Part shown: positions 1-64,000 of the stretch, piece after piece
Layout: every line of letters starts with the position of its first letter
Numbering within the stretch: position 1 is the stretch's first letter
The notes under the pieces: generated by a model
Databases searched by the model: none
What the model was told of the DNA's origin: nothing
Seen by the model: the letters and a program-made list of their open reading frames with translations, nothing else
Program-made: the position numbers and the translations under genes
Assembly (NCBI GenBank): GCA_022825265.1
Contig: JAJDXE010000006.1
Location: 20,923 to 84,922, forward strand
Direction of reading: 5' to 3'
Source of the DNA: Dehalococcoidia bacterium
GTDB taxonomy: Bacteria > Chloroflexota > Dehalococcoidia > Bin125
Length of the DNA: 64,000 nucleotides

Positions 1-483
1 AGTCGGATCACCCTCGGCGTTGTACAGGCGATTGAGCAAGTCGGCATGGGCGCCAAGCATTGGCTGCGCCTCAGCATTGCTCGGATTGAAGGTGTCCCGA
101 GTGACCAGCATTCGCATCATCCGCGTGATGTGGCGGAAGGTATAGACGGCCTCGAGCGCCGCAACATGCTCAGGATCCGAGATGGCAAAGGTGCTCGGAT
201 ACCCGGGATGAAGTTGGAGGATGGCCGCCGCCCCTACGGTCGGGCCCGCGAGCGTGGTCGCGTTGCCCAGACCGCCTCGAGAGTGACAGACGATCGATTC
301 GCCGGTCGGCGTGCTGCAGGAAAAAAACTCGGCCTCATCCCACGCGGCATCGTCGAGCTGGGCCAGCGCGTAGGCCGCGTTGTAGCGGTCGGCCTGCAGA
401 CGGCGACCTAGCGCATCGCGATCGTGGGCGCGAGAGATGACGAGCTTCGCCCGAGTTTCGCCAAGTCGAATCGAGAGCGCCAT
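1..483 (-). CDS. GNAT-family N-acetyltransferase-like protein, truncated by window edge
   Basis: Not in ORF track. Manual translation from ATG 483 (MALSIRLGETRAKLVISRAHDRDALGRRLQADRYNAAYALAQLD...MMRMLVTRDTFNP...LLNRLY) is open to position 1, 10 nt after the pfkB stop. Family call from recalled resemblance. Confidence 0.55.
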   Translation of the reverse strand, partial: MALSIRLGETRAKLVISRAHDRDALGRRLQADRYNAAYALAQLDDAAWDEAEFFSCSTPTGESIVCHSRGGLGNATTLAGPTVGAAAILQLHPGYPSTFAISDPEHVAALEAVYTFRHITRMMRMLVTRDTFNPSNAEAQPMLGAHADLLNRLYNAEGDPT

Positions 484-493
484 GGCCGCAACG

Positions 494-1444
494 TTAGCGC
501 GTGGGCGGGATCAACGTCGATGCCGGAACGTCATTGACGCGAATCATTGATGTTCGGGCAGAAATCGCTTCTCGAGTCGTAGACAGAATCCCTTCGATGC
601 CAAACTGCTCAATCGCGAATGACGCAGCGGCACAGCCCCAGACGGCGGACTGGACCAGGTCGCAGCCGCGTGCCAGCGCGCTGAGCAGGGCGCTGATGAA
701 GGTGTCGCCGGCGCCGGTCGGATCGATGGCGCGGATCCCGGGCACGGCGCTGACCAACGTGCGGCGGTCGTCCTCGAAGATCTCGACGCCGTGCGACGCC
801 TTCTTGAGGATGAACGTGCTCGGTCCGAGAGCACGGATTTCCTGCCACCCAGCGATCGGAAGCCCAGGGTCGTCTTCCGACCCAGGCCACTGGATCAGGT
901 GCGCGGTTTCCAGCGTGTTGATCGACACGATGTCGGCATACCGCAACTGCTCGCGGAACTCACCGCGTCGCTCCGCGACCTCGCGCTCGATCGTGTCGAT
1001 GGCGACCAGCTCCGGTTCGTTCATCTGCGCCATCGCGCGGTGATTCTGGTCGGGATTGCCCGCGGTCAAGAGCACGAACCGCGCATCGCGGATCGGCTCA
1101 GAGACAAGGATCGGATGACTGTCGTAGACGCCCGCACGGGTGTAGAGCGTCTCGCGCACGTCGCCGTCGGCGGAGTAGCGGCAGCCCCAGCGAAAGTTTG
1201 GACCCTCCGTCTGTTCGATGCCGTCGAGGCGGACGCCTCGGTCGATCAGTGGCTGCAACAGCGATTGATCGAAGTCATCGCCGATCACTGAGATTGGCGC
1301 CACCTGAGCAAGCAGTGAGGCCGCCAGGCTGGCGTAGACGGCGGAGCCGCCGAGCAACTGATCGATGTCGCCAGCCTGGCTGTGGATCTCGTCAAGCGCG
1401 ATCGCGCCGACGACCGCGATCTCAACGGCCGCGCCGTCCGTCAC
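494..1444 (-). CDS. PfkB-family carbohydrate/nucleoside kinase
   Basis: GGSAVYASLAA N-terminal motif and DPTGAGDTF C-terminal PfkB signature; 4-nt overlap with mtnP. Confidence 0.9.
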   Translation of the reverse strand: MTDGAAVEIAVVGAIALDEIHSQAGDIDQLLGGSAVYASLAASLLAQVAPISVIGDDFDQSLLQPLIDRGVRLDGIEQTEGPNFRWGCRYSADGDVRETLYTRAGVYDSHPILVSEPIRDARFVLLTAGNPDQNHRAMAQMNEPELVAIDTIEREVAERRGEFREQLRYADIVSINTLETAHLIQWPGSEDDPGLPIAGWQEIRALGPSTFILKKASHGVEIFEDDRRTLVSAVPGIRAIDPTGAGDTFISALLSALARGCDLVQSAVWGCAAASFAIEQFGIEGILSTTREAISARTSMIRVNDVPASTLIPPTR

Positions 1445-2319
1445 GGCAGTCGACCCTCAATCAACAGCATGTAGCGTTCCAGTGTGTTCGCAGGGATACG
1501 CCGCGGATCCGTCATGATCGCGCCATACAGCGCGCCGTCTGCAGTTGAGGTCCAGTCGTTCGGTAGATGCTCGGCAAGGTCGGCGATGATCCGCTGCGCC
1601 GACTGAACGTTCTGAGCGACGATCTCGGCCACCGCAGCAGCCGTGACATCGGCTTCAGACTCGTGCCAGACGTCGTAATCGGTGGCGGTCGCCAGCATCG
1701 CGTAGGCAATCTCCGCTTCGCGAGCGAGCTTGGCTTCAGGCACCGCCGTCATGCCGATGATCGATGCGTCCCACGAGCGGTACATGTGTGACTCGGCCCT
1801 CGTGCTGAACAGCGGACCCTCCATCGCGATGTAGGCGCCGCGGGAGTGGACGGTTTGGCCCATGCGTCCGGCGCTTTCCACCAGGCGAGCGCTGAGATCG
1901 GCGCAGAACGGGTCGGCGAAGCCGACGTGAACGACGATGCCGTCGCCGAAGAAGGTCGTCGGACGGCCGCCACGCGTGCGGTCGATGATCTGATCCGGCA
2001 CGACCATGTGCCCCGGCACGATCTCCTGTCGCAGTGACCCGACCGCCGACACGGCGAGGATGCCCTGCACGCCGAGCGCCTTGAGCGCCCAGATGTTGGC
2101 TCGCACCGGAATCTCGTGCGGCATCAGTCGATGCCCCACGCCGTGTCGTGGCAAGAACGCGACCCGCTTGCCATGCAGCGTGCCAATCACGATCTCGTCC
2201 GAAGCGGCGCCGAACGGGGTCAAAGGGCTCCAACGCTCGACATCGCTCAGACCCGGCATCTTGTAGAAGCCCGAGCCGCCGATCACGGCGAGTTGGGCGG
2301 TCGGATGTTCGCTCGTCAC
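1441..2319 (-). CDS. mtnP: S-methyl-5'-thioadenosine phosphorylase
   Basis: IGGSG, FLPRHG, EGPLFSTRAES, IIGMT, ATDYDVW motifs; start moved to GTG 2319 behind GAGGGG. Confidence 0.9.
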   Translation of the reverse strand: MTSEHPTAQLAVIGGSGFYKMPGLSDVERWSPLTPFGAASDEIVIGTLHGKRVAFLPRHGVGHRLMPHEIPVRANIWALKALGVQGILAVSAVGSLRQEIVPGHMVVPDQIIDRTRGGRPTTFFGDGIVVHVGFADPFCADLSARLVESAGRMGQTVHSRGAYIAMEGPLFSTRAESHMYRSWDASIIGMTAVPEAKLAREAEIAYAMLATATDYDVWHESEADVTAAAVAEIVAQNVQSAQRIIADLAEHLPNDWTSTADGALYGAIMTDPRRIPANTLERYMLLIEGRLP

Positions 2320-2338
2320 CTCAGTGCCCCTCTCGAGT

Positions 2339-2869
2339 TCAGTAGACCAGCATCGACGAGACGTCGTGCGGCAGCAGGCGGTCGCGACCGTTGAGCGCGG
2401 CAAGCTCGATCAGGAAAGCCACAGCGGAAACATCGGCGCCCGCATGCAGCAGGAGTTGCAGAGAAGCCTCGGCAGTGCCTCCGGTCGCGAGCAGGTCGTC
2501 AACCAGTGCAACCCGCGCGCCCGAGTTCAGCGCGTCCGAGTGCATCTCGATCGTCGCCGAGCCGTACTCGAGGTCGTAAGAGCGAGCAATCGTGTCGGCG
2601 GGAAGTTTGCCTGCCTTGCGGATCGGCACAAACGGCCGGTTGAGCCGCTGTGCGATCGGCGCGCCGAGAATGAAGCCCCGTGACTCAATGCCGACAACAG
2701 CGTCGGCGCCATCGCACCGCTCGGTCAACCAGTCCAGCGCATGGCCGAACGCGTCCGGCTCGGCAAGCAGCGGCGTGATGTCTCGGAACAGGATGCCCTG
2801 CTCCGGGAAATCGGGAATGGCGCGGATGTATTGCGCGACCAGGTCGTGAGCAGTCGGGGTATCGGTCAT
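2339..2869 (-). CDS. apt: Adenine phosphoribosyltransferase
   Basis: IPDFPEQGILFRDITPLL, IRKAGKLP, YDLEYG, LVDDLLATGGT; ATG 2869 with TACGCT 6 nt upstream. Confidence 0.95.
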   Translation of the reverse strand: MTDTPTAHDLVAQYIRAIPDFPEQGILFRDITPLLAEPDAFGHALDWLTERCDGADAVVGIESRGFILGAPIAQRLNRPFVPIRKAGKLPADTIARSYDLEYGSATIEMHSDALNSGARVALVDDLLATGGTAEASLQLLLHAGADVSAVAFLIELAALNGRDRLLPHDVSSMLVY

Positions 2870-2961
2870 AGGGTCAGCGTACAAGCGAGGCTGGCAATGA
2901 GCCTGAGTAGGGCGCAGTGGGAGCACGTTTCACTGGTACGCTGACTGCCACGCTGCAGCGG

Positions 2962-3789
2962 GTGAGCGGAGACCGCGTGGACGATCCACTCAACTGGTCG
3001 ACCGAAGATCAGGAGCGAGCACTGCGCGCAATTGCGCCGTGGTACGACCTTGATTTCGGCCCCCTCACCGACGATGTCGAAATGCTGCAAGAACTCACCG
3101 CCTCAGGACAACGAGTCCTCGAGCTAGGCGCCGGCAGTGGGCGCATAGCCGTCCCGTTGGCAATGAACGGATGTCGGGTGACGGCAGTCGATTCTTCTGA
3201 AGAGATGCTGGCCGTCGGCGAGCAACGGATGAAGCAAGCCAGGGTCAACATCGTCCGTGGCGACATGCGTTGCCTGCACCTTGATCAGCAGTTTGACCTG
3301 GTAGTGTTCGCCCTCTCCACGTTCCAACATCTCTTGCGCCGCAAGGATCAGTTAGCCGCGCTCAGCGTCGCTCGCCGCCATTTGGCCGAGGGCGGACGCC
3401 TGCTGATTGACTGGACAGCGCCGCGACCCGATGACATCGAACCGTCCCCGCCGATCATGCACCAAGAGTGGGTCCGCGAATCGAACACCGGAGACCTGGT
3501 CACCAAGAGCGCATCTCAGGAGCTGGCGCTGGACCGCGAATGCGGCGACGCACTGGACCGAGCGCAACCGATCGCCTGGATCACCTACCAGTACGACGCA
3601 GTCGACGAGATGGGCCGAGTGCGCCGCTCACTGGCCAGGTTCCCATTGCGAGTCAACCTCAACGCCGGCGAGATGGCAGGCCTGCTGGACGCATCCGGCC
3701 TGCGAGCCATCGAGTGGTTCGGATCATGGGACTTCGCCCCGCTCGGCGAAGGCGACCGCATGATCGTGGTGGCGGAGTCGTCATCGTGA
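2962..3789 (+). CDS. Class I SAM-dependent methyltransferase
   Basis: VLELGAGSG motif I, VTAVDSS, GDMR, LAEGGRLLID; start uncertain (ORF open from 2917). Confidence 0.8.
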   Translation: MSGDRVDDPLNWSTEDQERALRAIAPWYDLDFGPLTDDVEMLQELTASGQRVLELGAGSGRIAVPLAMNGCRVTAVDSSEEMLAVGEQRMKQARVNIVRGDMRCLHLDQQFDLVVFALSTFQHLLRRKDQLAALSVARRHLAEGGRLLIDWTAPRPDDIEPSPPIMHQEWVRESNTGDLVTKSASQELALDRECGDALDRAQPIAWITYQYDAVDEMGRVRRSLARFPLRVNLNAGEMAGLLDASGLRAIEWFGSWDFAPLGEGDRMIVVAESSS

Positions 3790-5051
3790 GAGCTAAGGCC
3801 ATGCTTGCCGCCGTCACCTTGCTAGTGATCTCGCTCTGGATCGCCGGTTGTGGCTCGAACCCCAACGAGCACGTGCAATCAAACCAGTTCTTCCGACCAG
3901 CCGCGGAGACGAACCAGGCTGAGCAGACCACCGTGCAGGCCGAGCAACAATCGCAGCAGGCCGAAGAGGACGCAACCGCTCAGACGGATCAGACGGAGCA
4001 ATCAGAGCAATCGCAGCAACAGGATCAACCACAACAAGCCCCTCAAGACCAACAAGCGTCCTCCGAGGAAGAGCAGGACGATCAGGCGCAGCCGTCCGCC
4101 GAACCGATCGAAACGTCCGACGACGTCATCCGCCGATACGCCAATCCCAGCTACGGCTATTCCTTCGAGTTGATTTGCTCGCCCTTCTGCGATCCGAATT
4201 CGAACGGCATCGACCGAGTCTCCTTCCTCTCAGAAACCGGAAGAGCACTGATCGGCGTTGATGTCGTCGTCGATGACGGTTCCGATGCCGAGTCGCTCCT
4301 GCGGTCGGCGCTGGCGCTGGCCGACAACGTGGAGTTTGAGTCCGTCGAAGACACAACCACCGTCACCGGCGAAGCGGCCGTGCGCTTCAACTGGGATGAG
4401 GATCGCCGAGCCACGGGCGGTTTCCAGGTGCGCTGGCACGTGCTGCTGGTTCGGGTCCAGGACGTAGCGATCATGCTCCGCGCAGGCGCAGTGCTGGAAG
4501 ACTACGAGGGTGTCGTCCCTGCGCTCGAGCGGGCGCTGTCATCATTCATCCTGCCGCTCGAGTTGACCGCGCGCCCAGGCCGCTACAACCGATTCGACTT
4601 CATCATCGACTACGACACGGACGACGTCTCGCAGGAGTTCGGCCAGCCGACCAACAACCCGCCCAGCGCCGAAGCCGGCATCTTCGTCCTCCAGACGACC
4701 AACGCGCTCAAAGCGGTACTGACCTGGCAGGTTCTGGGCGAAGCCTTCTACGACGGTGACACCGCGATTCAGCAATCCCTCCGAGACTCCCTGGGCATCG
4801 AGAATGTCACCAGTCAGCGCGATTGGGGCGAAGTCGACGGTCAGCCGGCGCGCACCGGCGAGACCGAGACCCAGTTCGGTGAAGGCGTGATGAAGATCCA
4901 GTCGTTCGCCTGGTACTGCCGAGAAGGCGGCCGCGAATTCGCCCTCCATGTGCTCGACCCCGACGACCCGGAATCCGTAGCATTACCGTTGATTGAGAGC
5001 TTCCGTTGCAGCGTCGAAAGCGCCGAGGAAGCAGACGCAGCCGCCGAGTAG
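3786..5051 (+). CDS. Lipoprotein with Q/E-rich linker and two PsbP/DcrB-like domains
   Basis: Hydrophobic leader ending IAGC lipobox; long Q/E stretch; YANPSYGYSFEL-type domain start; GTG overlaps upstream stop. Domain call tentative. Confidence 0.65.
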   Translation: MRAKAMLAAVTLLVISLWIAGCGSNPNEHVQSNQFFRPAAETNQAEQTTVQAEQQSQQAEEDATAQTDQTEQSEQSQQQDQPQQAPQDQQASSEEEQDDQAQPSAEPIETSDDVIRRYANPSYGYSFELICSPFCDPNSNGIDRVSFLSETGRALIGVDVVVDDGSDAESLLRSALALADNVEFESVEDTTTVTGEAAVRFNWDEDRRATGGFQVRWHVLLVRVQDVAIMLRAGAVLEDYEGVVPALERALSSFILPLELTARPGRYNRFDFIIDYDTDDVSQEFGQPTNNPPSAEAGIFVLQTTNALKAVLTWQVLGEAFYDGDTAIQQSLRDSLGIENVTSQRDWGEVDGQPARTGETETQFGEGVMKIQSFAWYCREGGREFALHVLDPDDPESVALPLIESFRCSVESAEEADAAAE

Positions 5052-5072
5052 TGTTGAGCGAAGTGGAAGGCC

Positions 5073-6182
5073 ATGCGCCGGTCTGCGCAACGAAGTGCTC
5101 GCCAACGACCGATCACCGTCGCCCTCGACGCCATGGGCGGCGACGACGCCCCCGGCGCCATCGTCAGAGGCGCGCTGAGCGCCGCACGCGAGCTGGACGT
5201 CGACATCATTCTGGTCGGACGTGGACGAGAGATTCGCAGCCATCTCCCGGCGGCTCAGCGCAATCTGCGCATCCAGGAAGCGTCAGAGGCGATCACCATG
5301 GACGCGCCGCCGACGGCAGTGCGGAGAATGCGCGATTCTTCGATCATGGTCGGACTCGGCCTGCTGGAGGACGGCGAGGCCGACGCCTTCCTCTCGTTCG
5401 GCAACACCGGCGCGGTGATGGCCGGGTCGCTGTTCACCCTCGGCCGGATCCCCGGCGTCGCGAGACCGGCCCTGGGCGCGCTGTTCCGCAACGGACGAGG
5501 GACAACCTCGCTATTGCTCGATGTCGGCGCCAACGTCGAGGCGCGCCCACAGCATCTGGCCCAGTTCGCCACGATGGGCCGAGCCTACGTCGAACGAGTG
5601 CTGCGCCATCGCAACCCAAGTGTGGGATTGCTCAACGTCGGCGAGGAAGAAGGCAAGGGCACGAGCCTGCACCAGGAGACCTACCGGCTGCTCGAGCGCC
5701 AGGAGCTGAACTTCGTCGGCAACATCGAGGGCAACCAGTTGATCGCCGGAGCAGCAGACGTGATTGTCGCCGATGGATTCACCGGCAATGTCGCGGTGAA
5801 GCTAACCGAGGGGCTCGCCGAGCAACTCTTTGGCGAGCTAAAGCGCAGCATCGAGTCGAGCGTGATCCATATGGCCGGCGCCTGGCTGATGCGTGGAGCC
5901 TTCCAGGGTCTTCGCGCCCACTGGGACTACGCCAAGGTCGGCTCGGCGCCGTTGTTCGGCATCGATGGCGCGGTGCTGGTCGGACACGGACGGGCCAACG
6001 TCGAGGCGGTCACCAGCGGTATTCGCTCGGCGCGCAGTGTGGTCGAGGCGGGTGTCGTGGACGCGATCCGCGATGCAGTTGCCGGCACGGCGCCGGTCGA
6101 CGATGACGAGGTGGAAGAAGAGGCTCCCCAACCACAACGCGACGGTCAGGTAAGCGACACTTGGCGCTATGAGCGCCGCTGA
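5073..6182 (+). CDS. plsX: Phosphate acyltransferase PlsX
   Basis: VALDAMGGD, GIARP-like GVARPAL, LLDVGAN, GNIEG, DGFTGNV, VGHG motifs. Confidence 0.95.
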   Translation: MRRSAQRSARQRPITVALDAMGGDDAPGAIVRGALSAARELDVDIILVGRGREIRSHLPAAQRNLRIQEASEAITMDAPPTAVRRMRDSSIMVGLGLLEDGEADAFLSFGNTGAVMAGSLFTLGRIPGVARPALGALFRNGRGTTSLLLDVGANVEARPQHLAQFATMGRAYVERVLRHRNPSVGLLNVGEEEGKGTSLHQETYRLLERQELNFVGNIEGNQLIAGAADVIVADGFTGNVAVKLTEGLAEQLFGELKRSIESSVIHMAGAWLMRGAFQGLRAHWDYAKVGSAPLFGIDGAVLVGHGRANVEAVTSGIRSARSVVEAGVVDAIRDAVAGTAPVDDDEVEEEAPQPQRDGQVSDTWRYERR

Positions 6183-6261
6183 GTCCTGCCGATCTGTTCA
6201 ATCAATGCGATACATTTGACCCGTTAGGCCTCATCTCTTGTAGACCGCTTGGAGGAATCAG

Positions 6262-6588
6262 ATGGCAAAGCCGCAGGAAGTGACCGATAACAGCTTCCAG
6301 GTCGATGTGAAGGACAACGATCTGCCGGTCCTGGTCGACTTCTGGGCCCCGTGGTGTGGCCCGTGCCGCATGGTCGCCCCGATCGTCGACGAACTCTCCG
6401 AGGAGTACGACGGCCGCGTCGCGTTCTACAAGCTGAACACCGACGAGAATCCGGGCATCGCCACCGAGTACGGTATCCGCAGCATCCCCACGCTGCTGGT
6501 CTTCAAGGACGGCGAAGTCGCCGGTCAGATCGTCGGCTTCCGACCCAAGAGCGACCTCGCCAAGCGACTCGACGAAGTCCTGGCGTAG
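6262..6588 (+). CDS. trxA: Thioredoxin
   Basis: DFWAPWCGPC active site; GGAGG SD upstream. Confidence 0.97.
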   Translation: MAKPQEVTDNSFQVDVKDNDLPVLVDFWAPWCGPCRMVAPIVDELSEEYDGRVAFYKLNTDENPGIATEYGIRSIPTLLVFKDGEVAGQIVGFRPKSDLAKRLDEVLA

Positions 6589-6617
6589 CTTCGTTCCCAT
6601 CGCAACCAGCCCGAACA

Positions 6618-6651
6618 GGGCCGACAGCGCGACGTTCGACGCTGTCGGCCC
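6618..6651 (+). terminator. Stem-loop after trxA, probable terminator
   Basis: GGGCCGACAGCG (6618-6629) and CGCTGTCGGCCC (6640-6651), 12-bp perfect inverted repeat followed by GTTT. Confidence 0.6.
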
Positions 6652-6711
6652 GTTTCGCGTATCCTGCGCCAGTCCCACACTGTTAGGGGCTCCTGAAATG
6701 AGGAAATTCGC

Positions 6712-7884
6712 ATGAAGGTCGGCGTTCACTTCAACTTCCAGAACTACACGGATTGGGACCGCTTCGAGGCGCAGGCCGTTTCGGACCGGATGCCCGTCAG
6801 CGACCAGCAGATCTACGAAGAGGACATCCACCTCGGCGGCCTGGTTGAGCCGCTCGGCTTCGATTCCTATTGGTGCATTGACCACCACTTCTCGCCCTAC
6901 ATCATGACCTCGGGCGCGCTGCAGAATCTGACCTACTTCGCCGGCAAGACCGAGCGGATCGACTTCGGCACGATGGTGATCGTCCTACCCTGGTACGACC
7001 CCGTCGCCATCACCGAGCAAATCACGGTCCTCGACAACATGCTCCAGGGCCGCAAGCTCACACTGGGCCTCGGACGCGGCGCTGCCAAGCGGGAGTTTGA
7101 CGCCTTCCGCTCTCCGATGGGCGAGTCTCGCGACCGCTTCATGGAGTCGCTTGAGGTCGTACGCAAGGGTCTGACCCAGGAATTCTTCTCCCACGAGGGT
7201 GACTTCTACACAATCCCTGAGACGACGATCCGTCCGCGCCCGCGCAATGGACAGCAGTTGCTCGATTCGATGCGCGTCGCTTGGATCTCGCCGGAGACAC
7301 TGGAGATCGCCGCCAACGCAGGCCTGGGCATGCTCTTCACCAACTCCAAGAAGTGGGAGGACTACCAGATCGACGTCCAGCGATTCAACGCCATCCGCGT
7401 CGCCAACGGCTGGGAGCCGAAGCAGCCGACCGTCGTCGCCAACGTCGCCTGTTTCGACAGCGAAGAAGAGGCCTGGGACGTCATGGTCCAGCACACCGGC
7501 GAGTTCCAGGAGAGCGTCGAGCGTCATTACCACTTCTCCGAGTCGGCCCGCTTCGCCGCGACCAAGGGCTACAAGTACTACGCCGAGTTCGGCAAGACGA
7601 GCGAGAAGACCACGCCCGAGCAGCGCGCCCGCTTCGCCGCGACCCCGCAGGCCTGGGGCACGCCGGAGCAGGTGATCGAGAAGCTCAAGCACATCCAGCA
7701 GATGACCGCTGCTGAAGAGATGATCATGAACTTCCGCATCTCCGGCGGGATGCCCGCCGAGACAGCGGAGCGCAGCATGAGGCTGTTCGCCTCCGACGTG
7801 CTGCCGGCAATTCACGAGCTTGAAGGCACAATGCCGGAAGAGCTGTCGGGACGTTCGGTGGCCGAGCCGGTCTCCGCCGACTAG
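6712..7884 (+). CDS. LLM-class flavin (FMN or F420)-dependent oxidoreductase
   Basis: EPLGFDSYWCIDHHF, GLGRG, WGTPEQVIEKL motifs of the luciferase-like TIM barrel. Confidence 0.88.
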   Translation: MKVGVHFNFQNYTDWDRFEAQAVSDRMPVSDQQIYEEDIHLGGLVEPLGFDSYWCIDHHFSPYIMTSGALQNLTYFAGKTERIDFGTMVIVLPWYDPVAITEQITVLDNMLQGRKLTLGLGRGAAKREFDAFRSPMGESRDRFMESLEVVRKGLTQEFFSHEGDFYTIPETTIRPRPRNGQQLLDSMRVAWISPETLEIAANAGLGMLFTNSKKWEDYQIDVQRFNAIRVANGWEPKQPTVVANVACFDSEEEAWDVMVQHTGEFQESVERHYHFSESARFAATKGYKYYAEFGKTSEKTTPEQRARFAATPQAWGTPEQVIEKLKHIQQMTAAEEMIMNFRISGGMPAETAERSMRLFASDVLPAIHELEGTMPEELSGRSVAEPVSAD

Positions 7885-7887
7885 GGG

Positions 7888-9024
7888 ATGACTGCCGTCG
7901 AGCTTCAAGGCGATTGCGATCCGCGCTTCGGCGCGGTCCGCGACGCGTTTGCCGCCAACTGGACCGACCACGACGAAGTCGGCGCATCCCTCTCCGTGAT
8001 CGTCGGCGGAGAGACCGTCGTCGATCTCTGGGGCGGCCACGCCGACGCCGAGCGCTCTCGCGCTTGGCAGCGCGACACGATCGCCAACGTCTACTCCTCG
8101 ACCAAGGGCATTGCCGCTGCCGCAGCGGCGATGCTCGTCGACCGAGGCACGCTCGATGTCGAGCGTCCAGTCGTCGACTACTGGCCCGAGTTCGCCCAGG
8201 CGGGCAAGTCCGAGATCAAGGTGCGGCACCTCCTCACACACGAAGCCGGCTTGGCCGGCGTCGATGAGGAGCTGCCCGACCGCGCAGTGCTCGACTGGGA
8301 CCGAATGATCGCCGCGCTCGAGCGCCAGGCTCCGATCTGGACGCCCGGCGAAGCCATGGGCTATCACGCGATCACCTACGGCTGGTTGGTCGGAGAGGTG
8401 ATCCGCCGGATCGACGGTCGGACCTGCGGAGAGTTCGTCCGCGACGAGATTGCCGGTCCGTTAGGTGTCGACTTCTTCATCGGCCTGCCCGAGTCGGAGG
8501 ACCCGCGCACGGCAGATCTGATTCCCGCTCCCGGAGCCGCACCGATCGGCGCCGCCCCGCCCGACAACCTCGCAGCCCGGGCCCTGGGACTGGCCGCCCC
8601 GCGACTGGCGGGAACTGTGAACTCCCGCGAGTGGCGCGCCGCCGAGCTGCCGGCGGCAAATGGTCACGGCAACGGTCGTTCGCTGGCGACGATCTACTCC
8701 GCTCTGGTCCAGGGCGGCGGCGACCTGCTCTCCAGGGACGCGATCGAAGCCTGCGGTCCCACCGAGCACGCAGCTCGCGAGGACATGGTGCTGGGATTCC
8801 TCGTGCGCCGCTCGCTGGGCTTCATCCTCAGCACCGCCGGCGGCCGCTACGAGTGGGGTCCGAACCCACGCACGTTCGGACACTCCGGAGCAGGTGGCTC
8901 GCTCGGCTTCGCCGACCCCGACGCCGAGATCGGCTTCGGCTACGTGATGAACCAGATGTCGGCCGGCCTCGGCGCGGATCCGCGCTGGAAACCGATGATC
9001 GACGCGGTCTACGCCAGCCTCTAG
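7888..9024 (+). CDS. Serine hydrolase, beta-lactamase/class C esterase family
   Basis: YSSTKG (SxxK), LLTHEAG, GYHAITYG, FGHSGAGG. Confidence 0.9.
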   Translation: MTAVELQGDCDPRFGAVRDAFAANWTDHDEVGASLSVIVGGETVVDLWGGHADAERSRAWQRDTIANVYSSTKGIAAAAAAMLVDRGTLDVERPVVDYWPEFAQAGKSEIKVRHLLTHEAGLAGVDEELPDRAVLDWDRMIAALERQAPIWTPGEAMGYHAITYGWLVGEVIRRIDGRTCGEFVRDEIAGPLGVDFFIGLPESEDPRTADLIPAPGAAPIGAAPPDNLAARALGLAAPRLAGTVNSREWRAAELPAANGHGNGRSLATIYSALVQGGGDLLSRDAIEACGPTEHAAREDMVLGFLVRRSLGFILSTAGGRYEWGPNPRTFGHSGAGGSLGFADPDAEIGFGYVMNQMSAGLGADPRWKPMIDAVYASL

Positions 9025-9043
9025 TCATGTGGTCATGCGTCCC

Positions 9044-9886
9044 TTAGGCGGCGAATCGGTGATGCGTCGCCTGGTTCAGATAGCCTCGCAACTCGGCCGC
9101 GACCAACTCGCGACGCTCTTCGCTCCAACCCATCTCCCGGGCGATTGCCAGCGCCGGTTGACGAGTGCCTGACGCGAATGGTCCGGTGGTCTCGTGAAAC
9201 GTGCCGATGTGGACTCGGGAGACGCCGGTTGCGATGATTCGCCGCGCGAACGCCTGGGCGTCGTAGAGCGGCAGCAGCGGCGCGACATTAATCGAAGTGC
9301 GGAAGCCGGCATTCGATAGCTGGGTGATCGCTTCGAAGCGCCGGTCGATGCTGGCACACTGCGGTTCGAACCGCTTGCGGATGTCGTCGCTGTCGGTGGT
9401 GATGCTCAACGTGATGTTGATCCGGTCGAAGGTCCTGAACAGGTCGATATCGCGAGTGACCAGCGGACTCCGAGACAACACGGCCAGATGCGCGCCTCGC
9501 TGGGCAAGGATCGGTAGCAACGAGCGGGTCAGCTCCAACCTCGCTTCAATCGGTTGATAGGGATCGGTCGCGCTGCTCATCAGCACGGTCTTGCCATGCA
9601 GGTGCTGCCGCGAGTTGCGCAGCTTGGCGATCGCGTTCGTTTTGACGCGCACCCACTGCCCCCAGCGCTCGCGCTGCTCTTCCTCGGGGACGAAGAAGGC
9701 CGCATAGCAATAGGTGCAGGCAAACGTGCATCCCTGGTACGGATTGATCACGAAATCAAGGTCGCCGAGCCGTCCCGTCGGACGCGCCAGGATGGCGGAC
9801 GCATCGGAGTAGATGACGTCGGCATTCCCCTGACTCAGAGGTCGGGCGGATGCCGGGTTCGGGTCGAAGAGTGATAGTTGCAACAT
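9044..9886 (-). CDS. SPL-like radical SAM protein
   Basis: INPYQGCTFACTYCYA (CxxxCxxC) and SSATDPYQPIE; start set at ATG 9886, 7 nt after a -10 box. Confidence 0.85.
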   Translation of the reverse strand: MLQLSLFDPNPASARPLSQGNADVIYSDASAILARPTGRLGDLDFVINPYQGCTFACTYCYAAFFVPEEEQRERWGQWVRVKTNAIAKLRNSRQHLHGKTVLMSSATDPYQPIEARLELTRSLLPILAQRGAHLAVLSRSPLVTRDIDLFRTFDRINITLSITTDSDDIRKRFEPQCASIDRRFEAITQLSNAGFRTSINVAPLLPLYDAQAFARRIIATGVSRVHIGTFHETTGPFASGTRQPALAIAREMGWSEERRELVAAELRGYLNQATHHRFAA

Positions 9887-9922
9887 GTGTACGATACTAC
9901 ACATGTGCGAGATAGCAGTCAA
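9883..9922 (-). promoter_or_regulatory. Sigma70-type leaderless promoter with overlapping palindromic operator
   Basis: TTGACT (9922-9917), N17, TAGTAT (9899-9894), N7, ATG; inverted repeat ACATGTGTA-N6-TACACATGT at 9883-9906. Confidence 0.75.
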
Positions 9923-9968
9923 CCGGGGTTGAGCTTGAGTCTCCCCCAGTGGGAACTCTGAGAGCGCG

Positions 9969-9994
9969 ACGGCCCTCCCGAGCGGGAGGGCCGT
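9969..9994. terminator. GC-rich hairpin downstream of the amidohydrolase gene
   Basis: ACGGCCCTCCC-GAGC-GGGAGGGCCGT, 11-bp stem, no U-tract. Confidence 0.5.
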
Positions 9995-10015
9995 TGATAT
10001 GAGGTCGAGGTTTGG

Positions 10016-11725
10016 CTAGCGGGCGCCGCGGATGAGTTGGCCAGGGCGGGCTCCGGTTTCCTCTCCGTGGCGGGAGATCACTTCGCCACTGACGATGGTG
10101 GCGACGTAGCCTCTCGACTTCTGGATCAGGCGCATGGCCTCGGTCGGGAGGTCGTGAACCGCTTGCGGGGGCTCGAGCTCGAGCGCGTCGTAGTCGATCA
10201 CGTTGACGTCGCCCTTCTTGCCGACTTCGAGCGTGCCCCGGTCGCCGAGACCGTAGAGATCTGCCGTGTCGCTGGTCATCCGCTTGACGACCCATTCGAG
10301 CGGCAGCTTCTCGCCGCGGCTGCGGTCGCGCGACCAGTGCGTGAGCATGAAGGTCGGCATCGACGCGTCGCAGATCACGCCGCAGTGCGCGCCGCCGTCG
10401 GAGAGGCCCATCGCGACGCGCGGGTGCATCATCATCTCGCGGGTGGCGTCGAGATTGTTGTGGGCGTAGTTGAACAGCGGCGCGAAGAGGACGTTCTGAC
10501 CGTCGCCCTGGCTGAGGAAGTCGTAGGCGAACTCCAGCGGCGTCTGGCCGGCCGCCTCCGACTGCGCGGCAACCGATTCATCGGCGGTCGGCTCATAGTT
10601 GGGCGGGTCGGTCATCGGGTAGAGCTTGTGCCACATGATGAAGCCGAGCGCGGCGTCGGGAGCTTCGACCTCCGCCAGGATCTTCTCGCGGCGCTGCGGG
10701 TCGCGCATCGCCTCGGCCCGCTCGGCCCAGTCGAGCTCGTCCAGCTCGCGGTAGCTGGCCGAGTGGATGAAGGGGTGGCGTCCGCGCAGGGTGAGCAGCA
10801 AAGAGATGCCGCGCGCGGCGACCTGCGGGTAGAGCTCGGCGCCGTCCTCGAGCGCTTCGAGCGAGCGGTCGAGCGCGTCGCGCCAGGCCTCGGGATCGTT
10901 GTCGAACTGGACCATGGCAAAGCTGACCGGTCGCTCGATCTCGGCCGACAGCTTGCGCATCCAGGCGATTTCGAGTTCGGGCGCGTTGGCGTCGTCGCCT
11001 GTGACGCCGGCCGGGGCGACCTCGTAGATACCCGTGCCGAGATCCTTGAGCGCCTGGCCGATGCCGAACAGTTCGTCCTCGGCCGCGAAGGTGCCTGGGA
11101 CGGGCTCGCCGTCGATCGCTCGGTGGGCAAGCGTGCGCGAGGTGCTGAAGCCCAGCGCGCCGGCCTGCAGGCCTTCTTTCACGATCGCGGCCATCTCCTG
11201 GATGTCCTCGGGGTTGGCGTCCTCGTTGCGCGCGCCTCGGTCGCCCATCACGTAGGCGCGGACCGCGCCGTGCGGGACCTGCGTGCCGATGTCGATCGCC
11301 TTGGGCAGCGTGTCGAGGAAGTCGAGGTACTCGGGGAAGGACTCCCAGTTCCACTGGATGCCCTCGGCCAGGGCCGAGCCAGGGATGTCCTCAACGCCCT
11401 CCATCAGGCCGATCAGCCAATCGCGCCGGTTCGGGGCGGCCGGCGCGAAGCCGACGCCGCAGTTGCCGAACACGACCGTCGTCACGCCGTGCCAGAAGGA
11501 TGGGGTGAGCAGCGGGTCCCAGGTGATCTGGCCGTCGAAATGCGTGTGGATGTCGACGAAGCCCGGCGTGACGAGCATGCCCTGGGCATCGATTTCCTCG
11601 CGGCCAAGGTCGTTGACTTCGCCGATGGCGGCGACGACGCCGTCGTCGATGGCGACATCAGCCTGGCGGGCGGGCGCGCCGGTGCCGTCGACGACGAGTC
11701 CGTTGCGAATGACGAGATCGTGCAT
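10016..11725 (-). CDS. N-acyl-D-amino-acid deacylase-like amidohydrolase
   Basis: MHDLVIRNGLVVDGTG, PGFVDIHTHFD, GNCGVG, LSDGGAH; ATG 11725 behind GAAGGA. Confidence 0.9.
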   Translation of the reverse strand: MHDLVIRNGLVVDGTGAPARQADVAIDDGVVAAIGEVNDLGREEIDAQGMLVTPGFVDIHTHFDGQITWDPLLTPSFWHGVTTVVFGNCGVGFAPAAPNRRDWLIGLMEGVEDIPGSALAEGIQWNWESFPEYLDFLDTLPKAIDIGTQVPHGAVRAYVMGDRGARNEDANPEDIQEMAAIVKEGLQAGALGFSTSRTLAHRAIDGEPVPGTFAAEDELFGIGQALKDLGTGIYEVAPAGVTGDDANAPELEIAWMRKLSAEIERPVSFAMVQFDNDPEAWRDALDRSLEALEDGAELYPQVAARGISLLLTLRGRHPFIHSASYRELDELDWAERAEAMRDPQRREKILAEVEAPDAALGFIMWHKLYPMTDPPNYEPTADESVAAQSEAAGQTPLEFAYDFLSQGDGQNVLFAPLFNYAHNNLDATREMMMHPRVAMGLSDGGAHCGVICDASMPTFMLTHWSRDRSRGEKLPLEWVVKRMTSDTADLYGLGDRGTLEVGKKGDVNVIDYDALELEPPQAVHDLPTEAMRLIQKSRGYVATIVSGEVISRHGEETGARPGQLIRGAR

Positions 11726-11875
11726 GGGGAGTTCCTTCTGCTGGCTGTTCGCGCGTTTGAGCGCATGACGCTGGTCCACACACCTCGGCGGTGTGTCGCA
11801 ATGCGCACAGTATGCCAGATCGAACCGGTCCCACCCCATTCCCTCTCTCCCCCGCTGGACACACCCCCATCCGAT

Positions 11876-11896
11876 GCCCCGTGCTTGACACGGGGC
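11876..11896. repeat. REP-like palindrome remnant
   Basis: GCCCCGTG-CTTGA-CACGGGGC; the GCTTGAC core recalls CGTC-family REP elements. Confidence 0.4.
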
Positions 11897-11977
11897 CCAG
11901 ACCTCGATCACCGAGCGAGAAAGACAGTAACCCTCGCCTCATTTCCTTCCAGGACGACCCTGCGCTTCCTGAAACAT

Positions 11978-12018
11978 TGATACTATTAGAACACAAATAC
12001 TGCATGAACGAGAAGGAG
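11978..12018 (+). promoter_or_regulatory. Extended -10 promoter, LexA-like box and SD of an orphan gene
   Basis: TGaTACTAT (11978-11986), AGAAC-ACAA-ATACT (11988-12001), AGAAGGAG (12011-12018) in an AT-rich patch. Confidence 0.5.
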
Positions 12019-12024
12019 CCAACC

Positions 12025-12324
12025 ATGCCCAACCCATTCCACTACCGAGCCAGAATCGACCGCCTCTGGCGACGCTCGGCCGCACACAACCCGGGCTACA
12101 TCCGCCTCAAGGCGCTCAACACCATCGTCCGCGAGATGTTGGCCCCGACCGAGCGCGCCCAACTCAACTACCGGCTCTACCTCGCCACCGACCCCTACGA
12201 CGTCGCCCGACACAAGCTCCGAGACCTCTACGACCGCGCCGCGCCCACCAAAGTCGCCCCCGCGCAGGCGGGGGCCGCCCTTGCTGAAGAAGAATCCCCC
12301 GAGGAAGACGACGACCCGTTGTAA
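12025..12324 (+). CDS. Orphan 99-aa protein with acidic tail
   Basis: Strong SD and promoter; C-ending codon bias; MPNPFHYRARIDRLW...EEESPEEDDDPL; no family recognised. Confidence 0.65.
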   Translation: MPNPFHYRARIDRLWRRSAAHNPGYIRLKALNTIVREMLAPTERAQLNYRLYLATDPYDVARHKLRDLYDRAAPTKVAPAQAGAALAEEESPEEDDDPL

Positions 12325-12456
12325 CCCGCTCCTCTCTTTTTTTCCGCGCGTTTTCTTTTTTCCTGGGCGCCAAACCGCTCCCGGCCCCGCCCTGCCTGCG
12401 ACCGGCAGCGATCGCCCCGACACCGGCCGAATCGTAAGCAGAGCGAAACCGATCGG

Positions 12457-12798
12457 TCAGCGCCGACGCTCAGGCGCGACGGCGAGGAACGGGAACAGCG
12501 CGACGAAGGTGAGTAGGCTGGCCAGTCCCCAGCGGATCGGATCACGGCCCTTGACTCGGGCCAGCCACGCGGCCAGCGCCGCGTAGCCGACCCAGAGCAC
12601 GCCCCAGGTCCAGCCGACGGTCTGGGCGAAGTCGTCCGGCTCGTCATCCTCGATCCGAACTTCAGCGGCCACGTCGTCATCCTGGTTGTCGTTGACGTAG
12701 CTGATCAGCACGACGATGAACGGGATCCAGATCGCATACAGCAGAATCGCGATCGCAAGCCGATCGCGAGGCCAGAGGCGACGCCGCAGTCCCGACAT
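12457..12798 (-). CDS. Small membrane protein of unknown function
   Basis: Three hydrophobic segments with an acidic loop; 4 nt after the upstream stop. Confidence 0.65.
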   Translation of the reverse strand: MSGLRRRLWPRDRLAIAILLYAIWIPFIVVLISYVNDNQDDDVAAEVRIEDDEPDDFAQTVGWTWGVLWVGYAALAAWLARVKGRDPIRWGLASLLTFVALFPFLAVAPERRR

Positions 12799-12802
12799 CC
12801 GG

Positions 12803-13753
12803 CTAGCGCTGGTGGACGAGGCGCTCGCCGGGGATCGGCGACTTGGCGTGGACGACGTAGTCGCTGCGGATCGAGCCGATGTAGAGATCGGACATGTCGT
12901 CGCCGCCCCAACTGACGTTGGTCGGAGCCTGCATGATCTCGCCCTCGAGGTCCTCGATCATGGTGACGACCTCGAACTGCGGTGTGATTGCGACGACCTT
13001 GTTCGACATCGGCAGCGTCACCCAAAGGTTGCCCTCCTGGTCGAAGCCGCAGCCATCGGTGAGTCCAAGCTCGCCGCGCTGCTCGGCGCTGAGCGGGCGC
13101 ATGGCCGCGAGGTCTGCGACCGTCTTGCCCAGTTGCGGTCCGTAGACCGCGGGTTCGCCCAGCGAGCCGTCTTCGTTGATCGGATAGCGCAGCACGTGAC
13201 AGCCGGTGGTCGAGCAGACGTAAGCGTGCTCCTCACGCGGGTCGAGCGTGATGCCGTTGGCGAACTCGATCTCGGTGGCCAGCATGGTCAGCGAACCGTC
13301 GGTCTCGATGCGGAAGAGGAAGCCGTCCGGGTCGCCGGAGAAGGCGTCGCCGCCCGAGCGCGAGGTCGAGTGCGTGACCCAGATGCGACCCTGGGAGTCG
13401 ACGTGCGGATAGTTGGAGGCGACCAGCGGGATGCCGTCGATCTGGTCGGCGAGGATCTCGATCTCACCCGTGTCGACGTCGAGCCGCTGGACGGGACCGG
13501 AGCCGCCATCGCCTTCAAGTCCACCGACGTTGGCGATGATGATCCGGCCCTGGGCGTCCATGTTGTTGCCGTTGGGCGAGCCGCCGGCGTTGCCGACTCG
13601 GTTGAGCGTCCCGTCGGGCAGTGCCTCCGCCGCCGCGGAGGCCTGGTCGGACATCCAGACGCGGCCGTCCCGGGAGACGACGACATCCTCGGGTCGCTGG
13701 ACTCCGACGCCGACCTTGGTCAGTTGGTCCTTGCGAATTGGGGTGAGGGGCAT
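12803..13753 (-). CDS. SMP-30/gluconolactonase-family beta-propeller
   Basis: RPEDV, PNG, FANGITL, TDGCGFDQEGNLWV, PTNVSWGG. Confidence 0.88.
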   Translation of the reverse strand: MPLTPIRKDQLTKVGVGVQRPEDVVVSRDGRVWMSDQASAAAEALPDGTLNRVGNAGGSPNGNNMDAQGRIIIANVGGLEGDGGSGPVQRLDVDTGEIEILADQIDGIPLVASNYPHVDSQGRIWVTHSTSRSGGDAFSGDPDGFLFRIETDGSLTMLATEIEFANGITLDPREEHAYVCSTTGCHVLRYPINEDGSLGEPAVYGPQLGKTVADLAAMRPLSAEQRGELGLTDGCGFDQEGNLWVTLPMSNKVVAITPQFEVVTMIEDLEGEIMQAPTNVSWGGDDMSDLYIGSIRSDYVVHAKSPIPGERLVHQR

Positions 13754-13765
13754 GGTCTGACCTTC

Positions 13766-15295
13766 CTACGAGATGACGTCGTCCCAGACGCCGACTTCGG
13801 GGCCGCGCCAGTCGTGCTCGACCCTTGGGTTGTCGCCGAGAACCTGGATTGGCTTGGCATCGGCGTCCCAGGCAGGAGCGTCGACGCCGTCGCCGGCGGG
13901 GTTGCCGGTCCTGGCAAAGTTGAGCCAGGTATCCATCGTCAGTTCGGAGAACGCGTCCGCAACCGGTCCGCTGCCGCAGAACTCGGGCGCGGCATCGTGG
14001 GTGCCGAAAACGAAGGGCAGCTCCAGTGCGTGACACGACCCAAGCGCGCCGTTCATGCCCGGCGACTTCCAGTCGAACAGGTAGGCGTAGGTCGGCGCGC
14101 GCGAGGTCTGGGCGTCCGCCAGTCGGAGGCCGGGCACGCGCAGCATGATGTCGCCGATTGCGGCGACGAAGATCTCGTCCGGGGAGTCGTCCTCGCCGCG
14201 TTCGCGGCGGGCTGCTCGATAGGTGCCGTAAGCCGACGCCGGGTCGGGATGCATCATCCCGAACACGGCCGTCGCGGCCTCTTCGCTCATCGGCTCCGCC
14301 GGTCCGGCCGCGGCCAGCAGCTTCATCTCTTCGTCGAGCGAGCCGACCAGCGTCGCAACGTTGTCGGCCGAACCGTCGCGGATGTGGTCAATCGGCAGCT
14401 GGGAGAGAAATGAGCCGTCGATCACCGGCTGGAACGGCATCTGCGGCGTGGCGGATGCGCCGGCGTCGGCCATGTCCTCCGCCGATTCCGCGCTGGCGAT
14501 CGGGTCGACGGCGACCGAGGCTGCGAGGATGTCGGCGGGGTCGGCGGCCATGAGCGCGTCGACGTCGTCGGGATCGACGCCGAGCGCCTTGCAGAACTTG
14601 AACGCCGTGGCGTTGGTCTCCTCGGCGCTGAGGGCGTTGTGTCCGGCGCCGCTCTGTGGGATCGCCTTCTGGAAGAGGCCGGCGGCCTCCGGCGAGGCCA
14701 TCAGCGAGGCGACGCTCATGCCGCCGGCCGACTCGCCGAAGATCGTCACATTGCCCGGATCGCCGCCGAAGTTGGCGATGTTGGCCTGCACCCACTTGAG
14801 CGCCGCGACCTGGTCGCGCATGCCGAAGTTGGTCTCGCCGAGTGAGGGCAGGTTGAGGAAGCCGAGCGCGCCGAGTCGGTAGTTGATCGTCACGATCACA
14901 ACGTCGCCGCGGGAGGCGAGGTTGGAGCCGTTGTAGTAGTCCTCGCTGCCCGACCCAATCGTGAATGCGCCGCCGTGGATCCAGACCATGACCGGACGGG
15001 CGGCGTCATCGAGTCCCGGCGTCCAGACGTTGAGGTAGAGGCAGTCCTCGCTCTGCGGCTGGGGTGGATCGGATACCGGCAGGAGCGCTTCCAGCATCTC
15101 GTTCGGGGCCTGCAGCGAGATCGGTCCGAAGGATGTGGCCTCGCGGACACCGTCCCAGGGCTCGACGGGTTGCGGCGGCTTGAATCGGAACGCGCCGACC
15201 GGCGGAGCGGCGAAGGGGACACCCCGGAAGACGCAGAGTCCGTTCTCTTCGGTTCCTTCGATCTGGCCGGCGGTCGTTTGTGCGATGGCGCTCAT
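13766..15295 (-). CDS. Type-B carboxylesterase/lipase
   Basis: SEDCLYLNVW, WIHGGAF, FGESAGG nucleophile elbow, CHALELPFVF. Confidence 0.92.
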   Translation of the reverse strand: MSAIAQTTAGQIEGTEENGLCVFRGVPFAAPPVGAFRFKPPQPVEPWDGVREATSFGPISLQAPNEMLEALLPVSDPPQPQSEDCLYLNVWTPGLDDAARPVMVWIHGGAFTIGSGSEDYYNGSNLASRGDVVIVTINYRLGALGFLNLPSLGETNFGMRDQVAALKWVQANIANFGGDPGNVTIFGESAGGMSVASLMASPEAAGLFQKAIPQSGAGHNALSAEETNATAFKFCKALGVDPDDVDALMAADPADILAASVAVDPIASAESAEDMADAGASATPQMPFQPVIDGSFLSQLPIDHIRDGSADNVATLVGSLDEEMKLLAAAGPAEPMSEEAATAVFGMMHPDPASAYGTYRAARRERGEDDSPDEIFVAAIGDIMLRVPGLRLADAQTSRAPTYAYLFDWKSPGMNGALGSCHALELPFVFGTHDAAPEFCGSGPVADAFSELTMDTWLNFARTGNPAGDGVDAPAWDADAKPIQVLGDNPRVEHDWRGPEVGVWDDVIS

Positions 15296-15348
15296 GATTG
15301 TGCTCCCGATGCAGACTTCAGACTTGGCTGAGGCTACAGCGTTGGGAC

Positions 15349-16038
15349 TCAGTCGTAGATGAAATCGTTAGCGCCCGGACAGCGATCAAGCAGCACGCAT
15401 TCGCCGCACTTCGGTCGTTGCTTGTGGCAGACCCGGCGACCGTGGCGGATGAGGGTGACGTGGAAGTCGTAGTACTTGTCGGGCGGGAGCTGGGCCTCGA
15501 GCATGTCGTGGGCGGGGGCGGCGGCGACTTTCGGACCGATCAGACCGAGGCGGATGGCGACTCGGTGGACGTGGGTGTCAACCGGCAGCGCCGGCCGCCC
15601 CAGCGAGAACAAGAGCACGCAGGCGGCGGTTTTGGGTCCAACGCCCGGCAGCTCGGTGAGCCACTGCTTGGCCTCCGCTATTGGCATGTCCTCGAGCCGC
15701 GATGCGTCCCAGTCGGGACCGAGCCGCTCGCGGAGCTGAGAGAGGAGCGCCTGCATCCGGGGAGCCTTGGTCCTGGCCAGTCCGCCCGGCCTGATCGTCT
15801 CTTCCAGCTCATCGACAGGAGCCTCAAGGACGGCGTCCCAGCCGGGATAGCGTTTGAGCAGATGCTGGAAGGCTCGTCCGGAGTTGGTGTCGGAGGTGTT
15901 CTGCGAGAGCAGAGTGAGCACGAGTTCGGTGACGGGATCGTTGGTGGCGCGCCAGGGCGTCAGCGGGGCCTCGCGGATCAATCGGTTGATGATCGCAGTC
16001 GGTCGGAGCGGCTTGGGGGTCTGGCGTCGGCGAGGCAT
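15349..16038 (-). CDS. nth: Endonuclease III-family DNA glycosylase
   Basis: LLSQNT, LPGVGPKTA HhH, PVDTHVHR, C-x6-C-x2-C-x5-C cluster motif. Confidence 0.88.
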   Translation of the reverse strand: MPRRRQTPKPLRPTAIINRLIREAPLTPWRATNDPVTELVLTLLSQNTSDTNSGRAFQHLLKRYPGWDAVLEAPVDELEETIRPGGLARTKAPRMQALLSQLRERLGPDWDASRLEDMPIAEAKQWLTELPGVGPKTAACVLLFSLGRPALPVDTHVHRVAIRLGLIGPKVAAAPAHDMLEAQLPPDKYYDFHVTLIRHGRRVCHKQRPKCGECVLLDRCPGANDFIYD

Positions 16039-16044
16039 GTCGGA

Positions 16045-16359
16045 CTATGGCGGACTCGCAAGTCTCGGGCATCGATGGCTTCGCGCCTGACGTTCGACCT
16101 CGATGTAACGACTTGACCAGGCGCCTGTGTCGTCGCAAAGGTCACAATCCCAGCAGTACTGGGTTTCGCCGTCCACGCTCAAGCGTTCTCTGAGGGACAT
16201 CTGCTGAGCAATCCCCCTCATAGGCGCCTTCCACCCCGTCGAACGCCTGAGCGCTTCAGCGTGCAATCGACTCCGCGCCGCGTTGCTGGCAGAACTGCGA
16301 TTTATGAGCACAATAAGCAGAACGATAACGAGGACGAGGAGAATGATGAGAATCTCCAT
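16045..16359 (-). CDS. Hypothetical membrane-anchored protein with CxxC...HxC
   Basis: N-terminal hydrophobic helix; CDLC and HRC near C-terminus; lower GC than flanks. Confidence 0.5.
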   Translation of the reverse strand: MEILIILLVLVIVLLIVLINRSSASNAARSRLHAEALRRSTGWKAPMRGIAQQMSLRERLSVDGETQYCWDCDLCDDTGAWSSRYIEVERQARSHRCPRLASPP

Positions 16360-16437
16360 GGAGAGTATCCCTACGTTGCTATTGGCGCATGTCGATGCGG
16401 CGAGCTGCTGCAGGCTCTCCAGAGGTGTGTACCCGCG

Positions 16438-17187
16438 TTAGCCGCGCGATTCTCTCTCCTGCAGCCGGCGTATCTCGGCTTCCAATTCGAGGACTCGGCG
16501 CTCGGCAGCTTGACGCGCTTGGGACTCGGCGCTGCTGGCTGCGCGTTCGGCTTTGAGTTGATCCTGGACGCTGTCGAAGGTGGGAATGTGCTCGCCTGTC
16601 GACGGGTCATACCAGCCGAGCAGCTTCACATCGCGCTCCCAGCGCAGCCAGAGACCCAGTGCCTCGCTCTCGCCCTGCAACACCCCTGGCGCAATCTCGA
16701 CGATCTCAATCGGCTCGTAGCGCCCATCAACCAGTTGATCCCCGGCCAGTCCGACGCCGTAAAACTCGCCGGTGAAGTCGTAGCGCCAGTACTCGCGGAT
16801 GCCCAGAGCTGCGTACTCTTCGCGTTTCGGACCCAGGTCGACAGCGGCCGTGCTCTTCGATGCGACCTCCAGAACGAAGTCCGGCGCCTTCCCCTGATCC
16901 GAAATCACGTACCCGTTCTGCTCGTAGTAGAGATCCGGATCCACGTCGAACGCGATCAGCAGGTCGGGCACCCGCAGCGGCCGTGAGCGTCTGGCTGCGA
17001 CGAGAAAGAGTTCCGCGCCGACAATCGTCGTCTCCGGTTTGGCGAAATGCCGCGCCAGGAAATGCGGATTCCCGGTCAGATGGACGTAGTGATAAGAAGT
17101 CACTTCGTCCGGATGCCGTTCTGGCGGCTCCGGCAATCGAAAGCTGATGAGGGTCTGGGCAGTCGGGTTGGCATCGGTGGCGGTCAT
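16438..17187 (-). CDS. Uma2-family PD-(D/E)xK endonuclease-like protein
   Basis: VPDLLIAF, PDFVLEVASKST, LGIREYWRYD, coiled-coil tail; GGAG SD. Confidence 0.88.
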   Translation of the reverse strand: MTATDANPTAQTLISFRLPEPPERHPDEVTSYHYVHLTGNPHFLARHFAKPETTIVGAELFLVAARRSRPLRVPDLLIAFDVDPDLYYEQNGYVISDQGKAPDFVLEVASKSTAAVDLGPKREEYAALGIREYWRYDFTGEFYGVGLAGDQLVDGRYEPIEIVEIAPGVLQGESEALGLWLRWERDVKLLGWYDPSTGEHIPTFDSVQDQLKAERAASSAESQARQAAERRVLELEAEIRRLQERESRG

Positions 17188-17217
17188 GTCGCTCCGCTCG
17201 ACAGGGTCATTCTACGG

Positions 17218-18375
17218 TCATTGCAGGAGGTCTTGGGCAAACTGGCTGCCGGGAAGTCGGGCGAGTTCCCTTGCATAAGTGGACTCGCCGCGCATGACTC
17301 GGAAGAAGGCTCTCCAGAGGTAGTTGACGTGTTTGGACATCTTGAGGGCGAGCCAGGGCCACGTGGTGAGGCACCAGTAGTAGAGGCGAGAGATGGTTCT
17401 GGCCGCGTTGAGCTCGGGTTGGATTTCTCGGTTGATTGATCTTGTGTAGCTGGACGCGGGGTCGGCTGCGTGGAGTATTGCGTCGGCCGCGAGGTTGGCG
17501 GAGTGGACGGCGTAAGCGATGCCCTCGGCAGTGAATTCGTCGGCGAGACCGGCCGCGTCTCCGAGGAGCAGGGCGCGACCTCGGGCGACGGGTTCATTGG
17601 TTGAGCGTCGGTAGCGGATCGGGTGTCCCTGGACCTTGATCGCCTCCGCATCCCCGAGACCGAGACGCGAGAGATAGCGGTCGGTTTGCTTGCGGATCGA
17701 GCGTCCTTGCTTTGGCGCGGTGACGACTCCGACCGAGAGCTTGCCGTCCTTGGGGAAGACCCAGCCGTAGCCCCAGGGTCGATAGCCAACATCGACGTTG
17801 GCAGCCTGATGCCAGTGGTCCAAGGCGGTCGTCGGAGCGGCGACCTCGACCTCATATGCAGCGCTCCGGGTTGGCGCGGAGTCGATGCCGAGCCAACGGG
17901 CGGTCGGTCCAGTGGCGCCGTCGGCGGCGAGGATGTGGCGGGCGGCCACCGCGCCGGTCGGAGTATCGATTTCGTAACTGCCGCCGTTCTCGACGATCGA
18001 CTGAACCGGTGTGGAGTCGCGGACGGTGACGCCTGAATCGGCGGCCAGGTCGGTGAGGTACTGGTCGAAGCGGTCTCGCATGACCATCCATGCGAGCGGG
18101 CGGTTCGATCTCTTGCGGAACTGGTGCTGGCCAAAACGGGAGACGTCGATCGTGTCGACGTGGCCTTCGCTGACGGGGGAGATGTCGAGGCCGTCGAGCA
18201 GTTGGAGGGTTCGCGCGGGAACGCCGCCTCCGCAGGCCTTGTAGCGGGGCAGCGACTGCTTCTCCAGGAGCAGGGTGGAGGCTCCGGCGTTGCTCAGTCG
18301 CCGGGCGGCAGTTGCGCCGGCGGGACCGGCCCCGATCACGACGGCGTCCCAGGTCTTCTGACCATGGCTGGGCAT
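17218..18375 (-). CDS. Geranylgeranyl reductase-family FAD oxidoreductase
   Basis: VIGAGPAG, PRYKACGGG, AADGATG, YGWVFPK, LLGDAAG. Confidence 0.88.
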   Translation of the reverse strand: MPSHGQKTWDAVVIGAGPAGATAARRLSNAGASTLLLEKQSLPRYKACGGGVPARTLQLLDGLDISPVSEGHVDTIDVSRFGQHQFRKRSNRPLAWMVMRDRFDQYLTDLAADSGVTVRDSTPVQSIVENGGSYEIDTPTGAVAARHILAADGATGPTARWLGIDSAPTRSAAYEVEVAAPTTALDHWHQAANVDVGYRPWGYGWVFPKDGKLSVGVVTAPKQGRSIRKQTDRYLSRLGLGDAEAIKVQGHPIRYRRSTNEPVARGRALLLGDAAGLADEFTAEGIAYAVHSANLAADAILHAADPASSYTRSINREIQPELNAARTISRLYYWCLTTWPWLALKMSKHVNYLWRAFFRVMRGESTYARELARLPGSQFAQDLLQ

Positions 18376-18474
18376 GATGGATCAGCCTACCGGGCGTTGC
18401 TCCAGCCATTGTCTATACTTTGTGCGCCTGCGAGTAGGTCGCGGGTTGGTGCGCAGAAGCCTCAGGAGCCAAGC

Positions 18475-19656
18475 ATGGACTATCAATTCAACGAATCCGA
18501 CAACGCCTTCCGGACGGAGGTCGTGGACTTCATCGACAACAACTGGGTCCCGCCCGAGGGATCGAACGAACCTGGGGACGACTCGTTCTACGAGGCCGAG
18601 CGCGCGTTCGAGAAGCGGGCGGCCTCCAAGGGCTGGCTGACGATGGCCTGGCCGGAGGAGTACGGCGGCCGCGGCGCGAGCCACATTCAACAGATGATCT
18701 ACCGCGAGGAAGCGGCCTACCGCGGCGCGCCCGGTTCCGGCGGGCAGGGCATCTCGATGGTCGGCCCTTGTTTGATGCTGCACGGCACCGAGGAGCAGCG
18801 CAGAGAGCATCTGCCCCGCATCGCCAACGCAGAGTCGTACTGGGCTCAGGGCTTCTCCGAGCCGGGCAACGGCTCTGACCTGGCCGGTCTGCAGACTCGC
18901 GCCGTACGCGACGGCGACGACTTCGTGATCAACGGTCAAAAGATCTGGACCTCGGGCGCGCACCACGCCGACTGGATCCACGTGCTCACGCGCACCGATC
19001 CCGAGGCGCCAAAGCACCGCGGCATTTCCTATTTCCTGCTCGACATGAACACGCCGGGCATCGAGGTCCGACCGTTGATCAACATGCTCGGCGAGCATGG
19101 CTTCAACGAGGTCTACTTCACCGACGTGCGCGTCCCGGCGGCGAACATGATGGGGGAGTACAACCGCGGCTGGTACGTCGCGGCGACCTTGCTCGACTTC
19201 GAGCGCTCGGGTGTGGCCTGGTCGGCGACGTCGCGCAAGAGCGTCGAGCTGATGACCGAGTACGCCGCCGACCGACCGGGCCGTCGAGGCGGCGCGAAGC
19301 TGATCGACGACCCGGGCGTCCGCAACGGGCTCGCCAACCTGATGATCGAATCGGAGATCGCGAAGTTGATTTCCTACCGAGTCGTCTGGATGCAGTCGCA
19401 GGAACTGGTCCCCAACCACGAGGCGTCGATGTCGAAGATGTTCGGCTCCGAGCTCGGACAGCGAGTCGCCCGTTTCGGCGTCAACATGATGGGCCTGCAC
19501 AGCCAGCGGATCGACCCCGACGACCCGGACGCCCCGCTCGCAGCGAGAATTGGCCGAGCGTACATGTCCTCGGTCCCCAGCACGATCGCCGCCGGCACAT
19601 CGGAGATTCAGCGAAACATCATCGCCACCAGGGGCCTGCAGCTTCCGCGCCAGTAA
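18475..19656 (+). CDS. Acyl-CoA dehydrogenase-family protein
   Basis: QGFSEPGNGSDLA, INGQKIWTS, FNEVYF, TIAAGTSEIQRNIIA; ATG 18475 behind AGGAG. Confidence 0.93.
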   Translation: MDYQFNESDNAFRTEVVDFIDNNWVPPEGSNEPGDDSFYEAERAFEKRAASKGWLTMAWPEEYGGRGASHIQQMIYREEAAYRGAPGSGGQGISMVGPCLMLHGTEEQRREHLPRIANAESYWAQGFSEPGNGSDLAGLQTRAVRDGDDFVINGQKIWTSGAHHADWIHVLTRTDPEAPKHRGISYFLLDMNTPGIEVRPLINMLGEHGFNEVYFTDVRVPAANMMGEYNRGWYVAATLLDFERSGVAWSATSRKSVELMTEYAADRPGRRGGAKLIDDPGVRNGLANLMIESEIAKLISYRVVWMQSQELVPNHEASMSKMFGSELGQRVARFGVNMMGLHSQRIDPDDPDAPLAARIGRAYMSSVPSTIAAGTSEIQRNIIATRGLQLPRQ

Positions 19657-19679
19657 CCGGATCAACCGGAACGAAACGC

Positions 19680-19709
19680 AAGAAGCGGCCTCGCAAGGGG
19701 CCGCTTCTT
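19680..19709. terminator. Probable bidirectional intrinsic terminator
   Basis: AAGAAGCGGCC-TC-GCAA-GG-GGCCGCTTCTT between convergent genes. Confidence 0.7.
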
Positions 19710-19732
19710 CGTGTTGGCGCTGTGGCTCCGAT

Positions 19733-20230
19733 TCACCCAGAGCGCGCACCTCTGAGCAGGTCATTGACGTGCTCGCGGACATGACCGACGGCGACGCCTT
19801 CCAGCACATCAAGCAGCGTGCCCTCGACGCCTCCGGCTGACCTGGTCGGCTGCTTGAGCAGTTCTTCGTCGGCTGCTCGGATTGCGTCGATTGTCTCGGC
19901 CCGATTGCGCCGGAATTCCGTCAGCAATTGCTCGACCGGCTGGTCGTCCCGGCGGGCGACCTGCTTGGCGTTGTAGGCGTCCATGTCGAATCCGGCGCCT
20001 CCACCTTGGGGGACGTCGTCTCCGGCGGCTCGCTGTTCGGCTCGCTCGATCAGGCGGGGATAGGTCCACTCGATCGCGGCGATGTGGGCCAGGAGTTGTC
20101 GCGCGTTCCAGCCCTGCTCGTAGACGCCTCGCTCGAAGGCTTCGTCAGGCAGTTGGGCGACCGCTTCCTGAAACTCTTCACTGTCCTGCTGGAGTTCTGC
20201 GATCAGTTCTTCACGGTTGGTGATGCTCAT
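19733..20230 (-). CDS. DinB/maleylpyruvate-isomerase-like protein
   Basis: WNARQLLAHIA, MDAYNA, HVREH; ATG overlaps SDR stop (ATGA). Confidence 0.75.
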   Translation of the reverse strand: MSITNREELIAELQQDSEEFQEAVAQLPDEAFERGVYEQGWNARQLLAHIAAIEWTYPRLIERAEQRAAGDDVPQGGGAGFDMDAYNAKQVARRDDQPVEQLLTEFRRNRAETIDAIRAADEELLKQPTRSAGGVEGTLLDVLEGVAVGHVREHVNDLLRGARSG

Positions 20231-21093
20231 GTTGCCGGCCACTCCGCTCCGGTGATCTCGTTGGTGGCGTCCCAGAGGCGTTCGGCGGCTTGACGATCGG
20301 TGGCCTGTGGTTGCTGCTGGGTGCGGGTGTGGCGGTCGAAGTACTCGCCGGCGTCTGCGCGTCGGGCGGAGTCGGTGACAAGCTCGACGACCGGAGCGGC
20401 GCCCTCCTCGGGACTGCGCAGCAACGGCCGCAGGACGCGAAGACCGGCCCGCATCGGAGCGGGGAAGTTCTGCGCGAAATTGGTCGCCACGACGCCGGGG
20501 TGGACGGAGAAGGCGGCTAACCCGGCGTCGTGCGTGCGTCGATGCAGTTCGTTGGTGAATAGGATGTTGGCCAGCTTGGTCGCGCAATAGGGCCGAATTC
20601 CACCCCAGTAGTGCTCGAAGTTGAGGTCGTCCAGCGGCATCGCCTCGACGCGCTCATAGACGCGCGAGCTGACGTTGACGACTCGGGCATCGTCCGACTC
20701 AAGCAGCTTCGGCAGCAGCAGCGAGGTGAGCAGGACGTGCGAGAAGTGATTCGTCTGCATCATCGTCTCATGGCCGTCGCCGGTGAGCTGTCGGTCGTTG
20801 AGAGTGAGCCCCGCGTTGTTGACCAGGACATCGAGCCGTTCGGTGCGTTCCAGCAGTTCGTCGGCGGCTCGCCGGACGGAGGCAAACGAGGTCAGGTCCA
20901 TTTGCAGCAGTTCGACAGCGATGGAGCCGCTGTCCTTCTGGATCTGCGAGACGGCGGCCTGGCCGCGTTCGGGCGAGCGGGCGGCGGCGAAGACGTGCCA
21001 GCCGCGTCGCGCCAGGTCGGTGGCGGCCGCCTGACCGATGCCGCTGTTGGCTCCGGTGATGAGAACGGTCGGAGGTGTTGAGGGAGCGTTCAT
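20227..21093 (-). CDS. Short-chain dehydrogenase/reductase, retinol-dehydrogenase-like
   Basis: TGANSGIG, LVNNAG, NVSS, YCATK (YxxxK), HPGVV; ATG overlaps hpnA stop. Confidence 0.9.
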   Translation of the reverse strand: MNAPSTPPTVLITGANSGIGQAAATDLARRGWHVFAAARSPERGQAAVSQIQKDSGSIAVELLQMDLTSFASVRRAADELLERTERLDVLVNNAGLTLNDRQLTGDGHETMMQTNHFSHVLLTSLLLPKLLESDDARVVNVSSRVYERVEAMPLDDLNFEHYWGGIRPYCATKLANILFTNELHRRTHDAGLAAFSVHPGVVATNFAQNFPAPMRAGLRVLRPLLRSPEEGAAPVVELVTDSARRADAGEYFDRHTRTQQQPQATDRQAAERLWDATNEITGAEWPAT

Positions 21094-22091
21094 TGACGGA
21101 CTTTCTGAAACCAGGTCACCGCTTCTCGGAATGTCTCGTCCAGAGCGGTCTGCGGCAGTCGCAACTCTTCGATCGCCTTGCGGCAATCGAAGAACTGCTG
21201 TCGGCGGGCGAGCCGGACTCCCGCAATAGTCGCCCGTGGTTGCTGTCTGGTCAAAGCGCTGATCAGAAACTCATCGATCACCGCGGCTGCGAAGGCCACC
21301 GGTAATGGGAGCGCAATCCTCGGCAGCGAAGCGCCGCTCGATAACGCAGCGCATTCGATGATCTCGCGCAAGGTCAGATTGCCATCGCGGTGTCCGAGGA
21401 TGTAGCGCTCGCCGATGCGTCCGCGCTGGGCGGCCGCGACGTGTCCGGCGGCGACGTCGGAGACGTGGACGATGTTCAGGCCTGCGGACTTCATGTAGGC
21501 CGGCATGTCGCCGCTGGCTGCGTCGCGAATCAGGAATCCGGTGGGCGTTGGCTTGAGGTCCAAGGGGCCGATCGGGGCTGTAGGCAGGACGCAGACCGCG
21601 GGCAGAGACTCGGATTGGACCAGTTCGTGGACGAGCCGCTCACTGAGAATCTTGGTCTCCTCGTACGGTCCTGGTGCATCTTCGACAGTCGCCCACTGTG
21701 TTTCGTCGGCGGGCCTTGATGGGTCGAGAGGCGGTCCGACTGCGGCGACGGAAGACGTGTGCACGACGTGGTCGACCTGCGCCCGGAGCGCGGCCAGCAT
21801 TAGTTGCCGTGTGCCGTCGACGTTGGCACGATAAGCGTCCGCTCGGGCGCGTCGGCTGAGGTCGTAGCGGGCGGCGACGCTGAAGAGGGTGTCGACCCCT
21901 GCCAGTGCGTTGGCGAGCGAAGTCGGCTCGGTGAGGTCTCCGTGGACGATCTCGATCGGCAGCCCATCGAGGCTGCGTTGGTCGCTGCCCTCGCGGACCA
22001 TGGCCCGGACTTCGGCGCCCGCCTCGAGCGCGGCGCGGACGACATGAGCGCCGATGAACCCGTTGGCTCCTGTGACCAGAGCTCGCTTCAA
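21090..22091 (-). CDS. hpnA: Hopanoid-associated NAD-dependent epimerase/dehydratase
   Basis: VTGANGFIG, HTSSVA, YEETK, PIGPLDLKPTPTG; hopanoid context. Confidence 0.75.
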   Translation of the reverse strand: MKRALVTGANGFIGAHVVRAALEAGAEVRAMVREGSDQRSLDGLPIEIVHGDLTEPTSLANALAGVDTLFSVAARYDLSRRARADAYRANVDGTRQLMLAALRAQVDHVVHTSSVAAVGPPLDPSRPADETQWATVEDAPGPYEETKILSERLVHELVQSESLPAVCVLPTAPIGPLDLKPTPTGFLIRDAASGDMPAYMKSAGLNIVHVSDVAAGHVAAAQRGRIGERYILGHRDGNLTLREIIECAALSSGASLPRIALPLPVAFAAAVIDEFLISALTRQQPRATIAGVRLARRQQFFDCRKAIEELRLPQTALDETFREAVTWFQKVRQ

Positions 22092-22110
22092 GGGGATTCC
22101 GTAATCGGCG

Positions 22111-22803
22111 CTACGCGCCGTTCTCGCCGACGAGAGCGGGGATGATCAAGGTCATCGCTCGCTCCAGCTCCTGGATGGCCGATTGACGCTGGATGCCGAG
22201 TGAGACGAGCTCGGGCAGCAGGCCGGGACGGCGGATCGCGCCGACCGCGATGTCCAGGGCGGATGGCTTGCCTCGCCACTGGACGACCTCGTTGGGGATG
22301 TCGTCGTCGAGCGCATCCATCACGACGCGCACGCAGGCGAAGGGGATGTCCGCCGCGGCGCAGGCCTCGGCCCATTCTGCGTCTTCCATCTGGACGATTT
22401 CGGCGCCCGAGTCGGCAGCCTCGCGCTTTTCCGGCCTGGTGAACAGGATTTCCGGCGTGGTGATGCTGGTCACCGACTGCCAGAAGATGTCGGCCCGGTT
22501 GAGCAGGCGGATCGTTTGCTTGCGAAGCTGTTCGTCGGCCTCGAAGACTGCGCCGTCGGTCTGGCGGATGATGCTGGTCGGCAGGGTGATCGATGGCCGC
22601 CGCAAGGTGTTCGTCAGGCCGCCGGCGACGCCGATGCTGATCACCTGGGAAGGCGAGCGTTCCATCGTCTCCTCGGCCGCGTCTCGGGCACGCTGAGGCC
22701 CGACGCCGGAGGTGACGATCCGCACCCGTCCGCGCCCGGCGATCGCTTGTCCGGCGCGGGCGGCTTTCGCCTCCCAGGGAAGTGCAGCGGTGATCGTGAG
22801 CAT
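22111..22803 (-). CDS. hpnG: HpnG-like nucleoside phosphorylase (adenosylhopane nucleosidase)
   Basis: SGVG, SIGVAGGL, QME, PFACVRVVMD phosphorylase-fold motifs; adjacent to hpnA; divergent sequence. Confidence 0.6.
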   Translation of the reverse strand: MLTITAALPWEAKAARAGQAIAGRGRVRIVTSGVGPQRARDAAEETMERSPSQVISIGVAGGLTNTLRRPSITLPTSIIRQTDGAVFEADEQLRKQTIRLLNRADIFWQSVTSITTPEILFTRPEKREAADSGAEIVQMEDAEWAEACAAADIPFACVRVVMDALDDDIPNEVVQWRGKPSALDIAVGAIRRPGLLPELVSLGIQRQSAIQELERAMTLIIPALVGENGA

Positions 22804-22970
22804 GGGATTCAGTCTACGCCAGAGCCTGATCTGTCAGTCCCGCCTCCCACGGGTTATGCCATCCTCGACAGACCTGTGGCCGGCCGATCGCTGGGCGAAG
22901 ATGCACCGAGACGATGGGTAGACTGAGCTTTAGGCAAGACCCGGCCACACTCGAGCCGCGAGGATGATCC

Positions 22971-23756
22971 ATGTACGAAACCCTCCTGTACGACATTGAA
23001 GACGGTATCTGCACGATTACGCTGAATCGTCCGGAGTCGCTGAACGCGCTCAACGGGACGATGCTGAACGAACTGCCATTGGCCTGCGAGCAAGCGGCGG
23101 CGGACAACGATGTCCGCGTCGTGATCCTGACCGGTTCCGGCCGGTTGTTCTGCGCCGGTGGCGACCTCAAGGACACCGGTCGCGGCGACATTCGTAATCT
23201 CGAGCAGAGCATCTACTCGCTGACCAACCAGGAGCGCGCCTCGGTGCTGCTGCACCAGATGCCGAAGCCCACGATTGCGGCGATCAACGGCGGCGCGGCG
23301 GGCGCAGGATGTTCCCTGACGCTGGCCTGCGATCTGCGCTACATGTCGACCACGGCGTATCTCTATACCGCGTTCCTGAAGGTCGGATTCTCGGGCGACT
23401 TCGGCGGAACCTGGACGCTGCCTCGGTTGGTCGGAATGGGCAAGGCTCGCGAGATGTACCTGCTGCCCGATCGTGTGCAGGCTGATGAGGCGTTGTCGCT
23501 CGGTCTGGCCAACGGCGTCTACGACCCGGAAGAACTGATGCCGAACGTACTTCAGGTCGCCGCTCAGTTGCGCGATTCCCATCCCGGGGCAATCGCGCAG
23601 ATCAAGAACAACCTCAACGACGCATTCACGATTCCGTTGTCGGAAGCGGTCCGGCGCGAGGCGGACCGGATGCGTCGGGTGGGTGAGAGCGAGGATTCGA
23701 TCGAGGCACGACGGGCGTTCGTCGAGAAGCGACGTCCGGTGTTCAAGGGACGGTGA
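22971..23756 (+). CDS. Enoyl-CoA hydratase/isomerase-family protein
   Basis: ITLNRPESLNAL, FCAGGDL, AINGGAAGAG, AFVEKRRPVFKG. Confidence 0.92.
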   Translation: MYETLLYDIEDGICTITLNRPESLNALNGTMLNELPLACEQAAADNDVRVVILTGSGRLFCAGGDLKDTGRGDIRNLEQSIYSLTNQERASVLLHQMPKPTIAAINGGAAGAGCSLTLACDLRYMSTTAYLYTAFLKVGFSGDFGGTWTLPRLVGMGKAREMYLLPDRVQADEALSLGLANGVYDPEELMPNVLQVAAQLRDSHPGAIAQIKNNLNDAFTIPLSEAVRREADRMRRVGESEDSIEARRAFVEKRRPVFKGR

Positions 23757-23803
23757 TTGAATAGGGCCGAGGGCGGCCCACCACATCGGTTGAGAGGTGC
23801 GCC

Positions 23804-24571
23804 ATGTTGCGAATGCGGCAGATCTGCCTGGTGGCTGAGGATCTGGACATGATTGAATCGCACCTGCGCGGCGTCTTCGGGCTGGAGGTCTGTCACCGCG
23901 ATCCTGGCGTCGGCCGATTCGGCCTGCACAACTTCCTGATGCCAGTCGGCAACGCGTTCCTCGAAGTCGTCTCGCCGATGATGCCTGGCACGGCAGGCGG
24001 ACGTTACTTACGCCGTCGCGGCGGCGACGGCGGCTACATGGTGATCATGCAGTGCGGCGACATCGCTGAGCGCCGGGCGCGTGTGGCCGAACTCGGCATC
24101 CGCCTGATCACCGACGGGGGCAACGACCAGACGGACGGCATTCAACTTCATCCGAAGGATGTTCCTGGCGCGATCGCCGAGCTTCGCTGGAATACGGGCG
24201 ACGAAGAGCTGGACGGTCCCTGGAATCCGGCAGGCGACCACTGGCTGCCGGCCAAGCGTGAGCATGTGATCACCGCGATGACTGCCGCCGAACTGCAGTC
24301 GGAGGATCCGGCCGCGATGGCGGCCCGATGGTCAGAGGTGTTGGAGATTCCCACGGGTTCGGATGACGATGGCCACCCGACCGTGGCGCTCGATGACGCG
24401 ACCCTCCGGTTCGTCGAGGCGACCGACGGCCGCGGCGAAGGCCTGGGCGGGCTCGATGTAGCGACAGTTGATCGCGGCCATGTGATCACGACGGCGAGGC
24501 ATCACGACCTTGAGGTGTCGGAGGATGAGTCGATTGTGACGCTCTGCGGGGTGCGGTTCCGGTTGGTCTAG
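23804..24571 (+). CDS. VOC/glyoxalase-like protein
   Basis: LRMRQICLV, FLEVVSP, GGDGGYMVI, QLHPKD. Confidence 0.75.
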   Translation: MLRMRQICLVAEDLDMIESHLRGVFGLEVCHRDPGVGRFGLHNFLMPVGNAFLEVVSPMMPGTAGGRYLRRRGGDGGYMVIMQCGDIAERRARVAELGIRLITDGGNDQTDGIQLHPKDVPGAIAELRWNTGDEELDGPWNPAGDHWLPAKREHVITAMTAAELQSEDPAAMAARWSEVLEIPTGSDDDGHPTVALDDATLRFVEATDGRGEGLGGLDVATVDRGHVITTARHHDLEVSEDESIVTLCGVRFRLV

Positions 24572-25998
24572 ACGAGCAGGCTGATCGCGGCCTGGGCGAT
24601 GCCGAGGAAGAGCAGGAATCCGAACACGTCGGTGAAGGTGGTAACGACCACGGCCGAGGCGACGGCGGGGTCGATGCCGACGCGTCGCATCAGCAGCGGC
24701 ACACCGGCACCGACAGTACCTGCGATGATCATGTTGCCGAGCATCGCAAAGCCGAGCACCAGCGCGAGTCCGTGGTTGCCTTGCCAGATCACGGCGATCG
24801 CAGCGACCAACAGGCCGAGCCAGATGCCGTGAATGAGGCCGAGGATACCCTCGCGGACCAACAGCCGCTTCGCCTGCATACCGACGAGTTCGCCGAGCGC
24901 GATGGCGCGAACAATCAGGGTGAGCGTCTGCGTGCCGCCGATGCCGCCCTGTCCAGCGACGACGGGAAGGAACGCGGCGAGGACGACGAGTTGAGCCAGC
25001 GTGGATTCGAAGAGGGAGATTGTGGCGGCGGCGAGGAACGTGGTGGCCAGATTGATCGTCAGCCAGGGCAGCCGCGTGCGGATCGAGGCGACCATCGGTC
25101 CGTCGGCGCGCTCTCCGGGAACGTTCGCCACCTGGAGCATCTGGCGGGTGTCTTCTTCGACGGTGACTCCCAAGAGCGCGTCAGGCAGAATCACGCCGAT
25201 GAGTTGATTGCCTTCGATCACGGGAAGCTGGGTCAGGTTGTAGTGACGCCGCAGCCGGGCGCATTCCTGGGCCGGGGTGTCGACGGACACGACCGCGGTG
25301 AGCGGAGCCGCGATCGCTGTTGCGCTGGCATCGGCGGGAGCCAACGCCAGGTCGACCATTGATATCTGCCCCTCCGGTATGCCCTCAGCATTGAGGACGT
25401 AGAGATAAGTCAGACGATCGCGATCTTCCTCTAGCGCCTCCAGGGCCCTGCGCAAGTCGGCGATACCGGCGTCGGCGTCAACGGCGACAAAGCGGTCCGT
25501 CATCAGCGCGCCGGCAGTGTTGGGATCCTGCCGGAGCAACTCGCTCTCGACGATCGGTTGGTCCAACTGCTCCGCAACTTGCTGTGCTCGACGGAGGGGG
25601 AGTTTCTGGAGAGCAGTGAGCGCGTGGCGAGGATTGACCTGGTCGAGGACGAAGGAGAGGGTCTGGATACTCAGTCGCGCGCCAAGTCGGCTGGCCTCGA
25701 CCGGGTTCATGTGATGGAGCACCCAGGTGACGGTTTGGGGCGACATAATCTCCAGCAGCGCTTCGCTGCTGGCACGAGGCAGACCGGCGAGGATCAGCCC
25801 GACGTCGGCAGGATGCAGCTGACGCAGCCGCTGCCAGGCGGCGGCCTCGTCGCCGGCGGCGACCAGTTCCTTGACTCGCTCTGCGATCCGCCCGACCTCT
25901 TCCAGCGGGATCGCTGGAGCGAGCTCGGCAGGCGGTTGGCTCTCGATAGTCGGCTCGGGGCCTGGTTCTTGTCTCGACACCGTGAGATCTCCTTGCAC
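24568..25998 (-). CDS. mgtE: MgtE-family magnesium transporter
   Basis: LHPAD N-domain, TAGALMT and CBS pair, IRTRLPWL, five TM segments, TTFTD. Confidence 0.88.
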   Translation of the reverse strand: MQGDLTVSRQEPGPEPTIESQPPAELAPAIPLEEVGRIAERVKELVAAGDEAAAWQRLRQLHPADVGLILAGLPRASSEALLEIMSPQTVTWVLHHMNPVEASRLGARLSIQTLSFVLDQVNPRHALTALQKLPLRRAQQVAEQLDQPIVESELLRQDPNTAGALMTDRFVAVDADAGIADLRRALEALEEDRDRLTYLYVLNAEGIPEGQISMVDLALAPADASATAIAAPLTAVVSVDTPAQECARLRRHYNLTQLPVIEGNQLIGVILPDALLGVTVEEDTRQMLQVANVPGERADGPMVASIRTRLPWLTINLATTFLAAATISLFESTLAQLVVLAAFLPVVAGQGGIGGTQTLTLIVRAIALGELVGMQAKRLLVREGILGLIHGIWLGLLVAAIAVIWQGNHGLALVLGFAMLGNMIIAGTVGAGVPLLMRRVGIDPAVASAVVVTTFTDVFGFLLFLGIAQAAISLLV

Positions 25999-26106
25999 GA
26001 CGATGCGCCAGTGCGGCCGAGGGCGCTGTTGATCGGAATTCTGGCAGAAGACGGCGATACTCGACCCCTGCCGGGGCAGGCTCGTGGACGGGCAGGAGCA
26101 GGTTGG

Positions 26107-27114
26107 TTAGCGGATCGAGCCGACGAAGCTGCGGAGGCCGGCCTTGAGGTTGGTGGTGGCGTCGATCACGGCGGAAGCTTCGTAGCCCGAGTGGACCATG
26201 CAGTCGACGCACTTGGGATTGCCCGAGGCGACGCCGTAGTTCTCCCACTCGGTCTCTTCGATCAACTCGTGCCAGCTTTCGGCGTAGCCCTCGTCCATCA
26301 GGTAGCAGGGCCGCTGCCAGCCGAAGACGGTGTAGGTCGGGTTGCCCCACGGCGTGCAGTCGTACTCGATCTCGCCCTTGAGGAAGTCGAGGAAGAGCTC
26401 GGAGTGATTGAACTTCCAGTGCCTGGGCGGGTCGTTGAGGATGTCGCGGAACAGATCCTTGGTCTGGTTGCGTGCCAGGAAGTGCTCCTGGTCGGGCGCC
26501 TTCTCATAGGGGTAGCCGGGCGAGATCATCAGGCCGTCGACGCCGATCTCCATCAGCTTGTCGAACATCATCCGGATGCGGTCCGGCTTGGCCCCGAGGA
26601 AAAAGGTGCTGTTCGTGGTCACCCGGAAGCCGCGCGCTTTAGCCGCCTCGATCGCCCGGATCGCGACGTCCCAGATGCCGTCACGGCAGACCGAATCGTC
26701 GTGGTCCTGTTCGTAGCCGTCGACGTGGACGGAGAAGGTCAGGTACGGGTTGGGCTCGAAGTCCTGCAGCTTGCGCTCCAGCAGGATCGCATTGGTGCAG
26801 AGGTAGACGAACTTCTTGCGCTCGGTGTAGCCGTTGGCGATCTCGACGATGTCCTTGTGGATCAGCGGCTCGCCGCCGGCGATCGCGACCACCGGCGCGC
26901 CGCATTCCTCAACCGCGTCCCAGCACTGCTGCGGCGTGAGGCGACGGCGGAGGATGTCGTTGGGGTGCTGGATCTTGCCGCAACCCGCGCACTCGAGGTT
27001 GCATTGCAGCAGCGGTTCGAGCATCAGCACGAGCGGGTAGCGCTCGGTCCGGCGCAGACGCTGGCCGACGACATACTTGCCGACCTGAATGGTTTGTCTC
27101 AGTGGTGTGGCCAT
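26107..27114 (-). CDS. hpnH: Adenosylhopane synthase, radical SAM
   Basis: YPLVLMLEPLLQCNLECAGCGKI, AGGEPLIH, CTPWGNPT, NPKCVDCMVHSGYE. Confidence 0.93.
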   Translation of the reverse strand: MATPLRQTIQVGKYVVGQRLRRTERYPLVLMLEPLLQCNLECAGCGKIQHPNDILRRRLTPQQCWDAVEECGAPVVAIAGGEPLIHKDIVEIANGYTERKKFVYLCTNAILLERKLQDFEPNPYLTFSVHVDGYEQDHDDSVCRDGIWDVAIRAIEAAKARGFRVTTNSTFFLGAKPDRIRMMFDKLMEIGVDGLMISPGYPYEKAPDQEHFLARNQTKDLFRDILNDPPRHWKFNHSELFLDFLKGEIEYDCTPWGNPTYTVFGWQRPCYLMDEGYAESWHELIEETEWENYGVASGNPKCVDCMVHSGYEASAVIDATTNLKAGLRSFVGSIR

Positions 27115-27162
27115 CAGTCGTCCACCCTATCTGGTGGGAGTCTGGTTACCTGGTGAACGTCC

Positions 27163-27225
27163 CGTCATTCCCGCCGAGGCGGGAATCTCGACCCACCAGC
27201 GCGCGGCCAAAGCTGCGCGAGATTC
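27163..27225. repeat. CGTC-family REP with partial inverted partner (degenerate REPIN)
   Basis: CGTCATTCCCGCCGAGGCGGGAATCTCG (27163-27190) and partial inverse CGAGATTC (27218-27225). Confidence 0.65.
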
Positions 27226-27241
27226 TTGCACCTGTTGCAGT

Positions 27242-27832
27242 TTAGAGGAGTTCTAGCGCGCGCTGGTATGCGTCGGGAGTGTTGAGGTTGAGCGTCACGA
27301 TCGGGTTGTCCATCTCCACGAAGATAGTGCGATCCGCATGGCGGCGTCTGAGTTGCCGTAGACCTTCCAGGCGTTCTGTCACGTTCTGTAGTTCGGTCAG
27401 CACCGCGGAGCGGAAGATCGGCGGATGGCCGTTGCGTCCCTCGTGTCGGGGGACGGCGATCAGCGCCTCGGGAGCTGCTGCAAGCTCTGACTCAAGCACC
27501 TCGATTACCGAAGCCTCTGTCGGTTGGTCCACCGAGACGACCACCGCCGCATCAACGCCGGACGGGACCGCGCGAGCGCCGGTCCGGATCGAGGAGGCGC
27601 GGCCTGATCGCCAGTTGCGGTTGGTCGTGATCTGGACATCGGCGCGAGCCGGCAACGTTGGTCGGACCCGGCTGGCGTGCGCGCCCAGCACCACGACGAC
27701 CGGGCGGCAGCCCGCAGCGAGCAGGGTCGCGGTCTGAGCGGCGACGAGAGGCTGACCCTGCCAGTCGAGCAGCTGTTTCGGCCGACCCATTCGGGTCGAT
27801 TCACCGGCGGCGAGGAGGATGGCGGCGATCAT
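27242..27832 (-). CDS. MocA-like nucleotidyltransferase
   Basis: ILLAAGESTRMGRPKQLL, SVDQP, NGHPPIF, NLNTPDAY; alternative start 27844. Confidence 0.85.
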   Translation of the reverse strand: MIAAILLAAGESTRMGRPKQLLDWQGQPLVAAQTATLLAAGCRPVVVVLGAHASRVRPTLPARADVQITTNRNWRSGRASSIRTGARAVPSGVDAAVVVSVDQPTEASVIEVLESELAAAPEALIAVPRHEGRNGHPPIFRSAVLTELQNVTERLEGLRQLRRRHADRTIFVEMDNPIVTLNLNTPDAYQRALELL

Positions 27833-28451
27833 TGGGCTGGGCATCGTCGAAACGGTCGCGGAGCCTGCGGAAGAGGCGTCGGACGGCGTCTTCCACGTGG
27901 TCGACGGCGGTGGGATCGGTCAGGTCGCCGACACCGTAGGGCTGGGCCTCGGAGCGGGCGGTTTGGGCGGCGAGATCGATGATCCGGTCGTTGAGCGCGC
28001 GGCCCCGGACGACCGATTCAATCTGGCGGGCGCGAATCGGATGCGGCGCAATCCCGACCAGCATGACCGCGGCGTCTCCGTTCTGGGAGAGTCGCGCGGC
28101 GGCGCTCACTGTGGGATCGGCCTTGGCCGCCGCCATCGCCGTCTGCGCGCCCCTGGGCAGGCGCGGGACGCAGAGCTGTTCGGCCGAGACCGCGCCGTCT
28201 CGACCGTCGACATCGACGCCGCCGTCGGCCAGCAGACGTTCGTCGACTCGCGCGGTATCGCCGTCCGAGAGGGTGAGATACGCGTCCAGCACGATCAACG
28301 CGGCAGCCAGGGCGTTCTGCTGAGGGTCTTCGAGGCAGATGCGGATCGTGGAGACGGAGTCGCCGATCGCGAACCAGTCGTTGAGAGTGTTCTCACCCGT
28401 GCTCTGTAGGTCAAGCACCGTGTGGTGCAGCGGCAGACGACGCTCGCTCAC
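27801..28451 (-). CDS. Shortened CoxM/XdhB-like FAD-subunit homolog, possibly degenerate
   Basis: ALAAALIVLDAYLTL and VGIAPHPIRARQIESVVRGRAL...AAQTA resemble the molybdo-hydroxylase medium subunit; N-terminal AGG motif absent; ATGA-coupled to iscU. Confidence 0.5.
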   Translation of the reverse strand: MSERRLPLHHTVLDLQSTGENTLNDWFAIGDSVSTIRICLEDPQQNALAAALIVLDAYLTLSDGDTARVDERLLADGGVDVDGRDGAVSAEQLCVPRLPRGAQTAMAAAKADPTVSAAARLSQNGDAAVMLVGIAPHPIRARQIESVVRGRALNDRIIDLAAQTARSEAQPYGVGDLTDPTAVDHVEDAVRRLFRRLRDRFDDAQPNDRRHPPRRR

Positions 28452-28852
28452 GCGGAGAGGTCCGAGGAAGCGCGCTCGCGGTAATCCGCCAGCGCCTTCT
28501 TGAGCGCGGCTGCGGCGAGCACCGAGCAGTGAATCTTGGCCTTGGGCAAGCCGCCGACGGCGTCGACGAAATCCTGCCGCTTGAGTTTGGCCGCCTCGTC
28601 AATCTTCATGTCGCTGAGCACAACGGTCGCCATGCTGCTGGTCGCAATCGCGGCCGGGCAGCCTCGAGTCTGGAAACGGGCTTCGGCGATGGCGTCGTTC
28701 TGGATCCGCAGCATCAGCTTCATGTGGTCGCCGCAGACCGGATTGCGGTCCTCACCGACCGCGTTGGCGTCCTCGAGCAGACCGGCGTTGCGAGGATGCT
28801 GGAAGTGATCGATCACGATCTCGCTGTAGGCGCGCAGGTCTTCGGTCGGCAT
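28448..28852 (-). CDS. iscU: IscU/NifU-like Fe-S scaffold
   Basis: YSEIVIDHFQHPRN, NPVCGD, GCPAAIA, KIHCS. Confidence 0.9.
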   Translation of the reverse strand: MPTEDLRAYSEIVIDHFQHPRNAGLLEDANAVGEDRNPVCGDHMKLMLRIQNDAIAEARFQTRGCPAAIATSSMATVVLSDMKIDEAAKLKRQDFVDAVGGLPKAKIHCSVLAAAALKKALADYRERASSDLSA

Positions 28853-28890
28853 GGGTTCAGTCTAGTCACGGCTGGTCAGGCCCAGTCACG

Positions 28891-30057
28891 TCAGGTCTGC
28901 GCGAGGTCGAGCAGCATACGCGTGATCACACGCAGGGAGCGGCTGCGATCGGTCGGGTCGAACCACTCGCGGACGCTGTGCTGGTTGTCTGATCGACCAC
29001 CCCAGCTCATCGCGACTGCGGGAACGCCGGCGGCGATCGCCGCGTTGGCGTCGGTCGAGGCGGCGATCAGCCGCGGTTTCAGCTCTTCGGCCTCCAGGGC
29101 GCGACGACCGGCGAGGACCAGCGGCGAGTCAGCAGGGGTGACGCCGCCGGGGCGTTCGCCGATCCTGTTGACGATCGGGTCCAATGCGCCCCCGCTGCGC
29201 CGGCCCAACTCTCGCTTGTGGCCGCGCTCGATGATCTCCCGCACGTCCTCGTCGAGGCTGTCGAGCTGTCCTGGCGATTCGCTGCGCAGGTCGATGTCCA
29301 TTTGAGCCAGCGCGGGGATCGCGTTGACAGTCTCGCCGCCTTGCACGACGCCAACGTTGTAGGAGGTGCGCGGGCTGCGCGGCACGCGGATGTCCGCCAA
29401 CCGATCGGCGGCCGCGGCCAGCGCGAAGGCGGGGTTGTATCGACCGAAGTGAGCCCAGCTATGTCCGCCGCCGCTGCGGTACTGCACGTTGTAGCGCCGG
29501 GAACCGATGCCGCTGTTGACAATCGCGGCAGGATCGGAGTGATCGATCGTGATGAAGGCGCGCGCGGAGCGCCCGAGATCTGACTCGAAGAAATGGCGCG
29601 CGCCGCGCAGGTCTCCGCGACCTTCCTCGCCGACAGTGGCGACGTAGATCACATGCGAGGCCTGGGGCGTTCGCTGGAGCGTCCGCGCGATCGAGAGCAT
29701 CGCCACCAGACCGGCGGCCGCGTCGGAGATGCCCGGCGCGTGGTACTCGTCAGCCGGCACGGGTTCGCCAGCGCGATAGGGATTGCCTTCGCCGGGTCGC
29801 GCGACGCGGACGGATTGCTCGGGTCCAAACACCGTGTCGAGGTGGGCGCTCAGCACGATCGGATGGCCGGCCCCCAGTGCGTGCTCGGCGATCACGTTGC
29901 CGACCTGGTCCTGATGAACATCGAGACCAAGCGAAACCAATGCCTCGGCGACATACGCCCCTCTGGCGGACTCCTGGCCGGTGGGAGCTGCGATCTCGCA
30001 GATCCTGATCTGCTCTTCCAGAATGGCGTCGGCGTCGGTATCGAAGTGGTCGAACAT
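28891..30057 (-). CDS. M20/M25/M40-family metallohydrolase
   Basis: SAHLDTVF, GISD, VGEEGRG, GGGHSW, STDAN. Confidence 0.85.
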   Translation of the reverse strand: MFDHFDTDADAILEEQIRICEIAAPTGQESARGAYVAEALVSLGLDVHQDQVGNVIAEHALGAGHPIVLSAHLDTVFGPEQSVRVARPGEGNPYRAGEPVPADEYHAPGISDAAAGLVAMLSIARTLQRTPQASHVIYVATVGEEGRGDLRGARHFFESDLGRSARAFITIDHSDPAAIVNSGIGSRRYNVQYRSGGGHSWAHFGRYNPAFALAAAADRLADIRVPRSPRTSYNVGVVQGGETVNAIPALAQMDIDLRSESPGQLDSLDEDVREIIERGHKRELGRRSGGALDPIVNRIGERPGGVTPADSPLVLAGRRALEAEELKPRLIAASTDANAAIAAGVPAVAMSWGGRSDNQHSVREWFDPTDRSRSLRVITRMLLDLAQT

Positions 30058-30488
30058 CAGATGTCCAGGCCGAGCGCCGCGAAGACGTCCTCGTAATGGT
30101 CGAGGTTGTTCGGTTGATAGAACGGGATCGCGAGCTGGATGACGCCCTCGGAATCAACGACGAAGGCGGCGCGTTGAGCGCGTTTGGCGGACTGGTCGAC
30201 CACACCGAACGCCGCGGCTGCCTCGAGCGCCGGATCCGAGAGCAGCGGGAACGGGAAGCGTTGTTCCTCCTTGAACTGCTCCAGCTCCCAGGGCGGGTCG
30301 GAGGATATGGCAACGACCGCCGCTCCGAGCTCGTTGATCATTTCTTCGTCGTCGCGGAAGGCGCACAGCTGCTGGGTGCATAGGGGAGTGTTGGCCTCGG
30401 TGTAGAAGAGGATCAACAGCGGACCATCAGAGAGATGATCGCGCAGATTCAGTTCCGTGTCGGGCAACTGATCGCCGATGTCGATCAT
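30057..30488 (-). CDS. Peroxiredoxin, BCP/AhpE-like
   Basis: LFYTEANTPLCTQQLCAFRD, PFPLLSD, QRAAFVVD; ATG 30488 overlaps upstream stop. Confidence 0.8.
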   Translation of the reverse strand: MIDIGDQLPDTELNLRDHLSDGPLLILFYTEANTPLCTQQLCAFRDDEEMINELGAAVVAISSDPPWELEQFKEEQRFPFPLLSDPALEAAAAFGVVDQSAKRAQRAAFVVDSEGVIQLAIPFYQPNNLDHYEDVFAALGLDI

Positions 30489-31657
30489 GAGGCGGTCCAG
30501 CCCGGCAGCGGAGCGATCGAACCTCGGCTGAAGCCCATCACGGCGATTCTTCCGAGTCCGGCTGGTTCCGTCAGCGTCTCCACGGCTCGACGGGCAGCGA
30601 GGTAACGGCCGGTGTCCACCTGCGCATCGGCGACGGCGGGCAACACAGCCGCGCCGAGGTTGTGCAACCATTCGGCCTGATTGAGCGCCGGCATCGCAGT
30701 GAGGCCCGCTGCTTGCGCAGCCTCGTCGACCTGGTCGAGGTCGATGTGAGCCGTGATGTCCTGCTCGCCCGGGTGAGCGTACGGATCGTCTCCGGGGACG
30801 TGGCCGCGGAACGTCATTAGCGTGCCGTCGCGTCGCCACGAAGCGTAGAGACGGTCTCGCGGATAGCCGTAGTCGAAGAGCAACAGCAGCCCGCCATCCG
30901 CGACGGCATTGGCCAACCTGGTGACGACCGAAGCGCGATCCGGAGCCACCTCGACGATCTGACCATCGGCGGGCGTGATGCCTGCGAGCGGCTCGAGCAG
31001 CGCCTCACGACTCACCGCTGCCGAGGTCTCGTGGAAGCCGAGTGCCGGCGAGTAGTCGGCAAACAGCTCAGTCCAACGGCCGCCGCTGAATGACAGGCGA
31101 TGCACCGGCAGCGCATCGAGAAGTTCGTTTGCGATCACGAGGTGATGGTCGCCGGAGAGTTGGTCGATGCTGAGAATCTGGTCGACCAGACGATCGCTGT
31201 GGACCTGTAACAGGCGTTGCCGCTGCTGTTCAGCGGCCGCGGCGTTCGGCTCGACCAGTCGGTAACGAGTCGCAGCAGCCAACTCTGGAGCCGTCGCGTG
31301 GAGATGTCTGAGGATCGACTCCGCCAGGGCGCCCGTGCCGGGTCCGATCTCTGTGATCTGAAACGGCTGCGGATTGCCTGCCTGTCGCCGGAGTTCGCTC
31401 GCGACGTGTCCTACGGCCGCGCCGAAGAGCGGATGCACCTCGGGACTGGTCAGGAAGTCGCCGTCACGGCCAACCGTCGGTTTGCCCCGACGGTAGTAGC
31501 CGTGCTGCGGGTGGTAGAGGCAGCACTCCATCCAATCGGCGAAGCTGATCGGTCCGTCGCACTGGATGCGGTCGGCCAGGATCTGCGCCAGAGGAGCATC
31601 GAGCGTATGTTGGGCGACGGCCAACGGATTGAACGTGGTTGGGCCGCTCTGGGTCAT
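30485..31657 (-). CDS. MidA/NDUFAF7-family SAM-dependent methyltransferase
   Basis: CLYHPQHGYY, DFLTSPE, EIGPGTG, ANELLDALP, FDYG, QDITAHID. Confidence 0.88.
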   Translation of the reverse strand: MTQSGPTTFNPLAVAQHTLDAPLAQILADRIQCDGPISFADWMECCLYHPQHGYYRRGKPTVGRDGDFLTSPEVHPLFGAAVGHVASELRRQAGNPQPFQITEIGPGTGALAESILRHLHATAPELAAATRYRLVEPNAAAAEQQRQRLLQVHSDRLVDQILSIDQLSGDHHLVIANELLDALPVHRLSFSGGRWTELFADYSPALGFHETSAAVSREALLEPLAGITPADGQIVEVAPDRASVVTRLANAVADGGLLLLFDYGYPRDRLYASWRRDGTLMTFRGHVPGDDPYAHPGEQDITAHIDLDQVDEAAQAAGLTAMPALNQAEWLHNLGAAVLPAVADAQVDTGRYLAARRAVETLTEPAGLGRIAVMGFSRGSIAPLPGWTAS

Positions 31658-31732
31658 GGCCTGAGTATACGAACGACCGCCCCGGTCACTGCCGGGGCGG
31701 TCGTTGGTTGGGTACCCGTTTCGATGCCCGGA

Positions 31733-32254
31733 CTACTCGCCGAGGACTCCCAGCACTGTCACACTGACGCGGCGGTCGCGCGCTTCGTCGAGCTCGACCA
31801 GGAAGATCGATTGGAACTCGCCAATGTGCAGCTCGCCGCTGAGCACGGGAATCGTCTCGGACGTACCCAGCATCATGTGCTGGACGTGCGAGTGGCCGTT
31901 CTCAGGCTCGTTCTCGTGCATGTTGACAGTGCGGATGTCGAAGTCGTTGTGGCGGTAGTAGATACCGGGCGGACCCCATGCGATCAACCGATCGCGCAGG
32001 TCGTCGAGGAGCAGTGGTTCGTGCTCCTGCAGGATGATGGCAGCGGTCGTGTGCTGTGAGAACACGGATACCTGACCAAAACCCACACCGGAGCGGTTAA
32101 CGATCTCTCGCACCTCTTCGGTAATGTCACGGAACCACGGGCCATCCTCCGTTCGGTAACGGAGTTCGTCGTGTACGTGACGGAAGGCGTTGGCAGGCAA
32201 AGCGCTGTTCGTCCCAGCCCCATCCACACTGCGCAGGGCTGTCGCGTTGGCCAT
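31733..32254 (-). CDS. yjbQ: YjbQ/UPF0047 protein
   Basis: SQHTTAAI, YRHND, NGHSH, LGTSETIP, IFLVELD. Confidence 0.85.
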   Translation of the reverse strand: MANATALRSVDGAGTNSALPANAFRHVHDELRYRTEDGPWFRDITEEVREIVNRSGVGFGQVSVFSQHTTAAIILQEHEPLLLDDLRDRLIAWGPPGIYYRHNDFDIRTVNMHENEPENGHSHVQHMMLGTSETIPVLSGELHIGEFQSIFLVELDEARDRRVSVTVLGVLGE

Positions 32255-32410
32255 TCCCCTTAGTTTCTCAGGCTGCGAGATGATGGGATGTGAAGAATGA
32301 GTTCGACGTCGTCGGTTGCAGCATTCCCGGCGACCGCCACAACCGAATATAGCGGATCATCGTCCGGTGTTGTGGGCGTGTCGATCTGACCGGCAAGCGG
32401 GGATGTTGCG

Positions 32411-33283
32411 TCAGCCGCTACCTTCGGCGATCCGAGTGCGGACACGTTCGATGAAGTCGGCTACGCGGTCGGCGTCCGGCGCGTCGGCAGCGTGCGTGTG
32501 GTACTGCTGCAGATCGTCGAGCGCCTCGATGTACTGTCCGGTCTGATAGCAGAGCAGACCACGGTCACGTCGGTCCTCGAGCGACCAGGGCGAAAGCGCG
32601 AGTAGGAAGTCGGTGGCCGTGATCGCGGCGAAGTAGTCCCGTTTACGCACACCGGCTCCCTTGAGGTTGGTCAGGATCCGCTGCAAAATCTGGCGCTTCG
32701 TCACCGAGGCGAGGAAGGACTCGGGATTCGGTCCAGCCCCGCGATTGGTGGCGCGCAGCCGCTCGGTCAGTGCACTACGGTCAATCTCGCGTCCGGCATG
32801 GAACGGATCGAGGAAGTGCTCATCCTGGGACTCGGGATCGACGTACTTGACCAGAAAATGGAACGGTGCGCCGACACCGTGCAGGTCCAGCCCCACACGA
32901 CGGGCAACCTCGATCATCAAGACGGCCAGGGTGATCGGCATCCCGCGACCGCTCTCCAGGGTGGAATGAAGGCAGCAGTTGGCAGGGTCGTAGTAGGTGT
33001 CCGTGTCGCCCCGGAATTGATGCTCGTCAAAGAGCACCTGCCGTAGCCGCTCGACGCGCCCCTCGGTGCTGTGCTCAGCGGCCTGCAACACCTCGGCGGC
33101 CAACGCTTCCAGTTTGGTCACCGCGCCCAGTTGATTGAACTCGGGGTCAACGATTCGGCCGATGAGGAAACAGCAAAGATCAAGGCGGACGGCATGCTCA
33201 TTGCCCCTGGCTAGGTTGCCGAACTGCCACGCCAGGTTGAGATCATGAGGTTTTACGAAACGTTGCGTCACGTCCTTGGACAT
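32411..33283 (-). CDS. SirB1/transglutaminase-like protein with TPR tail
   Basis: FRGDTDTYYDP, GMPITLAV, PFHFLV, RILTNLK, RDRGLL. Confidence 0.82.
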   Translation of the reverse strand: MSKDVTQRFVKPHDLNLAWQFGNLARGNEHAVRLDLCCFLIGRIVDPEFNQLGAVTKLEALAAEVLQAAEHSTEGRVERLRQVLFDEHQFRGDTDTYYDPANCCLHSTLESGRGMPITLAVLMIEVARRVGLDLHGVGAPFHFLVKYVDPESQDEHFLDPFHAGREIDRSALTERLRATNRGAGPNPESFLASVTKRQILQRILTNLKGAGVRKRDYFAAITATDFLLALSPWSLEDRRDRGLLCYQTGQYIEALDDLQQYHTHAADAPDADRVADFIERVRTRIAEGSG

Positions 33284-33359
33284 GAATCGAGGCTAGCAGG
33301 CAGAGCATGTGCTAACGGACGTATGATGAATGTAAGTCGCACGGTTCGGAGCGAGGAGC

Positions 33360-34934
33360 GTGTTGGCTGAAATGCCGGACGAAGACTCTGTTCACGATTC
33401 AGATCCCAGAGCCAGCGCTGCGAACGGTACGTCGGGCAGCGCGAGCAGCCGAAGCAAGAAGGGTGGCCCCAGGGCCAAGAAACAACAGCTAACTCGGGCC
33501 GGGCAACCGATCGACCGTCGCCAGCGGCTGCGGATTCCACCCCACCACGTCACCAAGCAGACCCCGCATGACCGCATCCATAACTGGGACGAGGTCTACT
33601 TCGGCTACACCGCAGGCCCCGCGATGTTCGAGGCCCAGCGCTGTATCCAGTGTCCGGCCGCACCCTGTACGCAGGCCTGTCCCGTCAGCAATGACATTCC
33701 GGGCGCCCTCGCCTTCCTGGAGATCGGCAAGCTGGCTGACGCAGCCGCCGTCTTCCGACAGACATCAGAGATGCCTGAACTGTGCGGCCGGCTCTGTCCT
33801 CAAGAGGCCCTCTGCGAGGGCTCCTGCGTGATCGGCAAGAATGCCAAGCCAGTCGCGATTGGCAAGCTCGAGGCATTCCTTGGCGACTGGGACCGAGAAC
33901 AGCGAGGCGGGTTCCCAATCCCGACCCCGGAGATCGAAACGGGCCAACGGGTCGCGATCGTCGGAGCGGGACCGGCCGGCATGGCCGTCGCCGAACAGAT
34001 GCGGGCAGCCGGACACAGTGTGACGGTATTCGAGGCCTGGCCCTCCGCCGGAGGTGTGTTGCGCTACGGAATTCCCAACTTCAAGACTGCCAAGGACATC
34101 GTCGACGAGAAGGTCGAGGCACTGGCAGCGGCCGGCGTGGAGTTCAGATTCGACACCCGGGTCGGAATCGACATCGGCTGGGACGAGCTGTCCCAATGGG
34201 ACGTCGTCTTCCTCGCTCACGGCGCCAGCCTGGGCAAGCGACTTGGGCTAGACGGTGAGCGCTTGGCCCGCGTCTATAGCGCAACGGAGTTCCTCGTTCG
34301 AGCGAACCTCGGCGACGAACTGTTGCCATCGGCGCTACGCAGCGTGCCGGATGTCGGACGCCGGGTCGTGGTAGTCGGCGGCGGCGATACGTCGATGGAC
34401 TGCGTGCGCTCGGCCGTGCGGCTCGGAGCCAAAGAAGTGACCCTGCTCTATCGCCGCACCGAGAACGAGATGGTCGGTCGCGAGGAAGAGCGACGCCATG
34501 CTCGCGAAGAGGGCGTGACGTTCGAATACCTGACCACACCGGTTGGACTGATCAAGCAAGACGGAGCCGTGGTCGGCGTCGAGTGCGTGCGCATGAGCCT
34601 CGGCGAACGCGACGAGAGCGGCCGTCGTCGCCCGCAGCCAATGCCCGGCTCAGAGTTCGTGATCGACTGTGACGCCTTTGTCGTTGCGGTTGGCTACGAC
34701 GTCGGCCGCGACGTTTACGGCGACTCTGGCATCGACGTCAACGACTGGGGCGAGGTCCTTGTCGACGAACACGGACGCACATCGCGACCGGGTGTCTTCG
34801 CAGGCGGCGACAACGTGACCGGCGCCGACCTGGTCGTCACCGCACTGAACAGCGCCCACGCCGCGATCCCGACAATGCTCACCTATCTCGAAGAGTTGCA
34901 AACCGAGCGAGCCCTGGCGATGGCCGCCGGCTAG
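33360..34934 (+). CDS. Stand-alone GltD/NfnB-like NAD(P)H-dependent Fe-S flavoprotein
   Basis: EAQRCIQCPAAPCTQACP, CGRLCPQEALCEGSC, VGAGPAG, YGIPNFK, VGGGDTSMDC, FAGGD; start may be 33363 or 33372. Confidence 0.85.
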   Translation: MLAEMPDEDSVHDSDPRASAANGTSGSASSRSKKGGPRAKKQQLTRAGQPIDRRQRLRIPPHHVTKQTPHDRIHNWDEVYFGYTAGPAMFEAQRCIQCPAAPCTQACPVSNDIPGALAFLEIGKLADAAAVFRQTSEMPELCGRLCPQEALCEGSCVIGKNAKPVAIGKLEAFLGDWDREQRGGFPIPTPEIETGQRVAIVGAGPAGMAVAEQMRAAGHSVTVFEAWPSAGGVLRYGIPNFKTAKDIVDEKVEALAAAGVEFRFDTRVGIDIGWDELSQWDVVFLAHGASLGKRLGLDGERLARVYSATEFLVRANLGDELLPSALRSVPDVGRRVVVVGGGDTSMDCVRSAVRLGAKEVTLLYRRTENEMVGREEERRHAREEGVTFEYLTTPVGLIKQDGAVVGVECVRMSLGERDESGRRRPQPMPGSEFVIDCDAFVVAVGYDVGRDVYGDSGIDVNDWGEVLVDEHGRTSRPGVFAGGDNVTGADLVVTALNSAHAAIPTMLTYLEELQTERALAMAAG

Positions 34935-34972
34935 GCGAAGCGATCTATTCCGCCTGCGAGCAACCAGGCGCT

Positions 34973-35419
34973 CTACTCAGCAGGGGAGCACCCCGGTGCT
35001 CCGGGAATATCAACCTCGGCAACGATTTCCTCAGCCGCGTTGCGGCAGAGCACGACCTCGGCGTCGCGGTCGTTGCGCGGATTGCTGATCTGGTGGATCG
35101 CGCGCGGCGGGACATAGAGGAAGTCCCCGGTCTCGACCTCGTGTATATGCTCAAGCTGCTCGCCGTAGGACATCACGATCGGCCCCTGCAGGATGTACAT
35201 CGCCGTTTCGCAGTTGACGTGCCAGTGCGGCGTTGAATACATCCCGGGGGGAATCTTCTGCCGAGTCATGAAGACCTCTTCCGAGCCAGACAACTCGCCC
35301 GAGACGCCGAACTGAATAGCCATCCCCGAACGGTGACTCGACCACTCGGCCTGTTGGCCGTTGGTCATGATGATCACGCCGTCGAGCGCTCCGTCGGCTT
35401 CAACCTGTTGATCTGACAT
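34973..35419 (-). CDS. Cupin-domain protein
   Basis: STPHWHVNCETAMYILQG and GDFLYVPPRAIHQISN cupin motifs. Confidence 0.85.
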   Translation of the reverse strand: MSDQQVEADGALDGVIIMTNGQQAEWSSHRSGMAIQFGVSGELSGSEEVFMTRQKIPPGMYSTPHWHVNCETAMYILQGPIVMSYGEQLEHIHEVETGDFLYVPPRAIHQISNPRNDRDAEVVLCRNAAEEIVAEVDIPGAPGCSPAE

Positions 35420-35510
35420 ACATCTCTCCCCACAGCAGGACGCGAGTCAACTCAGTCGAGACAGACGATATCAGTAGGTCAGAAATGTGAAGGCTGAGTT
35501 CGGCGGCGAG

Positions 35511-36878
35511 TCAGCTGGGCGGGCCGATGCTGTGCGCCCAGTCGTCGACCAGCCAGTGGCCGCCGAGCTGGATCAGCTCGAAACGCATCCAGTCGGTCTC
35601 GGAAAACTGGAAGTAGACGCGTCCGCGGGCAGGGTGCAGGACATCGCCGTAAGAGACCGACTGCAAGATCTCGCCGCCAAGATCGATCGACTGGATCTTC
35701 CGAATGTCGCGACCCACATCGCCCGCGTCGTCCCAGCCCCAGATCGTCAGCGCTTCGGGACCGGCGAGGGCGAGGATGGTCGCCGAGTCGCCGTCACGCA
35801 GGGCCTGGAGGAAGGTCAGCGCCGCCCCGGCCAGATCGGAGGCCACGGCCTCGTTCACCGCGCTCGTCGGCAGGCCGTCTTCCACGGTGATCCGATACGC
35901 GCCGATCAACTGGCGTTGTCCGGCCTTGTTCGATGCCGGCCACACCTCGACCCGCCAGAGGCCGGCCGCGTCGGCCGTGAAGTAGATCTCAGAGTCCAGG
36001 CCGTGGCCGCCGTCATCGTCGATCTGGAGCAGGTTGCCGTCGGGCTGGAAGACCTGGGCGAAGACGTCGACTCCGGTGTCACCGTCAACAAGCACGAAGA
36101 CCTGCTGGCCCTCTTCCGCCTGGAACTCGAACACGTCCACGTCGCCGGGAGTATTCAGCCGGCCATCGGTACTGGCGCCGACCGCCATGATCGCGTTGTC
36201 GTCGTCGTTGCCGATCGTCAGCGTCTGCACCTCGATGATGAAGTCGCCCAGGCTGTTCGAATCGAACGGCTGCACTCTAATCAGCTGAAGACCTTCGACC
36301 GGTACCTGTGCGATCAGCAGAGAGTCGCGGTTGGTTGTCGAGAGGTCGTCGTTGACTGCGATCTCGGTGCCGTCCGGCTGCAGCAGCGTGACGATGGGGT
36401 CCATTCCGCCTTTGCCGTCGACGAAGATGCGTAGCCAGGCGCCCGTCGCAGCCTGGAACTTGAACTGCTTCTCCGTCTCGTCCGGACCAATCGAAGAACT
36501 GAACCGTTCCCCGTCGTTCAGCGTGTCTCGATCGGCGTCGCTGGCTGGATCGTCGGTCGGCTCAGCCTGTTCGGTCGTCTGTTCCTCAGCTTCAGCCTGC
36601 TGTGCATCGGACTGTTCCGGTTGAGCCTCTGGCTGGGCGACCTGCTGAGCCTCCTGCTGCGTCGTCTGCTCGCTCTGTGGCTGTTCACTGGCGTCGATCG
36701 GCTGCGACTGCTCTTGCTGGGTCTGGGCGACGGCTTCTTGCTCCGTCTGTTGTTCGGCCTGCTCGGGCGAGTCATCGCTGCAGGCAACCATCCCCACCGC
36801 CAACAATGCCACTACAAGCAACAGGCCGACAACAGCGCGAGGGACACGCTCAGAAATTTGCAACATCGGAGTACTCAT
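35511..36878 (-). CDS. Lipoprotein with Q/E-rich linker and two PPC-like domains
   Basis: MVAC lipobox; Q/E tract; repeated DPIVTLLQPDG..VNDD and DVFAQVFQPDG..IDDD units. Confidence 0.7.
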   Translation of the reverse strand: MSTPMLQISERVPRAVVGLLLVVALLAVGMVACSDDSPEQAEQQTEQEAVAQTQQEQSQPIDASEQPQSEQTTQQEAQQVAQPEAQPEQSDAQQAEAEEQTTEQAEPTDDPASDADRDTLNDGERFSSSIGPDETEKQFKFQAATGAWLRIFVDGKGGMDPIVTLLQPDGTEIAVNDDLSTTNRDSLLIAQVPVEGLQLIRVQPFDSNSLGDFIIEVQTLTIGNDDDNAIMAVGASTDGRLNTPGDVDVFEFQAEEGQQVFVLVDGDTGVDVFAQVFQPDGNLLQIDDDGGHGLDSEIYFTADAAGLWRVEVWPASNKAGQRQLIGAYRITVEDGLPTSAVNEAVASDLAGAALTFLQALRDGDSATILALAGPEALTIWGWDDAGDVGRDIRKIQSIDLGGEILQSVSYGDVLHPARGRVYFQFSETDWMRFELIQLGGHWLVDDWAHSIGPPS

Positions 36879-37009
36879 TCCTGACCGCCTCTCATTCACT
36901 ATAGGAGCAATACATGCAAATCGGCGGAGGCAACGAGTTTGATTGAATGGCCCGATGATGCGTGGATATACTTGCGGAAGCGCCGTCGTGGAACGCAGAG
37001 GAGTCGGCC

Positions 37010-37507
37010 GTGGCCTACGAAATCGTCGAAACGTGTATCGGCTGCACGGCCTGCACGAACCGCTGTCCGACAAACGCCATCTGGGGCGAGCGCAACACGA
37101 TCCACTACATCGACCCCGCGCTCTGCATCGACTGTGGCGCCTGCGGCGCAGTCTGCCCGGTTGAGTGCATCCTCGACGACGACGGCGACATCTGCCGCAA
37201 GTTCGCCAAGAAGGAATGGCCCAAGGCCGTCGTCGACGCCGACAAGTGCATCGGCTCGGGCTGCGAAATCTGCATCAACGTCTGCCCGTTCGAGGCGTTG
37301 GAACTGGACTTCACCGATGAAGCATCCGATTTCTTCGGTCAGGCCGTCGTAATCGAGAAGAACTGCACTGGCTGCCGCCTCTGCGAACAGTCCTGCGGCT
37401 GGGATGCGGTCCACATCTTCCCGCTGCGCGACGAGCTGAAGAAGCTCCACTACCCCGGAGACAAGCCGACCCCGGGCCAGGAAAAGTTCCTCCGCAGCCG
37501 CGCCTAA
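37010..37507 (+). CDS. Polyferredoxin with four [4Fe-4S] motifs
   Basis: CIGCTACTNRCP, CIDCGACGAVCP, CIGSGCEICINVCP, CTGCRLCEQSCG; GTG 37010 behind AGAGGAG; upstream TTGAAT-N18-TATACT. Confidence 0.88.
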   Translation: MAYEIVETCIGCTACTNRCPTNAIWGERNTIHYIDPALCIDCGACGAVCPVECILDDDGDICRKFAKKEWPKAVVDADKCIGSGCEICINVCPFEALELDFTDEASDFFGQAVVIEKNCTGCRLCEQSCGWDAVHIFPLRDELKKLHYPGDKPTPGQEKFLRSRA

Positions 37508-37531
37508 GCGTACGACCGCCAGTGAGTCCTC

Positions 37532-37605
37532 GTAGGGGCGGCCCACGTGGGCGCCCTTCTGCTATCTGGACGGTTCACGAACAGGGCGGCCACCAGAGCC
37601 GCCCC
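37532..37605. repeat. GTAG-family REPIN-like doublet, degenerate
   Basis: GTAGGGGCGGCCCACGTGGGCGCCC (37532-37556) and inverse-type GGGCGGCCACCAGAGCCGCCCC (37584-37605) between convergent genes. Confidence 0.65.
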
Positions 37606-37633
37606 GATTGCGGTAGCTCGACGGTGTATATCT

Positions 37634-38674
37634 CTACTTGTGGACCCCTTCGAGGAATGAGCGATCCAGCGCAGCCTCGAGGTCGACATCGTTTTCCAGC
37701 GCGCCGTACTCGAGCAGCACGTCGGTCAGCGCTCGGAACTGCTGCTGGGTGAACCAACCGACACCATTGGCTCGGGTCAGATCGCTCAGCGCATTTTCAA
37801 TCTCCGTGTCGAGAATGAAGCGCTCGTGGACTAGATCGGGCGGTGGGTCCTCGGCTAGGAACTTCTCGGTGGATTCGATCGCGGCCGCCGGGTCGTCGAC
37901 GGCGAACTCGAAGGCGCGGACCGTGGCGCGCAGGAAGCGCTCCAGTTTCTCGCGGTTCGTCTCGTCCTCAAGGAATTCCTCGCTGACCAGGTAAACCACG
38001 CCAAGCGTCGGCACGCCGTCGTCCGCGGCCTCAAAGACCGTGATCTCCTGGTTCAGCTTGCGCGTCAGCGTGTCGGGCTCGTTGGAGAGGAAGACCGGGT
38101 AGACCTCAACCTGTTGCTCGACCAGCACGACCGGGTTGAAGCCGACATCGATCATGTTCATGTCGTCGATGGTCAGGCCGTGGGCGGCCAGCATCGCGTG
38201 GAACTCGGCTTGCACGATGCCCTTGAACCCGACATCACGACCGGCGAAGTCGGCCGGTGACTCGATGCCCGACGAGTTGAGCACGGCATAGCCAAAGTCA
38301 CCGCGCTGACCGAAGAGCATCACCGCGACGTACGGCGCGCCGGTGTTGGCGCGAATCTGCAGCATCTCCGACGCCGGCAGCGTGGTGATGTCGATCTCGC
38401 CGGCGAGCAGCAGGTTCTTGTGGGCGCCGGTGAAACCGGCGTGCTGAATATCAACTTCAAGGTTCTCGTCGGCGAAGAAGCCCTGATCCTCGGCCACATA
38501 GACCGCGACGAAGGGCAGGTTGGCCTGGGCCACGAACCCAGCCATGTAGGTCATCGTCAGGACCTCATCTGAGTCATCGCCGGAACAGGCGATGCTCAAG
38601 GACGCTGCCAGGGCAGCGAAGAGCGAGATCGCGATCAGCAATCGTTTGTGAACGGAAACGGACGTCTGCAACAT
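37634..38674 (-). CDS. NMT1/THI5 (ThiY-like) ABC substrate-binding lipoprotein
   Basis: SIAC lipobox; YMAGFVAQANLPFVAVYVAEDQGFF; start moved to ATG 38674 behind AGAGGAG. Confidence 0.85.
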   Translation of the reverse strand: MLQTSVSVHKRLLIAISLFAALAASLSIACSGDDSDEVLTMTYMAGFVAQANLPFVAVYVAEDQGFFADENLEVDIQHAGFTGAHKNLLLAGEIDITTLPASEMLQIRANTGAPYVAVMLFGQRGDFGYAVLNSSGIESPADFAGRDVGFKGIVQAEFHAMLAAHGLTIDDMNMIDVGFNPVVLVEQQVEVYPVFLSNEPDTLTRKLNQEITVFEAADDGVPTLGVVYLVSEEFLEDETNREKLERFLRATVRAFEFAVDDPAAAIESTEKFLAEDPPPDLVHERFILDTEIENALSDLTRANGVGWFTQQQFRALTDVLLEYGALENDVDLEAALDRSFLEGVHK

Positions 38675-38684
38675 GGGCGCAGGG

Positions 38685-38774
38685 CTCCTCTGGCTGGTCG
38701 GACGCCGGGCGCTTTCTCTTGCCGGGCCGGCTAGCCGGAGCCGCTTCCATGGGGTTGCCACGGCGATAGCGACC
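38685..38774 (-). ncRNA. Candidate structured 5' leader (unclassified riboswitch)
   Basis: Predicted +1 coincides with GGUCG, which pairs with CGACC 79 nt later; internal hairpins; GGCUCC anti-SD complementary to GGAGCC. No known family fully matched. Confidence 0.45.
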
Positions 38775-38780
38775 GCCCAC

Positions 38781-38809
38781 AGCGTATGAATCCCACTCGT
38801 ATCGGGCAA
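38781..38809 (-). promoter_or_regulatory. Internal sigma70-type promoter for the binding-protein gene
   Basis: TTGCCC (38809-38804), N17, TACGCT (38786-38781). Confidence 0.6.
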
Positions 38810-38825
38810 CCCGACGACACGCGGT

Positions 38826-39107
38826 CTACGCGGAATCGTTCGGGATCGGACTTGGCTCTCGCAACACCGACGACTTAAACCACCAGCCATCGACCGCGTC
38901 GCGGCGAAACTCGGCGATCAGCCGGTGCTCGCTCCGCACCTTGAGATCAGTGCCCAGGTCGACATCGTCGCCTTCCAACTCGAGCACCAGGCCGTCAGAC
39001 GAGAATTTGATCACCACTGCGTCTGATTCCTGCGGAGCCTGACGCTCGGGCAGGCGGTAATCGGTGCGTTCGCTGTCGTCGGCGGGTGGTTCGGAAGGCG
39101 TTGTCAT
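38826..39107 (-). CDS. Small acidic hypothetical protein within the ABC cluster
   Basis: GGAG SD; 93 aa MTTPSEPP...LIAEFRRDAVDGWWFK; plausible codon usage. Confidence 0.55.
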   Translation of the reverse strand: MTTPSEPPADDSERTDYRLPERQAPQESDAVVIKFSSDGLVLELEGDDVDLGTDLKVRSEHRLIAEFRRDAVDGWWFKSSVLREPSPIPNDSA

Positions 39108-39127
39108 GGTTGCTCCATAGATCGAGC

Positions 39128-39976
39128 TTATGAGGCGGCGACAGGTTGGTCGAGACGCCACGAAAAAAGTCGCTCAGCGACGACCACAGCCGTCGAGAGC
39201 GTCACGCCGATCAGTGTCAGCATCAACACAGCGGCAAAGACCTGCTCCAGCCGCAGGTTGTTCTGTTCAATCCAGATCACCGCGCCCAGTCCGCCTTGTC
39301 CCGACAGGAAGAATTCCGCCACCACAGCCCCAATCAACGACAGTGTGACTGAGATCTTGAGCGAGGCAAACAGATACGGCACCGCCGCCGGCAGCCGTAG
39401 ATGCCTGAAGATCTCCCAAGTCGACGCATCGACCGAGCGGAAGAAATCGTGCATCCGCGGATCGACGTCGCGGAAACCCGCGATCGCATTGATTAGGACC
39501 GGAAAATAAGTGATCAAAGCAGCAATCGCGATCTTCGGGTTCCAGCCATGCCCCATCCAGATGATGAACAGTGGGATCAGCGCCACGACCGGCGTCACCT
39601 TGACCATGATCGCGATCGGCAAGACGGCCCGCTCAAGGACCTGCGAGTGCGCCACCCCAGCCGCCAATAGCGTCGCGGCAGCCGTCCCGATCGCCAGTCC
39701 ACCTAGCGAGACGCCAAGGGTCTTTAGTCCCTCAGAGAAGTAACGCCCAAAATCGGCGAAAAAATTCTCGATCACACCGGTCGGCCGAGGCATGACCCAG
39801 ATCGACACATCGGCAATCCGCACCCACAGCTCAACCGCAATCGCGGCCAGCAACAATGCGACCAGCGGCGGCAGCACCCAGCCAAGCAGCGGACGGATAT
39901 CCGGTGGAGCCATCGGAATCCGACCCGAGGCAGGAGCGTCGAGATGGTCCAAATCGCGGATCGGCTCAGAGATCAT
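39128..39976 (-). CDS. ABC permease, SsuC/ThiX-like
   Basis: KVTPVVALIP, FFRSVDASTWEIFRHLRLPAAVPY (EAA-loop region), VVAEF. Confidence 0.9.
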   Translation of the reverse strand: MISEPIRDLDHLDAPASGRIPMAPPDIRPLLGWVLPPLVALLLAAIAVELWVRIADVSIWVMPRPTGVIENFFADFGRYFSEGLKTLGVSLGGLAIGTAAATLLAAGVAHSQVLERAVLPIAIMVKVTPVVALIPLFIIWMGHGWNPKIAIAALITYFPVLINAIAGFRDVDPRMHDFFRSVDASTWEIFRHLRLPAAVPYLFASLKISVTLSLIGAVVAEFFLSGQGGLGAVIWIEQNNLRLEQVFAAVLMLTLIGVTLSTAVVVAERLFSWRLDQPVAAS

Positions 39977-39983
39977 GTCGGGA

Positions 39984-40865
39984 TCAGGCCGCATCCAGAG
40001 GAACGGCGGGAGTAGTTGGAGACCGCAGTGCCGCGCGCACGATCGCAGTGTCATTGACGAAGCGGTCAGAATGCTCGTGCTCAGGTCGTCTGGGCCGAGA
40101 CGTGGTGATCGGAATATCCGCAATGATCCGGCCCGGTCGCGGCGACATCACCAGCACCCGATCGGCGATCGCCACCGCCTCGGCAACAGAGTGAGTGACG
40201 AACACGGCGGACCGAGGCGGATCGCGGGGATCGTGTGACACGCTCCACAGCCGCTGCAGTTCGTAACGCATCTGCTCGCGGGTGATCTCGTCCAGCGCGG
40301 CAAACGGTTCGTCCATCAGCAACAACGGCGGATCGATCGCCAGCGCGCGGGCCAGCGCTGCTCGTTGTTGCATCCCGCCTGATAGCTCCGCCGGTCGATA
40401 GCGTTCGAACCCGCTCAGACCGACGATTTCGATCAGCTCATGCACGTTGGTTGAGGAGTGCGTCTCGCGAGGATTCAGTTGCAGGCCGAGTCGCACATTG
40501 TCCTCGACGCTGCGCCAGGCGAGCAACGCCGGCTCCTGGAAGACGAGGCCTAGCCGCTTGTGACGCTGAGCCTCCTTCGGCGTCTGACCGAAGACGAACA
40601 CCTCCCCGCTCGACGGAGCCGTCAGTCCGGCGATCACTCGCAAGAGCGACGTCTTGCCGCAGCCCGACGGCCCGACCAGCGCCGTGAACTCACCCGCCCG
40701 GATCGTCAGGCTGGTCCGATCCACCGCCTCAAGCAGAGCGCCCTCCTTGGTCTCATAGGTCAACCTGATGTCGTCAAGCCGCACCGCAGGCTCGGCGTCC
40801 GGCTCGATCGGATGCTTGATGACGAGCGGTGCGGCGGATGGTGGCGTGTCAGTCAGGCTAGTCAC
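39984..40865 (-). CDS. ABC ATP-binding protein, SsuB/ThiZ-like
   Basis: GPSGCGKT, VFQEPALL, LSGGMQQR, LLMDEPF; start approximate. Confidence 0.9.
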   Translation of the reverse strand: MTSLTDTPPSAAPLVIKHPIEPDAEPAVRLDDIRLTYETKEGALLEAVDRTSLTIRAGEFTALVGPSGCGKTSLLRVIAGLTAPSSGEVFVFGQTPKEAQRHKRLGLVFQEPALLAWRSVEDNVRLGLQLNPRETHSSTNVHELIEIVGLSGFERYRPAELSGGMQQRAALARALAIDPPLLLMDEPFAALDEITREQMRYELQRLWSVSHDPRDPPRSAVFVTHSVAEAVAIADRVLVMSPRPGRIIADIPITTSRPRRPEHEHSDRFVNDTAIVRAALRSPTTPAVPLDAA

Positions 40866-40960
40866 GGTGAATCGTAGGGCTGGCGTTAGCCTTGTGGTTG
40901 TGCACCCCACGGTGCGTGTGCGCAGGCAATCCTCAGTTTAGGCATAGATCTGGAGTGGGC

Positions 40961-41626
40961 ATGGCGACCATCGGCTTTATCGGCGGCACGGGACCGGAGG
41001 GGTTGGGACTGGCGATGCGCCTCGCGATGGCGGGCGAACGTGTGCTGATCGGTTCGCGCAGGATCGAACGAGCCGAAGACGCAGCCCAGACCGTCCGCGA
41101 CGCCGTCAACGAAGCCGGCGGAACGCCCGATGCCGGAGGCGGCGTCAACCGCGACGTTGTCGAACAGTCCGACGTCGTGATCATCGTGGTGCCCTTCGAC
41201 GGCCACGAGGCGACCCTCAACGACTTGCGAGACGCGATCGGCAGCAAACTCGTGATCGACGCCGCCGTCCCGCTGACGATGGAAAATCGAGTCCCCGGCA
41301 TTTCCGATGTCGAGCAGGGCTCGGCCACCGAGCAGGCCCAGGCTCTGCTGCCCGACGCCCGCGTCGTGGGCGCGTTCCACAACCTCAGCGCGCGCAAGCT
41401 GCAAAAGCTCTCTGATCCGATGGAAGGCGATGTCCTGATCACCGCTGACGACGCCGACGCCAAGCAGGAAGTGATCGACCTGGTCGGCAAGATGCCCGAC
41501 CTCCGGCCCATCGACGCCGGTCCGCTCTCGATGTCGAAGTTCGTCGAGGACCTGACCGCGCTGATCATCGGCATGAACATGCGTTACAAGACCCAGGCTG
41601 CCGTACGAATGGTGGGAATCGACTGA
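40961..41626 (+). CDS. npdG: F420-dependent NADP oxidoreductase
   Basis: IGFIGGTGPEGLGLAMR, IGSRRIERA, VVGAFHNLSA, IDAGPL; ATG 40961 behind GGAG. Confidence 0.88.
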   Translation: MATIGFIGGTGPEGLGLAMRLAMAGERVLIGSRRIERAEDAAQTVRDAVNEAGGTPDAGGGVNRDVVEQSDVVIIVVPFDGHEATLNDLRDAIGSKLVIDAAVPLTMENRVPGISDVEQGSATEQAQALLPDARVVGAFHNLSARKLQKLSDPMEGDVLITADDADAKQEVIDLVGKMPDLRPIDAGPLSMSKFVEDLTALIIGMNMRYKTQAAVRMVGID

Positions 41627-42387
41627 TGGCACCTCCCTCCGAGTACCGCGTCTTCGCCGTCGGCGGCATTCCCGAGGTCGCCGACGGAGACGATCTGGCC
41701 GAACTGATCCACAACGCCCTGACCGCACAGGAGACGCCGCTCGAAGCCGGCGATGTGCTCCTCGTCACCCAGAAGATCGTCTCCAAGGCGGAGGGCCGGG
41801 TCATCCGGCTCGACGACGTTACCGCCGGCGAGTTCGCTGAGGACTGGGCCCAGGATTGGGAGAAGGACGCCCGCGCGGTCGAGCTCGTACTCCGTGAATC
41901 CAAGCGCATCGTTCGCATGACCCGCGGCCTGATCCTCTCTGAGACCCGCCACGGCTGGGTCTGCGCCAACGCCGGCGTCGATCAATCCAACGTTGGCGGC
42001 GGCGAGGCCGTCGCGCTGCTCCCGATCGACTCGTCTGCCTCCGCCCTGGCGATCCGCACAGGACTCATCGCGCGCGGTCAGATTGATGTCCCCGTGATCG
42101 TCACCGACACCTTCGGCCGCCCCTGGCGCAACGGACTCACCAACGTGGCCATCGGCGTCAGCGGGATGAATCCGATTCGCTCCTACATCGGTGAGGTCGA
42201 TGCCGAGGGCTACGACCTGCGGGTCACGGAAATGGCGCTCGTCGACGAACTGGCCTCGGCAGCCGAACCGGTCATGAACAAGCTCGACAAAGTCCCGGTC
42301 GCCGTCGTCCGCGGCCTGAACGTGCCCGTCGAGGAATACGACCACACCACCCTGGTCCGCCCGCCCGAGATGGACCTGTTCAGATAG
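41626..42387 (+). CDS. cofE: Coenzyme F420-0:L-glutamate ligase
   Basis: GDDLA, TQKIVSKAEG, ANAGVDQSN, TDTFGRPWR, DELASAA. Confidence 0.93.
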   Translation: MAPPSEYRVFAVGGIPEVADGDDLAELIHNALTAQETPLEAGDVLLVTQKIVSKAEGRVIRLDDVTAGEFAEDWAQDWEKDARAVELVLRESKRIVRMTRGLILSETRHGWVCANAGVDQSNVGGGEAVALLPIDSSASALAIRTGLIARGQIDVPVIVTDTFGRPWRNGLTNVAIGVSGMNPIRSYIGEVDAEGYDLRVTEMALVDELASAAEPVMNKLDKVPVAVVRGLNVPVEEYDHTTLVRPPEMDLFR

Positions 42388-42396
42388 GCGCGGTCG

Positions 42397-42852
42397 ATGG
42401 CAGCAGCATTCAACATCGAAGCAGACTTTGAATGCCCGCTCGATCAGCTCTGGTCGTTCGTCTCGCACGTGCCCAACCAGGATCACTGGGTCTTCGGCAT
42501 GTCCGACTCCGAGGTGGTCGGCGGCGGAGAGGTTGGACTGGGCTCCGAGATCGTCGGCACGTCGACTGAACAGGGCAAGTCCCTGCGCGTCACGATGACA
42601 GTCAAGGAATTCGACCCACCCAATCGCGTCTCATGGGAAAACACGGACGGTCACACGCCGTTCGTCACGGTCATCACCTGCTCGGGTGACGACCAGGCCT
42701 CGCGAATGAAGTACGAAGTCACGCTGTACCCGTCCTCCTTGATGATGAAGATCGCGATGGGCCCGCTGCGTCCGCTCGGCAGCATCGTCGCCAATCGGAT
42801 GCTGAGAGATGAAATCGCACACCTCCGTCAGGCGATGGGACTCGAGTCCTGA
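42397..42852 (+). CDS. SRPBCC/polyketide-cyclase-like protein
   Basis: LWSFVSHVPNQDHWV, EFDPPNRVSW; paralog of the next gene. Confidence 0.75.
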   Translation: MAAAFNIEADFECPLDQLWSFVSHVPNQDHWVFGMSDSEVVGGGEVGLGSEIVGTSTEQGKSLRVTMTVKEFDPPNRVSWENTDGHTPFVTVITCSGDDQASRMKYEVTLYPSSLMMKIAMGPLRPLGSIVANRMLRDEIAHLRQAMGLES

Positions 42853-43313
42853 TGGTCAGTATGAGCGCCAGCGCCCAGGTCGCGATTGAACGAGATCCGA
42901 CCGAGGTCTGGGCCTACGTCGCCGACGTCACCAACCAGGACGAGTGGGTCGACGGCATGTCCGACTCAGAGGTCGTCGGCGACGTGCCGATCGGTCGAGG
43001 CACGCAGATCCGAGGCACCTACAGCTACGGTGGCGGCTCGTCTCCGACCCTGATGACGATCACCGAGTTCCGCGAAGGTCGCCAACTGGTGCTGGAAGCG
43101 GTGGAGGGCCCCTTCCCCTTCACTGGCCAGCTAACCCTTGAGCGCGCCGGCGCAAGCACCATCGTGACCAACGCCATGACAGCCGGCAGCGATCACATCG
43201 CGACCTCGATCATGTTCATCCTCCTCCGCCCGCTGATGAAAATGATGATGACCCGTCAGATGAAGAAAGAGTTGGAACAGCTCAAATCGATCCTTGAGTC
43301 CAACGATGGCTAA
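42852..43313 (+). CDS. SRPBCC/polyketide-cyclase-like protein
   Basis: IERDPTEVWAYVADVTNQDEWV, ELEQLKSILE; TGATG-coupled. Confidence 0.78.
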   Translation: MVSMSASAQVAIERDPTEVWAYVADVTNQDEWVDGMSDSEVVGDVPIGRGTQIRGTYSYGGGSSPTLMTITEFREGRQLVLEAVEGPFPFTGQLTLERAGASTIVTNAMTAGSDHIATSIMFILLRPLMKMMMTRQMKKELEQLKSILESNDG

Positions 43314-43891
43314 GGCTCGCGCTCGTCGGTAAAAGCGATCTCGAAATCGTCAAACAGCACGCCCGCGCCCGACGCTGACTCCACGGTCCGCTCGTGAGCC
43401 GCCAGGAACGCCTCGCGGTCGTTCTCCTGCAAGGCCACAAACTGCGCGTTGTACCCGCTATGGAGCAGAGAGATCGCCGTCAGATACCGGGTGTGCCAGT
43501 CCTCCGCTTTCTCCGGCGGCATCAGGTCGAACAGAGCATCGCGGAACCGTTCCGTCGTCGGCAGGCCGCGGCGCAAATTCTCCCGGTGCACGCGGCAATC
43601 GACGTTCTCATCGACGCACCGGGTAGCGGTGTCCGGGTCGATCACCGTCTGAATCTCAACCGTCGCCCGAGCGACGAGCGTGCAGAGCTGGTCGTAGTAG
43701 CTGCCCACCGGGTAGTCGCAGGCCGCCGCGAGCGATGGTGCCGGCGGCGCCGGATCGCCCTCGAAAATGTCCAGCTCGCGCAGCAGGAACAGCGCGCCAA
43801 TGAACCCGATGATCCCGCCGATGATCGGGATCAGCAGCGAGGAAGTCTGTCGCCGTCGTCTGGAGCGGGAAGCTGGTCGACTAGAGGACAT
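43310..43891 (-). CDS. Hypothetical membrane-anchored protein
   Basis: Basic N-terminus, single TM helix, helical domain with four Cys; start at ATG 43891. Confidence 0.55.
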   Translation of the reverse strand: MSSSRPASRSRRRRQTSSLLIPIIGGIIGFIGALFLLRELDIFEGDPAPPAPSLAAACDYPVGSYYDQLCTLVARATVEIQTVIDPDTATRCVDENVDCRVHRENLRRGLPTTERFRDALFDLMPPEKAEDWHTRYLTAISLLHSGYNAQFVALQENDREAFLAAHERTVESASGAGVLFDDFEIAFTDEREP

Positions 43892-44714
43892 CGTTGAGGA
43901 AGTCGCGCACCGCTCCGACGAACGCCTCGGGCTGATCGCCGGCAACCGAGTGCCCCGCTTCGGGAATCGTGACCAGCCGCACGACCGGAACCTTGTTGGC
44001 GAATTCCTCCGCCTGCTCGCGCTTGAGCACCGGGCTCTTCTCGCCGTGCAGTAGGAGTGTCGGCACGATCAACGCCTCGGCCGTCTCCCAGATACCCGTA
44101 CGCGCATCGGCGACGCCGCGGAAGTCGGCTTCGCGGAAGCGTTCGTCGAACATCTTGGCCATCTTGCCCTCGGGAGTCTCCCGCAACGACACTTCCAGCC
44201 GCTTGCGGATGCCCTCCTTGGAGCGGAACGGGTAGTACTGGTGGGTCATCTCGACCCAGGCCTCCAGAGACTCGAGCTCATACGGCCCGGCCACAAACTG
44301 CCGAACCTGCTGCACCCCGTCCACACTCACGCCCGGTCCAACATCGATCAACACCAGTGCGCGAAGCTGGTCCGGGTACCGCGACGCAAACGTCATCGCG
44401 TTCATGCCGCCCATCGAGTGCCCCAGCACCACTGGACGATCGAGCTCCTGAGTCTCGATGAACTGCTGAATATCCTCAGCCATGTGGTCGCGCGAATAGT
44501 CGCCAAGCTCGGCCGCGCGATCCGAGTGGCCGTGTCCCCGCTGGTCGAGCGCGTACCAGTGCAACTGGTCAGAAAGCGCAGGCGCGACCTCGTCGAAGGA
44601 GTGGCAATTCAGCGCGAATCCATGCAGCGCCACGGCGCTGACCGCCGCCGCACCGCTGTGATCGACGTAGTGGAGTTTGAGTCCGTTGACCATGGCGGTG
44701 AGTCCGGATCCCAT
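43881..44714 (-). CDS. Alpha/beta-fold hydrolase
   Basis: ALHGF, DQRGHGHS, GHSMGG, AGHSV. Confidence 0.9.
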   Translation of the reverse strand: MGSGLTAMVNGLKLHYVDHSGAAAVSAVALHGFALNCHSFDEVAPALSDQLHWYALDQRGHGHSDRAAELGDYSRDHMAEDIQQFIETQELDRPVVLGHSMGGMNAMTFASRYPDQLRALVLIDVGPGVSVDGVQQVRQFVAGPYELESLEAWVEMTHQYYPFRSKEGIRKRLEVSLRETPEGKMAKMFDERFREADFRGVADARTGIWETAEALIVPTLLLHGEKSPVLKREQAEEFANKVPVVRLVTIPEAGHSVAGDQPEAFVGAVRDFLNDVL

Positions 44715-44771
44715 CGCGACACCTCACTTCGTGCGTCCCGGTATACCTGTTCCCTATAGACTACGCGCGCC

Positions 44772-46532
44772 ATGCGACAGCGCGGACCGACACTTCGCTA
44801 CGATGTCCACGAGCGCCCGCCGCTTCTGATCGCCGCTGGACTCGGTTTCCAGAACGCTCTCTTTGTCATCTCCGGGGCGATCCTGCTCCCGTTCCTCTTG
44901 CGCGCCGCAGAGCTGATCACCGCCGGAGAGGCCGCCTTCCTGATCTCGGCCTCCCTGCTCACGGCAGGGCTCTCCACCGCCGTCCAGGCATTCCGCATCG
45001 CCGGCGTGGGCTCCGGATACATGCTCTTCATGGGCACCTCGGGAGCATTCTTCGCTGCTACGTTCGATGCGATCGCGATGGCCGGTATCGGCTTCGTCGC
45101 CGCCCTGGCACTCATCGCAGCGCCAACCGAGATACTGATCGCGCGCTTCTTCCGTTTCTTCCGCAACGTCTTCACGCCGACAGTCGGCGGCGTCGTGGTG
45201 ATGTGCGTAGCGGTCACCATTGTGCCCCTGACAGTCCAGCAGTGGAACGGCGTTGGCACCGACCGAGCGGGCTCGCTGGAGTACATGGCAATCGGTGGCA
45301 TATCGGTGTTCGTGATGGTCGCGATGATCGTCTTGGCGCCAGCCCGCTATCGTCTCTGGTCGCCAATCGTCGGTCTGGCAGCAGGTTGCATCGCCGCAGC
45401 GATCACTGGGGACTGGGTGTTTGGGCACTCCGGGGACGCAGCCATCGTCGGCTTCCCAATCGGCGAGTGGGAAGCCCCGACCTTTCCAACGTCGGGCGCG
45501 GCATTTGCCGTACTCGGCGCCTTCGTGATCGCAACGCTGGCCGGCACCTTTGAGACTGTCGGTGACGCTATCGCGATCCAGAAGGTCTCGCAGCGAGACT
45601 TTCGCCGCATCGATTACGAAGCTGTGCGCGGCGCATTGAACGCGGACGGTGTGGGCAACGCGCTGGCCGGCATCTTTTGCACCACGCCAAACACTACGTA
45701 CTCCTCACCAATCGGCATGGTTCCAGTTGTTGGGGTCGGATCGCGCTGGGTCGGTCTGTGGGGCGCCGGGATCATGGTCGTGATGGCGTTCTTCCCAGTC
45801 CTCAGCGGCTTCGTCCTTGATCTGCCAGGACCGGCCATCGGTGGCGTCTCATTCGTGGCGATGCTGCTGCTCTTCATCGTTGGGATGCAGACCGTTGTCG
45901 ACGCAGGCATCAACACACGAGCCGCGATAATCATCTCGCTCGGCTTCTGGGGCGGCTTCACAGGCGAGTTCGCGGACGAACTGGGCTTGCCATTCCTCGA
46001 GCACATCCCCGAGGCGCTGGCGCCAATCACCGGCAACGCAATCGCCCTGGGTTCGGTAATCGCGGTCCTCGTCTCAGCGATCTTCGCCCTGATCCCGCAG
46101 CGCAAGTTCCGTTGGCAAGGGGACGCAGCGGCGGAGTCTCTGGAGCAGGTGATCGCGTTCGGGACTGACGTGTCAAAGGGTTTTAGCTTGGAGGCAGGCC
46201 CATCGAACCGGTTGGAGCTGTGCCTGGAGGAGCTCTTCACACACGTGGTCGAAGATGGCGATACTGACCGGACGGTGCGGATTGAAGCCACGGCCAACGA
46301 AGACGAGATTCAGGTCATCGTCACCGACCGCTCGGACGTCCGCGACGTTGAGCTCCCGAACATGCCCCCCGATCTGTTGCAGGCAAGCAACGACGAGCTT
46401 CAGGATCTCGGCCTCGTCCTGCTCACCCGTTTGGCCACGAACGTGAGCCATACGACCATCTCTGGCTGGCATTATGTCTCATTCGTCATCGCCCGACAGC
46501 AAAGCGAGATCCGCTTGGTCCAGCAGCAGTAG
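44772..46532 (+). CDS. NCS2 (xanthine/uracil) permease fused to an RsbW-like HATPase domain
   Basis: [23 protein letters not shown], about 12-14 TM segments; C-terminal LELCLEELF...VIVTD...LGLVLL domain. Confidence 0.8.
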
Positions 46533-47070
46533 AGACTGGCTCGCCCTCTCCGACCAGGAGCTACTCAACCAGTGCCGGTTCGAACGATTCCGCGTCTCCG
46601 GCCCGGGCGGTCAGCACCGCAACAAGACCGACTCCGCCGTCCGCCTGACCCATGAGCCGACCGGCGTGGTCGGCTTCGCCTCCGAGCGTCGATCCCAACA
46701 CCAGAACCGTTCTGCTGCGCTGGCCCGATTGAGGCGAAACATTGCCCTTGAGCATCGCGCAGACCTCGACCTGGAGATGTATCACCCACCGCTCGCACTG
46801 CAGCGGATCCTACCGCGATCAGTCGAGACCGAGGTGGCGCGCAAAGAACGAGTCGGCGCAAAGCATCGCGAGTTCTGGACGGGCGTTGGACCGCTGTTGG
46901 ATCTCTTCGACGCTACTCAGGGCTCGACCGCCGACTGCGCCTCGCTGCTCGGCTGCTCCTCGAATCAGCTGACAAAGCTGTTCGCCTCCGAGTCACACCT
47001 CTGGGCCGCAGCCAACGCTATTCGCGAGCGGCACGGACTCAATCCACTTCGTCAATCGAGGAGTCGATGA
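46474..47070 (+). CDS. GGQ peptide-chain-release-factor-like protein with C-terminal extension
   Basis: [31 protein letters not shown]; overlaps permease end by 59 nt. Confidence 0.82.
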
Positions 47071-47446
47071 TCGCCTCTGCCTCGATCTCGACGATCATTT
47101 CAGGGTCCACCAGACCCCTGACCTCGACCAACGTCGATGTCGGCGGAGCGTCGGCAAACGCAGCGCGCAGATGCTCGCCCATCGACTCGGTTTGGTCGAT
47201 GTCGGTGATGTACATGCGAAGCCGAACGACATCGGCGAGCGACCCGCCGAGTTCCTCGAGCGCAGCCTCGATGATTGCCAGGCAGCGAGCGGTCTGAGGG
47301 CCGGCGCCACCCGGGGTGACGCTACCGTCGTCCTCGACCGCCGCCGTTCCGCTGACATGAATCAGATTGCCAACGCGCAGCGCCCGGCAATAGGCGAAGC
47401 GCGTTTCAAACTCCGGATTCGAGTGGCTCCGCCGTCGGTTGGTCAT
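47039..47446 (-). CDS. RidA-family protein
   Basis: [38 protein letters not shown]; ATGA-coupled to hpnE. Confidence 0.88.
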
Positions 47447-48849
47447 CTCGATTGAACCGGTCTTTCTAGCAACGCCCGAGCGGCCGCTCGGCCGCTGCGC
47501 ACGGCCGACTCCATCGTGGCCGGCCAACCGGTCGCCGTCCAGGCGCCGGCGAGTACGAGGTTGCGGATTGACGTGCGCGCCGGCACGCGATGCGCATTCA
47601 TCCCCGGCGTTGGCCGGAACGTGGCCTCTGCCTCCTTGACCACCCGAGTCGCGAGCAGGTTCGCGCCCGCCGTCCGCCGCAACGCACGCCGAACCGCACG
47701 CTCGACCCGCTCAACGATCACTTGCTGCGGCAAATCAACCAGGTTGTGCGCCCCACTCAGCGAGACCGAAATCCAATGCGGCGGCGTCTGCCAACCGTGA
47801 ATCTGGGATCGGTGGAAGATGAACTGCGCATCGGGATCGAGCACGGCGACAAAGTCCCGACGCATCACCCGCCGATCCCATTGCATGTGTACGTTGATGA
47901 TCGGGCTGACCTCGTGCTGGCTCAGTCGCCAGAACGGCTCACGCCGTCGCCAGGCGGCCGGCACCAGGTTGAAGGCCGCCTGTGGAGGCAGGGCGATGAC
48001 GACCGCGCTCACATCTGCCTGCTGGCCGCGCCCATAGCGCACCGCGGCGGCGTCCCCACCGTGCATCACGATGGCGCTCGCGTTGCCGTTCAACTCAACC
48101 CGTGCTCCTCGCTCGCGCAGCCGATCCAGCGCGGCATGCGCGACCTGGCCCAGTCCCCGAGTGAACAGGCCAATGTCGGCTGCGCCCGTATCACGGCTGA
48201 ATCCCTCCTGAAAGACCTGGATCGCCTGCGTTGCCGACACGTCGGAACAGTGATCATTGCAAGTCGGCAAAACAATCAGGTCCCAGAACCGCTCGATCAC
48301 GCGTTCGGTCTGATGGTGATTGAGCAGCCAAGTCTCAAATGACAGCCGATCGAGCGCCAGCCGCTCAAGTTCGCTCATCCTGCGAATCGGCTCAAAGGCA
48401 AAGGCAAGCCGCGTCTTCTCGGCCAAGGTCAGGTGCTCGTACGTCACCATCGAAGGAAACATATGCAGCGGAGCCGGCAACAGCTGCAGTCCCAACCGAG
48501 ACAACACGCTCGGCTGCTTCGATGAAATCACGCTGACATGATGACCGCGCGAGTCCGGGTCAATCACCGCAACCTCGAGGTTGTCCTGGTAGCGCACAAT
48601 GTCGGCGCAGCCAATCCGTTCAAGGAAGGCCTGGAATTCGGTGCAGCAGCGCATCGTGATGTGCTGCCCGTTGTCGAGGATCACCTCGTGCTTCGGATCC
48701 TCAAATGAGTAGGCCTTGCCACCGACGAACGGTCGGCGCTCGAACAAGGCCACATTGCGACCGGCGTCAACCAGTTCCAGCGCAGCGCTGAGACCGGCAA
48801 GCCCGCCTCCAATGACGGCGATCGGAGCCTCGACACCGTAGTCGGTCAC
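47443..48849 (-). CDS. hpnE: Hydroxysqualene dehydroxylase
   Basis: VIGGGLAG, LDNGQH, GWPATMESAVRSG; follows hpnCD. Confidence 0.88.
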   Translation of the reverse strand: MTDYGVEAPIAVIGGGLAGLSAALELVDAGRNVALFERRPFVGGKAYSFEDPKHEVILDNGQHITMRCCTEFQAFLERIGCADIVRYQDNLEVAVIDPDSRGHHVSVISSKQPSVLSRLGLQLLPAPLHMFPSMVTYEHLTLAEKTRLAFAFEPIRRMSELERLALDRLSFETWLLNHHQTERVIERFWDLIVLPTCNDHCSDVSATQAIQVFQEGFSRDTGAADIGLFTRGLGQVAHAALDRLRERGARVELNGNASAIVMHGGDAAAVRYGRGQQADVSAVVIALPPQAAFNLVPAAWRRREPFWRLSQHEVSPIINVHMQWDRRVMRRDFVAVLDPDAQFIFHRSQIHGWQTPPHWISVSLSGAHNLVDLPQQVIVERVERAVRRALRRTAGANLLATRVVKEAEATFRPTPGMNAHRVPARTSIRNLVLAGAWTATGWPATMESAVRSGRAAARALLERPVQSR

Positions 48850-48856
48850 GGCGGCG

Positions 48857-49762
48857 TCAGCCGATGCGGGCGACGTTAGGCATCGCGCCCATCAACCAGA
48901 GTTCCAACATCCGAACCACGCGACCCACCTTGGACGGCGACACCCGCTGGCTGTAGACGTCATACTCACGCTCGACGATCGCGTCGAGAATCATCCGGTA
49001 CACGCCCTGCAGTCCATTGCAGCAAGCACGGCTGCGCGGTCCGTCGAGCAACGGGATCAGGCGGTCGCCCTCGCGATAGAAGGCATAGGCGCGCTGGGCG
49101 TAGTCGGCCATCAGGTTGCGGAAGGGCTCGCCGTAGACGTTGCCGAGAATGTCCTCATCGCTGAGACCGTGCAGATCCAGATCTTCCTGAGCGAGATAGA
49201 TCCGCCCGCGCTCGGCGTCTTCCTTGACGTCGCGCATGATGTTGGTGATTTGCAGTGCCTTGCCCATCGCCACCGCAGAACTGATCGCGCGCTGCGTATG
49301 CGAGCGGTCGTAGCCAAAGATGCAGATGCAGATCAACCCGATCACCGAGGCGGCCCGGTAGCAATATTGCTCCAAATCAGCCCAGGTTTCATAGCGCGTA
49401 TAGGTCAGGTCGTGCTCCATCCCGAGCACAAGTTCCTCAAAGTGGTCCCGCGGAATGTCGTAACGCTCGATCGCGTCGGCCAGACCCATCGTCAACCACG
49501 ACGGTTCGGCGGCGCCGCCGTTGTAGGCAGCGTGCAACAGGTCGTGAGCCTGATTCAGGGCCGCCGCACGCTCCTCCTGCGTGCCGGCGTCGTCGACCGC
49601 GTCGTCAACTGTCCCAGCATAAGCGTAGGCAGCGTAGATCGCCTGCCGCTTGTGGCGGGGCAACGCCGAGAAGGCGATGTAGAAATTGGTCGCCCGGCGA
49701 CGTGTAAACGCCTGGCATGCTTGGTAGGCCTCGGCGACCTGTGGATCGAGACGTCGTTGCAT
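48857..49762 (-). CDS. hpnD: Presqualene diphosphate synthase
   Basis: NFYIAF, TVDDAVD, YCYRAAS, QITNIMRDVKED, RIYL. Confidence 0.85.
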   Translation of the reverse strand: MQRRLDPQVAEAYQACQAFTRRRATNFYIAFSALPRHKRQAIYAAYAYAGTVDDAVDDAGTQEERAAALNQAHDLLHAAYNGGAAEPSWLTMGLADAIERYDIPRDHFEELVLGMEHDLTYTRYETWADLEQYCYRAASVIGLICICIFGYDRSHTQRAISSAVAMGKALQITNIMRDVKEDAERGRIYLAQEDLDLHGLSDEDILGNVYGEPFRNLMADYAQRAYAFYREGDRLIPLLDGPRSRACCNGLQGVYRMILDAIVEREYDVYSQRVSPSKVGRVVRMLELWLMGAMPNVARIG

Positions 49763-49769
49763 GATGGCG

Positions 49770-50699
49770 TCAGGTTAGTTTGAGTTGGATTGCCGCGCGC
49801 AAGGCCAACCAGGCTCGGGTGCTCTTGCCAACCCTGGGACGCCTCGTCAGCGTGTCGTAGTCCTGATGCTCGATCGCCTTGAGCACCGCTCGGCCTCCAT
49901 CGGTGAACAGACGCAGATCGATCGCCAGCTCCGGTGGAACCTCGTCAATCAGCCGCTCGCCCTTTCGGAACCAGGCCTCCGCGCGATCAACCTGGAAGCG
50001 CATCATCGTTCGATATGCGTCGGGGCACTGACGCTCGCGAATCGCCTCAGCAACCTCCTCTTCCGACAGACCGAAGCCGTTCAGCTCCTCTAGCGGCAGG
50101 TACATCCGCCCGGCGTCGAGATAGTCGCGTCGCACGTCTTGCCAGTGATTGGCGATCTGCAGCGCAGTGCACGTCGCATCGGACAAATCCCGCCGATACT
50201 GGCCTTCGTCGGTCCCGGTGTCGATATCCCACAGCGCCAGCACCATCTCGCCGACCGGATTGGCCGAGAGGTCGCAGTACGCAAGCACGTCCTGGAAGGT
50301 CTCATAGCGAGACTTGTGCTGATCGAGCCGATTTGCCTCAATCAGCCGGCGAAACGGATCAACGCGCAGCGGCTTGGACTCGGCCACGTGTTGCAAAGCG
50401 ACGTTGATCGGGTGTTGCGGCTGAGAGCCGTCAAAGCCCCGCTCCAGGTCTGCCTGCCAGGTGTCCAGCCGCTCAAGTCGCTCATGCGGCTCGGCGTCGG
50501 GATCGTCGCCGAGGTTGTCCGTGAAGCGGCAGAATGCGTAGACCGCGAACATCGGCGCGCGCAGTTCGCGGGGCAGAAACCAGCTGACGACGGTGAAGTT
50601 CTCACTGTGCCGCCGGGTGTATCGCTGACACCAGCGTAGCGCGTCGACCGAGTCGCCGGCGAACGCGCTGTCCGGGGTACCCTGCTTGCTGAGGCTCAT
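49770..50699 (-). CDS. hpnC: Hydroxysqualene synthase
   Basis: HSENFTVVSWFLP, YCDLSANPVGEMVL, ALQIANHWQDV. Confidence 0.9.
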   Translation of the reverse strand: MSLSKQGTPDSAFAGDSVDALRWCQRYTRRHSENFTVVSWFLPRELRAPMFAVYAFCRFTDNLGDDPDAEPHERLERLDTWQADLERGFDGSQPQHPINVALQHVAESKPLRVDPFRRLIEANRLDQHKSRYETFQDVLAYCDLSANPVGEMVLALWDIDTGTDEGQYRRDLSDATCTALQIANHWQDVRRDYLDAGRMYLPLEELNGFGLSEEEVAEAIRERQCPDAYRTMMRFQVDRAEAWFRKGERLIDEVPPELAIDLRLFTDGGRAVLKAIEHQDYDTLTRRPRVGKSTRAWLALRAAIQLKLT

Positions 50700-50723
50700 C
50701 GGCGTGCGGCGCCTGTGTACTTC

Positions 50724-50963
50724 CTAGTCGTTCTCAAGGTCCGCCGGGTCGAGGATCCGGAAGCCGACGCCAAGCTTGACCTGGAACCAGCCGATCTCGC
50801 CGTCCTGGATCGGTCCGCGGATCTCGCGGACCTCAAACCAGTCGAGGTTCTTGAGCGTCTCTCCGGCCCGCTCGATCGCATTGCGGATCGCCTGGTCCAC
50901 GCCATCCGGCGAGGAGCCCACGAGCTCAATGATCTTGTACGTGTGGTCTCGATGTTCCGCCAT
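50724..50963 (-). CDS. Dodecin flavin-binding protein
   Basis: HTYKIIELVGSS, AIRNAIERA, LDWFEV, FQVKLGVGF; ATG 50963 behind GGAGG. Confidence 0.92.
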   Translation of the reverse strand: MAEHRDHTYKIIELVGSSPDGVDQAIRNAIERAGETLKNLDWFEVREIRGPIQDGEIGWFQVKLGVGFRILDPADLEND

Positions 50964-50991
50964 TCCGTCCTCCAGTTCCATCTTCCGCGCG

Positions 50992-51687
50992 TTATCCCGC
51001 TCCGAGTTCGTGATCAAGGATCTCGTAGCAGGCCCAGCAGAGCTGCTTGCCCTGCATTGGGATCAGGGTGAGTACCGGCTGACCACACTCCTCGCAGATC
51101 AGCCGCTGTTTGGTGTCGAAACGCATCACCACGAGGTCATGGAGTTCGCCGTCGGCCGAGGCGACATGGCGCGTCAGCACCGCGTCCTCGACGAAACCGA
51201 GACGCTCGAAAATCTTCCGCGCCCCAACCTGATCCGGAGTCATCTGAGCGATGATCTTGGCCACGTCGTCGGTCAGCGCGCCCTCGAAGGCAAGCCCGAG
51301 CAGAATATGGCCCAGTCCCAGTCGTCGTGCGCTGACATCGACCATCACGCGGATCTCAGCCACATGGCGGGTCCAACGCAACCGCCCTCGTTCGATCGTC
51401 GCATAGCCGATGATCTGCTGGTTCTCCTCGGCCACGACCGAGCGAATCCGACCGGCCTCGCTCTCGTGGATCCAGTCGCCGATATCGGCAACGTTGGTGA
51501 TATCGCGCTCCTGGAAGAGGAGATCCTCATTCGGCTGCCGGCGGCCAAACTCGAGCAACGCGTTGCCATCGTCGCTGGCCAGGTAGCGGAGCCGAATCGT
51601 GTGTCCACCGTGCCGGAGGTCAAGGGGTAGCTGCCGCATCTCTATCTCGGCATTTGCGCTTGGCGTCGTGCCTGGCGTCGTCATCAT
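50992..51687 (-). CDS. GNAT acetyltransferase with C-terminal CxxC-x16-CxxC zinc ribbon
   Basis: RHVAEIRVMV, RRLGLG, FERLGF, then CEEC...CWAC; ATG 51687 behind GGAGG. Confidence 0.8.
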   Translation of the reverse strand: MMTTPGTTPSANAEIEMRQLPLDLRHGGHTIRLRYLASDDGNALLEFGRRQPNEDLLFQERDITNVADIGDWIHESEAGRIRSVVAEENQQIIGYATIERGRLRWTRHVAEIRVMVDVSARRLGLGHILLGLAFEGALTDDVAKIIAQMTPDQVGARKIFERLGFVEDAVLTRHVASADGELHDLVVMRFDTKQRLICEECGQPVLTLIPMQGKQLCWACYEILDHELGAG

Positions 51688-51775
51688 GCTTCCCCCCTCC
51701 CCTGCTCTCAATGCTACGCAGGTGAATTGGCATGGTAGCTGTTCAAAATGGTTTCCAGATCGACACAAACACTGT

Positions 51776-51804
51776 GCAGTCGCAAACCCGATTGGTGCGA
51801 CTGC
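51776..51804 (-). terminator. Hairpin downstream of shc
   Basis: GCAGTCGCA / TGCGACTGC 9-bp stem, followed by a T-rich tract on the minus strand. Confidence 0.45.
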
Positions 51805-51854
51805 CTCCTGGCCAACGTCAGAACGAACCGGCCGGAACCAAGAAGACGGTTCGC

Positions 51855-53789
51855 CTATCGAGGCGCGATCGCCTGTTCGTAGCGTCCCAGTGCCATCAGG
51901 GGGAAATAGTGACGGTAGAGGTGATAGTTGATCATGAAGTCGCCGGGGAATCCGGTGCCGGTGAATTCCGGCTCGTCCCAGGTGCCGTCCTCCCGCTGCC
52001 GCTCGACGAGATACTGCACGCCCCGCGCGACCGACTCATGCTCCGCCTCTCCGGCCGCGATCAGCGCCATCAGGGCCCACGCCGTTTGTGACGGTGTGGA
52101 GGGTCCCAGACCGCGCAGCGACGGGTCGGCATAAGTGTCGCAGGATTCACCCCAGCCTCCGTCCTCGAGCTGGTGGCGGAAGAGCCACTCGATCGCGTTG
52201 CGCACCGGAGGCGCAGACATCGACTCGCCCAGCGTCTTGAGCGCTGGCAGCGCCGCGCCCAGGCCGTAGATGTAGTTGACGCCCCATCGGCCCCACCACG
52301 AACCATCCGGCTCCTGCAACTCGTACAGGAAGCGCAGGCCGCGGCTGGCGGGCGGATACTGGCCGCTGTAGCCAAGCTGGCCGATGTACTCGAGCGCATG
52401 AGCCGTGACATCGGCGGTCGGCGGATCGAGCAGCTCGCCGAAGTCGGCGAAGGGAATGTCCGCCAGAAAGGTCTTGTCGTTGTCCACGTCGAACGCGCCC
52501 CAGCCGCCGTTCGAGGACTGCATCGAGAGCATCCAGTGCAACCCTTGATCGAGAGCAAGCTGCCGCTCCGACTCCAGACCTGGCATCGGAATGCGCTCCA
52601 GGGCCATCAGCACGACGGCGGTGTCATCAACGTCCGGATAGATGTCGTTGTCGAACTCGAATGCCCAGCCGCCTGGCGGCGTATCCGGATTCTTGACCTG
52701 CCAGTCGCCGCCGCTCAGTACCTGCTCGCGCAGCATCCAGCGGGCTGCGCGCTGCAGAACCGGGTGCTGCGGATCGAGTCCCGTGTCCAGCAGACCGACC
52801 GCGGCCAGGCAGGTGTCCCACACCGGGGACTGGCAACTCTCCGTCCAGATCTGTTCGCCCTCGCGATCGACCTGGTTCCAGGTGAAGCGTTCAAATCCCG
52901 CGAGCGCTCGTCGGATGACCGGATGGTCCAGCGAGTAGCCCATCGCCCGCAGTGCAAGGATCGCGTAGACCCAGGGAGGTTGAATCCCCCCCCAACAACC
53001 GTCGGCCTCCTGCCGGTCAAGCAGCCAGCGCTCCGAAAACGCAAGCGCGCGATGCTCGAACGGTCGGATGCGGTTGCGGTCCAGGAACCGAAGCAGCGAG
53101 TCGACGACATAAAACACGCCCTTTGCCGACAACGGATTCTTCGGCGGCGGCACAGCGAACCGTCGCCGGTCCGACGGCTTGACCCACAGCTCTGGCACGC
53201 CCGCGCCGGCCGGCAACGCGGCCGTCGGCCGAAGCGTCATGATCACCGTGATTCCGACGATCGTCGCCCGAGCCCAGCTCGCAAACTCATACAGATTGAT
53301 CGGCAGCCATGAGGGCAGCAGATTGATCCAGGGCGGCATCGCCGGCAGACGATCCCAGTCGAACTCGCCGAACATCGCCAGCCAGATCTTGGTGAACACG
53401 CGCGCCTTGACGATCCCACCCTGCTCCAGAATCCACTCGCGGGCCCGCGTCATGTGCGGCGAGTCGGGATCGTCACCGGCCAGCTTGAGCGCGAAGTAGG
53501 ACTCAACCGAGGTCGAGACGTCTCCGGGACCGTTCAGGTATTGCGCCCAGAACCCCTCCGGCCGCTGTTGCGCCCTGATGTAGCGCGCAATCCCGTCCCA
53601 TTGCTGTCGATCACCAATGCCCAGGTGATGCGTCAACAGCAGGTACTCGGACGAGATCGACGGGTTCGATTCCAACTCGCCCCACCAGAACCCGGCCGGG
53701 TCTTGCTGTTCGATCAGCCAGTCGGTAGCCCGCCTGATCGATCTCGACAGAGCGCTGTCGGCGACCGATTGAGGTCTGACAGTCGTCAT
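51855..53789 (-). CDS. shc: Squalene-hopene cyclase
   Basis: YPDVDDTA (DxDD) motif; QW repeats (QDPAGFW, QRPEGFW, QEADGCW, QSSNGGW, QEPDGSW, QLEDGGW, QREDGTW); SQTAWAL. Confidence 0.96.
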   Translation of the reverse strand: MTTVRPQSVADSALSRSIRRATDWLIEQQDPAGFWWGELESNPSISSEYLLLTHHLGIGDRQQWDGIARYIRAQQRPEGFWAQYLNGPGDVSTSVESYFALKLAGDDPDSPHMTRAREWILEQGGIVKARVFTKIWLAMFGEFDWDRLPAMPPWINLLPSWLPINLYEFASWARATIVGITVIMTLRPTAALPAGAGVPELWVKPSDRRRFAVPPPKNPLSAKGVFYVVDSLLRFLDRNRIRPFEHRALAFSERWLLDRQEADGCWGGIQPPWVYAILALRAMGYSLDHPVIRRALAGFERFTWNQVDREGEQIWTESCQSPVWDTCLAAVGLLDTGLDPQHPVLQRAARWMLREQVLSGGDWQVKNPDTPPGGWAFEFDNDIYPDVDDTAVVLMALERIPMPGLESERQLALDQGLHWMLSMQSSNGGWGAFDVDNDKTFLADIPFADFGELLDPPTADVTAHALEYIGQLGYSGQYPPASRGLRFLYELQEPDGSWWGRWGVNYIYGLGAALPALKTLGESMSAPPVRNAIEWLFRHQLEDGGWGESCDTYADPSLRGLGPSTPSQTAWALMALIAAGEAEHESVARGVQYLVERQREDGTWDEPEFTGTGFPGDFMINYHLYRHYFPLMALGRYEQAIAPR

Positions 53790-53798
53790 GCGCGCACG

Positions 53799-54848
53799 TT
53801 AGCGATCACGCTCGAGCGTGAAGAGCGCCAGCGCTTCCAGGTCGGCCACTGCTTCTGCGCGTGGCTTGGCCGATTCCATTTCGACGCGAAAGGCTTCATA
53901 CTCTACCCGCGCCGCCTGGTCAGTCACCTGATCGGCGCCGATCTCATCGAGCAGATTGTGCACCCAGTCGACCTGCTCCTCCGGCAGATCATCACCACCG
54001 CCGAGTTCCGAGCGGTAGATCTCCATCAACTCGCGCCTCGCCTCTGCGGGAGCATTGCCCAGGGTGTACAGAATCGGATACGACTTCTTCCGCCGGCGGA
54101 TGTCGGCGTCGGTCGGCTTGCCCAGAGCGTCCGGGTCGGCCCAGATGCCGAGCCAGTCATCGCGCATCTGAAAGCATCTCCCGAGCCGTTTGCCGGCGCG
54201 ATCGAGCGCGTCGGCCTGCTCGGACGATGCGCCGGCCAGCGTCGCGCCGATCGACAGCGACACGCCCATCATCGCTCCGGTCTTGCGCTCGACCATGGCG
54301 AGGTATTCGTCCACCGCAACGTCCGTGCGCTGCTCGAAGGTCAGGTCGAGGTATTGTCCTTCGATCATCAGCATCGTCGCCCGGTTGAGGCGTCGCACCG
54401 CTTCGATCACGGATTCAGGACTCGCACCATGCAGCAGCGGGCGCCGCAAGGCCGCATCGGCCAGCTCGCGCATCAGATCGCCGGTGTTGATCGCCTGGGC
54501 CACGCCCCAGATCTTCCAGACGGTCGGCCGGCCGCGACGCTCGACATCGCCGTCCTGGACATCGTCGTGGACCAGAGAAAAGTTGTGGACGATCTCGACT
54601 GCGGCCGCCCCGGCACTCGCGCGCTTGAGCGCGTCCGGATCGTCCGTAATCGCTTCAGCACCCAGCATCGTCAACGCAGCCCGAGCGCCCTTGCCCGACG
54701 CGTTCGCAGGATTCCCCTGCTCATCCAGCCAGCCAAGCGCGTAGCGAGCCATGTCGTAGATCGGTAAGTCGACATCCGGAAACGCAGCCCGCATCTCCGT
54801 CTGCACGGCCTCGTGATAGCGGGTCAGAGCAACAGGAGTGGCGATCAT
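53799..54848 (-). CDS. Short-chain polyprenyl diphosphate synthase (FPP/GGPP)
   Basis: HNFSLVHDDVQD first Asp-rich motif with Phe at -5, RRGRPT, GQYLD, KTG, FQMRDD; ATG 54848 overlaps fur stop. Confidence 0.9.
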   Translation of the reverse strand: MIATPVALTRYHEAVQTEMRAAFPDVDLPIYDMARYALGWLDEQGNPANASGKGARAALTMLGAEAITDDPDALKRASAGAAAVEIVHNFSLVHDDVQDGDVERRGRPTVWKIWGVAQAINTGDLMRELADAALRRPLLHGASPESVIEAVRRLNRATMLMIEGQYLDLTFEQRTDVAVDEYLAMVERKTGAMMGVSLSIGATLAGASSEQADALDRAGKRLGRCFQMRDDWLGIWADPDALGKPTDADIRRRKKSYPILYTLGNAPAEARRELMEIYRSELGGGDDLPEEQVDWVHNLLDEIGADQVTDQAARVEYEAFRVEMESAKPRAEAVADLEALALFTLERDR

Positions 54849-55282
54849 CTCACCCGCTCGCTGGCGACGCATGACTGGCAGCGGCCGTACACCGCCCAAT
54901 GATCGGGATCGATCTCAAAGCCAAACTCCGAATGCAGGCGATTGGAGAAGTTGGCCAGGAAGTCGTGCGGCAACTCGCTCATCTCGCCGCAAGATGTACA
55001 AACGAGATGATGATGCGGCCGCTCGGAGCGCCAGCTATACGTGCGCTCCCCGCCGCCGAGGTCGGTCTGCGAAACCAATCCCAGATCGCGCAACTGGGTC
55101 AGCGTCCGGTACACGGTCGAGGCATTGAGGTCCGGTGCTTCGCTGCGAGCCCGCTCATAGACGTCTGCGGCCGTGATGTGCTGGTCGGAGTGCCGCAGCA
55201 CGCTCAACACCGCCAGTCGCTGGCGAGTGACGCGCAGTTCATTGCTGCGCAGCAGGACTTCTGACTCGGTCGTACACGCCAT
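54845..55282 (-). CDS. Fur-family transcriptional regulator
   Basis: TRQRLAVL, STVYRTL, HHHLVCTSCG, CQSC; subfamily (Fur/Zur/PerR/Nur) not resolved. Confidence 0.9.
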   Translation of the reverse strand: MACTTESEVLLRSNELRVTRQRLAVLSVLRHSDQHITAADVYERARSEAPDLNASTVYRTLTQLRDLGLVSQTDLGGGERTYSWRSERPHHHLVCTSCGEMSELPHDFLANFSNRLHSEFGFEIDPDHWAVYGRCQSCVASERVR

Positions 55283-55289
55283 CGACGGT

Positions 55290-56528
55290 TCAGCCTGTCT
55301 CATCCGGAAGATTGAGTGGGAAGAATGAGATGCTCCCGGCCGAAACGCGCCGCGGAGGCGCAGAACCGTCGGCCGGGACGAGATAGCAGCCGTTCTGGGG
55401 GCCGAATCCACGCCGACCCGATCCGCCATTGCCCAGTGCCAGGCCGGAGAACGTAATCCAGTTCCCGCACGGACTGACCACCTGGTGAGAATGCGCAAAC
55501 TGGTCGTAGAAGTTGAGCATCGTCGCGAACTCGGCCGATGGCTGGAAGCGAGCCAGGCGCATGCTGCCGACATACTCCCCGTCGCGATTGAGGTCGTACC
55601 GGACCAGCGAGATCATCGTGCTCGACGGCTGCGGCTCGAAGGCGAACACCGCACGCCCGTCCGGCGCCCAGAACACGCCGTTGATCGCCCGGTCAATGAC
55701 CGGCTGCTGCATCCCGGTAATCGGGTCGAGAATTGTGAGCTGACGTCCTTCGGCGTCGCCAGGGGCGAGCGTCAATACGGCCAGGCGATTGTCGCTGCGC
55801 GAGGCAACAAACGAGGCCGGACCGCTCAGCTGCATCAGCTCTTCGTACTCCGAACCCGACCCAACCTCGCTACGCCGAGCGCCCACGATGATCGAACCGC
55901 CGCCCGGTCGCGGCTTCGCGAAATAGAAGGCCGATCCATCAGGCGACCAGGCGGGCGAGCGGAAACTCGGTCGCACCCGTTGAATCTGGTTCGGACCCTC
56001 GGAGTCGCCTGAGAGGTCGAACAGCACGAGTTGAGCCGCTCGATGCACGAGCACCGCTCGCCCGTCAGGCGCCCAGGCGAAGTACAGCGGAGCACCGTCG
56101 ACCAGTCGCTGCGCTCGTCCCTGCCCGCTGGCCGCGACCAGGTTGACGGCGAGCCCGCTGCCGACATTGCCGACGACTGCAAGCGCGCGCCCCGATGGTG
56201 ACCAGTTGACGTAATGAGCCAGGCCGGCGGCGATCACCTGCCGGCCGTCCCGGGGATTCTTGAAGATCGGTACCACGGGACCCTCATTGTGCGGCGCGCA
56301 CCACAGCTCAAGCTTGGGATCCTCGCGCCGCTGCGACGACGCCGAAACCGCGATCTGTTCGCCGTTCGGCGACCACGATGGCCACATGAAGACCATGCCC
56401 TCGGATTTCATATCCAGGCGCGTCACTAGATCGGCCGACCACTCCGAGCTCTCACCACGAACCTGGGCGATGTGGAGCGATCCGTCGTCAGAGATCAGCG
56501 CAAGAGGCGTCGGCGTCATGTCACTCAC
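55290..56528 (-). CDS. TolB/PD40-repeat beta-propeller without obvious signal peptide
   Basis: Repeated WSPNG, WSPSG, WAPDG, WSPDG, WAPDG units. Confidence 0.75.
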   Translation of the reverse strand: MSDMTPTPLALISDDGSLHIAQVRGESSEWSADLVTRLDMKSEGMVFMWPSWSPNGEQIAVSASSQRREDPKLELWCAPHNEGPVVPIFKNPRDGRQVIAAGLAHYVNWSPSGRALAVVGNVGSGLAVNLVAASGQGRAQRLVDGAPLYFAWAPDGRAVLVHRAAQLVLFDLSGDSEGPNQIQRVRPSFRSPAWSPDGSAFYFAKPRPGGGSIIVGARRSEVGSGSEYEELMQLSGPASFVASRSDNRLAVLTLAPGDAEGRQLTILDPITGMQQPVIDRAINGVFWAPDGRAVFAFEPQPSSTMISLVRYDLNRDGEYVGSMRLARFQPSAEFATMLNFYDQFAHSHQVVSPCGNWITFSGLALGNGGSGRRGFGPQNGCYLVPADGSAPPRRVSAGSISFFPLNLPDETG

Positions 56529-57094
56529 TGAGCAGCCATGTCGGTGGTCGTCTGACGAGATCGAATCGCGTCGATCCCAGCTTGCTGCTCCTCATACCGA
56601 GCAAGATCGAACAGCACCGACGAGGCGCGATTGAGGTACCGGATCGTGTCGTCGTTGACCGGGTGACCGTGTCCGCGCAGCCGGACCGTCTCGCGCTCGG
56701 CACGCCGAATCGTCGTGCGCGCCAGGTCGAGCGCGGCTGAGCCCGGCGATCCTCCGGGCAGAACAAACTCATTCGGAGGCGGAGCGAGCTGCTCCAGCTC
56801 GGACGCCCAGGCCTCCAGTTGGTCGACATCCTCGCTGTCGGTGACGAAGTCGTCTGGGATCGATTTGCCCGGCGCCACGGCCAGTTCCGCCATGATCAGA
56901 TAGAGCCGCCGCTGCATCTCGACCGCAATCTCGCGGGTCCGTCCATCGCTCGAAAGGGCACGGCCGAGACCCAGCGCCGCCGACGCTTCGTCGATCGCCC
57001 CGTAAGCCTCAGGCTGCGGATGGTCCTTGGGAATCCGGCCACCACCCCAGAGGGTCGTCGAGCCGTCATCTCCCGAGCGCGTGTAGTGCGGCAT
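56525..57094 (-). CDS. pduO: PduO-type cob(I)alamin adenosyltransferase
   Basis: YTRSGDDGST, YGAIDEA, FVLPGG, ARTTIRRAER, YLNRASSVLF. Confidence 0.88.
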   Translation of the reverse strand: MPHYTRSGDDGSTTLWGGGRIPKDHPQPEAYGAIDEASAALGLGRALSSDGRTREIAVEMQRRLYLIMAELAVAPGKSIPDDFVTDSEDVDQLEAWASELEQLAPPPNEFVLPGGSPGSAALDLARTTIRRAERETVRLRGHGHPVNDDTIRYLNRASSVLFDLARYEEQQAGIDAIRSRQTTTDMAAQ

Positions 57095-57122
57095 GCCTCA
57101 ATGGTATCCGCGCTCGGCAAAT

Positions 57123-57482
57123 CTAGTCGGCGGTCGCAGGCTGCAGTTCCGTCCACGCGCCAAGCAACTCAGGGGTCGTGCTGATCCCGAGGATGATGAA
57201 GCCCTTCTTGCGCGGACGACGGTCGTCCACGTAACCCAGGAACTCGAAGAGCGGTTCGCCCTCGTGGTCAACCAGGCGCCACGTTTGGTCAGGAGCGTTC
57301 GGATCGAGCAGGGTGGACGAACCGTCGGCTGGAAGCGCAATCACTCGGCCCTGGTCGACGCCGCAACCGGCCGGCGCAAAGCCGGTCCATTCGGCCTCGC
57401 TGAGGCTGGTCACCGGCGTCCATTCCTCCGAGCCGGTCATCAACTGGACTTGAAGTTCGCAGTATTCAATCTGGCGGGCCAT
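57123..57482 (-). CDS. Hypothetical protein
   Basis: GGAG SD; fills the gap between macrodomain and pduO; no family recognised. Confidence 0.6.
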   Translation of the reverse strand: MARQIEYCELQVQLMTGSEEWTPVTSLSEAEWTGFAPAGCGVDQGRVIALPADGSSTLLDPNAPDQTWRLVDHEGEPLFEFLGYVDDRRPRKKGFIILGISTTPELLGAWTELQPATAD

Positions 57483-57505
57483 GGTGGACTCCTGTGAGAG
57501 CTGCG

Positions 57506-58039
57506 CTATTGCTGGATTTCAGCGGCCGATTCGAGGTTCTGCCAGACCTGCTCGAAGGCCTCGAACGCGAGTTGATCAAAGAGGACAAACCGGATCGTTC
57601 GCAGACTGCGATTGCCACCCGAGTGTTCGTAACAGACGGTGAGCATGATCTCGGCCGCCTGGCTGTAATCGAATCCGCCGACGCCGGTGCCCAGCGCGGG
57701 AAACGCGATCGATGACAGTCCCAGTTCCTCCGCCCGCTTGAGCGCGTTGTCGGTCGAGGCGCGAATCTTCTCGGCCGAGGTGAACAGATCCTGACCCATC
57801 GCCGCCGCGTGGATCACGTGCTTGCAAGCGAGATTGCCCCCTCCAGTGACGACCGCCTCGCCGACCTCGATCGGCCCCTGCCGGATCGCCTCATCCTCAA
57901 TCTCGCGTCCGCCCGCGCGGACGATCGCGCCCGCCGTGCCGGCGCCCATCCAGAGATGGTTGTTCGCGGCATTGACGATGGCGTCAGCCTCCTGCTTGGT
58001 GATGTCACCCTGGAGGATCTCAATCGTCGAGTCGGTCAT
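57506..58039 (-). CDS. Macrodomain protein, YmdB-like
   Basis: GDITKQEADAIVNAAN, GAGTAGAI, VIHAA, FPALGTGVGG. Confidence 0.92.
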   Translation of the reverse strand: MTDSTIEILQGDITKQEADAIVNAANNHLWMGAGTAGAIVRAGGREIEDEAIRQGPIEVGEAVVTGGGNLACKHVIHAAAMGQDLFTSAEKIRASTDNALKRAEELGLSSIAFPALGTGVGGFDYSQAAEIMLTVCYEHSGGNRSLRTIRFVLFDQLAFEAFEQVWQNLESAAEIQQ

Positions 58040-58119
58040 CGTGGGCGGCTCCCGCCTGCTCGATGCTTGTCAGTCAATATGCAGCCTACGCTGCTCCGCT
58101 GGCGAGCTCATGCGGCGGA

Positions 58120-59100
58120 TTACTTGATCGCCAGGCCATTCGGCGGACTACCGGTGCCCCCGGTCACATTCAGCGGCGCGGCCGCGAAGAAGCTCTCGTA
58201 AACGCCGTCCTCGGCGCAATCGTCAGCCAGCGCGTCGAGGGTGAACATCTCGCCGATCGCCATCCCGAACCGCCCGATGATCCAGTGGTGCAGGAAGCCA
58301 TCGGGATCGGCAAAGTTTGGCGGAGGCCAGGACTCAAGCGCCGGGTTGTCCGAGCACACCGCCGCAGGATGATGATCGAAGATGTAGGCGGCCATCTCCT
58401 CCGAGCAGCCCAGTCCGGGGAAGGCCAGGTTCGGCATCTGTGAGAGCGACTGGCGCGTCATCATGTCGGTCTGCTCGTACCAGCCAATCCAGCCAATCCG
58501 GATCAGCAGTACGTCGCCAGCCTGCAGCTCGACCCGCTGCGCCGCGCGGCAGGCTTCGAGCTCATCGGCTGTGATCGGGCGGTACTCGTCCATCGGCAAC
58601 GGCTGACCCTGCGACTCGAACCAGCGTCCCACGTCCAGCAGTACAGCCCGACCGGCGATCCCGCGCTTGGCCCAGTGCTCGATCCCCAGTTTGGGCGCGT
58701 CCCGGTTCTCCAACAGCCACTCGTTGGTCACGCCGCCCCAGAAGCCGTGCTCGAAATCGCCGACGTGCGTCAGCGCGTCCCATTGCGACGACTGCTGGGT
58801 GTAGAAGTTGTCCAGCACGTCGTCGCCGTGGTGGCCGAATCCGGCCCGGCGCATCACGGTGTGCCGCACGGCCCCTCGGTTGTACAGCGGCGGGCTGGGC
58901 TGAGACTGGTCCCAGTTCATCGGGAACATCGAGCCCTTGCGAATCAGCGACGCCGCCTGCACGATCCGCTCCGGAGTCTGCAGGTTGAACATCCCCACCT
59001 GGTCATCGTCGCCAAACAGACCCCAGGCCGTCTTGGCAGGATTCCCCGCCTTGTAGGGAAGCTGATCGTAAGTCGGGAGAGCGTCGGGTATGTCGGCCAT
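58120..59100 (-). CDS. Cyclase/kynurenine-formamidase-family metallohydrolase
   Basis: QSSQWDALTH, IAGRAVLLDV, GDVLLIRIG, CSDNPALE, GGTGSP. Confidence 0.85.
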   Translation of the reverse strand: MADIPDALPTYDQLPYKAGNPAKTAWGLFGDDDQVGMFNLQTPERIVQAASLIRKGSMFPMNWDQSQPSPPLYNRGAVRHTVMRRAGFGHHGDDVLDNFYTQQSSQWDALTHVGDFEHGFWGGVTNEWLLENRDAPKLGIEHWAKRGIAGRAVLLDVGRWFESQGQPLPMDEYRPITADELEACRAAQRVELQAGDVLLIRIGWIGWYEQTDMMTRQSLSQMPNLAFPGLGCSEEMAAYIFDHHPAAVCSDNPALESWPPPNFADPDGFLHHWIIGRFGMAIGEMFTLDALADDCAEDGVYESFFAAAPLNVTGGTGSPPNGLAIK

Positions 59101-59147
59101 GCCTGTTCCAGATTCGATTGGAGCGAATTTGCGACAAGTCTAGCCGT

Positions 59148-60371
59148 TCAGTCCAGCAGACCCGGGTACAGGATCTGCTTGATCTGACCGCGGAAGTTGA
59201 ACGTCCCTGAGGGCATGAACTGGGTGAGGAAAATGACGATCATCTCCTCGGCCGGATCGATCCAGAAGATCGTGCTGGCCGCGCCGCCCCAGTAGTACTC
59301 GCCGATCGATCCCACATTCTGCGTGCGCGGAATGTCCACGATCATCGCGAAGCCGAGCCCGAACCCGACGCCGTCGTTGGCGGTTTCTGAGAACGTTCCC
59401 AGCGCCCGCTCCGACAGATCCTGCCCATCGGGCAGGTGATTCATCGTCATCAGCTCGATCGTCTTTGGACCCAACAGCCGAGCCCCGTCCAGCTCGCCCC
59501 CGTTGAGCAGCATCTGGCAGAAGCGGTGGTAGTCGTTTACCGTCGAGACCAATCCACCGCCGCCCGAGAAGAAGGTCTGTGGCTCCGCATAGTGACTCGT
59601 GGCGGGATCGTCCATCAGACGCAGCCGCTTGTCGGGACCGCGCTCGTAGTTGGCAGCGAATCGATCGATCTTCTCGGGTGGGACATCGAATCCGGTGTCC
59701 GCCATCCCCAGCGGATCGAAGATCTGCTCCTGCAGGTACTCATCGAACCGCTGCCCCGAGATCACCTCGACCAGGTAGCCGCACACATCCGTCGACACGC
59801 CATAGTTCCAGTTCTCGCCCGGCGAAAACTTGAGCGGCATCTCCGCCAACCGGTCGATCATCGACTGCAAGTCACGGCCCTTCATCGTCCCGGCCGAATA
59901 CACATCGGCACGGTTGTAAGCCATCTCCAGCGCGCCCTCCATGAAACCGTACGTCAGGCCGCTCTGATGCGAGAGCACGTCGCGCATGGACATCGGGCGC
60001 GCCGGTGGGCAAGTGTCCGTGACGGCCCCGTCAGGATCAGACATCACCTGCAGGTCCCGCCACTGAGGAATGAACCGGCTGACCGGATCGGTGAGCTGGA
60101 ACGCGCCCCGCTCGTGCAACTGCATCAGCGCCACCGACGTAATCGGCTTGGTCATCGAGTAGAAGCGGAAGATCGTGTCCGTCGCCATCGGTTTGGCGCG
60201 CTCGCGATCCATGCTCCCCATCGCCGACAGGTGCGCGACCTCGCCTCGCCGCGAGATCAGCGTCAAACATCCGGCGATCTTCTCTGGCTGCACATAACGG
60301 CTGAGCAAGTGCTGGTCGAGGCGCGCGAGCGATTCGACCGAGATTCCGGTGCTTCCGACTGTGGCTGTCAT
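59148..60371 (-). CDS. Serine hydrolase (family VIII esterase-like), tandem paralog A
   Basis: YSMTKP (SxxK), LSHQSG, WNYGVSTD, SGGGGLVST, WGGAAST. Confidence 0.9.
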   Translation of the reverse strand: MTATVGSTGISVESLARLDQHLLSRYVQPEKIAGCLTLISRRGEVAHLSAMGSMDRERAKPMATDTIFRFYSMTKPITSVALMQLHERGAFQLTDPVSRFIPQWRDLQVMSDPDGAVTDTCPPARPMSMRDVLSHQSGLTYGFMEGALEMAYNRADVYSAGTMKGRDLQSMIDRLAEMPLKFSPGENWNYGVSTDVCGYLVEVISGQRFDEYLQEQIFDPLGMADTGFDVPPEKIDRFAANYERGPDKRLRLMDDPATSHYAEPQTFFSGGGGLVSTVNDYHRFCQMLLNGGELDGARLLGPKTIELMTMNHLPDGQDLSERALGTFSETANDGVGFGLGFAMIVDIPRTQNVGSIGEYYWGGAASTIFWIDPAEEMIVIFLTQFMPSGTFNFRGQIKQILYPGLLD

Positions 60372-60428
60372 AATCCGCGTCGCTTTCGTTGTTGGGCCGA
60401 AAAACCTGTTGGGCTGAAGAACTGGGGG

Positions 60429-61652
60429 CTAGTCGAGGATCCCCGGATACAAAATCTGCTTGATCTCGTTCCGGAAGTGATGCGCGTCCGAGGGCATGAA
60501 CTGAGTCATGAACACCACGATCATGTCCTCGACCGGATCGATCCAGAAGATCGTACTGGCAGAGCCCTCCCACCAGTACTCGCCGACCGAGCCGACATTC
60601 TGGACGCTCGCCAGGTCGAGCGCCATCGCGAAGCCAAGACCGAATCCAACCCCGTCGTTGGCCGCGTCGGCCCACGTTCCCAGAGCGTGGGCGCTGAGCT
60701 GCTGGTTGGCAGGCAGATGATTCATCGTCATCAGCTCGACCGTCTTCGGCCCTAGGATGCGAACACCGTCCAGCTCGCCGCGGTTCAGCATCATCTGGCA
60801 GAAACGCCAGTAGTCCTCAGTCGTCGAAACCAACCCGCCGCCGCCCGACAGAAAGGTCGGCGGCTCCAGGAATTCGTCCGCCCCGAACAGGTCGGTCTGG
60901 CGTAACTCACCATCCGGACCGAGCTCGTAGTTGGCTGCCAGCCGATGATGCTGCTCGGCGGGCACGTGGAAGCTCGTGTCGACCATCCCCAGCGGCTCAA
61001 AGATCTGCTGCTTCAGATACTCGTCGAATCCCTGCCCCGAGATCATCTCCACCAGATGCCCGCAAACGTCGGTCGACAGCCCGTAGTTCCAGTGCTCCCC
61101 CGGGGAGAACTTGAGCGGCAGCTCCGCCAGCCGATCGATCATCGACCGCAAATCGCGACCTCGCATCGTACCGGCGCGGTAAACCTCGCGCTCGAAGTAC
61201 CCGACCTCAACTGGCCCACCCTGGAAGCCATACGTCAGCCCCGACTGGTGCAACAGCAGGTCACGAATTGTCATCGGACGATCAGGCGGTCTGGTCACGT
61301 AGTCGGGATACTCCCCTCCAACCCACACTTGCAGGTCGCGCCACTGCGGGATGAACCGGCTGACCGGATCCGTGAACTGAAACAGGCCTCGCTCATGCAG
61401 TTGCATCATCGCCACCGACGTGATCGGCTTGGACATCGAGTAGATGCGAAAGATCGCATCGGTGGACATCGGCAGACCGAGCTCCCGATCCAGCATCCCC
61501 ATCGCCGACAGATGAGCAATCTCCCCACGCCGAGCAATCAACGTCACGCACCCCGCGATCTTCCCCCGCTCGATGTAGCGGGACAACAGGAAACCGTCGA
61601 GACGCGACAGCGCCTCAATGCTGATGTCGGTGTTGCCTACAGATTCGGTCAT
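60429..61652 (-). CDS. Serine hydrolase (family VIII esterase-like), tandem paralog B
   Basis: YSMSKP, LLHQSG, WNYGLSTD, WEGSAST; ATG 61652 behind GGAG. Confidence 0.9.
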   Translation of the reverse strand: MTESVGNTDISIEALSRLDGFLLSRYIERGKIAGCVTLIARRGEIAHLSAMGMLDRELGLPMSTDAIFRIYSMSKPITSVAMMQLHERGLFQFTDPVSRFIPQWRDLQVWVGGEYPDYVTRPPDRPMTIRDLLLHQSGLTYGFQGGPVEVGYFEREVYRAGTMRGRDLRSMIDRLAELPLKFSPGEHWNYGLSTDVCGHLVEMISGQGFDEYLKQQIFEPLGMVDTSFHVPAEQHHRLAANYELGPDGELRQTDLFGADEFLEPPTFLSGGGGLVSTTEDYWRFCQMMLNRGELDGVRILGPKTVELMTMNHLPANQQLSAHALGTWADAANDGVGFGLGFAMALDLASVQNVGSVGEYWWEGSASTIFWIDPVEDMIVVFMTQFMPSDAHHFRNEIKQILYPGILD

Positions 61653-61750
61653 GTTGCTCCACGCCGAGGCTAGCGCTGCGCCGCAACCAGCCAGGCGAGC
61701 AATCCCTAGCCTGCCATGCACACTCCATCGCGCCACCGCAAGGGCTCGCC

Positions 61751-63256
61751 ATGTCATCCATCGTCGCCACCTCAGCAGGACGAGTCAGCGGATCGTCCGA
61801 TGACGGTCTGCACGTCTTCCGAGGCATCCCCTTCGCCGCCCCACCGGTCGGCGACCTGCGCTTTCGCGCGCCCCAACCTCATCCCGGTTGGGACGGCGTT
61901 CGCGACGCCACCGAGTTCGGATCAATCTCGCTCCAGGAAGGCATGGACGCGCTCGATGCTCTCCTCCCTTCGCCGCCGCAGGCCCAGAGCGAGGACTGCC
62001 TCTACCTCAACGTCTGGACGCCCGGCCTTGACGATCGCTCGCGTCCAGTGATGGTCTGGATCCACGGCGGCGCCTTCACTCTCGGTTCAGGCAGCGAGCC
62101 GATGTACTCCGGAGCAAACCTTGCCCGGCGCGGCGATGTCGTTGTCGTCACGATCAACTACCGGCTCGGTGCGCTGGGATTCTTCCACGAACAGTCGCTC
62201 GGCGAGACCAACTTCGGCATGCGTGACATGGTCGCCGCGCTGCGCTGGGTGCGCGACAACATCCGCGGATTCGGCGGCGACCCCGACAATGTCACGATCT
62301 TCGGCGAGTCCGCAGGCGGCGCGGCCGTCGCCTGCCTGCTCGTTTCACCCGAAGCACAGAGACTGTTCCATCGCGCGATCGGAATGAGTACTGCCGGCGA
62401 TCACGGGATCCTCTTTGCAGGAACCATTCCCACGACCGACCAGCTCTACGCCCAGCTTGGCATCGAGGACGCCGATCCCGACATGTTGCGCAGCCTGCCG
62501 GCGGCCGACATGCTGGCCGCCCAGGCCGTAGTCGAGGCCGCTGCCTTTGAGGATCTGAGCGAAATGTGGTCGGTGCGCCTGCCATACGGACCGGTCGTCG
62601 ACGGCGCCTTCCTCACCGCCCCACCGCTGTCGACCGCCGCAGAGGCGAGCGCCGCCACTGCCGTCCCGCTGCTCTCGGGCAATCCCGACGAAGAAATGAA
62701 GCTGATCCGGGCGATGATGCCGCCCGAACAGCTCGACGAGGCTGGCGTGATGGCCCGGCTGGAACAGATTCCCGGCGGAGCGCGGCGAGTCTATGGCGCG
62801 TACCACCAGGCGCGAGCGGACCGGGGTGAGCCGAGCGCGCCGGACGACATTCTCGACGCCGTCGCCAGCGACTACCTGGAAATCATGCCCTCGCTGCGTT
62901 TCGCCGACGCCTGGTCGCGCGGCGGCGCGCCAACTTTCGGCTACACGCTCGACTGGAAGTCGCCGATGAACGACGGCGCGTTAGGTTCCTGTCACGCCCT
63001 CGATATCCCCTTTGCGTTCGGCACGCACCACGACGCGAAGGAGTTCGCCGGCAGCGGTCCGGCTGCCGACGCCCTCGCGCACACCATGATGGATGTCTGG
63101 ACCAGCTTTGCGCGAACGGGCAATCCGGCCATCGATGGTCTGGACTGGCCCGCATACGAACCCACAGCTCGCGCACAGGTCATGCTCGGAGACAACATTC
63201 GCATCGAGAATGCATGGCGCGCAACAGAGCGATCAGTCTGGGACGGCGTGTTCTAG
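61751..63256 (+). CDS. Type-B carboxylesterase, paralog of 13766-15295
   Basis: SEDCLYLNVW, WIHGG, FGESAGG, CHALDIPF. Confidence 0.92.
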   Translation: MSSIVATSAGRVSGSSDDGLHVFRGIPFAAPPVGDLRFRAPQPHPGWDGVRDATEFGSISLQEGMDALDALLPSPPQAQSEDCLYLNVWTPGLDDRSRPVMVWIHGGAFTLGSGSEPMYSGANLARRGDVVVVTINYRLGALGFFHEQSLGETNFGMRDMVAALRWVRDNIRGFGGDPDNVTIFGESAGGAAVACLLVSPEAQRLFHRAIGMSTAGDHGILFAGTIPTTDQLYAQLGIEDADPDMLRSLPAADMLAAQAVVEAAAFEDLSEMWSVRLPYGPVVDGAFLTAPPLSTAAEASAATAVPLLSGNPDEEMKLIRAMMPPEQLDEAGVMARLEQIPGGARRVYGAYHQARADRGEPSAPDDILDAVASDYLEIMPSLRFADAWSRGGAPTFGYTLDWKSPMNDGALGSCHALDIPFAFGTHHDAKEFAGSGPAADALAHTMMDVWTSFARTGNPAIDGLDWPAYEPTARAQVMLGDNIRIENAWRATERSVWDGVF

Positions 63257-63338
63257 CCGCCAGCGCAGTCCAACGGGCATACGTTGGAAGTAAGCAGACT
63301 CACTCAACCTACGACGCACCGATCGGGAGGAGGACGCG

Positions 63339-63974
63339 ATGAGGCTCGTCAAACGAATCGTTAACTGGCTCTGGACGACCAGGAACGGTCGAATCACGCT
63401 GGCCGGCATGATCGCCGCCGCGATCCCGCTGCTGCTCCTGGGCGGCTGGCTGATCCGACCGCTCTTCGTCGACACCGTCGTCGATGAGTCCTTCCCCCTC
63501 GGCGCCGAGGCCGCGATTCCCGAGCAGCTCACCGAAGATGAGGCCCGCGTCATGATGTCGGCGGCATCCAAGCTCGAAATCGAAGTCGAAGAACCGATGA
63601 CCGAGGCCATGGAATCCGCCGATGTCGTCGAGCTCAAGTCAGGCACGTTCGCCGACGCCGACGCCTTCCACAAAGGCGAAGGCACAGCGACGATCTACCA
63701 GCTCGAGGACGGCTCCCATGTCCTGCGCTTCGAGGACTTCCGCGTCACCAACGGCCCTGCCCTCTTCGTCCTCGTCAGCCCGCACCCCAACCCCGAGGGT
63801 CGCGGCGACATCTCCGACGCCGGCTACGTCGAACTCGCCCGCCTCAAAGGCAACGTCGGCAACCAGAACTACGTCCTCCCCGACGACCTCGACCCCGACG
63901 ACATCAACTCCGTAATCATCTACTGCAAACCCTTCCGAGTCGTCTTCAGCACCGCTGCCCTCAGCGACAACTGA
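63339..63974 (+). CDS. Membrane-anchored DM13-domain protein
   Basis: N-terminal TM helix; HKGEG, LRFEDFRVTNGPAL, LKGNVGNQNY, IYCKPF; GGAGGAGG SD. Confidence 0.88.
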   Translation: MRLVKRIVNWLWTTRNGRITLAGMIAAAIPLLLLGGWLIRPLFVDTVVDESFPLGAEAAIPEQLTEDEARVMMSAASKLEIEVEEPMTEAMESADVVELKSGTFADADAFHKGEGTATIYQLEDGSHVLRFEDFRVTNGPALFVLVSPHPNPEGRGDISDAGYVELARLKGNVGNQNYVLPDDLDPDDINSVIIYCKPFRVVFSTAALSDN

Positions 63975-64000
63975 CCCGCTCTCGCGTGTCGCGCGTTGAA

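What the first reader, a model, noticed from the sequence alone, without database searches (positions are those of the whole stretch)
19733..22803. hpnG-hpnA-SDR-DinB operon: candidate for the unassigned ribosylhopane-reducing step
Seen: hpnG, hpnA (19-nt gap), then an SDR and a DinB-like gene, each ATGA-coupled, ending at a bidirectional terminator. Known: HpnH makes adenosylhopane and HpnG gives ribosylhopane; to my knowledge the NAD(P)H-dependent reduction to bacteriohopanetetrol has no firmly assigned enzyme. The SDR is of the type that handles lipophilic substrates. Inference: the SDR (and/or HpnA) does this reduction or another side-chain tailoring step, and the DinB protein is a new accessory factor. 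hpnB/I/J/K/O/N/P/R are not seen in this window.
Basis: partly seen in the sequence, partly recalled or inferred. Interest (0 to 1): 0.65.

Follow-up and report, generated by a model that had tools for sequence, protein, structure and literature searches.

The report
Hopanoid hpnG-hpnA operon plus SDR-DinB
A sponge-associated Chloroflexota bacterium transcribes two genuine hopanoid side-chain genes together with an NADPH-type short-chain reductase and a small metal-binding DinB protein, but this extra pair occurs in only four related genera and in no other hopanoid cluster sampled, so it is at best a lineage-specific, unproven candidate for the missing bacteriohopanetetrol-forming step.

Summary
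On the minus strand, an hpnG-like gene, hpnA (19-nt gap), a classical SDR and a DinB gene (both joined by ATGA overlaps) form one operon ending at a hairpin terminator. hpnH lies 3.3 kb upstream and hpnCDE and shc lie 25-30 kb away.

It is true that the ribosylhopane-to-bacteriohopanetetrol (BHT) step is still unassigned, according to 2025-2026 papers. The SDR is an intact reductase related to protochlorophyllide reductase, probably NADPH-using.

Comparative genomics shows two separable modules:
- hpnG-hpnA is the tail of an ancestral hpnH-hpnG-hpnA operon, present in all 10 genera of the family.
- SDR-DinB follows hpnA in only 4 of those genera, where the whole neighbourhood is syntenic. A toxin-antitoxin pair separates the two modules in some of them.

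The pair is absent from the six sister genera and from 18 other hopanoid clusters in at least five phyla. The closest outside homologues of each gene sit in unrelated contexts.

The SDR therefore cannot be the general ribosylhopane reductase. It remains a weak, lineage-restricted candidate (about 15%). HpnA as the candidate is already in the literature.

In passing, the same genome carries a sterol biosynthesis cluster that includes a sterol methyltransferase.

The parts
22111..22803 (-). hpnG-like nucleosidase/phosphorylase (230 aa), first gene of the operon
   Evidence: PNP_UDP_1 58 bits. TIGR03468 HpnG 115.7 bits, below the 187.1 cut-off. Orthologous position between hpnH and hpnA in sister genera.
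21090..22091 (-). hpnA, extended SDR / 3beta-HSD-like (333 aa, TTG start, 19 nt after hpnG)
   Evidence: TIGR03466 359.4 bits against a cut-off of 367.65; second-best match SdmB at 192 bits. 25 of 65 orthologues in the order exceed the cut-off. Next to hpnH in 9 of 10 other Chloroflexota clusters and close to it (about 0.4-8 kb) in 5 of 8 clusters from other phyla.
20227..21093 (-). Classical SDR (288 aa), ATGA-coupled to hpnA; probably an NADP(H)-type carbonyl reductase
   Evidence: adh_short 131 bits; PRK06197 217 bits, below the 268 cut-off; LPOR 105 bits. Invariant T13-G14-x3-G18-x-G20, R39, N92-N93-A94-G95, N115, S143, Y169, K173. Nearest PDB entries are 3rd5 and LPORs. Linked to hpnA only in genera g1, g173, g174 and g175.
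19733..20230 (-). DinB_2 / YfiT-like four-helix-bundle protein (165 aa), ATGA-coupled to the SDR
   Evidence: DinB_2 43 bits, MDMPI_N 42 bits. Invariant H49, H150, H154. AF2 model pLDDT 90.7. Foldseek TM 0.73 to 2nsf and 0.72-0.76 to YfiT 1rxq. Only 282 homologues at E<=1e-5 in 5.8 billion proteins.
19680..19709 (.). Hairpin terminator between the DinB stop and the convergent acyl-CoA dehydrogenase gene
   Evidence: 11-pair stem, 7 GC pairs, T-rich tail on the minus strand (sequence).
26107..27114 (-). hpnH (adenosylhopane synthase), the pathway step before hpnG; separated from hpnG by mgtE, a glyoxalase-like gene and an enoyl-CoA hydratase gene
   Evidence: TIGR03470 513 bits against a cut-off of 225. 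Contiguous with hpnG-hpnA in six sister genera.
47443..50723 (-). hpnE, hpnD, hpnC (squalene synthesis); pathway context
   Evidence: TIGR03467 375 bits, TIGR03465 243 bits, TIGR03464 286 bits.
51855..53798 (-). shc, squalene-hopene cyclase; pathway context
   Evidence: TIGR01507 766 bits against a cut-off of 431.

Best explanation
The stretch is a real, co-directional, translationally coupled four-gene operon built from two evolutionary modules.

Module 1, hpnG-hpnA, is the conserved tail of an ancestral hpnH-hpnG-hpnA hopanoid side-chain operon.

Module 2, SDR-DinB, was added once behind hpnA, in the common ancestor of four genera of one sponge-associated Dehalococcoidia family.

Shown:
- The SDR is an intact classical short-chain reductase.
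- The DinB protein is an intact His-triad four-helix-bundle protein.
- The pair is dispensable for whatever hpnH-hpnG-hpnA do in the sister genera and in every other hopanoid cluster sampled.

Inferred:
- The SDR uses NADPH (Arg39 after beta-strand 2) to reduce a lipophilic aldehyde or ketone.
- DinB uses its metal site to activate a thiol or water on the same or a neighbouring compound.

The pair is not the general ribosylhopane reductase. My split for its substrate is:
- about 45%, a lipophilic carbonyl or electrophile unrelated to the core hopanoid pathway, meaning a co-transcribed accessory or detoxification pair;
- about 35-40%, a hopanoid side-chain intermediate, of which about 15% is the ribosylhopane aldehyde itself;
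- the rest, unknown.

The confidence given here is for the two-module, lineage-restricted add-on reading, not for any one substrate.
For: - Operon anatomy and coupling.
- HpnH is present in 64 of 65 genomes of the order and HpnA in 65 of 65, covering all 10 genera.
- SDR-DinB lies directly after hpnA only in g1, g173, g174 and g175.
- In g176-g181 the operon is hpnH-hpnG-hpnA, followed by other genes such as DUF35 plus a thiolase-like gene. No SDR or DinB is nearby.
- The modules are separable. A HigB/HigA-like pair sits between hpnA and the SDR in some relatives, while SDR-DinB stay overlapped.
- The hpnA-linked SDRs form one clade (support 99/96). Its sister clade holds unlinked SDRs of sister genera, in varied contexts.
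- A 49%-identical SDR outside the family lies in a phosphotriesterase-SDR-hydrolase context. A 52%-identical DinB stands alone.
- None of 80 remote SDR loci and none of 18 other hpn clusters combines the two. One cluster has a weak SDR hit on the opposite strand about 2 kb from hpnA.
- DinB-clade fusions are to MOSC and glyoxalase domains or to a second DinB, never to an SDR.
- The SDR motifs, the DinB His triad and the DinB fold are intact.
Against: - ATGA overlaps make SDR-DinB depend on the hpnG promoter in genus g1. Such coupling usually marks functional partners.
- The linkage has survived divergence down to about 46% SDR identity.
- The chemistry fits. The missing step is an NADPH-dependent aldehyde reduction directly after HpnG, and this genome has no hpnI or hpnJ to account for further side-chain steps.
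- Absence of the pair elsewhere does not exclude a lineage-specific hopanoid role.
- There are no expression or biochemical data.
Confidence: 0.65

Rival explanations
1. The classical SDR is a dedicated NADPH-dependent ribosylhopane reductase that makes bacteriohopanetetrol in this lineage. DinB helps, for example by releasing or opening the HpnG product.
For: - It is translationally coupled to hpnG-hpnA and conserved with them in 4 genera and more than 45 genomes.
- It has an intact catalytic set and a probable NADP(H) site, and it is related to LPOR-type SDRs.
- The step is still unassigned and is known to need NADPH (Bodlenner 2015 as cited there).
- There are no hpnI or hpnJ genes downstream.
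Against: - Six sister genera with hpnH-hpnG-hpnA lack it at the locus, and 18 other hpn clusters lack it.
- The whole neighbourhood is syntenic, so the conserved adjacency is not independent evidence.
- The sister-clade SDRs are unlinked to hpn genes.
- SDR copies duplicate and are lost freely within the genus.
- A toxin-antitoxin insertion splits it from hpnA in some genomes.
Confidence: 0.15
2. SDR-DinB perform a different, lineage-specific tailoring of the hopanoid side chain. Examples would be oxidation of the ribosylhopane lactol to the lactone (ribonylhopane) followed by ring opening, or an oxidation-reduction epimerisation that gives a BHT stereoisomer.
For: - Same operon evidence as above.
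- HpnA is present in all genera and could already cover the reduction, which would leave the add-on pair free for an extra step.
- Paralogue diversification is typical of tailoring enzymes.
Against: - There is no chemical evidence for unusual bacteriohopanepolyols from this lineage.
- No DinB-fold lactonase or epimerase is known to me.
- The distribution arguments against any hopanoid role apply here too.
Confidence: 0.15
3. HpnA, not the classical SDR, is the enzyme that processes the HpnG product (reduction or epimerisation). SDR-DinB are irrelevant to that step.
For: - HpnA is in 65 of 65 genomes of the order.
- It lies directly beside hpnH or hpnG in 9 of 10 other Chloroflexota clusters, and within about 0.4-8 kb of hpnH in 5 of 8 clusters from other phyla.
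- It is homologous to the triterpenoid-acting reductase SdmB (192 bits) and to OleD.
- It has been proposed in the literature (PMC5462960).
Against: - PMC5462960 cites Schmerk 2015 for evidence that hpnA is not essential for BHT in Burkholderia cenocepacia, and notes BHT producers without hpnA.
- hpnA is absent from 6 of 48 hpnH-bearing Alphaproteobacteria (PMC12583986).
Confidence: 0.25

Closest known systems
hpnA-hpnG 'cluster C' of Acidobacteria, and canonical hpn islands (Sinninghe Damste et al. 2017, PMC5462960; Zymomonas, Burkholderia and Rhodopseudomonas clusters)
   Same: The hpnG-hpnA pair is adjacent and co-directional, with hpnH and shc nearby, and a gene of unknown function follows the pair.
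   Different: Here the trailing genes are a classical SDR plus a DinB-fold protein. In the two Acidobacteriaceae genomes sampled, the neighbour is a zinc MDR alcohol dehydrogenase. hpnH is separated from hpnG by three unrelated genes.
PRK06197 / PRK06196 / PRK05854 classical SDR subfamilies, including light-dependent protochlorophyllide reductase and (from my own knowledge) retinol dehydrogenase 11-14
   Same: TGxxxGIG, NNAG and the N-S-Y-K tetrad are present, Arg follows beta-2, and the length is about 290 aa. The best NCBIfam and PDB matches fall here.
   Different: It scores below every curated cut-off (217 against 268). There is no characterised close relative; the best PDB match is the uncharacterised 3rd5 at 118 bits.
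DinB/YfiT-like metalloenzymes: bacillithiol transferase YfiT (1rxq), mycothiol S-transferase (8f5v), and the N-domain of mycothiol-dependent maleylpyruvate isomerase (2nsf)
   Same: Four-helix bundle, with a His triad at equivalent positions (H49, H150, H154). Foldseek TM is 0.72-0.76.
   Different: Sequence identity is only 14-17%, and sequence search finds no PDB hit. The thiol cofactor of this organism is unknown. The clade is small and almost confined to this bacterial family.

Membership tests
HpnG (TIGR03468, hopanoid-associated phosphorylase) | PNP_UDP_1 nucleoside phosphorylase fold | tested here: met
   PF01048 58.2 bits against a cut-off of 25.1.
HpnG (TIGR03468, hopanoid-associated phosphorylase) | Score at or above NCBIfam's curated cut-off | tested here: not met
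   115.7 bits against 187.1, although it is the best-scoring family.
HpnG (TIGR03468, hopanoid-associated phosphorylase) | Genomic linkage to hpnH and shc | tested here: met
   hpnH lies 3.3 kb upstream here. The orthologue sits between hpnH and hpnA in six sister genera.
HpnG (TIGR03468, hopanoid-associated phosphorylase) | Cleaves adenine from adenosylhopane | not testable with these tools
   Needs a biochemical assay or a knockout.
HpnA (TIGR03466, hopanoid-associated extended SDR) | Extended-SDR/epimerase fold with GxxGxxG and YxxxK | tested here: met
   PF01370 118 bits and 3Beta_HSD 81 bits. GANGFIG and YEETK can be read in the sequence.
HpnA (TIGR03466, hopanoid-associated extended SDR) | Score at or above the curated cut-off | tested here: inconclusive
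   359.4 against 367.65, which is 8 bits short. 25 of 65 orthologues in the order pass.
HpnA (TIGR03466, hopanoid-associated extended SDR) | Linkage to hpn genes | tested here: met
   Adjacent to hpnG here. Adjacent to hpnH or hpnG in sister genera, in other Chloroflexota and in other phyla.
Classical SDR, PRK06197-type subfamily | TGxxxGxG, NNAG and the catalytic N-S-Y-K | tested here: met
   Invariant T13, G14, G18, G20, N92-G95, N115, S143, Y169 and K173 across 20 homologues.
Classical SDR, PRK06197-type subfamily | Score at or above the curated cut-off | tested here: not met
   217.2 against 268. It is a relative of the subfamily, not a named member.
DinB/YfiT-like superfamily (PF12867 DinB_2) | Pfam gathering score, four-helix bundle and metal-binding His triad | tested here: met
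   43.1 bits against 24.8. AF2 pLDDT 90.7 with four long helices. TM 0.73 to 2nsf and 1rxq. H49, H150 and H154 are invariant.
DinB/YfiT-like superfamily (PF12867 DinB_2) | Thiol-dependent transferase or isomerase activity | not testable with these tools
   Needs a biochemical assay. The organism's low-molecular-weight thiol is unknown.
Ribosylhopane reductase (activity without an assigned gene) | Co-distribution with hpnH and hpnG across hopanoid side-chain producers | tested here: not met
   The hpnA-linked SDR clade is in 4 of 10 genera, although all 10 have hpnH and hpnA (hpnG seen in all loci sampled). It is absent from 18 other hpn clusters.
Ribosylhopane reductase (activity without an assigned gene) | NADPH-dependent reduction of ribosylhopane to BHT | not testable with these tools
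   Only the cofactor type is inferred, from Arg39. The activity needs an assay.

The most novel reading that the evidence does not exclude
No universal 'BHT synthase' gene may exist. Instead, the reduction after HpnG would be done by non-orthologous NAD(P)H oxidoreductases recruited separately into hpnG/hpnA operons. Here that would be a classical SDR with a DinB partner. In Acidobacteria it would be a zinc MDR dehydrogenase, seen next to hpnA/hpnG in both Acidobacteriaceae genomes sampled. In many other lineages it would be HpnA itself. The SDR in this window would then be the first identifiable ribosylhopane reductase of one lineage.
Probability: 0.15. Interest if true: 0.75.

Novelty: new variant of a known kind. 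Interest (0 to 1): 0.35.

Why it matters
Bacteriohopanepolyols are major bacterial membrane lipids and the source of geological hopane biomarkers, and the step from ribosylhopane to bacteriohopanetetrol has had no gene for over a decade. A reductase welded onto hpnG-hpnA is a cheap, testable candidate: one protein, one substrate, NADPH. My analysis narrows the claim. This SDR cannot be the general enzyme, and the linkage evidence is confined to one clade with frozen synteny. The result also strengthens the case that HpnA is the oxidoreductase that recurs with hpnH across phyla.

Tried and rejected
It was useless for finding orthologues, so I used it only as a negative control.
- The phylum-wide SDR search found only 35-46% homologues. 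None is adjacent to an HpnA-like gene in the same genomes (compared).
- I looked for SDR-DinB fusion proteins as evidence of functional coupling and found none. Fusions are to MOSC, glyoxalase or a second DinB, plus one probable gene-calling artefact with an ECH fragment.
- A PDB sequence search with DinB gave nothing significant. Only the fold search was informative.
- I considered that ACAD and ECH near the unlinked SDRs of genus g181 might mark an ancestral fatty-acid context for the SDR. I rejected this. Identities are 32-52%, the orientation differs and these genomes hold many paralogues.
- I checked whether SDR-DinB tracks the sterol cluster rather than the hopanoid genes. It does not. 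The sterol-cluster HpnA paralogue is almost confined to genus g1 (one further hit in g180), while SDR-DinB also occurs in g173-g175.
Full report
**1. What is there**

The window is G000:C7:20923-84922 of a 2.89-Mb, 98.8%-complete genome. Its classmates in the genome search are small Dehalococcoidia-like genomes.

On the minus strand I confirm four ORFs:
- HpnG-like, 22803..22111, 230 aa.
- A 19-nt gap, then HpnA, 22091..21090, 333 aa. TTG is the first start codon in its open frame.
- A classical SDR, 21093..20227, 288 aa. Its ATG overlaps the hpnA stop as ATGA.
- A DinB_2 protein, 20230..19733, 165 aa, again with an ATGA overlap.

An 11-pair hairpin with a T-rich tail lies at 19709-19680, before the convergent acyl-CoA dehydrogenase gene. 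No sigma-70-like promoter is found inside the operon.

Family scores:

| Protein | Best family | Bits | Curated cut-off |
|---|---|---|---|
| HpnG-like | TIGR03468 | 115.7 | 187.1 |
| HpnA | TIGR03466 | 359.4 | 367.65 |
| SDR | PRK06197 | 217 | 268 |
| SDR | adh_short | 131 | 26.6 |
| DinB | DinB_2 | 43 | 24.8 |
| DinB | MDMPI_N | 42 | 24.2 |

**2. Pathway context in the window and genome**

- hpnH is at 26107-27114 (513 bits). Between it and hpnG lie mgtE, a glyoxalase-like gene and a divergent enoyl-CoA hydratase gene.
- hpnE, hpnD and hpnC (47443-50723), a dodecin gene, shc (51855-53798, 766 bits) and a prenyl synthase gene lie 25-30 kb away.
- The genome has no HpnI or HpnJ. The known pathway therefore stops at HpnG and HpnA.

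**3. State of knowledge**

- A 2025 survey states that the enzyme converting ribosylhopane to BHT 'has not yet been established', and that the functions of hpnA, hpnB and hpnL are unknown (PMC12583986).
- A 2026 review still draws the step as unassigned or non-enzymatic (PMC13459092).
- Sinninghe Damste et al. 2017 already described an hpnA-hpnG cluster followed by an unknown gene in Acidobacteria. They proposed HpnA for this step, while citing Schmerk 2015 and hpnA-less BHT producers against it (PMC5462960).

So the premise holds. The hpnG-hpnA pairing and the HpnA hypothesis are prior art. Only the SDR-DinB extension is new with respect to the literature I could search.

**4. Is the SDR-DinB linkage conserved?**

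The order holds one family, with 65 genomes in 10 genera.

- HpnH is present in 64 of 65 genomes and HpnA in 65 of 65.
- In genus g1, 27 of the 30 loci fetched show HpnA followed by one or two SDRs and then DinB. The other three are cut by a contig end or by the 1.5-kb flank. HpnG is visible wherever the flank reaches it.
- With 8-kb flanks, genera g1, g173, g174 and g175 share the entire neighbourhood: HpnH | glyoxalase-like | ECH | HpnG | HpnA | SDR | DinB | ACAD | geranylgeranyl-reductase-like. Conserved adjacency in this clade is therefore not independent evidence of a functional link.
- In g173- and g174-type genomes a HigB/HigA-like pair (Gp49 plus an HI1420-type antidote) sits between hpnA and the SDR. 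hpnG-hpnA and SDR-DinB each stay overlapped. These are two separable modules.
- In the six remaining genera (g176-g181), hpnH-hpnG-hpnA are contiguous. They are followed by other genes: a DUF35 OB-fold gene plus a thiolase-like gene in three genera, and an isochorismatase or pentapeptide-repeat gene in others. No SDR or DinB is nearby.
- In those genera the best SDR homologues (38-46% identity) lie elsewhere. A 46-48% DinB homologue stands alone in g180.

**5. Phylogeny of the SDR**

- A maximum-likelihood tree puts all hpnA-linked SDRs in one clade (support 99/96). Its sister clade (100/99) contains the unlinked SDRs of g176, g178 and g181.
- Those unlinked copies have unrelated neighbours: CoA-transferase, peroxiredoxin, carboxyltransferase, FAA hydrolase and cupin genes.
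- The SDR lineage is therefore older than its association with hpnA and is not hopanoid-linked elsewhere.
- Inside g1 there are several duplications. Tandem copies are 56-67% identical to the query SDR, and different genomes retain different copies. This is birth-and-death evolution.
- Across g1, DinB is as well or better conserved (76-98%) than the SDR (54-94%).

**6. Outside the family**

- A 49%-identical SDR sits in a phosphotriesterase-SDR-hydrolase operon.
- A 52%-identical DinB stands alone next to 2-oxoacid dehydrogenase genes.
- Of 80 remote SDR loci from many phyla, none is near hpnG, hpnH, shc or DinB. This includes nine genomes that do have hpnH.
- In 10 other Chloroflexota hopanoid clusters (mostly hpnC-D-E, shc, hpnH, hpnA), tblastn and profile HMMs built from my SDR and DinB alignments found no DinB. 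They found only one weak SDR hit, on the opposite strand about 2 kb away.
- The same was true of 8 clusters from Alphaproteobacteria, Acidobacteria, Cyanobacteria, Gammaproteobacteria, Streptomyces and an unclassified bacterium.
- HpnA, by contrast, lies next to hpnH in 9 of the 10 Chloroflexota clusters. It lies within about 0.4-8 kb of hpnH in 5 of the 8 others.
- Both Acidobacteriaceae clusters carry a zinc MDR alcohol dehydrogenase beside hpnA/hpnG. This partly bears out earlier notes of this scan.

**7. What the two add-on proteins are**

SDR:
- Invariant TGxxxGIG, NNAG, N115, S143, Y169 and K173.
- Arg39 after beta-2 indicates NADP(H). This is an inference from established SDR cofactor rules.
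- The nearest structures are the uncharacterised 3rd5 and light-dependent protochlorophyllide reductases.

DinB:
- H49, H150 and H154 are invariant.
- The AlphaFold model is confident, with pLDDT 90.7.
- It matches the N-domain of mycothiol-dependent maleylpyruvate isomerase, YfiT, ClbS and mycothiol S-transferase at TM about 0.7.
- The clade is small: 282 homologues at E<=1e-5 in 5.8 billion proteins, and 45 representatives at E<=1e-30.
- Its fusions are to MOSC, glyoxalase or a second DinB domain, never to an SDR.

**8. Verdict**

The operon coupling and the chemistry are plausible.

My probabilities are:
- about 15% that the SDR is a lineage-specific ribosylhopane reductase;
- about 15% that the pair performs another hopanoid tailoring step;
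- about 45% that it is an accessory pair for lipophilic carbonyls or electrophiles, unrelated to the core pathway.

HpnA remains the better-distributed candidate, at about 25% by my estimate for some role on the HpnG product.

Earlier agents of this scan reached the same verdict, 'plausible, lineage-restricted, unproven', for the same operon in four sister genomes. I treat that as agreement, not as independent evidence.

**9. Noticed in passing**

Contig C12 of the same genome carries a sterol-type cluster. It contains:
- an SdmB-like HpnA paralogue;
- an SdmA-like Rieske oxygenase;
- an ERG4/ERG24 reductase;
- a 1146-aa open frame that combines squalene-epoxidase and triterpene-cyclase domains;
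- a sterol methyltransferase.

Brown et al. 2023 reported functional bacterial sterol methyltransferases in sterol clusters from sponge metagenomes, belonging to an unidentified symbiont (PMC10070321). This genome may put a taxonomic name on such a symbiont.

Noticed in passing
Same genome, contig C12:180000-198000 (locus L171: 2394-16181): A sterol-type biosynthesis cluster. It contains an SDR, an HpnA-like/3beta-HSD (SdmB-like) gene, a Rieske plus VanA_C oxygenase (SdmA-like), an ERG4/ERG24 sterol reductase, a 1146-aa open frame combining squalene-epoxidase and SQHop-cyclase domains (probably an oxidosqualene cyclase; TIGR01507 only 280 bits), a sterol methyltransferase (Sterol_MT_C) and an MFS transporter. 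A sponge-associated Dehalococcoidia genome would thus have both hopanoid and sterol pathways. This bears on the debate over bacterial sterol methyltransferases and sponge biomarkers (PMC10070321 reports such clusters from an unidentified sponge symbiont)..
   Followed up: partly
L135:6942-8724, L137:6831-8603, L140:8327-8923 (sister genera g178, g179, g181): In sister genera the contiguous hpnH-hpnG-hpnA operon is followed on the same strand by a DUF35/ChsH2_C OB-fold protein. In L135 and L137 a thiolase-like (SCP-x/Ltp2-type) protein comes next; L140 was not checked for it. That pairing is known from steroid side-chain cleavage. It may be another lineage-specific hopanoid side-chain module or plain synteny.
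   Followed up: partly
L115:9227-10325; L144:6463-7133; L145:6463-7133: A HigB/HigA-like toxin-antitoxin pair (Gp49 plus an HI1420-type antidote) is inserted between hpnA and the SDR in g173- and g174-type relatives.
   Followed up: yes
L088, L095, L100, L103-L106, L108 (genus g1 relatives): Tandem SDR paralogues (56-67% identical to the query SDR) lie between hpnA and DinB in at least 8 genomes. Other genomes keep only one or the other type. The tree shows several duplications.
   Followed up: yes
L164:5938-7023 and L169:13438-14532 (two Acidobacteriaceae genomes): A zinc MDR alcohol dehydrogenase (ADH_N plus ADH_zinc_N) lies beside the hpnA/hpnG genes in both acidobacterial hopanoid clusters sampled. 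It probably corresponds to the 'ug1' of PMC5462960.
   Followed up: partly
L155, L156, L158, L159, L160 (other Chloroflexota): hpnH is followed directly (gaps of about 70-290 nt) by hpnA, with no recognisable hpnG between them. hpnG may lie elsewhere or be too divergent for tblastn.
   Followed up: no
window 17218-18381 (-): A geranylgeranyl-reductase-family flavoprotein (TIGR02032, 218 bits) lies two genes beyond the operon's terminator. It is kept in that position in genera g1, g173 and g175. A role in isoprenoid or hopanoid saturation was not examined.
   Followed up: no
G320:C1:915332-915826 and G324:C1:1168575-1168986 (L129, L130): The DinB orthologues carry internal stop codons in two single-contig genomes. 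In L130 the nearby GG-reductase gene is also split, so long-read sequencing errors are as likely as real pseudogenes.
   Followed up: no

What the first reader, a model, noticed from the sequence alone, without database searches (positions are those of the whole stretch)
21090..54848. Complete C30 and core C35 hopanoid pathway scattered in four blocks in a probable Dehalococcoidia genome
Seen: polyprenyl synthase+shc, hpnC-D-E, hpnH, and hpnG-hpnA, all on the minus strand over 34 kb, interleaved with unrelated genes, with catalytic motifs intact. Known: these genes suffice for squalene, hopene, adenosylhopane and ribosylhopane; hopanoids are best known from Proteobacteria, Cyanobacteria, Planctomycetota, Acidobacteriota and some Gram-positives. 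Inference: if the host is SAR202-like, it would be an under-recognised source of hopanoid biomarkers. The fragmented layout suggests long residence rather than a recent island.
Basis: partly seen in the sequence, partly recalled or inferred. Interest (0 to 1): 0.7.

Follow-up and report, generated by a model that had tools for sequence, protein, structure and literature searches.

The report
Hopanoid lipid genes in sponge Dehalococcoidia
An uncultured sponge-dwelling Chloroflexota bacterium (class Dehalococcoidia) carries a real, long-resident set of genes for hopanoid membrane lipids. The pathway itself is ordinary; its only interest is that it adds an abundant sponge symbiont group to the little-noticed hopanoid producers.

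Summary
The window has polyprenyl synthase+shc, hpnC-D-E, hpnH and hpnG-hpnA, all on the minus strand, with catalytic motifs intact.

Two corrections:
- There are three blocks, not four. shc and hpnC are separated only by two small co-directional genes (a GNAT and a dodecin), so ids-shc-GNAT-dodecin-hpnCDE is one tightly packed unit.
- The host is not SAR202 in the strict sense. All 20 genes flanking shc are colinear with, and 63-98% identical to, sponge MAGs of GTDB order "bin125" (Dehalococcoidia). These come from Aplysina, Rhopaloeides and Ircinia.

The contig is not chimeric and the genes are not an island. The split layout recurs in a 2.34-Mb relative, and a deeper relative has the two halves at least 225 kb apart. 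SAR202-type Dehalococcoidia (order UBA3495) carry one compact cluster instead: ids-hpnH-hpnG-hpnA-shc-yjbQ-hpnCDE.

The likely products are diploptene/diplopterol and adenosyl-/ribosylhopane-derived C35 hopanoids. This is inferred, not shown.

SHC in Chloroflexi is already listed in genome surveys and annotated by NCBI, so this is a new member of a known kind. Interest is about 0.35.

The parts
54845..55282 (-). Fur-family regulator (145 aa). Its stop overlaps the ids start. It is probably the first or second gene of the same transcription unit (cobAT-PD40-Fur-ids-shc...).
   Evidence: Pfam FUR, 100.8 bits. NCBIfam Fur/PerR-type, below cutoffs. Gene calls of L001. Conserved at this position in relatives.
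53799..54848 (-). Polyprenyl diphosphate synthase (ids), 9 bp upstream of shc. Presumed supplier of farnesyl diphosphate. Chain length is not established.
   Evidence: PF00348, 199 bits. Best NCBIfam matches are the encapsulin-cargo and IdsB GGPP-synthase types, below their cutoffs. DDVQD and RDDWLG motifs. ids-shc adjacency also occurs in Actinomycetes and other Dehalococcoidia.
51855..53789 (-). Squalene-hopene cyclase (shc/hpnF).
   Evidence: TIGR01507, 766 bits vs cutoff 431. 647 bits to the A. acidocaldarius SHC structure 1GSZ. DVDD motif, and 26 of 29 active-site residues identical. The 3 differences are the common state in relatives, including Streptomyces.
50992..51687 (-). GNAT acetyltransferase inserted between shc and hpnC. 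Role unknown. Specific to the window's subclade.
   Evidence: Pfam Acetyltransf_1. Gene call in L001. Present in L002-L018 and L021, absent in L019, L020 and L022.
50724..50981 (-). Dodecin (flavin-storage protein), 24 bp upstream of hpnC. Specific to the window's subclade.
   Evidence: NCBIfam DodecBact, 110 bits vs cutoff 75. L001 gene call. Synteny.
49770..50699 (-). hpnC (hydroxysqualene synthase).
   Evidence: TIGR03464, 286 bits vs cutoff 250. Asp-rich motifs.
48857..49762 (-). hpnD (presqualene diphosphate synthase).
   Evidence: TIGR03465 is the best hit at 243 bits, below the cutoff of 279. Lies between hpnC and hpnE with 7-bp gaps.
47443..48849 (-). hpnE (hydroxysqualene dehydroxylase, FAD-dependent).
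   Evidence: TIGR03467, 375 bits vs cutoff 283. GGGLAG dinucleotide-binding motif.
31733..32254 (-). yjbQ (UPF0047). Hopanoid-linked by context only. Homologues lie between shc and hpnC in compact Dehalococcoidia clusters and beside shc in Bipolaricaulota. Here it heads the conserved array that ends in hpnH.
   Evidence: TIGR00149, 89 bits vs cutoff 68. tblastn: 47-56% identical copies between shc and hpnC in L023, L027, L029, L039, L046, L050, L052, L053, L055 and L061, and near shc in L025, L028, L031-L034 and L036. Same array in L082 and L084.
26107..27114 (-). hpnH (radical-SAM adenosylhopane synthase). Last gene of a conserved array: M20 peptidase-NifU-CoxM-like-MocA-hpnH.
   Evidence: TIGR03470, 514 bits vs cutoff 225. 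CNLECAGC at 38-45. Same upstream array in two relatives.
22111..22803 (-). hpnG-like nucleoside phosphorylase/nucleosidase (adenosylhopane to ribosylhopane). A divergent member of the family.
   Evidence: TIGR03468 is the best hit at 116 bits, below the cutoff of 187. MTAN-like SGVG, AGG, QME and VMD motifs. Lies directly between hpnH and hpnA in L084 and in compact clusters.
21090..22091 (-). hpnA (hopanoid-associated extended SDR / 'sugar epimerase'). Biochemical role unknown.
   Evidence: TIGR03466, 359 bits vs cutoff 368. GANGFIG and YEETK motifs. hpnG-hpnA adjacency is conserved.
20227..21093 (-). Classical SDR oxidoreductase, translationally coupled to hpnA (ATGA overlap). Candidate accessory reductase. 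Found only in the window's subclade.
   Evidence: NCBIfam PRK06197-type, 217 bits vs cutoff 268. caATGAac junction. Same coupling in L082. Absent after hpnA in L084.

Best explanation
The window comes from an uncultured, sponge-associated Chloroflexota bacterium (class Dehalococcoidia, GTDB order 'bin125'). It carries a vertically inherited, probably functional hopanoid pathway, split into three chromosomal blocks.

Proposed pathway:
1. ids supplies a prenyl diphosphate, presumably FPP.
2. HpnD, HpnC and HpnE turn it into squalene via presqualene diphosphate and hydroxysqualene.
3. SHC cyclises squalene to diploptene/diplopterol (C30).
4. The radical-SAM enzyme HpnH adds a 5'-deoxyadenosyl group to give adenosylhopane.
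5. The HpnG-like nucleosidase/phosphorylase removes adenine to give (phospho)ribosylhopane.
6. A still unknown reductase would convert this to bacteriohopanetetrol-type C35 lipids.

What is shown: the presence, integrity, family assignment and conserved synteny of the genes.

What is inferred: the products, the chain length made by ids, and the roles of HpnA, the hpnA-coupled SDR, YjbQ, the GNAT and the dodecin.

The split layout is old. The shc-hpnCDE half and the hpnH-hpnG-hpnA half were already apart in the clade's deeper branches. Later insertions (GNAT+dodecin; ECH+glyoxalase-like+mgtE) fragmented them further.
For: Gene identities and motifs.

Host:
- In one search, all 20 genes flanking shc over about 22 kb are colinear in 18 species-level MAGs labelled Dehalococcoidia/Chloroflexi. 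Non-hopanoid genes are 63-98% identical at the protein level in the nearest of them (L002-L009, L015, L016, L021).
- These MAGs include MPNM01 bin125 and RHO3_bin_68. Robbins 2021 classifies the latter as c__Dehalococcoidia;o__bin125, GC 64.6%. The window is 62-68% GC.
- Sequencing runs that hold the window are sponge metagenomes.

Long residence:
- In a 2.34-Mb relative, shc and hpnH are 22.9 kb apart on the same strand, with the same neighbours. The window has 24.7 kb.
- In a 2.56-Mb deeper relative, hpnH-hpnG-hpnA are contiguous, and ids-shc-hpnCD lie at least 225 kb away.
- GC and GC3 of the hpn genes are like those of their neighbours.

SHC tree: the window sits in a 22-species Dehalococcoidia clade with SH-aLRT 100.

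Weak sign of transcription: one sponge metatranscriptome has 188-213-nt contigs, 97-99.5% identical to shc, hpnC and hpnE of bin125.
Against: - There are no lipid data and no heterologous expression, so the products are inferred.
- HpnG (116 vs 187 bits), HpnD (243 vs 279) and HpnA (359 vs 368) score below NCBIfam's curated cutoffs.
- The best family matches of ids are GGPP-synthase types, not FPP synthase.
The MEP pathway, hpnN and the side-chain tailoring genes are therefore unknown.
- Order-level placement rests on synteny and identity to classified MAGs, not on a marker-gene phylogeny of this genome.
- The RNA signal is tiny and could be DNA carry-over.
Confidence: 0.85

Rival explanations
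1. Only the C30 branch works. The hpnG-like and hpnA genes are general nucleoside or sugar enzymes that merely sit near hpnH, so the organism makes hopene or adenosylhopane but no ribosylhopane/BHT-type lipids.
For: HpnG scores 116 bits against a cutoff of 187, and HpnA 359 against 368. In the window hpnG is 3.3 kb from hpnH, with opposite-strand genes between them.
Against: In a deeper clade member and in all compact Dehalococcoidia clusters, hpnH-hpnG-hpnA are directly contiguous. The HpnG family is the best match, and the MTAN-type catalytic Glu and Asp are kept.
Confidence: 0.08
2. The hopanoid genes are a recent horizontally acquired island, or the contig is a chimera that joins a hopanoid producer to a Chloroflexota genome.
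For: On the SHC tree, Chloroflexota sequences fall in at least three separate clades, one next to Bipolaricaulota and one next to Actinomycetes. So ancient transfers among phyla are possible.
Against: The genes on both sides of each block are conserved in order and identity across 18 or more species, including near-complete chromosomes. Composition is uniform. Several independent sponge DNA runs cover the block evenly at up to 99% or more identity.
Confidence: 0.02
3. The cyclase makes a non-hopane triterpenoid, for example a tetrahymanol-like or partly cyclised product.
For: No product data exist. Three of the 29 checked active-site residues differ from the Alicyclobacillus enzyme.
Against: Those three states (S/T41, F420, I607) are shared by nearly all 80 relatives, including the Streptomyces, Pseudonocardia and Geobacteraceae SHCs. 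TIGR01507 scores 766 bits, against 212 for tetrahymanol synthase and 265 for oxidosqualene cyclase. Linkage with hpnH argues for a hopene substrate.
Confidence: 0.04
4. The host is a pelagic SAR202 bacterium, so the finding bears on open-ocean hopanoid budgets.
For: NCBI labels relatives only as 'Dehalococcoidia bacterium'. Gene content (esterases, beta-lactamase-family hydrolases, F420 genes, luciferase-like monooxygenase) resembles that of SAR202.
Against: The nearest genomes are sponge MAGs of order bin125. Slaby 2017 lists bin125 apart from the SAR202 bins. The runs holding the window are sponge metagenomes or host-labelled samples. SAR202-type genomes (o__UBA3495; 'SAR202 cluster bacterium') have a different, compact cluster, and their SHC is only 46-52% identical.
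Confidence: 0.03

Closest known systems
Streptomyces coelicolor hopanoid cluster (SCO6759-6771) and other actinomycete clusters (hpnC-hpnD-hpnE-ids-shc-hpnH)
   Same: Same enzyme set: HpnCDE squalene route, a dedicated polyprenyl synthase directly upstream of shc, HpnH, and an HpnG-type nucleosidase that makes ribosylhopane. The ids has the same Terrabacteria-type second Asp-rich motif ending in Gly (assignment to the Terrabacteria type is from memory). ids-shc adjacency is seen in all actinomycete loci.
   Different: Here the set is split into three blocks over 34 kb. No hpnO-type aminotransferase is seen in the window. A GNAT and a dodecin lie inside the shc-hpnC junction. SHC is only about 50% identical.
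Compact hopanoid operon of SAR202-type / UBA3495 Dehalococcoidia (e.g. RHO3_bin_54, 'SAR202 cluster bacterium' VGZT01)
   Same: Same phylum and class, and the same gene inventory including hpnG, hpnA and a linked yjbQ.
   Different: Those genomes keep one contiguous operon, ids-hpnH-hpnG-hpnA-shc-yjbQ-hpnC-hpnD-hpnE. Their SHC is 46-52% identical and forms a separate clade on the tree.
Canonical proteobacterial hpn clusters (Zymomonas, Rhodopseudomonas palustris TIE-1, Burkholderia cenocepacia)
   Same: Same core chemistry: HpnC/D/E, SHC, HpnH, HpnG and HpnA. The families were defined on these clusters (TIGR03464-03470).
   Different: The window has no hpnN transporter, no hpnI/J/K, no hpnO and no hpnP/hpnR. 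The rest of the genome was not searchable. The host's envelope type is unknown.

Membership tests
Squalene-hopene cyclase (TIGR01507) | Full-length match above the curated cutoff, with both cyclase domains | tested here: met
   766 bits vs cutoff 431. PF13249 and PF13243 are both full length.
Squalene-hopene cyclase (TIGR01507) | DXDD protonation motif and the aromatic active-site lining of the A. acidocaldarius enzyme | tested here: met
   DVDD at 386-389. 26 of 29 key residues are identical, and the other three are the usual state in relatives.
Squalene-hopene cyclase (TIGR01507) | Product is hopene/diplopterol | not testable with these tools
   Needs heterologous expression and GC-MS.
HpnCDE squalene route | Three adjacent genes, each matching HpnC, HpnD and HpnE above cutoff | tested here: inconclusive
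   HpnC 286 vs 250 and HpnE 375 vs 283 are met. HpnD, at 243 vs 279, is the best hit but below the cutoff. The genes are adjacent with 7-bp gaps.
HpnH adenosylhopane synthase (TIGR03470) | Match above cutoff, radical-SAM CX3CX2C motif, DUF3463 C-terminal domain | tested here: met
   514 bits vs cutoff 225. CNLECAGC. Homologues carry PF04055+PF11946.
HpnG hopanoid-associated phosphorylase (TIGR03468) | Match above the curated cutoff | tested here: not met
   116 bits vs cutoff 187. It is still the best-scoring family. Context supports the same role: it is adjacent to hpnA and contiguous with hpnH in relatives. The conserved MTAN-type Glu and Asp also support it.
HpnA hopanoid-associated SDR (TIGR03466) | Match above the curated cutoff, NAD-binding GxxGxxG, YxxxK | tested here: inconclusive
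   359 bits vs cutoff 368, marginally below. GANGFIG and YEETK are present.
   The nearest syntenic genomes are o__bin125. bin125 is listed apart from the SAR202 bins by Slaby 2017. No marker-gene tree of this genome could be made.
Genomic island / recent transfer | Deviant composition, mobility genes, patchy presence among close relatives | tested here: not met
   GC is uniform at 62-68%, and GC3 is typical. The genes sit at the same sites in 18-22 related species.
Extended hopanoid tailoring (HpnI/J/K, HpnO, HpnP, HpnR, HpnN) | Presence of these genes in the genome | not testable with these tools

The most novel reading that the evidence does not exclude
Dehalococcoidia of order bin125 are among the most abundant symbionts of high-microbial-abundance sponges; bin125 had the highest coverage of all bins in Aplysina aerophoba. 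They may be the in-situ producers of the hopanoids long isolated from sponges such as Plakortis. The clade-conserved partners without an assigned role are YjbQ, the hpnA-coupled SDR and HpnA itself. They may include the still unknown enzyme(s) that convert ribosylhopane into bacteriohopanetetrol.
Probability: 0.2. Interest if true: 0.6.

Novelty: new member of a known kind. Interest (0 to 1): 0.35.

Why it matters
Hopanes are among the most abundant molecular fossils, and reading them depends on knowing who makes hopanoids. Chloroflexota appear only as a line in genome surveys, and no Chloroflexota lipid evidence turned up in the literature searched.

This analysis shows that a whole order of abundant sponge symbionts has kept a complete C30 pathway plus the core C35 pathway over long evolutionary time. 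SAR202-type relatives keep a compact version of the same set.

That gives lipid chemists a concrete target group, both for sponge-derived hopanoids and for marine Dehalococcoidia in general. It also provides comparative layouts (yjbQ, the coupled SDR) that could help find the missing side-chain reductase. In itself, the pathway is textbook.

Tried and rejected
1. Whole-genome steps were impossible.

2. The window has no tRNA genes or standard marker genes. Host placement therefore had to rest on synteny and identity to classified MAGs.

3. The RNA search for the window's own shc returned only runs of unknown type. When laid, these covered genes and spacers evenly and had contigs up to 180 kb, so they are DNA. 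They give no expression evidence for this species.

4. The idea that the hpnA-coupled SDR is a clade-wide partner was weakened. It is present in the window and in a relative with 86% SHC identity. It is absent after hpnA in a deeper member. The SDRs next to hpnH in Tepidiformaceae-type clusters are only 27-30% identical.

5. The 292-aa radical-SAM gene at 9044-9922 was checked as a possible hopanoid methylase (HpnP/HpnR/HpnJ). It is a PA0069/Rv2578c-type protein, not one of those.

6. The Y420F and L607I differences in SHC were considered as hints of a different product. This was rejected because they are the majority state in relatives.

7. A literature search for the sample codes found nothing relevant. 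The source study is inferred to be Kelly et al. 2022 from the isolate names of the nearest MAGs (jk18x...) and the 'KELL22' record label. This is not proven.
Full report
**Observation**

| Gene | Coordinates | Family | Score vs cutoff |
|---|---|---|---|
| ids (polyprenyl synthase) | 53799-54848 | PF00348 | 199 bits |
| shc | 51855-53789 | TIGR01507 | 766 vs 431 |
| hpnC | 49770-50699 | TIGR03464 | 286 vs 250 |
| hpnD | 48857-49762 | TIGR03465 | 243 vs 279 |
| hpnE | 47443-48849 | TIGR03467 | 375 vs 283 |
| hpnH | 26107-27114 | TIGR03470 | 514 vs 225 |
| hpnG | 22111-22803 | TIGR03468 | 116 vs 187 |
| hpnA | 21090-22091 | TIGR03466 | 359 vs 368 |

HpnD, HpnG and HpnA match their families best but fall below the curated cutoffs.

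The catalytic motifs are intact:
- SHC aligns over its whole length with the Alicyclobacillus acidocaldarius structure 1GSZ (647 bits). It keeps DVDD (386-389) and 26 of 29 active-site or proton-relay residues that I checked.
- The three differences (T41S, Y420F, L607I) are the majority state in 80 relatives, including Streptomyces, so they are ordinary.
- HpnH has CNLECAGC. HpnC and HpnD have their Asp-rich pairs. HpnE has an FAD-type GGGLAG. ids has DDVQD and RDDWLG.
- HpnG keeps the SGVG, AGG, QME and VMD elements of MTA/SAH nucleosidases.

**Anatomy: three blocks, not four**

Gene calls on an identical ENA scaffold show that the space between shc and hpnC holds two small genes on the same strand. 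One is a GNAT acetyltransferase (50992-51687). The other is a dodecin (50724-50981; NCBIfam DodecBact, 110 vs 75 bits).

In the shc block the gaps are 9 bp (ids-shc), 167 bp, 10 bp, 24 bp, 7 bp and 7 bp. A Fur-family gene (54845-55282) overlaps the ids start. So Fur-ids-shc-GNAT-dodecin-hpnC-hpnD-hpnE is one tightly packed unit.

hpnH is the last gene of a packed array: M20 peptidase-NifU-CoxM-like-MocA-hpnH. Between hpnH and hpnG-hpnA lie 3.3 kb holding mgtE and two opposite-strand genes, a glyoxalase-like gene and an enoyl-CoA hydratase (ECH).

The stop codon of hpnA overlaps the start of a classical SDR gene (caATGAac).

**Host**

Host placement therefore rests on relatives.

- A scan of one genome per GTDB species with SHC found 22 species-level MAGs at 68-94% identity. 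All are labelled Dehalococcoidia or Chloroflexi/Chloroflexota.
- In 18 of them, the whole 22-kb neighbourhood is colinear with the window. Its order is carboxylesterase, two beta-lactamase-family genes, cyclase, macro domain, cobalamin adenosyltransferase, PD40, Fur, ids, shc, GNAT, dodecin, hpnCDE, arfB, permease, hydrolase, two SRPBCC genes and cofE. In the nearest of these genomes the non-hopanoid genes are 63-98% identical.
- These genomes include 'Chloroflexi bacterium bin125' from Aplysina aerophoba and RHO3_bin_68 from Rhopaloeides odorabile.
- Robbins et al. 2021 classify RHO3_bin_68 as p__Chloroflexota; c__Dehalococcoidia; o__bin125; f__bin125; g__bin125, with 64.6% GC. The window has 62-68% GC.
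- Slaby et al. 2017 list bin125 simply as Chloroflexi, next to other bins they call SAR202. It had the highest coverage of their table, 757x.
- Public runs that hold the window are sponge metagenomes and host-labelled samples.

The host is therefore a sponge-associated Dehalococcoidia of order bin125, not SAR202 in the strict sense. The record label and the nearest isolate names point to the Caribbean Ircinia data of Kelly et al. 2022, but this is an inference.

**Not chimeric, not an island, and old**

Colinearity on both sides of every block excludes a chimeric contig.

- In a 2.34-Mb contig of a relative (SHC 86%, HpnH 90%), shc and hpnH lie 22.9 kb apart on the same strand; the window has 24.7 kb. 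hpnH is followed by the same glyoxalase-like, ECH, hpnG, hpnA and SDR genes.
- In a deeper member (SHC 70%, HpnH 72%; 2.56-Mb contig), yjbQ ... M20-NifU-CoxM-MocA-hpnH-hpnG-hpnA are contiguous. ids-shc-hpnC-hpnD lie at least 225 kb away.
- The three genomes with SHC at 68% identity keep ids-shc-hpnCDE but lack the GNAT and the dodecin.
- By contrast, Dehalococcoidia of the SAR202 type have one compact operon, ids-hpnH-hpnG-hpnA-shc-yjbQ-hpnC-hpnD-hpnE. Examples are RHO3_bin_54 (o__UBA3495) and a 'SAR202 cluster bacterium'.

The simplest history has three steps. First came a split into an shc half and an hpnH half early in the bin125-type lineage. Later the GNAT and dodecin were inserted in one half. 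ECH, the glyoxalase-like gene and mgtE were inserted in the other.

**Phylogeny**

In a maximum-likelihood SHC tree of 81 sequences:
- The window falls in the 22-species clade (SH-aLRT 100).
- That clade is sister to a few other Chloroflexota sequences, and then to Bipolaricaulota.
- The UBA3495/SAR202-type SHCs form a separate clade, weakly joined to the Actinomycetes.
- Tepidiformaceae-type sequences form a third clade.

Deep branches are weakly supported. One origin or several within the phylum cannot be decided.

**Mechanism**

From established knowledge of the families, the pathway runs as follows:
1. HpnD makes presqualene diphosphate from FPP.
2. HpnC makes hydroxysqualene.
3. HpnE makes squalene.
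4. SHC makes diploptene and diplopterol.
5. HpnH adds 5'-deoxyadenosyl to give adenosylhopane.
6. HpnG removes adenine to give ribosylhopane.
7. The step to bacteriohopanetetrol has no assigned enzyme.

All of this is inferred for this organism. The best family matches of ids are GGPP-synthase types below their cutoffs, so its product length is open.

Genes without an assigned role that are linked by context:
- **yjbQ.** Copies 47-56% identical sit between shc and hpnC in all compact Dehalococcoidia clusters and beside shc in Bipolaricaulota.
- **hpnA.**
- **The hpnA-coupled SDR.** It occurs only in the window's subclade.

**Expression**

Runs found for the window's own shc are DNA.

For the bin125 genome, one small sponge metatranscriptome (filed twice) contains 188-213-nt contigs that are 97-99.5% identical to its PD40, shc, hpnC and hpnE genes. 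This is a weak sign of transcription and could be DNA carry-over.

**What is known**

- Santana-Molina et al. 2020 list Chloroflexi among 31 phyla with SHC, and among phyla with HpnCDE.
- Version 2 (2026) of the Lawrence et al. preprint notes 'lower levels of SHC conservation' in chloroflexota. Its first version does not mention the phylum.
- NCBI already names these proteins squalene-hopene cyclase and HpnH in Dehalococcoidia MAGs.
- The sponge Chloroflexi genome papers I could search do not mention hopanoids. Bayer 2018 only counts 'terpene' clusters in SAR202 bins.
- SAR202 papers discuss hopanoids as substrates, not products.
- Sponges such as Plakortis simplex contain large amounts of methylated hopanoids attributed to unknown symbionts.

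**Verdict**

The pathway is textbook and the phylum-level presence is known.

What is new is the assignment to an abundant sponge-symbiont order, the documented old split of the cluster, and the comparative context. This is a new member of a known kind, with interest of about 0.35.

Noticed in passing
window 54845-55282 (-): A Fur/PerR-family regulator gene overlaps the start of ids. It follows PD40 and cobalamin-adenosyltransferase genes with gaps of 5-7 bp, so the hopanoid block may be transcribed together with a metal- or peroxide-sensing regulator. The arrangement is conserved in relatives.
   Followed up: partly
window 50724-51687 (-): A GNAT acetyltransferase (weak ArsN1-like match) and a dodecin flavin-storage gene are wedged between shc and hpnC. 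This occurs only in the subclade with SHC at 78% identity or more. A dodecin next to the FAD enzyme HpnE is suggestive, but the link is untested.
   Followed up: partly
window 31733-32254 (-); L023, L027, L029, L039, L046, L050, L052, L053, L055, L061 at about 12.0-12.7 kb: YjbQ (UPF0047) homologues sit between shc and hpnC in every compact Dehalococcoidia hopanoid operon examined, and near shc in Bipolaricaulota. In the window's clade, yjbQ travels with the hpnH half instead.
   Followed up: yes
window 20227-21093 (-): A classical SDR (PRK06197-like) starts inside the hpnA stop codon (ATGA overlap). This makes it a candidate for the unassigned ribosylhopane reductase. However, it is missing after hpnA in a deeper clade member.
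   Followed up: partly
window 27242-30057 (-): hpnH is the terminal gene of a conserved array: M20 peptidase, NifU-type Fe-S scaffold, CoxM-like flavoprotein fragment and MocA-like nucleotidyltransferase. An Fe-S scaffold gene so close to a radical-SAM enzyme may not be accidental.
   Followed up: no
L035 (JAPOVI01, 'Acidobacteria bacterium COS1_bin_16') and L030 ('Thermotogaceae'): Two MAGs labelled as other phyla carry SHCs nested inside the Chloroflexota and Bipolaricaulota clades. This points to mis-binning, mislabelling or recent transfer.
   Followed up: no
window 7888-9024, 13766-15295, 59148-63256: The window is rich in paralogous hydrolases: three beta-lactamase-family genes, two carboxylesterases and large amidohydrolases. 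It also has F420-related and luciferase-like monooxygenase genes. This is the recalcitrant-organic-matter gene profile described for SAR202 and sponge Chloroflexi.
   Followed up: no
PMC9531527 (Kelly et al. 2022), likely source study: That paper reports sterol-synthesis genes (LSS/ERG7, CYP51, ERG24) in Dehalococcoidia MAGs from the same Ircinia sponges, but does not mention hopanoids. Sponge Dehalococcoidia may therefore include both sterol-type and hopanoid-type triterpenoid producers.
   Followed up: no
L001 (ENA scaffold_413, 88.6 kb) vs window: Mapping the coordinates shows that the identical ENA scaffold would end near window position 10183. The window must therefore come from a second, longer assembly of the same organism.
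   Followed up: partly
runs X24 and X25: Two runs, one labelled metatranscriptomic and one transcriptomic, are filed under different studies. They have the same size and identical contigs, so they are one data set filed twice.
   Followed up: no

What the first reader, a model, noticed from the sequence alone, without database searches (positions are those of the whole stretch)
38674..38809. Candidate new riboswitch controlling an NMT1/THI5 binding-protein gene
Seen (minus strand): TTGCCC-N17-TACGCT places +1 at about 38774. The leader reads GGUCGCUAUCGCCGUGGCAACCCCAUGGAAGCGGCUCCGGCUAGCCGGCCCGGCAAGAGAAAGCGCCCGGCGUCCGACC-AGCC-AGAGGAG-N10-AUG. Its first five nt pair with CGACC, enclosing hairpins CCGUGG/CCAUGG, CCGG-CUAG-CCGG and CCGG/CCGG with a purine-rich loop. 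Internal GGCUCC can alternatively pair with GGAGCC over the SD, a translational-switch layout. From memory it partly resembles the NMT1/xanthine-I motif (GAAGCG...CCGGNAA) and the ZTP skeleton (GGUCG..GUGG..CCA..GGAAG), but it lacks the P1 of the former and the conserved pseudoknot sequences of the latter. Inference: a variant or novel ligand-sensing RNA.
Basis: partly seen in the sequence, partly recalled or inferred. Interest (0 to 1): 0.75.

Follow-up and report, generated by a model that had tools for sequence, protein, structure and literature searches.

The report
New conserved leader RNA, riboswitch candidate
A roughly 100-base RNA leader in front of a transporter binding-protein gene is almost unchanged across about 45 sponge-associated Chloroflexota genomes and matches no known RNA family, so it is a credible new riboswitch candidate whose ligand is unknown.

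Summary
The leader (window 38774-38675, minus strand) sits between a conserved small ORF and an NMT1/ThiY-type ABC substrate-binding lipoprotein gene.

- **Conservation:** 43 distinct versions were found, all in sponge-associated Dehalococcoidia. The 53-nt core has 31 invariant columns, far more conserved than the flanking coding DNA. The conserved block begins just downstream of a conserved TTGCC-N17-TAnnCT promoter.
- **Known families:** Rfam 15 gives no hit at gathering or relaxed thresholds, so it is not ZTP, NMT1/xanthine, TPP or FMN.
- **Structure:** One hairpin (P2) is supported by compensatory changes at three pairs. All observed changes in its six inner pairs keep pairing.
- **CCGG-rich half:** It most likely forms one long hairpin, but this is not resolved.
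- **Switch layout:** Segments of P1 or P3 can pair instead with the Shine-Dalgarno region. That fits a translational switch that is probably ON when the fold forms.
- **History:** The gene tree indicates one gain and one loss. More distant relatives carry an HxlR-family regulator gene at that position.

Ligand binding is untested. Context points weakly to a deazaflavin (FO/F420) or an HMP-like pyrimidine.

The parts
38804..38809 (-). -35-like hexamer TTGCCC
   Evidence: Sequence. Majority fraction 0.91 across orthologues, flanked by variable spacers. Not flagged by the consensus scan.
38781..38786 (-). -10-like hexamer TACGCT (family pattern TAnnCT)
   Evidence: 4 of 6 columns invariant. It lies 6-8 nt upstream of GGTCGC in all four leader types.
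38768..38774 (-). P1 5' strand GGUCGCU. The predicted transcript 5' end is at or near 38774.
   Evidence: RNAalifold pairs it with 38745-38739. Five of seven pairs vary on one side only and all changes in the six inner pairs keep pairing; only the terminal G-U pair is ever lost (3 of 37 sequences).
38764..38767 (-). J1/2, AUCG, nearly invariant unpaired junction
   Evidence: Invariant or at least 90% conserved columns in A1 and A2.
38747..38763 (-). P2 hairpin CCGUGG-CAACC-CCAUGG
   Evidence: Three pairs change on both sides (U-A/C-G/U-G; G-U/G-C/A-U/C-G; G-C/A-U). Only 2 of 500 shuffles reach this. The loop CAACC is nearly invariant.
38739..38745 (-). P1 3' strand AGCGGCU. It can pair instead with AGCC (38695-38692).
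   Evidence: The alternative partner extends to AGCCGC in type II, and L056 has an A40-U change.
38737..38742 (-). Anti-Shine-Dalgarno GGCUCC
   Evidence: Perfect complement of GGAGCC at 38688-38683. 93.8% of cells are paired across A1, and L037 has G38A with C105U. In the MFE fold 38744-38733 pairs with 38695-38679.
38722..38738 (-). Three invariant CCGG blocks: #1 38738-38735, #2 38730-38727 preceded by invariant G38731, #3 38725-38722
   Evidence: Invariant in A1. Spacers are 3-4 nt and 0-1 nt in all types.
38710..38721 (-). Variable purine-rich loop, 11-28 nt in the family
   Evidence: Length and sequence vary and the indels are not multiples of 3. One A and one G near the 3' end are nearly invariant.
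38704..38709 (-). Fourth CCGG block (CCCGGC), the 3' strand of the preferred helix with GCCGG 38731-38727
   Evidence: RNAalifold. This pairing is the thermodynamic choice in 35 of 43 sequences when P1 and P2 are enforced. U53-A80 appears in types II and III, and G48-U85 in type III.
38699..38701 (-). CCG, proposed partner of CGG 38737-38735 (P3a)
   Evidence: G44-C88 in type I becomes A44-U88 in type II and G-U in type III.
38692..38695 (-). AGCC, conserved and complementary to both GGCU copies (38742-38739 and 38736-38733)
   Evidence: Nearly invariant in type I, followed by a variable 2-3 nt spacer before GGAGCC.
38683..38688 (-). Shine-Dalgarno GGAGCC
   Evidence: Majority fraction 0.92. 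It lies 8 nt upstream of the ATG.
37634..38674 (-). Regulated gene: NMT1/ThiY-family ABC substrate-binding lipoprotein
   Evidence: Pfam NMT1, 1.4e-34. Best solved relative is ThiY, the FAMP-binding protein 3IX1, 2.6e-14.
38826..39107 (-). Upstream conserved small ORF (orf111, about 93 aa from the ATG at 39107), part of the transporter operon
   Evidence: Conserved in 42 loci. The core is invariant. No Pfam or NCBIfam match.
39128..40910 (-). ABC permease (39128-40123) and ATPase (39984-40910) of the same system
   Evidence: Pfam BPD_transp_1 and ABC_tran. Synteny is conserved.

Best explanation
This is an undescribed, lineage-specific cis-regulatory leader RNA, most likely a riboswitch. It heads the mRNA of the substrate-binding protein of an NMT1/ThiY-type ABC importer.

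Proposed mechanism:
- Transcription starts at or near 38774, from a conserved TTGCC-N17-TAnnCT promoter.
- The first 36 nt fold into P1 (GGUCGCU/AGCGGCU). P1 encloses an invariant junction (AUCG) and the P2 hairpin with its invariant CAACC loop.
- The CCGG-rich second half forms a third helical element. This is most likely one long hairpin (GCCGG/CCGGC plus CGG/CCG) with a variable tip.
- The P1 3' strand and the start of the third element (GCGGCUCCGGCU) can pair instead with AGCC-N2-3-GGAGCC, which includes the Shine-Dalgarno sequence.
- A ligand that stabilises the P1/P2/P3 fold would therefore free the ribosome-binding site and turn on translation of the binding protein.

Shown: conservation, P2 covariation, pair-preserving changes in P1, absence from Rfam, the single gene association, and the gain and loss pattern.

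Inferred: the transcription start, the shape of the third element, the ON direction, and that the effector is a small molecule. The ligand is unknown.
For: - **Conservation.** The 53-nt core has majority fraction 0.96 and 31 invariant columns, against 0.69-0.77 for the flanking coding DNA. The conserved block starts 6-8 nt after a conserved -10.
- **P2.** Three pairs show compensatory changes (2 of 500 shuffles reach this). Slid controls fall from 98% to 41-56% paired.
- **P1.** Five of seven pairs vary, and all changes in the six inner pairs keep pairing; the terminal G-U pair is lost in 3 of 37 sequences. The G-U pairs make the structure specific to the mRNA strand.
- **Known families.** No Rfam 15 family matches at gathering score or at E<=10 (window) or E<=5 (variant loci), in the window or in four variant types.
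- **Copy number.** A covariance model finds exactly one copy per locus (70-99 bits). Nothing else in the window scores above 18.7 bits.
- **Own transcription unit.** L063 has an antisense ORF, and L055 a terminator-like hairpin, between the upstream operon and the promoter-leader.
- **SD occlusion.** In types I and IV the SD is almost fully paired in the ensemble (P unpaired mostly <=0.02). That is lower than in most shuffled-leader controls for all 14 type I and IV leaders tested (70-99% of shuffles were more open; 80% or more for 13 of the 14). Enforcing P1+P2 raises mean accessibility from 0.10 to 0.24, in 33 of 43 sequences.
- **Varied platforms.** The four types use different aptamer segments as the SD-proximal competitor. 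This is typical of riboswitch expression platforms.
- **History.** The tree shows retention across about 30% protein divergence, with one gain and one loss.
Against: - Ligand binding was not tested.
- No RNA-seq data were usable, so the transcription start is not verified.
- Covariation is solid only for one simple hairpin. The sequences are closely related, and the effective sequence number of the model is 2.24.
- The CCGG-rich half has four identical CCGG blocks, so several pairings fit equally well. Type IV does not fit the preferred model.
- Single-sequence folding energy is no better than shuffles.
- Types II and III show no predicted SD occlusion.
- The element is confined to one gene in one narrow clade. 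A dedicated RNA-binding protein would explain that equally well.
- In GC-rich RNA, alternative 5-7 bp complementarities are easy to find after the fact.
Confidence: 0.5

Rival explanations
1. The leader is a cis-regulatory RNA recognised by a protein or another trans-acting factor rather than by a metabolite. It would work like ribosomal-protein leaders or other protein-titrated 5' UTRs. Binding would stabilise one of the alternative folds and so set translation of the binding protein.
For: The comparative evidence is the same as for the riboswitch reading. Invariant loops and junctions suit protein recognition equally well. The narrow clade and single-gene distribution are typical of dedicated protein-RNA pairs. 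More distant relatives use a protein regulator gene (HxlR family) at this position.
Against: No candidate RNA-binding protein gene travels with the leader. The neighbouring small ORF (orf111) persists in lineages that lost the leader. Leaders of transporter genes that have been solved are mostly metabolite-binding (own knowledge).
Confidence: 0.2
2. The leader is a constitutive structural element that does not sense anything. A 5'-terminal stem-loop would protect the mRNA from 5'-end-dependent decay. Alternatively, a fixed structure would set a low translation rate for the binding protein relative to the membrane components.
For: P1 begins at the predicted 5' end. The SD is predicted to be largely paired. 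The internal promoter suggests separate dosage control of the SBP.
Against: Stability elements need stems, not 31 invariant columns that include unpaired junctions and loops. Mutually exclusive conserved partners of GCGGCU are not needed for a static structure.
Confidence: 0.12
3. The conservation acts at the DNA level. The CCGG-rich palindromes (CCGGCTAGCCGG and GCCGG-C-CCGGC), just downstream of the start site, would be operators for a dimeric transcription factor.
For: A perfect 12-bp palindrome and an 11-bp palindrome are present in type I. Four invariant CCGG blocks occur in all types.
Against: - The first 36 nt are not palindromic. They show RNA-type covariation and G-U pairs that are mismatches on DNA and on the opposite strand.
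- The palindrome centre and half-site spacing change between types (CUAG, AUCG, UUG, AAG; spacer 0 or 1 nt).
- The distance to the fourth CCGG varies from 12 to 29 nt.
Confidence: 0.08
4. It is a diverged member of a known riboswitch class, either ZTP or NMT1/xanthine, or TPP or FMN as is usual for ThiY/RibY-type transporters.
For: P2 is nested in the loop of P1 and a second hairpin domain follows, as in ZTP (PMC7337938). The downstream gene belongs to the family that gave the NMT1 motif its name.
Against: cmscan finds none of these families at E<=10 on the 401-nt region or at E<=5 on five variant loci. The candidate J1/2 to 3'-domain pseudoknot (CGCC/GGCG) is not maintained. The NMT1 motif is a two-stem junction in Proteobacteria (PMC7373994).
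Confidence: 0.04

Closest known systems
ZTP riboswitch (pfl motif, Rfam RF01750)
   Same: P2 lies inside the loop of P1 with a conserved J1/2, and a second hairpin domain follows. The regulatory logic is probably ON-type.
   Different: No covariance-model match. No variable linker. The J1/2 to P3 pseudoknot of four G-C pairs is not present or maintained. The conserved nucleotides differ. The gene context is a transporter SBP, not purine or folate genes.
NMT1 motif / xanthine riboswitch (Yu and Breaker 2020, PMC7373994)
   Same: It sits upstream of NMT1/THI5-family binding-protein genes and is a short 5' leader.
   Different: [quoted passage not shown] This RNA has a different architecture, taxon and context, and gives no model hit.
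TPP riboswitch on thiXYZ and FMN riboswitch on ribXY operons (own knowledge)
   Same: These are riboswitches controlling ABC importers whose binding proteins are ThiY/RibY-type (NMT1 family).
   Different: No TPP or FMN model match in the window. This leader controls only the SBP gene, from an internal promoter.
Orphan riboswitch candidates found by comparative genomics (Weinberg et al. 2017, PMC5737381)
   Same: The evidence is of the same kind: a conserved leader, partial covariation, a single gene association and an unknown ligand.
   Different: This motif is not among them as catalogued in Rfam 15. It occurs only in uncultured sponge-associated Dehalococcoidia.

Membership tests
ZTP riboswitch (pfl motif) | Match to the Rfam covariance model at or near the gathering score | tested here: not met
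   No hit at gathering score on the whole window. None at E<=10 on 38550-38950. None at E<=5 on five variant loci.
ZTP riboswitch (pfl motif) | P2 nested in the loop of P1, with a conserved J1/2 | tested here: met
   P1 is columns 5-11 with 34-40 and P2 is columns 16-21 with 27-32. J1/2 is nearly invariant.
ZTP riboswitch (pfl motif) | Pseudoknot between J1/2 and the P3 loop or tail (four G-C pairs; PMC7337938) | tested here: not met
   The only candidate is CGCC (38765-38762) with GGCG (38706-38703). It overlaps P2 and the fourth CCGG block. The 3' side varies (GGCA, GGCC, GGUG, GGAC) without compensation.
ZTP riboswitch (pfl motif) | Association with purine or one-carbon metabolism genes | tested here: not met
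   The downstream gene is an NMT1-family SBP. Neighbours are ABC components, an Fno-like protein, CofE, a ferredoxin and a cupin.
NMT1 motif / xanthine riboswitch | Match to the Rfam covariance model | tested here: not met
   No hit.
NMT1 motif / xanthine riboswitch | Two-stem junction (P1, P2a, P2b) with conserved J1-2a, J2b-2a and J2a-1 (PMC7373994) | tested here: not met
   The consensus fold is P1 enclosing P2, plus a separate CCGG-rich element.
NMT1 motif / xanthine riboswitch | Upstream of NMT1-family, dioxygenase or purine-oxidation genes in Proteobacteria | tested here: inconclusive
   The downstream gene is NMT1-family. However, the taxon is Chloroflexota and no purine-oxidation genes adjoin it.
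TPP and FMN riboswitches | Match to the Rfam covariance models | tested here: not met
   No hit.
Riboswitch (generic) | Conserved structured aptamer supported by covariation | tested here: inconclusive
   P2 is supported by three compensatory pairs and P1 by pair-preserving single changes. The third element is ambiguous.
Riboswitch (generic) | Expression platform with mutually exclusive pairing that involves the SD or a terminator | tested here: inconclusive
   SD occlusion is predicted in types I and IV but not in II and III. There is no terminator.
Riboswitch (generic) | Direct, selective binding of a small-molecule ligand | not testable with these tools
   Needs in-line probing, ITC or similar.

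The most novel reading that the evidence does not exclude
The leader is the first riboswitch for a deazaflavin (FO or F420, or an intermediate of F420 synthesis). It would switch on the binding protein of an FO or deazaflavin salvage importer in sponge symbionts whose metabolism leans heavily on F420.

The basis is context only:
- The transporter operon is transcribed divergently from an Fno-like F420 oxidoreductase gene in every relative sampled whose locus reaches that far, including those without the leader. In the window, and by a partial match in L054, that gene is followed by cofE.
- NMT1-family binding proteins include flavin binders (RibY).
- Earlier notes on this genome list many F420-type enzymes.
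Probability: 0.1. Interest if true: 0.85.

Novelty: new member of a known kind. Interest (0 to 1): 0.55.

Why it matters
If confirmed, this would add a new riboswitch class from an uncultured, ecologically important group, the sponge-associated Dehalococcoidia.

It would also give a direct handle on an open question: what this widespread NMT1/ThiY-type importer carries. The RNA's ligand should be the transporter's substrate or a metabolite tied to it.

The RNA is short (about 85-100 nt) and can be tested entirely in vitro. That matters because the hosts cannot be grown.

The natural comparison is unusually clean for studying how RNA and protein regulators replace each other. The same gene occurs with the leader, with the leader lost and translational coupling in its place, or with an HxlR-family regulator gene at that position.

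If the ligand proved to be a deazaflavin, it would be the first RNA sensor for that cofactor family.

Tried and rejected
Rejected. The 3' side varies freely among orthologues: GAAC, GUCC, GUCA, GCCC, AUG and others.
- **ZTP, NMT1, TPP or FMN membership.** Rejected by cmscan at relaxed thresholds on the window and on four variant types.
- **ZTP-like pseudoknot.** Pairings of J1/2 with the CUAG loop or with GGCG were examined. Neither is maintained.
- **Coding explanations.** The in-frame upstream extension of the SBP ORF (to 38890) and the 68-aa ORF from 38780 are excluded. Indels of 1, 2, 4-6 and 10 nt occur in the loop and tail.
- **Extra copies.** A degenerate-pattern scan of metagenome contigs found only three more orthologous copies and one chance hit. 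The covariance model found no second copy in the window or in leaderless loci.
- **Transcript evidence.** The only runs holding the sequence look like DNA, with flat depth across genes. They give no start sites.
- **Two-hairpin, single long hairpin and H-type pseudoknot models for the CCGG region.** They cannot be separated, because all four CCGG blocks are invariant. The long hairpin is preferred for types I-III only.
- **Structure of orf111.** The AlphaFold model was too poor to search with (pLDDT 54.6).
- **Literature.** No paper holds the core sequence and none describes an F420 riboswitch.
Full report
**The observation.** TTGCCC lies at 38809-38804, followed by 17 nt and TACGCT at 38786-38781. 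GGTCGC begins at 38774. The leader runs to GGAGCC (38688-38683) and ATG (38674). That ATG opens a lipoprotein signal peptide and an NMT1-family domain (Pfam PF09084, 1.4e-34). A longer in-frame ORF reaching 38890 is not coding, because orthologues carry 1-10 nt indels in this stretch.

Taken alone, the sequence proves nothing. Its folding energy equals that of shuffles (z = -0.22 and +0.31), and a sigma-70 consensus scan does not flag the promoter.

**Gene map.** The true gene map of the window is as follows (Pfam).
- 41626-42387 (+): CofE, the F420:glutamyl ligase.
- 40892-41626 (+): an Fno-like F420_oxidored protein.
- Divergently, on the minus strand: ABC ATPase (39984-40910), permease (39128-40123) and a conserved small ORF, orf111 (38826-39107).
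- Then the leader and the SBP gene (37634-38674).
- 36962-37507 (+): a convergent 2x[4Fe-4S] ferredoxin gene.

The leader therefore controls the last gene of the transporter cluster. The best solved relative of the SBP is ThiY, the FAMP-binding protein (3IX1, 2.6e-14). NCBIfam gives only a sub-threshold SsuA-family match.

**Comparative evidence.** A scan of one genome per species found 39 orthologous loci with 69-92% protein identity. All are Dehalococcoidia or Chloroflexota MAGs, and many carry sponge-derived isolate names. Sequencing runs that hold the stretch are sponge or marine metagenomes.

In the alignment of the upstream regions, the block GGTCGCTATCGCCGTGGCAACCCCAYGGAAGCGGCTCCGGCTAGCCGGCCCGG is almost invariant. 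Majority fractions are listed below.

| Region | Majority fraction |
|---|---|
| 53-nt core (31 invariant columns) | 0.96 |
| End of orf111 | 0.77 |
| First 90 nt of the SBP gene | 0.69 |
| -35 hexamer | 0.91 |
| -10 hexamer | 0.89 |
| Spacers around the hexamers | 0.45-0.68 |

The conserved RNA block starts 6-8 nt after the -10 in every variant.

Further leaders came from a protein search and contig look-ups. They belong to SBPs of 68-78% identity. In total there are 43 distinct leaders in four types.

In L063 an antisense ORF separates the promoter-leader-SBP unit from the upstream operon. In L055 a terminator-like hairpin does the same. The leader therefore heads its own transcript.

**Not a known family.** cmscan against Rfam 15 gave nothing at gathering score for the whole window. 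It gave nothing relevant at E<=10 for 38550-38950, and nothing at E<=5 for five loci that carry the other leader types.
- The NMT1/xanthine motif is a two-stem junction of Proteobacteria (PMC7373994).
- ZTP has P2 inside P1 as this RNA does. However, it needs a J1/2 to P3 pseudoknot of G-C pairs (PMC7337938). The only candidate here (CGCC with GGCG) varies without compensation.
- No paper in the library holds the core sequence.

**Structure: P2 and P1.** RNAalifold gives P1 as columns 5-11 with 34-40 (GGUCGCU/AGCGGCU). It gives P2 as columns 16-21 with 27-32.

On the 37-sequence core alignment, P2 has three pairs with changes on both sides. The observed types are U-A, C-G and U-G; G-U, G-C, A-U and C-G; and G-C and A-U. 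Only 2 of 500 shuffles reach this. Sliding the partner drops pairing from 98% to 41-56%.

Read against the gene tree, the double changes at the central pair arose at least four times.

P1 shows no double change. Five of its seven pairs vary on one side, and within the six inner pairs every change keeps a standard pair. The terminal G-U pair is lost in three sequences. The G-U pairs make the fold specific to the mRNA strand, which argues against a DNA operator.

**Structure: the CCGG-rich half.** This half has four invariant CCGG blocks, so pair counts cannot choose between pairings.

With P1 and P2 enforced, thermodynamics prefers one long hairpin in 35 of 43 sequences. It consists of GCCGG (38731-27) with CCGGC (38708-04), plus CGG (38737-35) with CCG (38701-699).

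Types II and III add compensations that favour this hairpin.
- G44-C88 becomes A44-U88 in type II and G-U in type III.
- The C53/C80 mismatch becomes U-A.
- G48-C85 becomes G-U in type III.

An H-type pseudoknot (blocks 1-3 and 2-4) is not excluded.

**Switch layout.** GCGGCU (columns 35-40) has two conserved partners. One is the 5' GGUCGC of P1. The other is AGCC just upstream of the SD. That partner extends to AGCCGC in type II, and in L056 it reads UGCCGC opposite GCGGCA.

In type I, GGCUCCGGCU can pair with AGCC-N2-3-GGAGCC. This is the minimum-energy fold of the window leader. It explains why both AGCC and the CC after GGAG are conserved around a variable 2-3 nt bulge.

In type IV the anti-SD is the fourth-CCGG strand instead (GAUUCUCCGG with CUGGAGGAUC in L056). 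In L066, CUAUCGC pairs with GCGAUAG, which abuts the SD.

In the computed ensembles the SD of types I and IV is nearly always paired, in most leaders more so than with a shuffled leader. Enforcing P1+P2 raises mean accessibility from 0.10 to 0.24, in 33 of 43 sequences. Types II and III show no occlusion.

I read this as a translational switch that is ON when the conserved fold forms. The direction is an inference of modest strength.

**History and distribution.** A degenerate-pattern scan of metagenome contigs found only three more copies, all orthologous. The covariance model R1 finds one copy per locus and no other in the window.

The SBP tree places the leaderless clade (L036, L058, L065) inside the leader-bearing clade, with support 95/80. 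In that clade the orf111 homologue overlaps the SBP start. The pattern indicates one gain and one loss.

The outgroup has either a 35-nt gap (L059) or an HxlR-family regulator gene inserted divergently at the same place (L060, L062).

**Ligand.** The ligand is unknown. Two weak leads exist.
- The Fno-like gene sits divergently next to the operon in every relative sampled whose locus reaches that far. It is followed by cofE in the window and, by a partial match, in L054. Earlier notes on this genome list many F420-type enzymes. This points to FO or F420.
- The ThiY homology points to an HMP- or FAMP-like pyrimidine.

No F420 riboswitch appears in the literature searched.

**Limits.** No RNA-seq data were usable. 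The family is shallow (effective sequence number 2.24).

**Verdict.** This is a real, new, lineage-specific structured leader. A riboswitch is the best single explanation (about 0.5). A protein-bound leader is the main rival.

Noticed in passing
window 38826-39107 (-), and orthologues in L001-L066: orf111 is a small acidic protein (about 93 aa) whose core is invariant (DDVDLGTDLKVR…AEFRRDAVDGWW). It always sits between the permease and SBP genes of this ABC system. It has no Pfam or NCBIfam match. The AlphaFold model is all-beta but poor (pLDDT 54.6). In leaderless lineages its stop overlaps the SBP start.
   Followed up: partly
L060 2032-2466 (-) and L062 2158-2457 (-): In more distant relatives (SBP 56-60% identical), an HxlR-family regulator gene lies divergently between the orf111 homologue and the SBP gene. 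This is where the leader sits in the window's clade, so it looks like a protein-for-RNA regulator replacement.
   Followed up: partly
window 40892-42387 (+): An Fno-like F420_oxidored gene, abutting cofE (F420:glutamyl ligase), is transcribed divergently from the ABC operon. The Fno-like neighbour is conserved in all sampled relatives whose locus reaches that far, with or without the leader.
   Followed up: partly
window 36899-37546 (-), 40886-41728 (-), 41584-42486 (-): These long minus-strand ORFs are mirror ORFs of real plus-strand genes (ferredoxin, Fno-like, CofE). They give tblastn conservation on the wrong strand but no family hits. This is a trap in a GC-rich genome like this one.
   Followed up: yes
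window 39168-39185 (-): A terminator-like hairpin with a T-run (GGTCGTCGCTGAGCGACT TTTTT) lies inside the 3' end of the permease gene, just upstream of the orf111 start.
   Followed up: no
window 38746-38750: Logan contigs of two independent runs (X2, X6) break inside the invariant leader core. This is probably assembly-graph branching, because co-occurring strains share the identical core.
   Followed up: no
L055 about 2310-2350: A GC-rich hairpin followed by a U-run (CTCCCCCGC-TCT-GCGGGGGAG CGTTTTG) lies between the orf111 homologue and the promoter of the leader. It looks like an intrinsic terminator closing the upstream operon.
   Followed up: no
window 33360-34934 (+) and 34973-35419 (-): A GltD/PreT-like protein (Fer4_20 + Pyr_redox_2) and a cupin are conserved neighbours downstream of the cluster. 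Their function is unknown.
   Followed up: no
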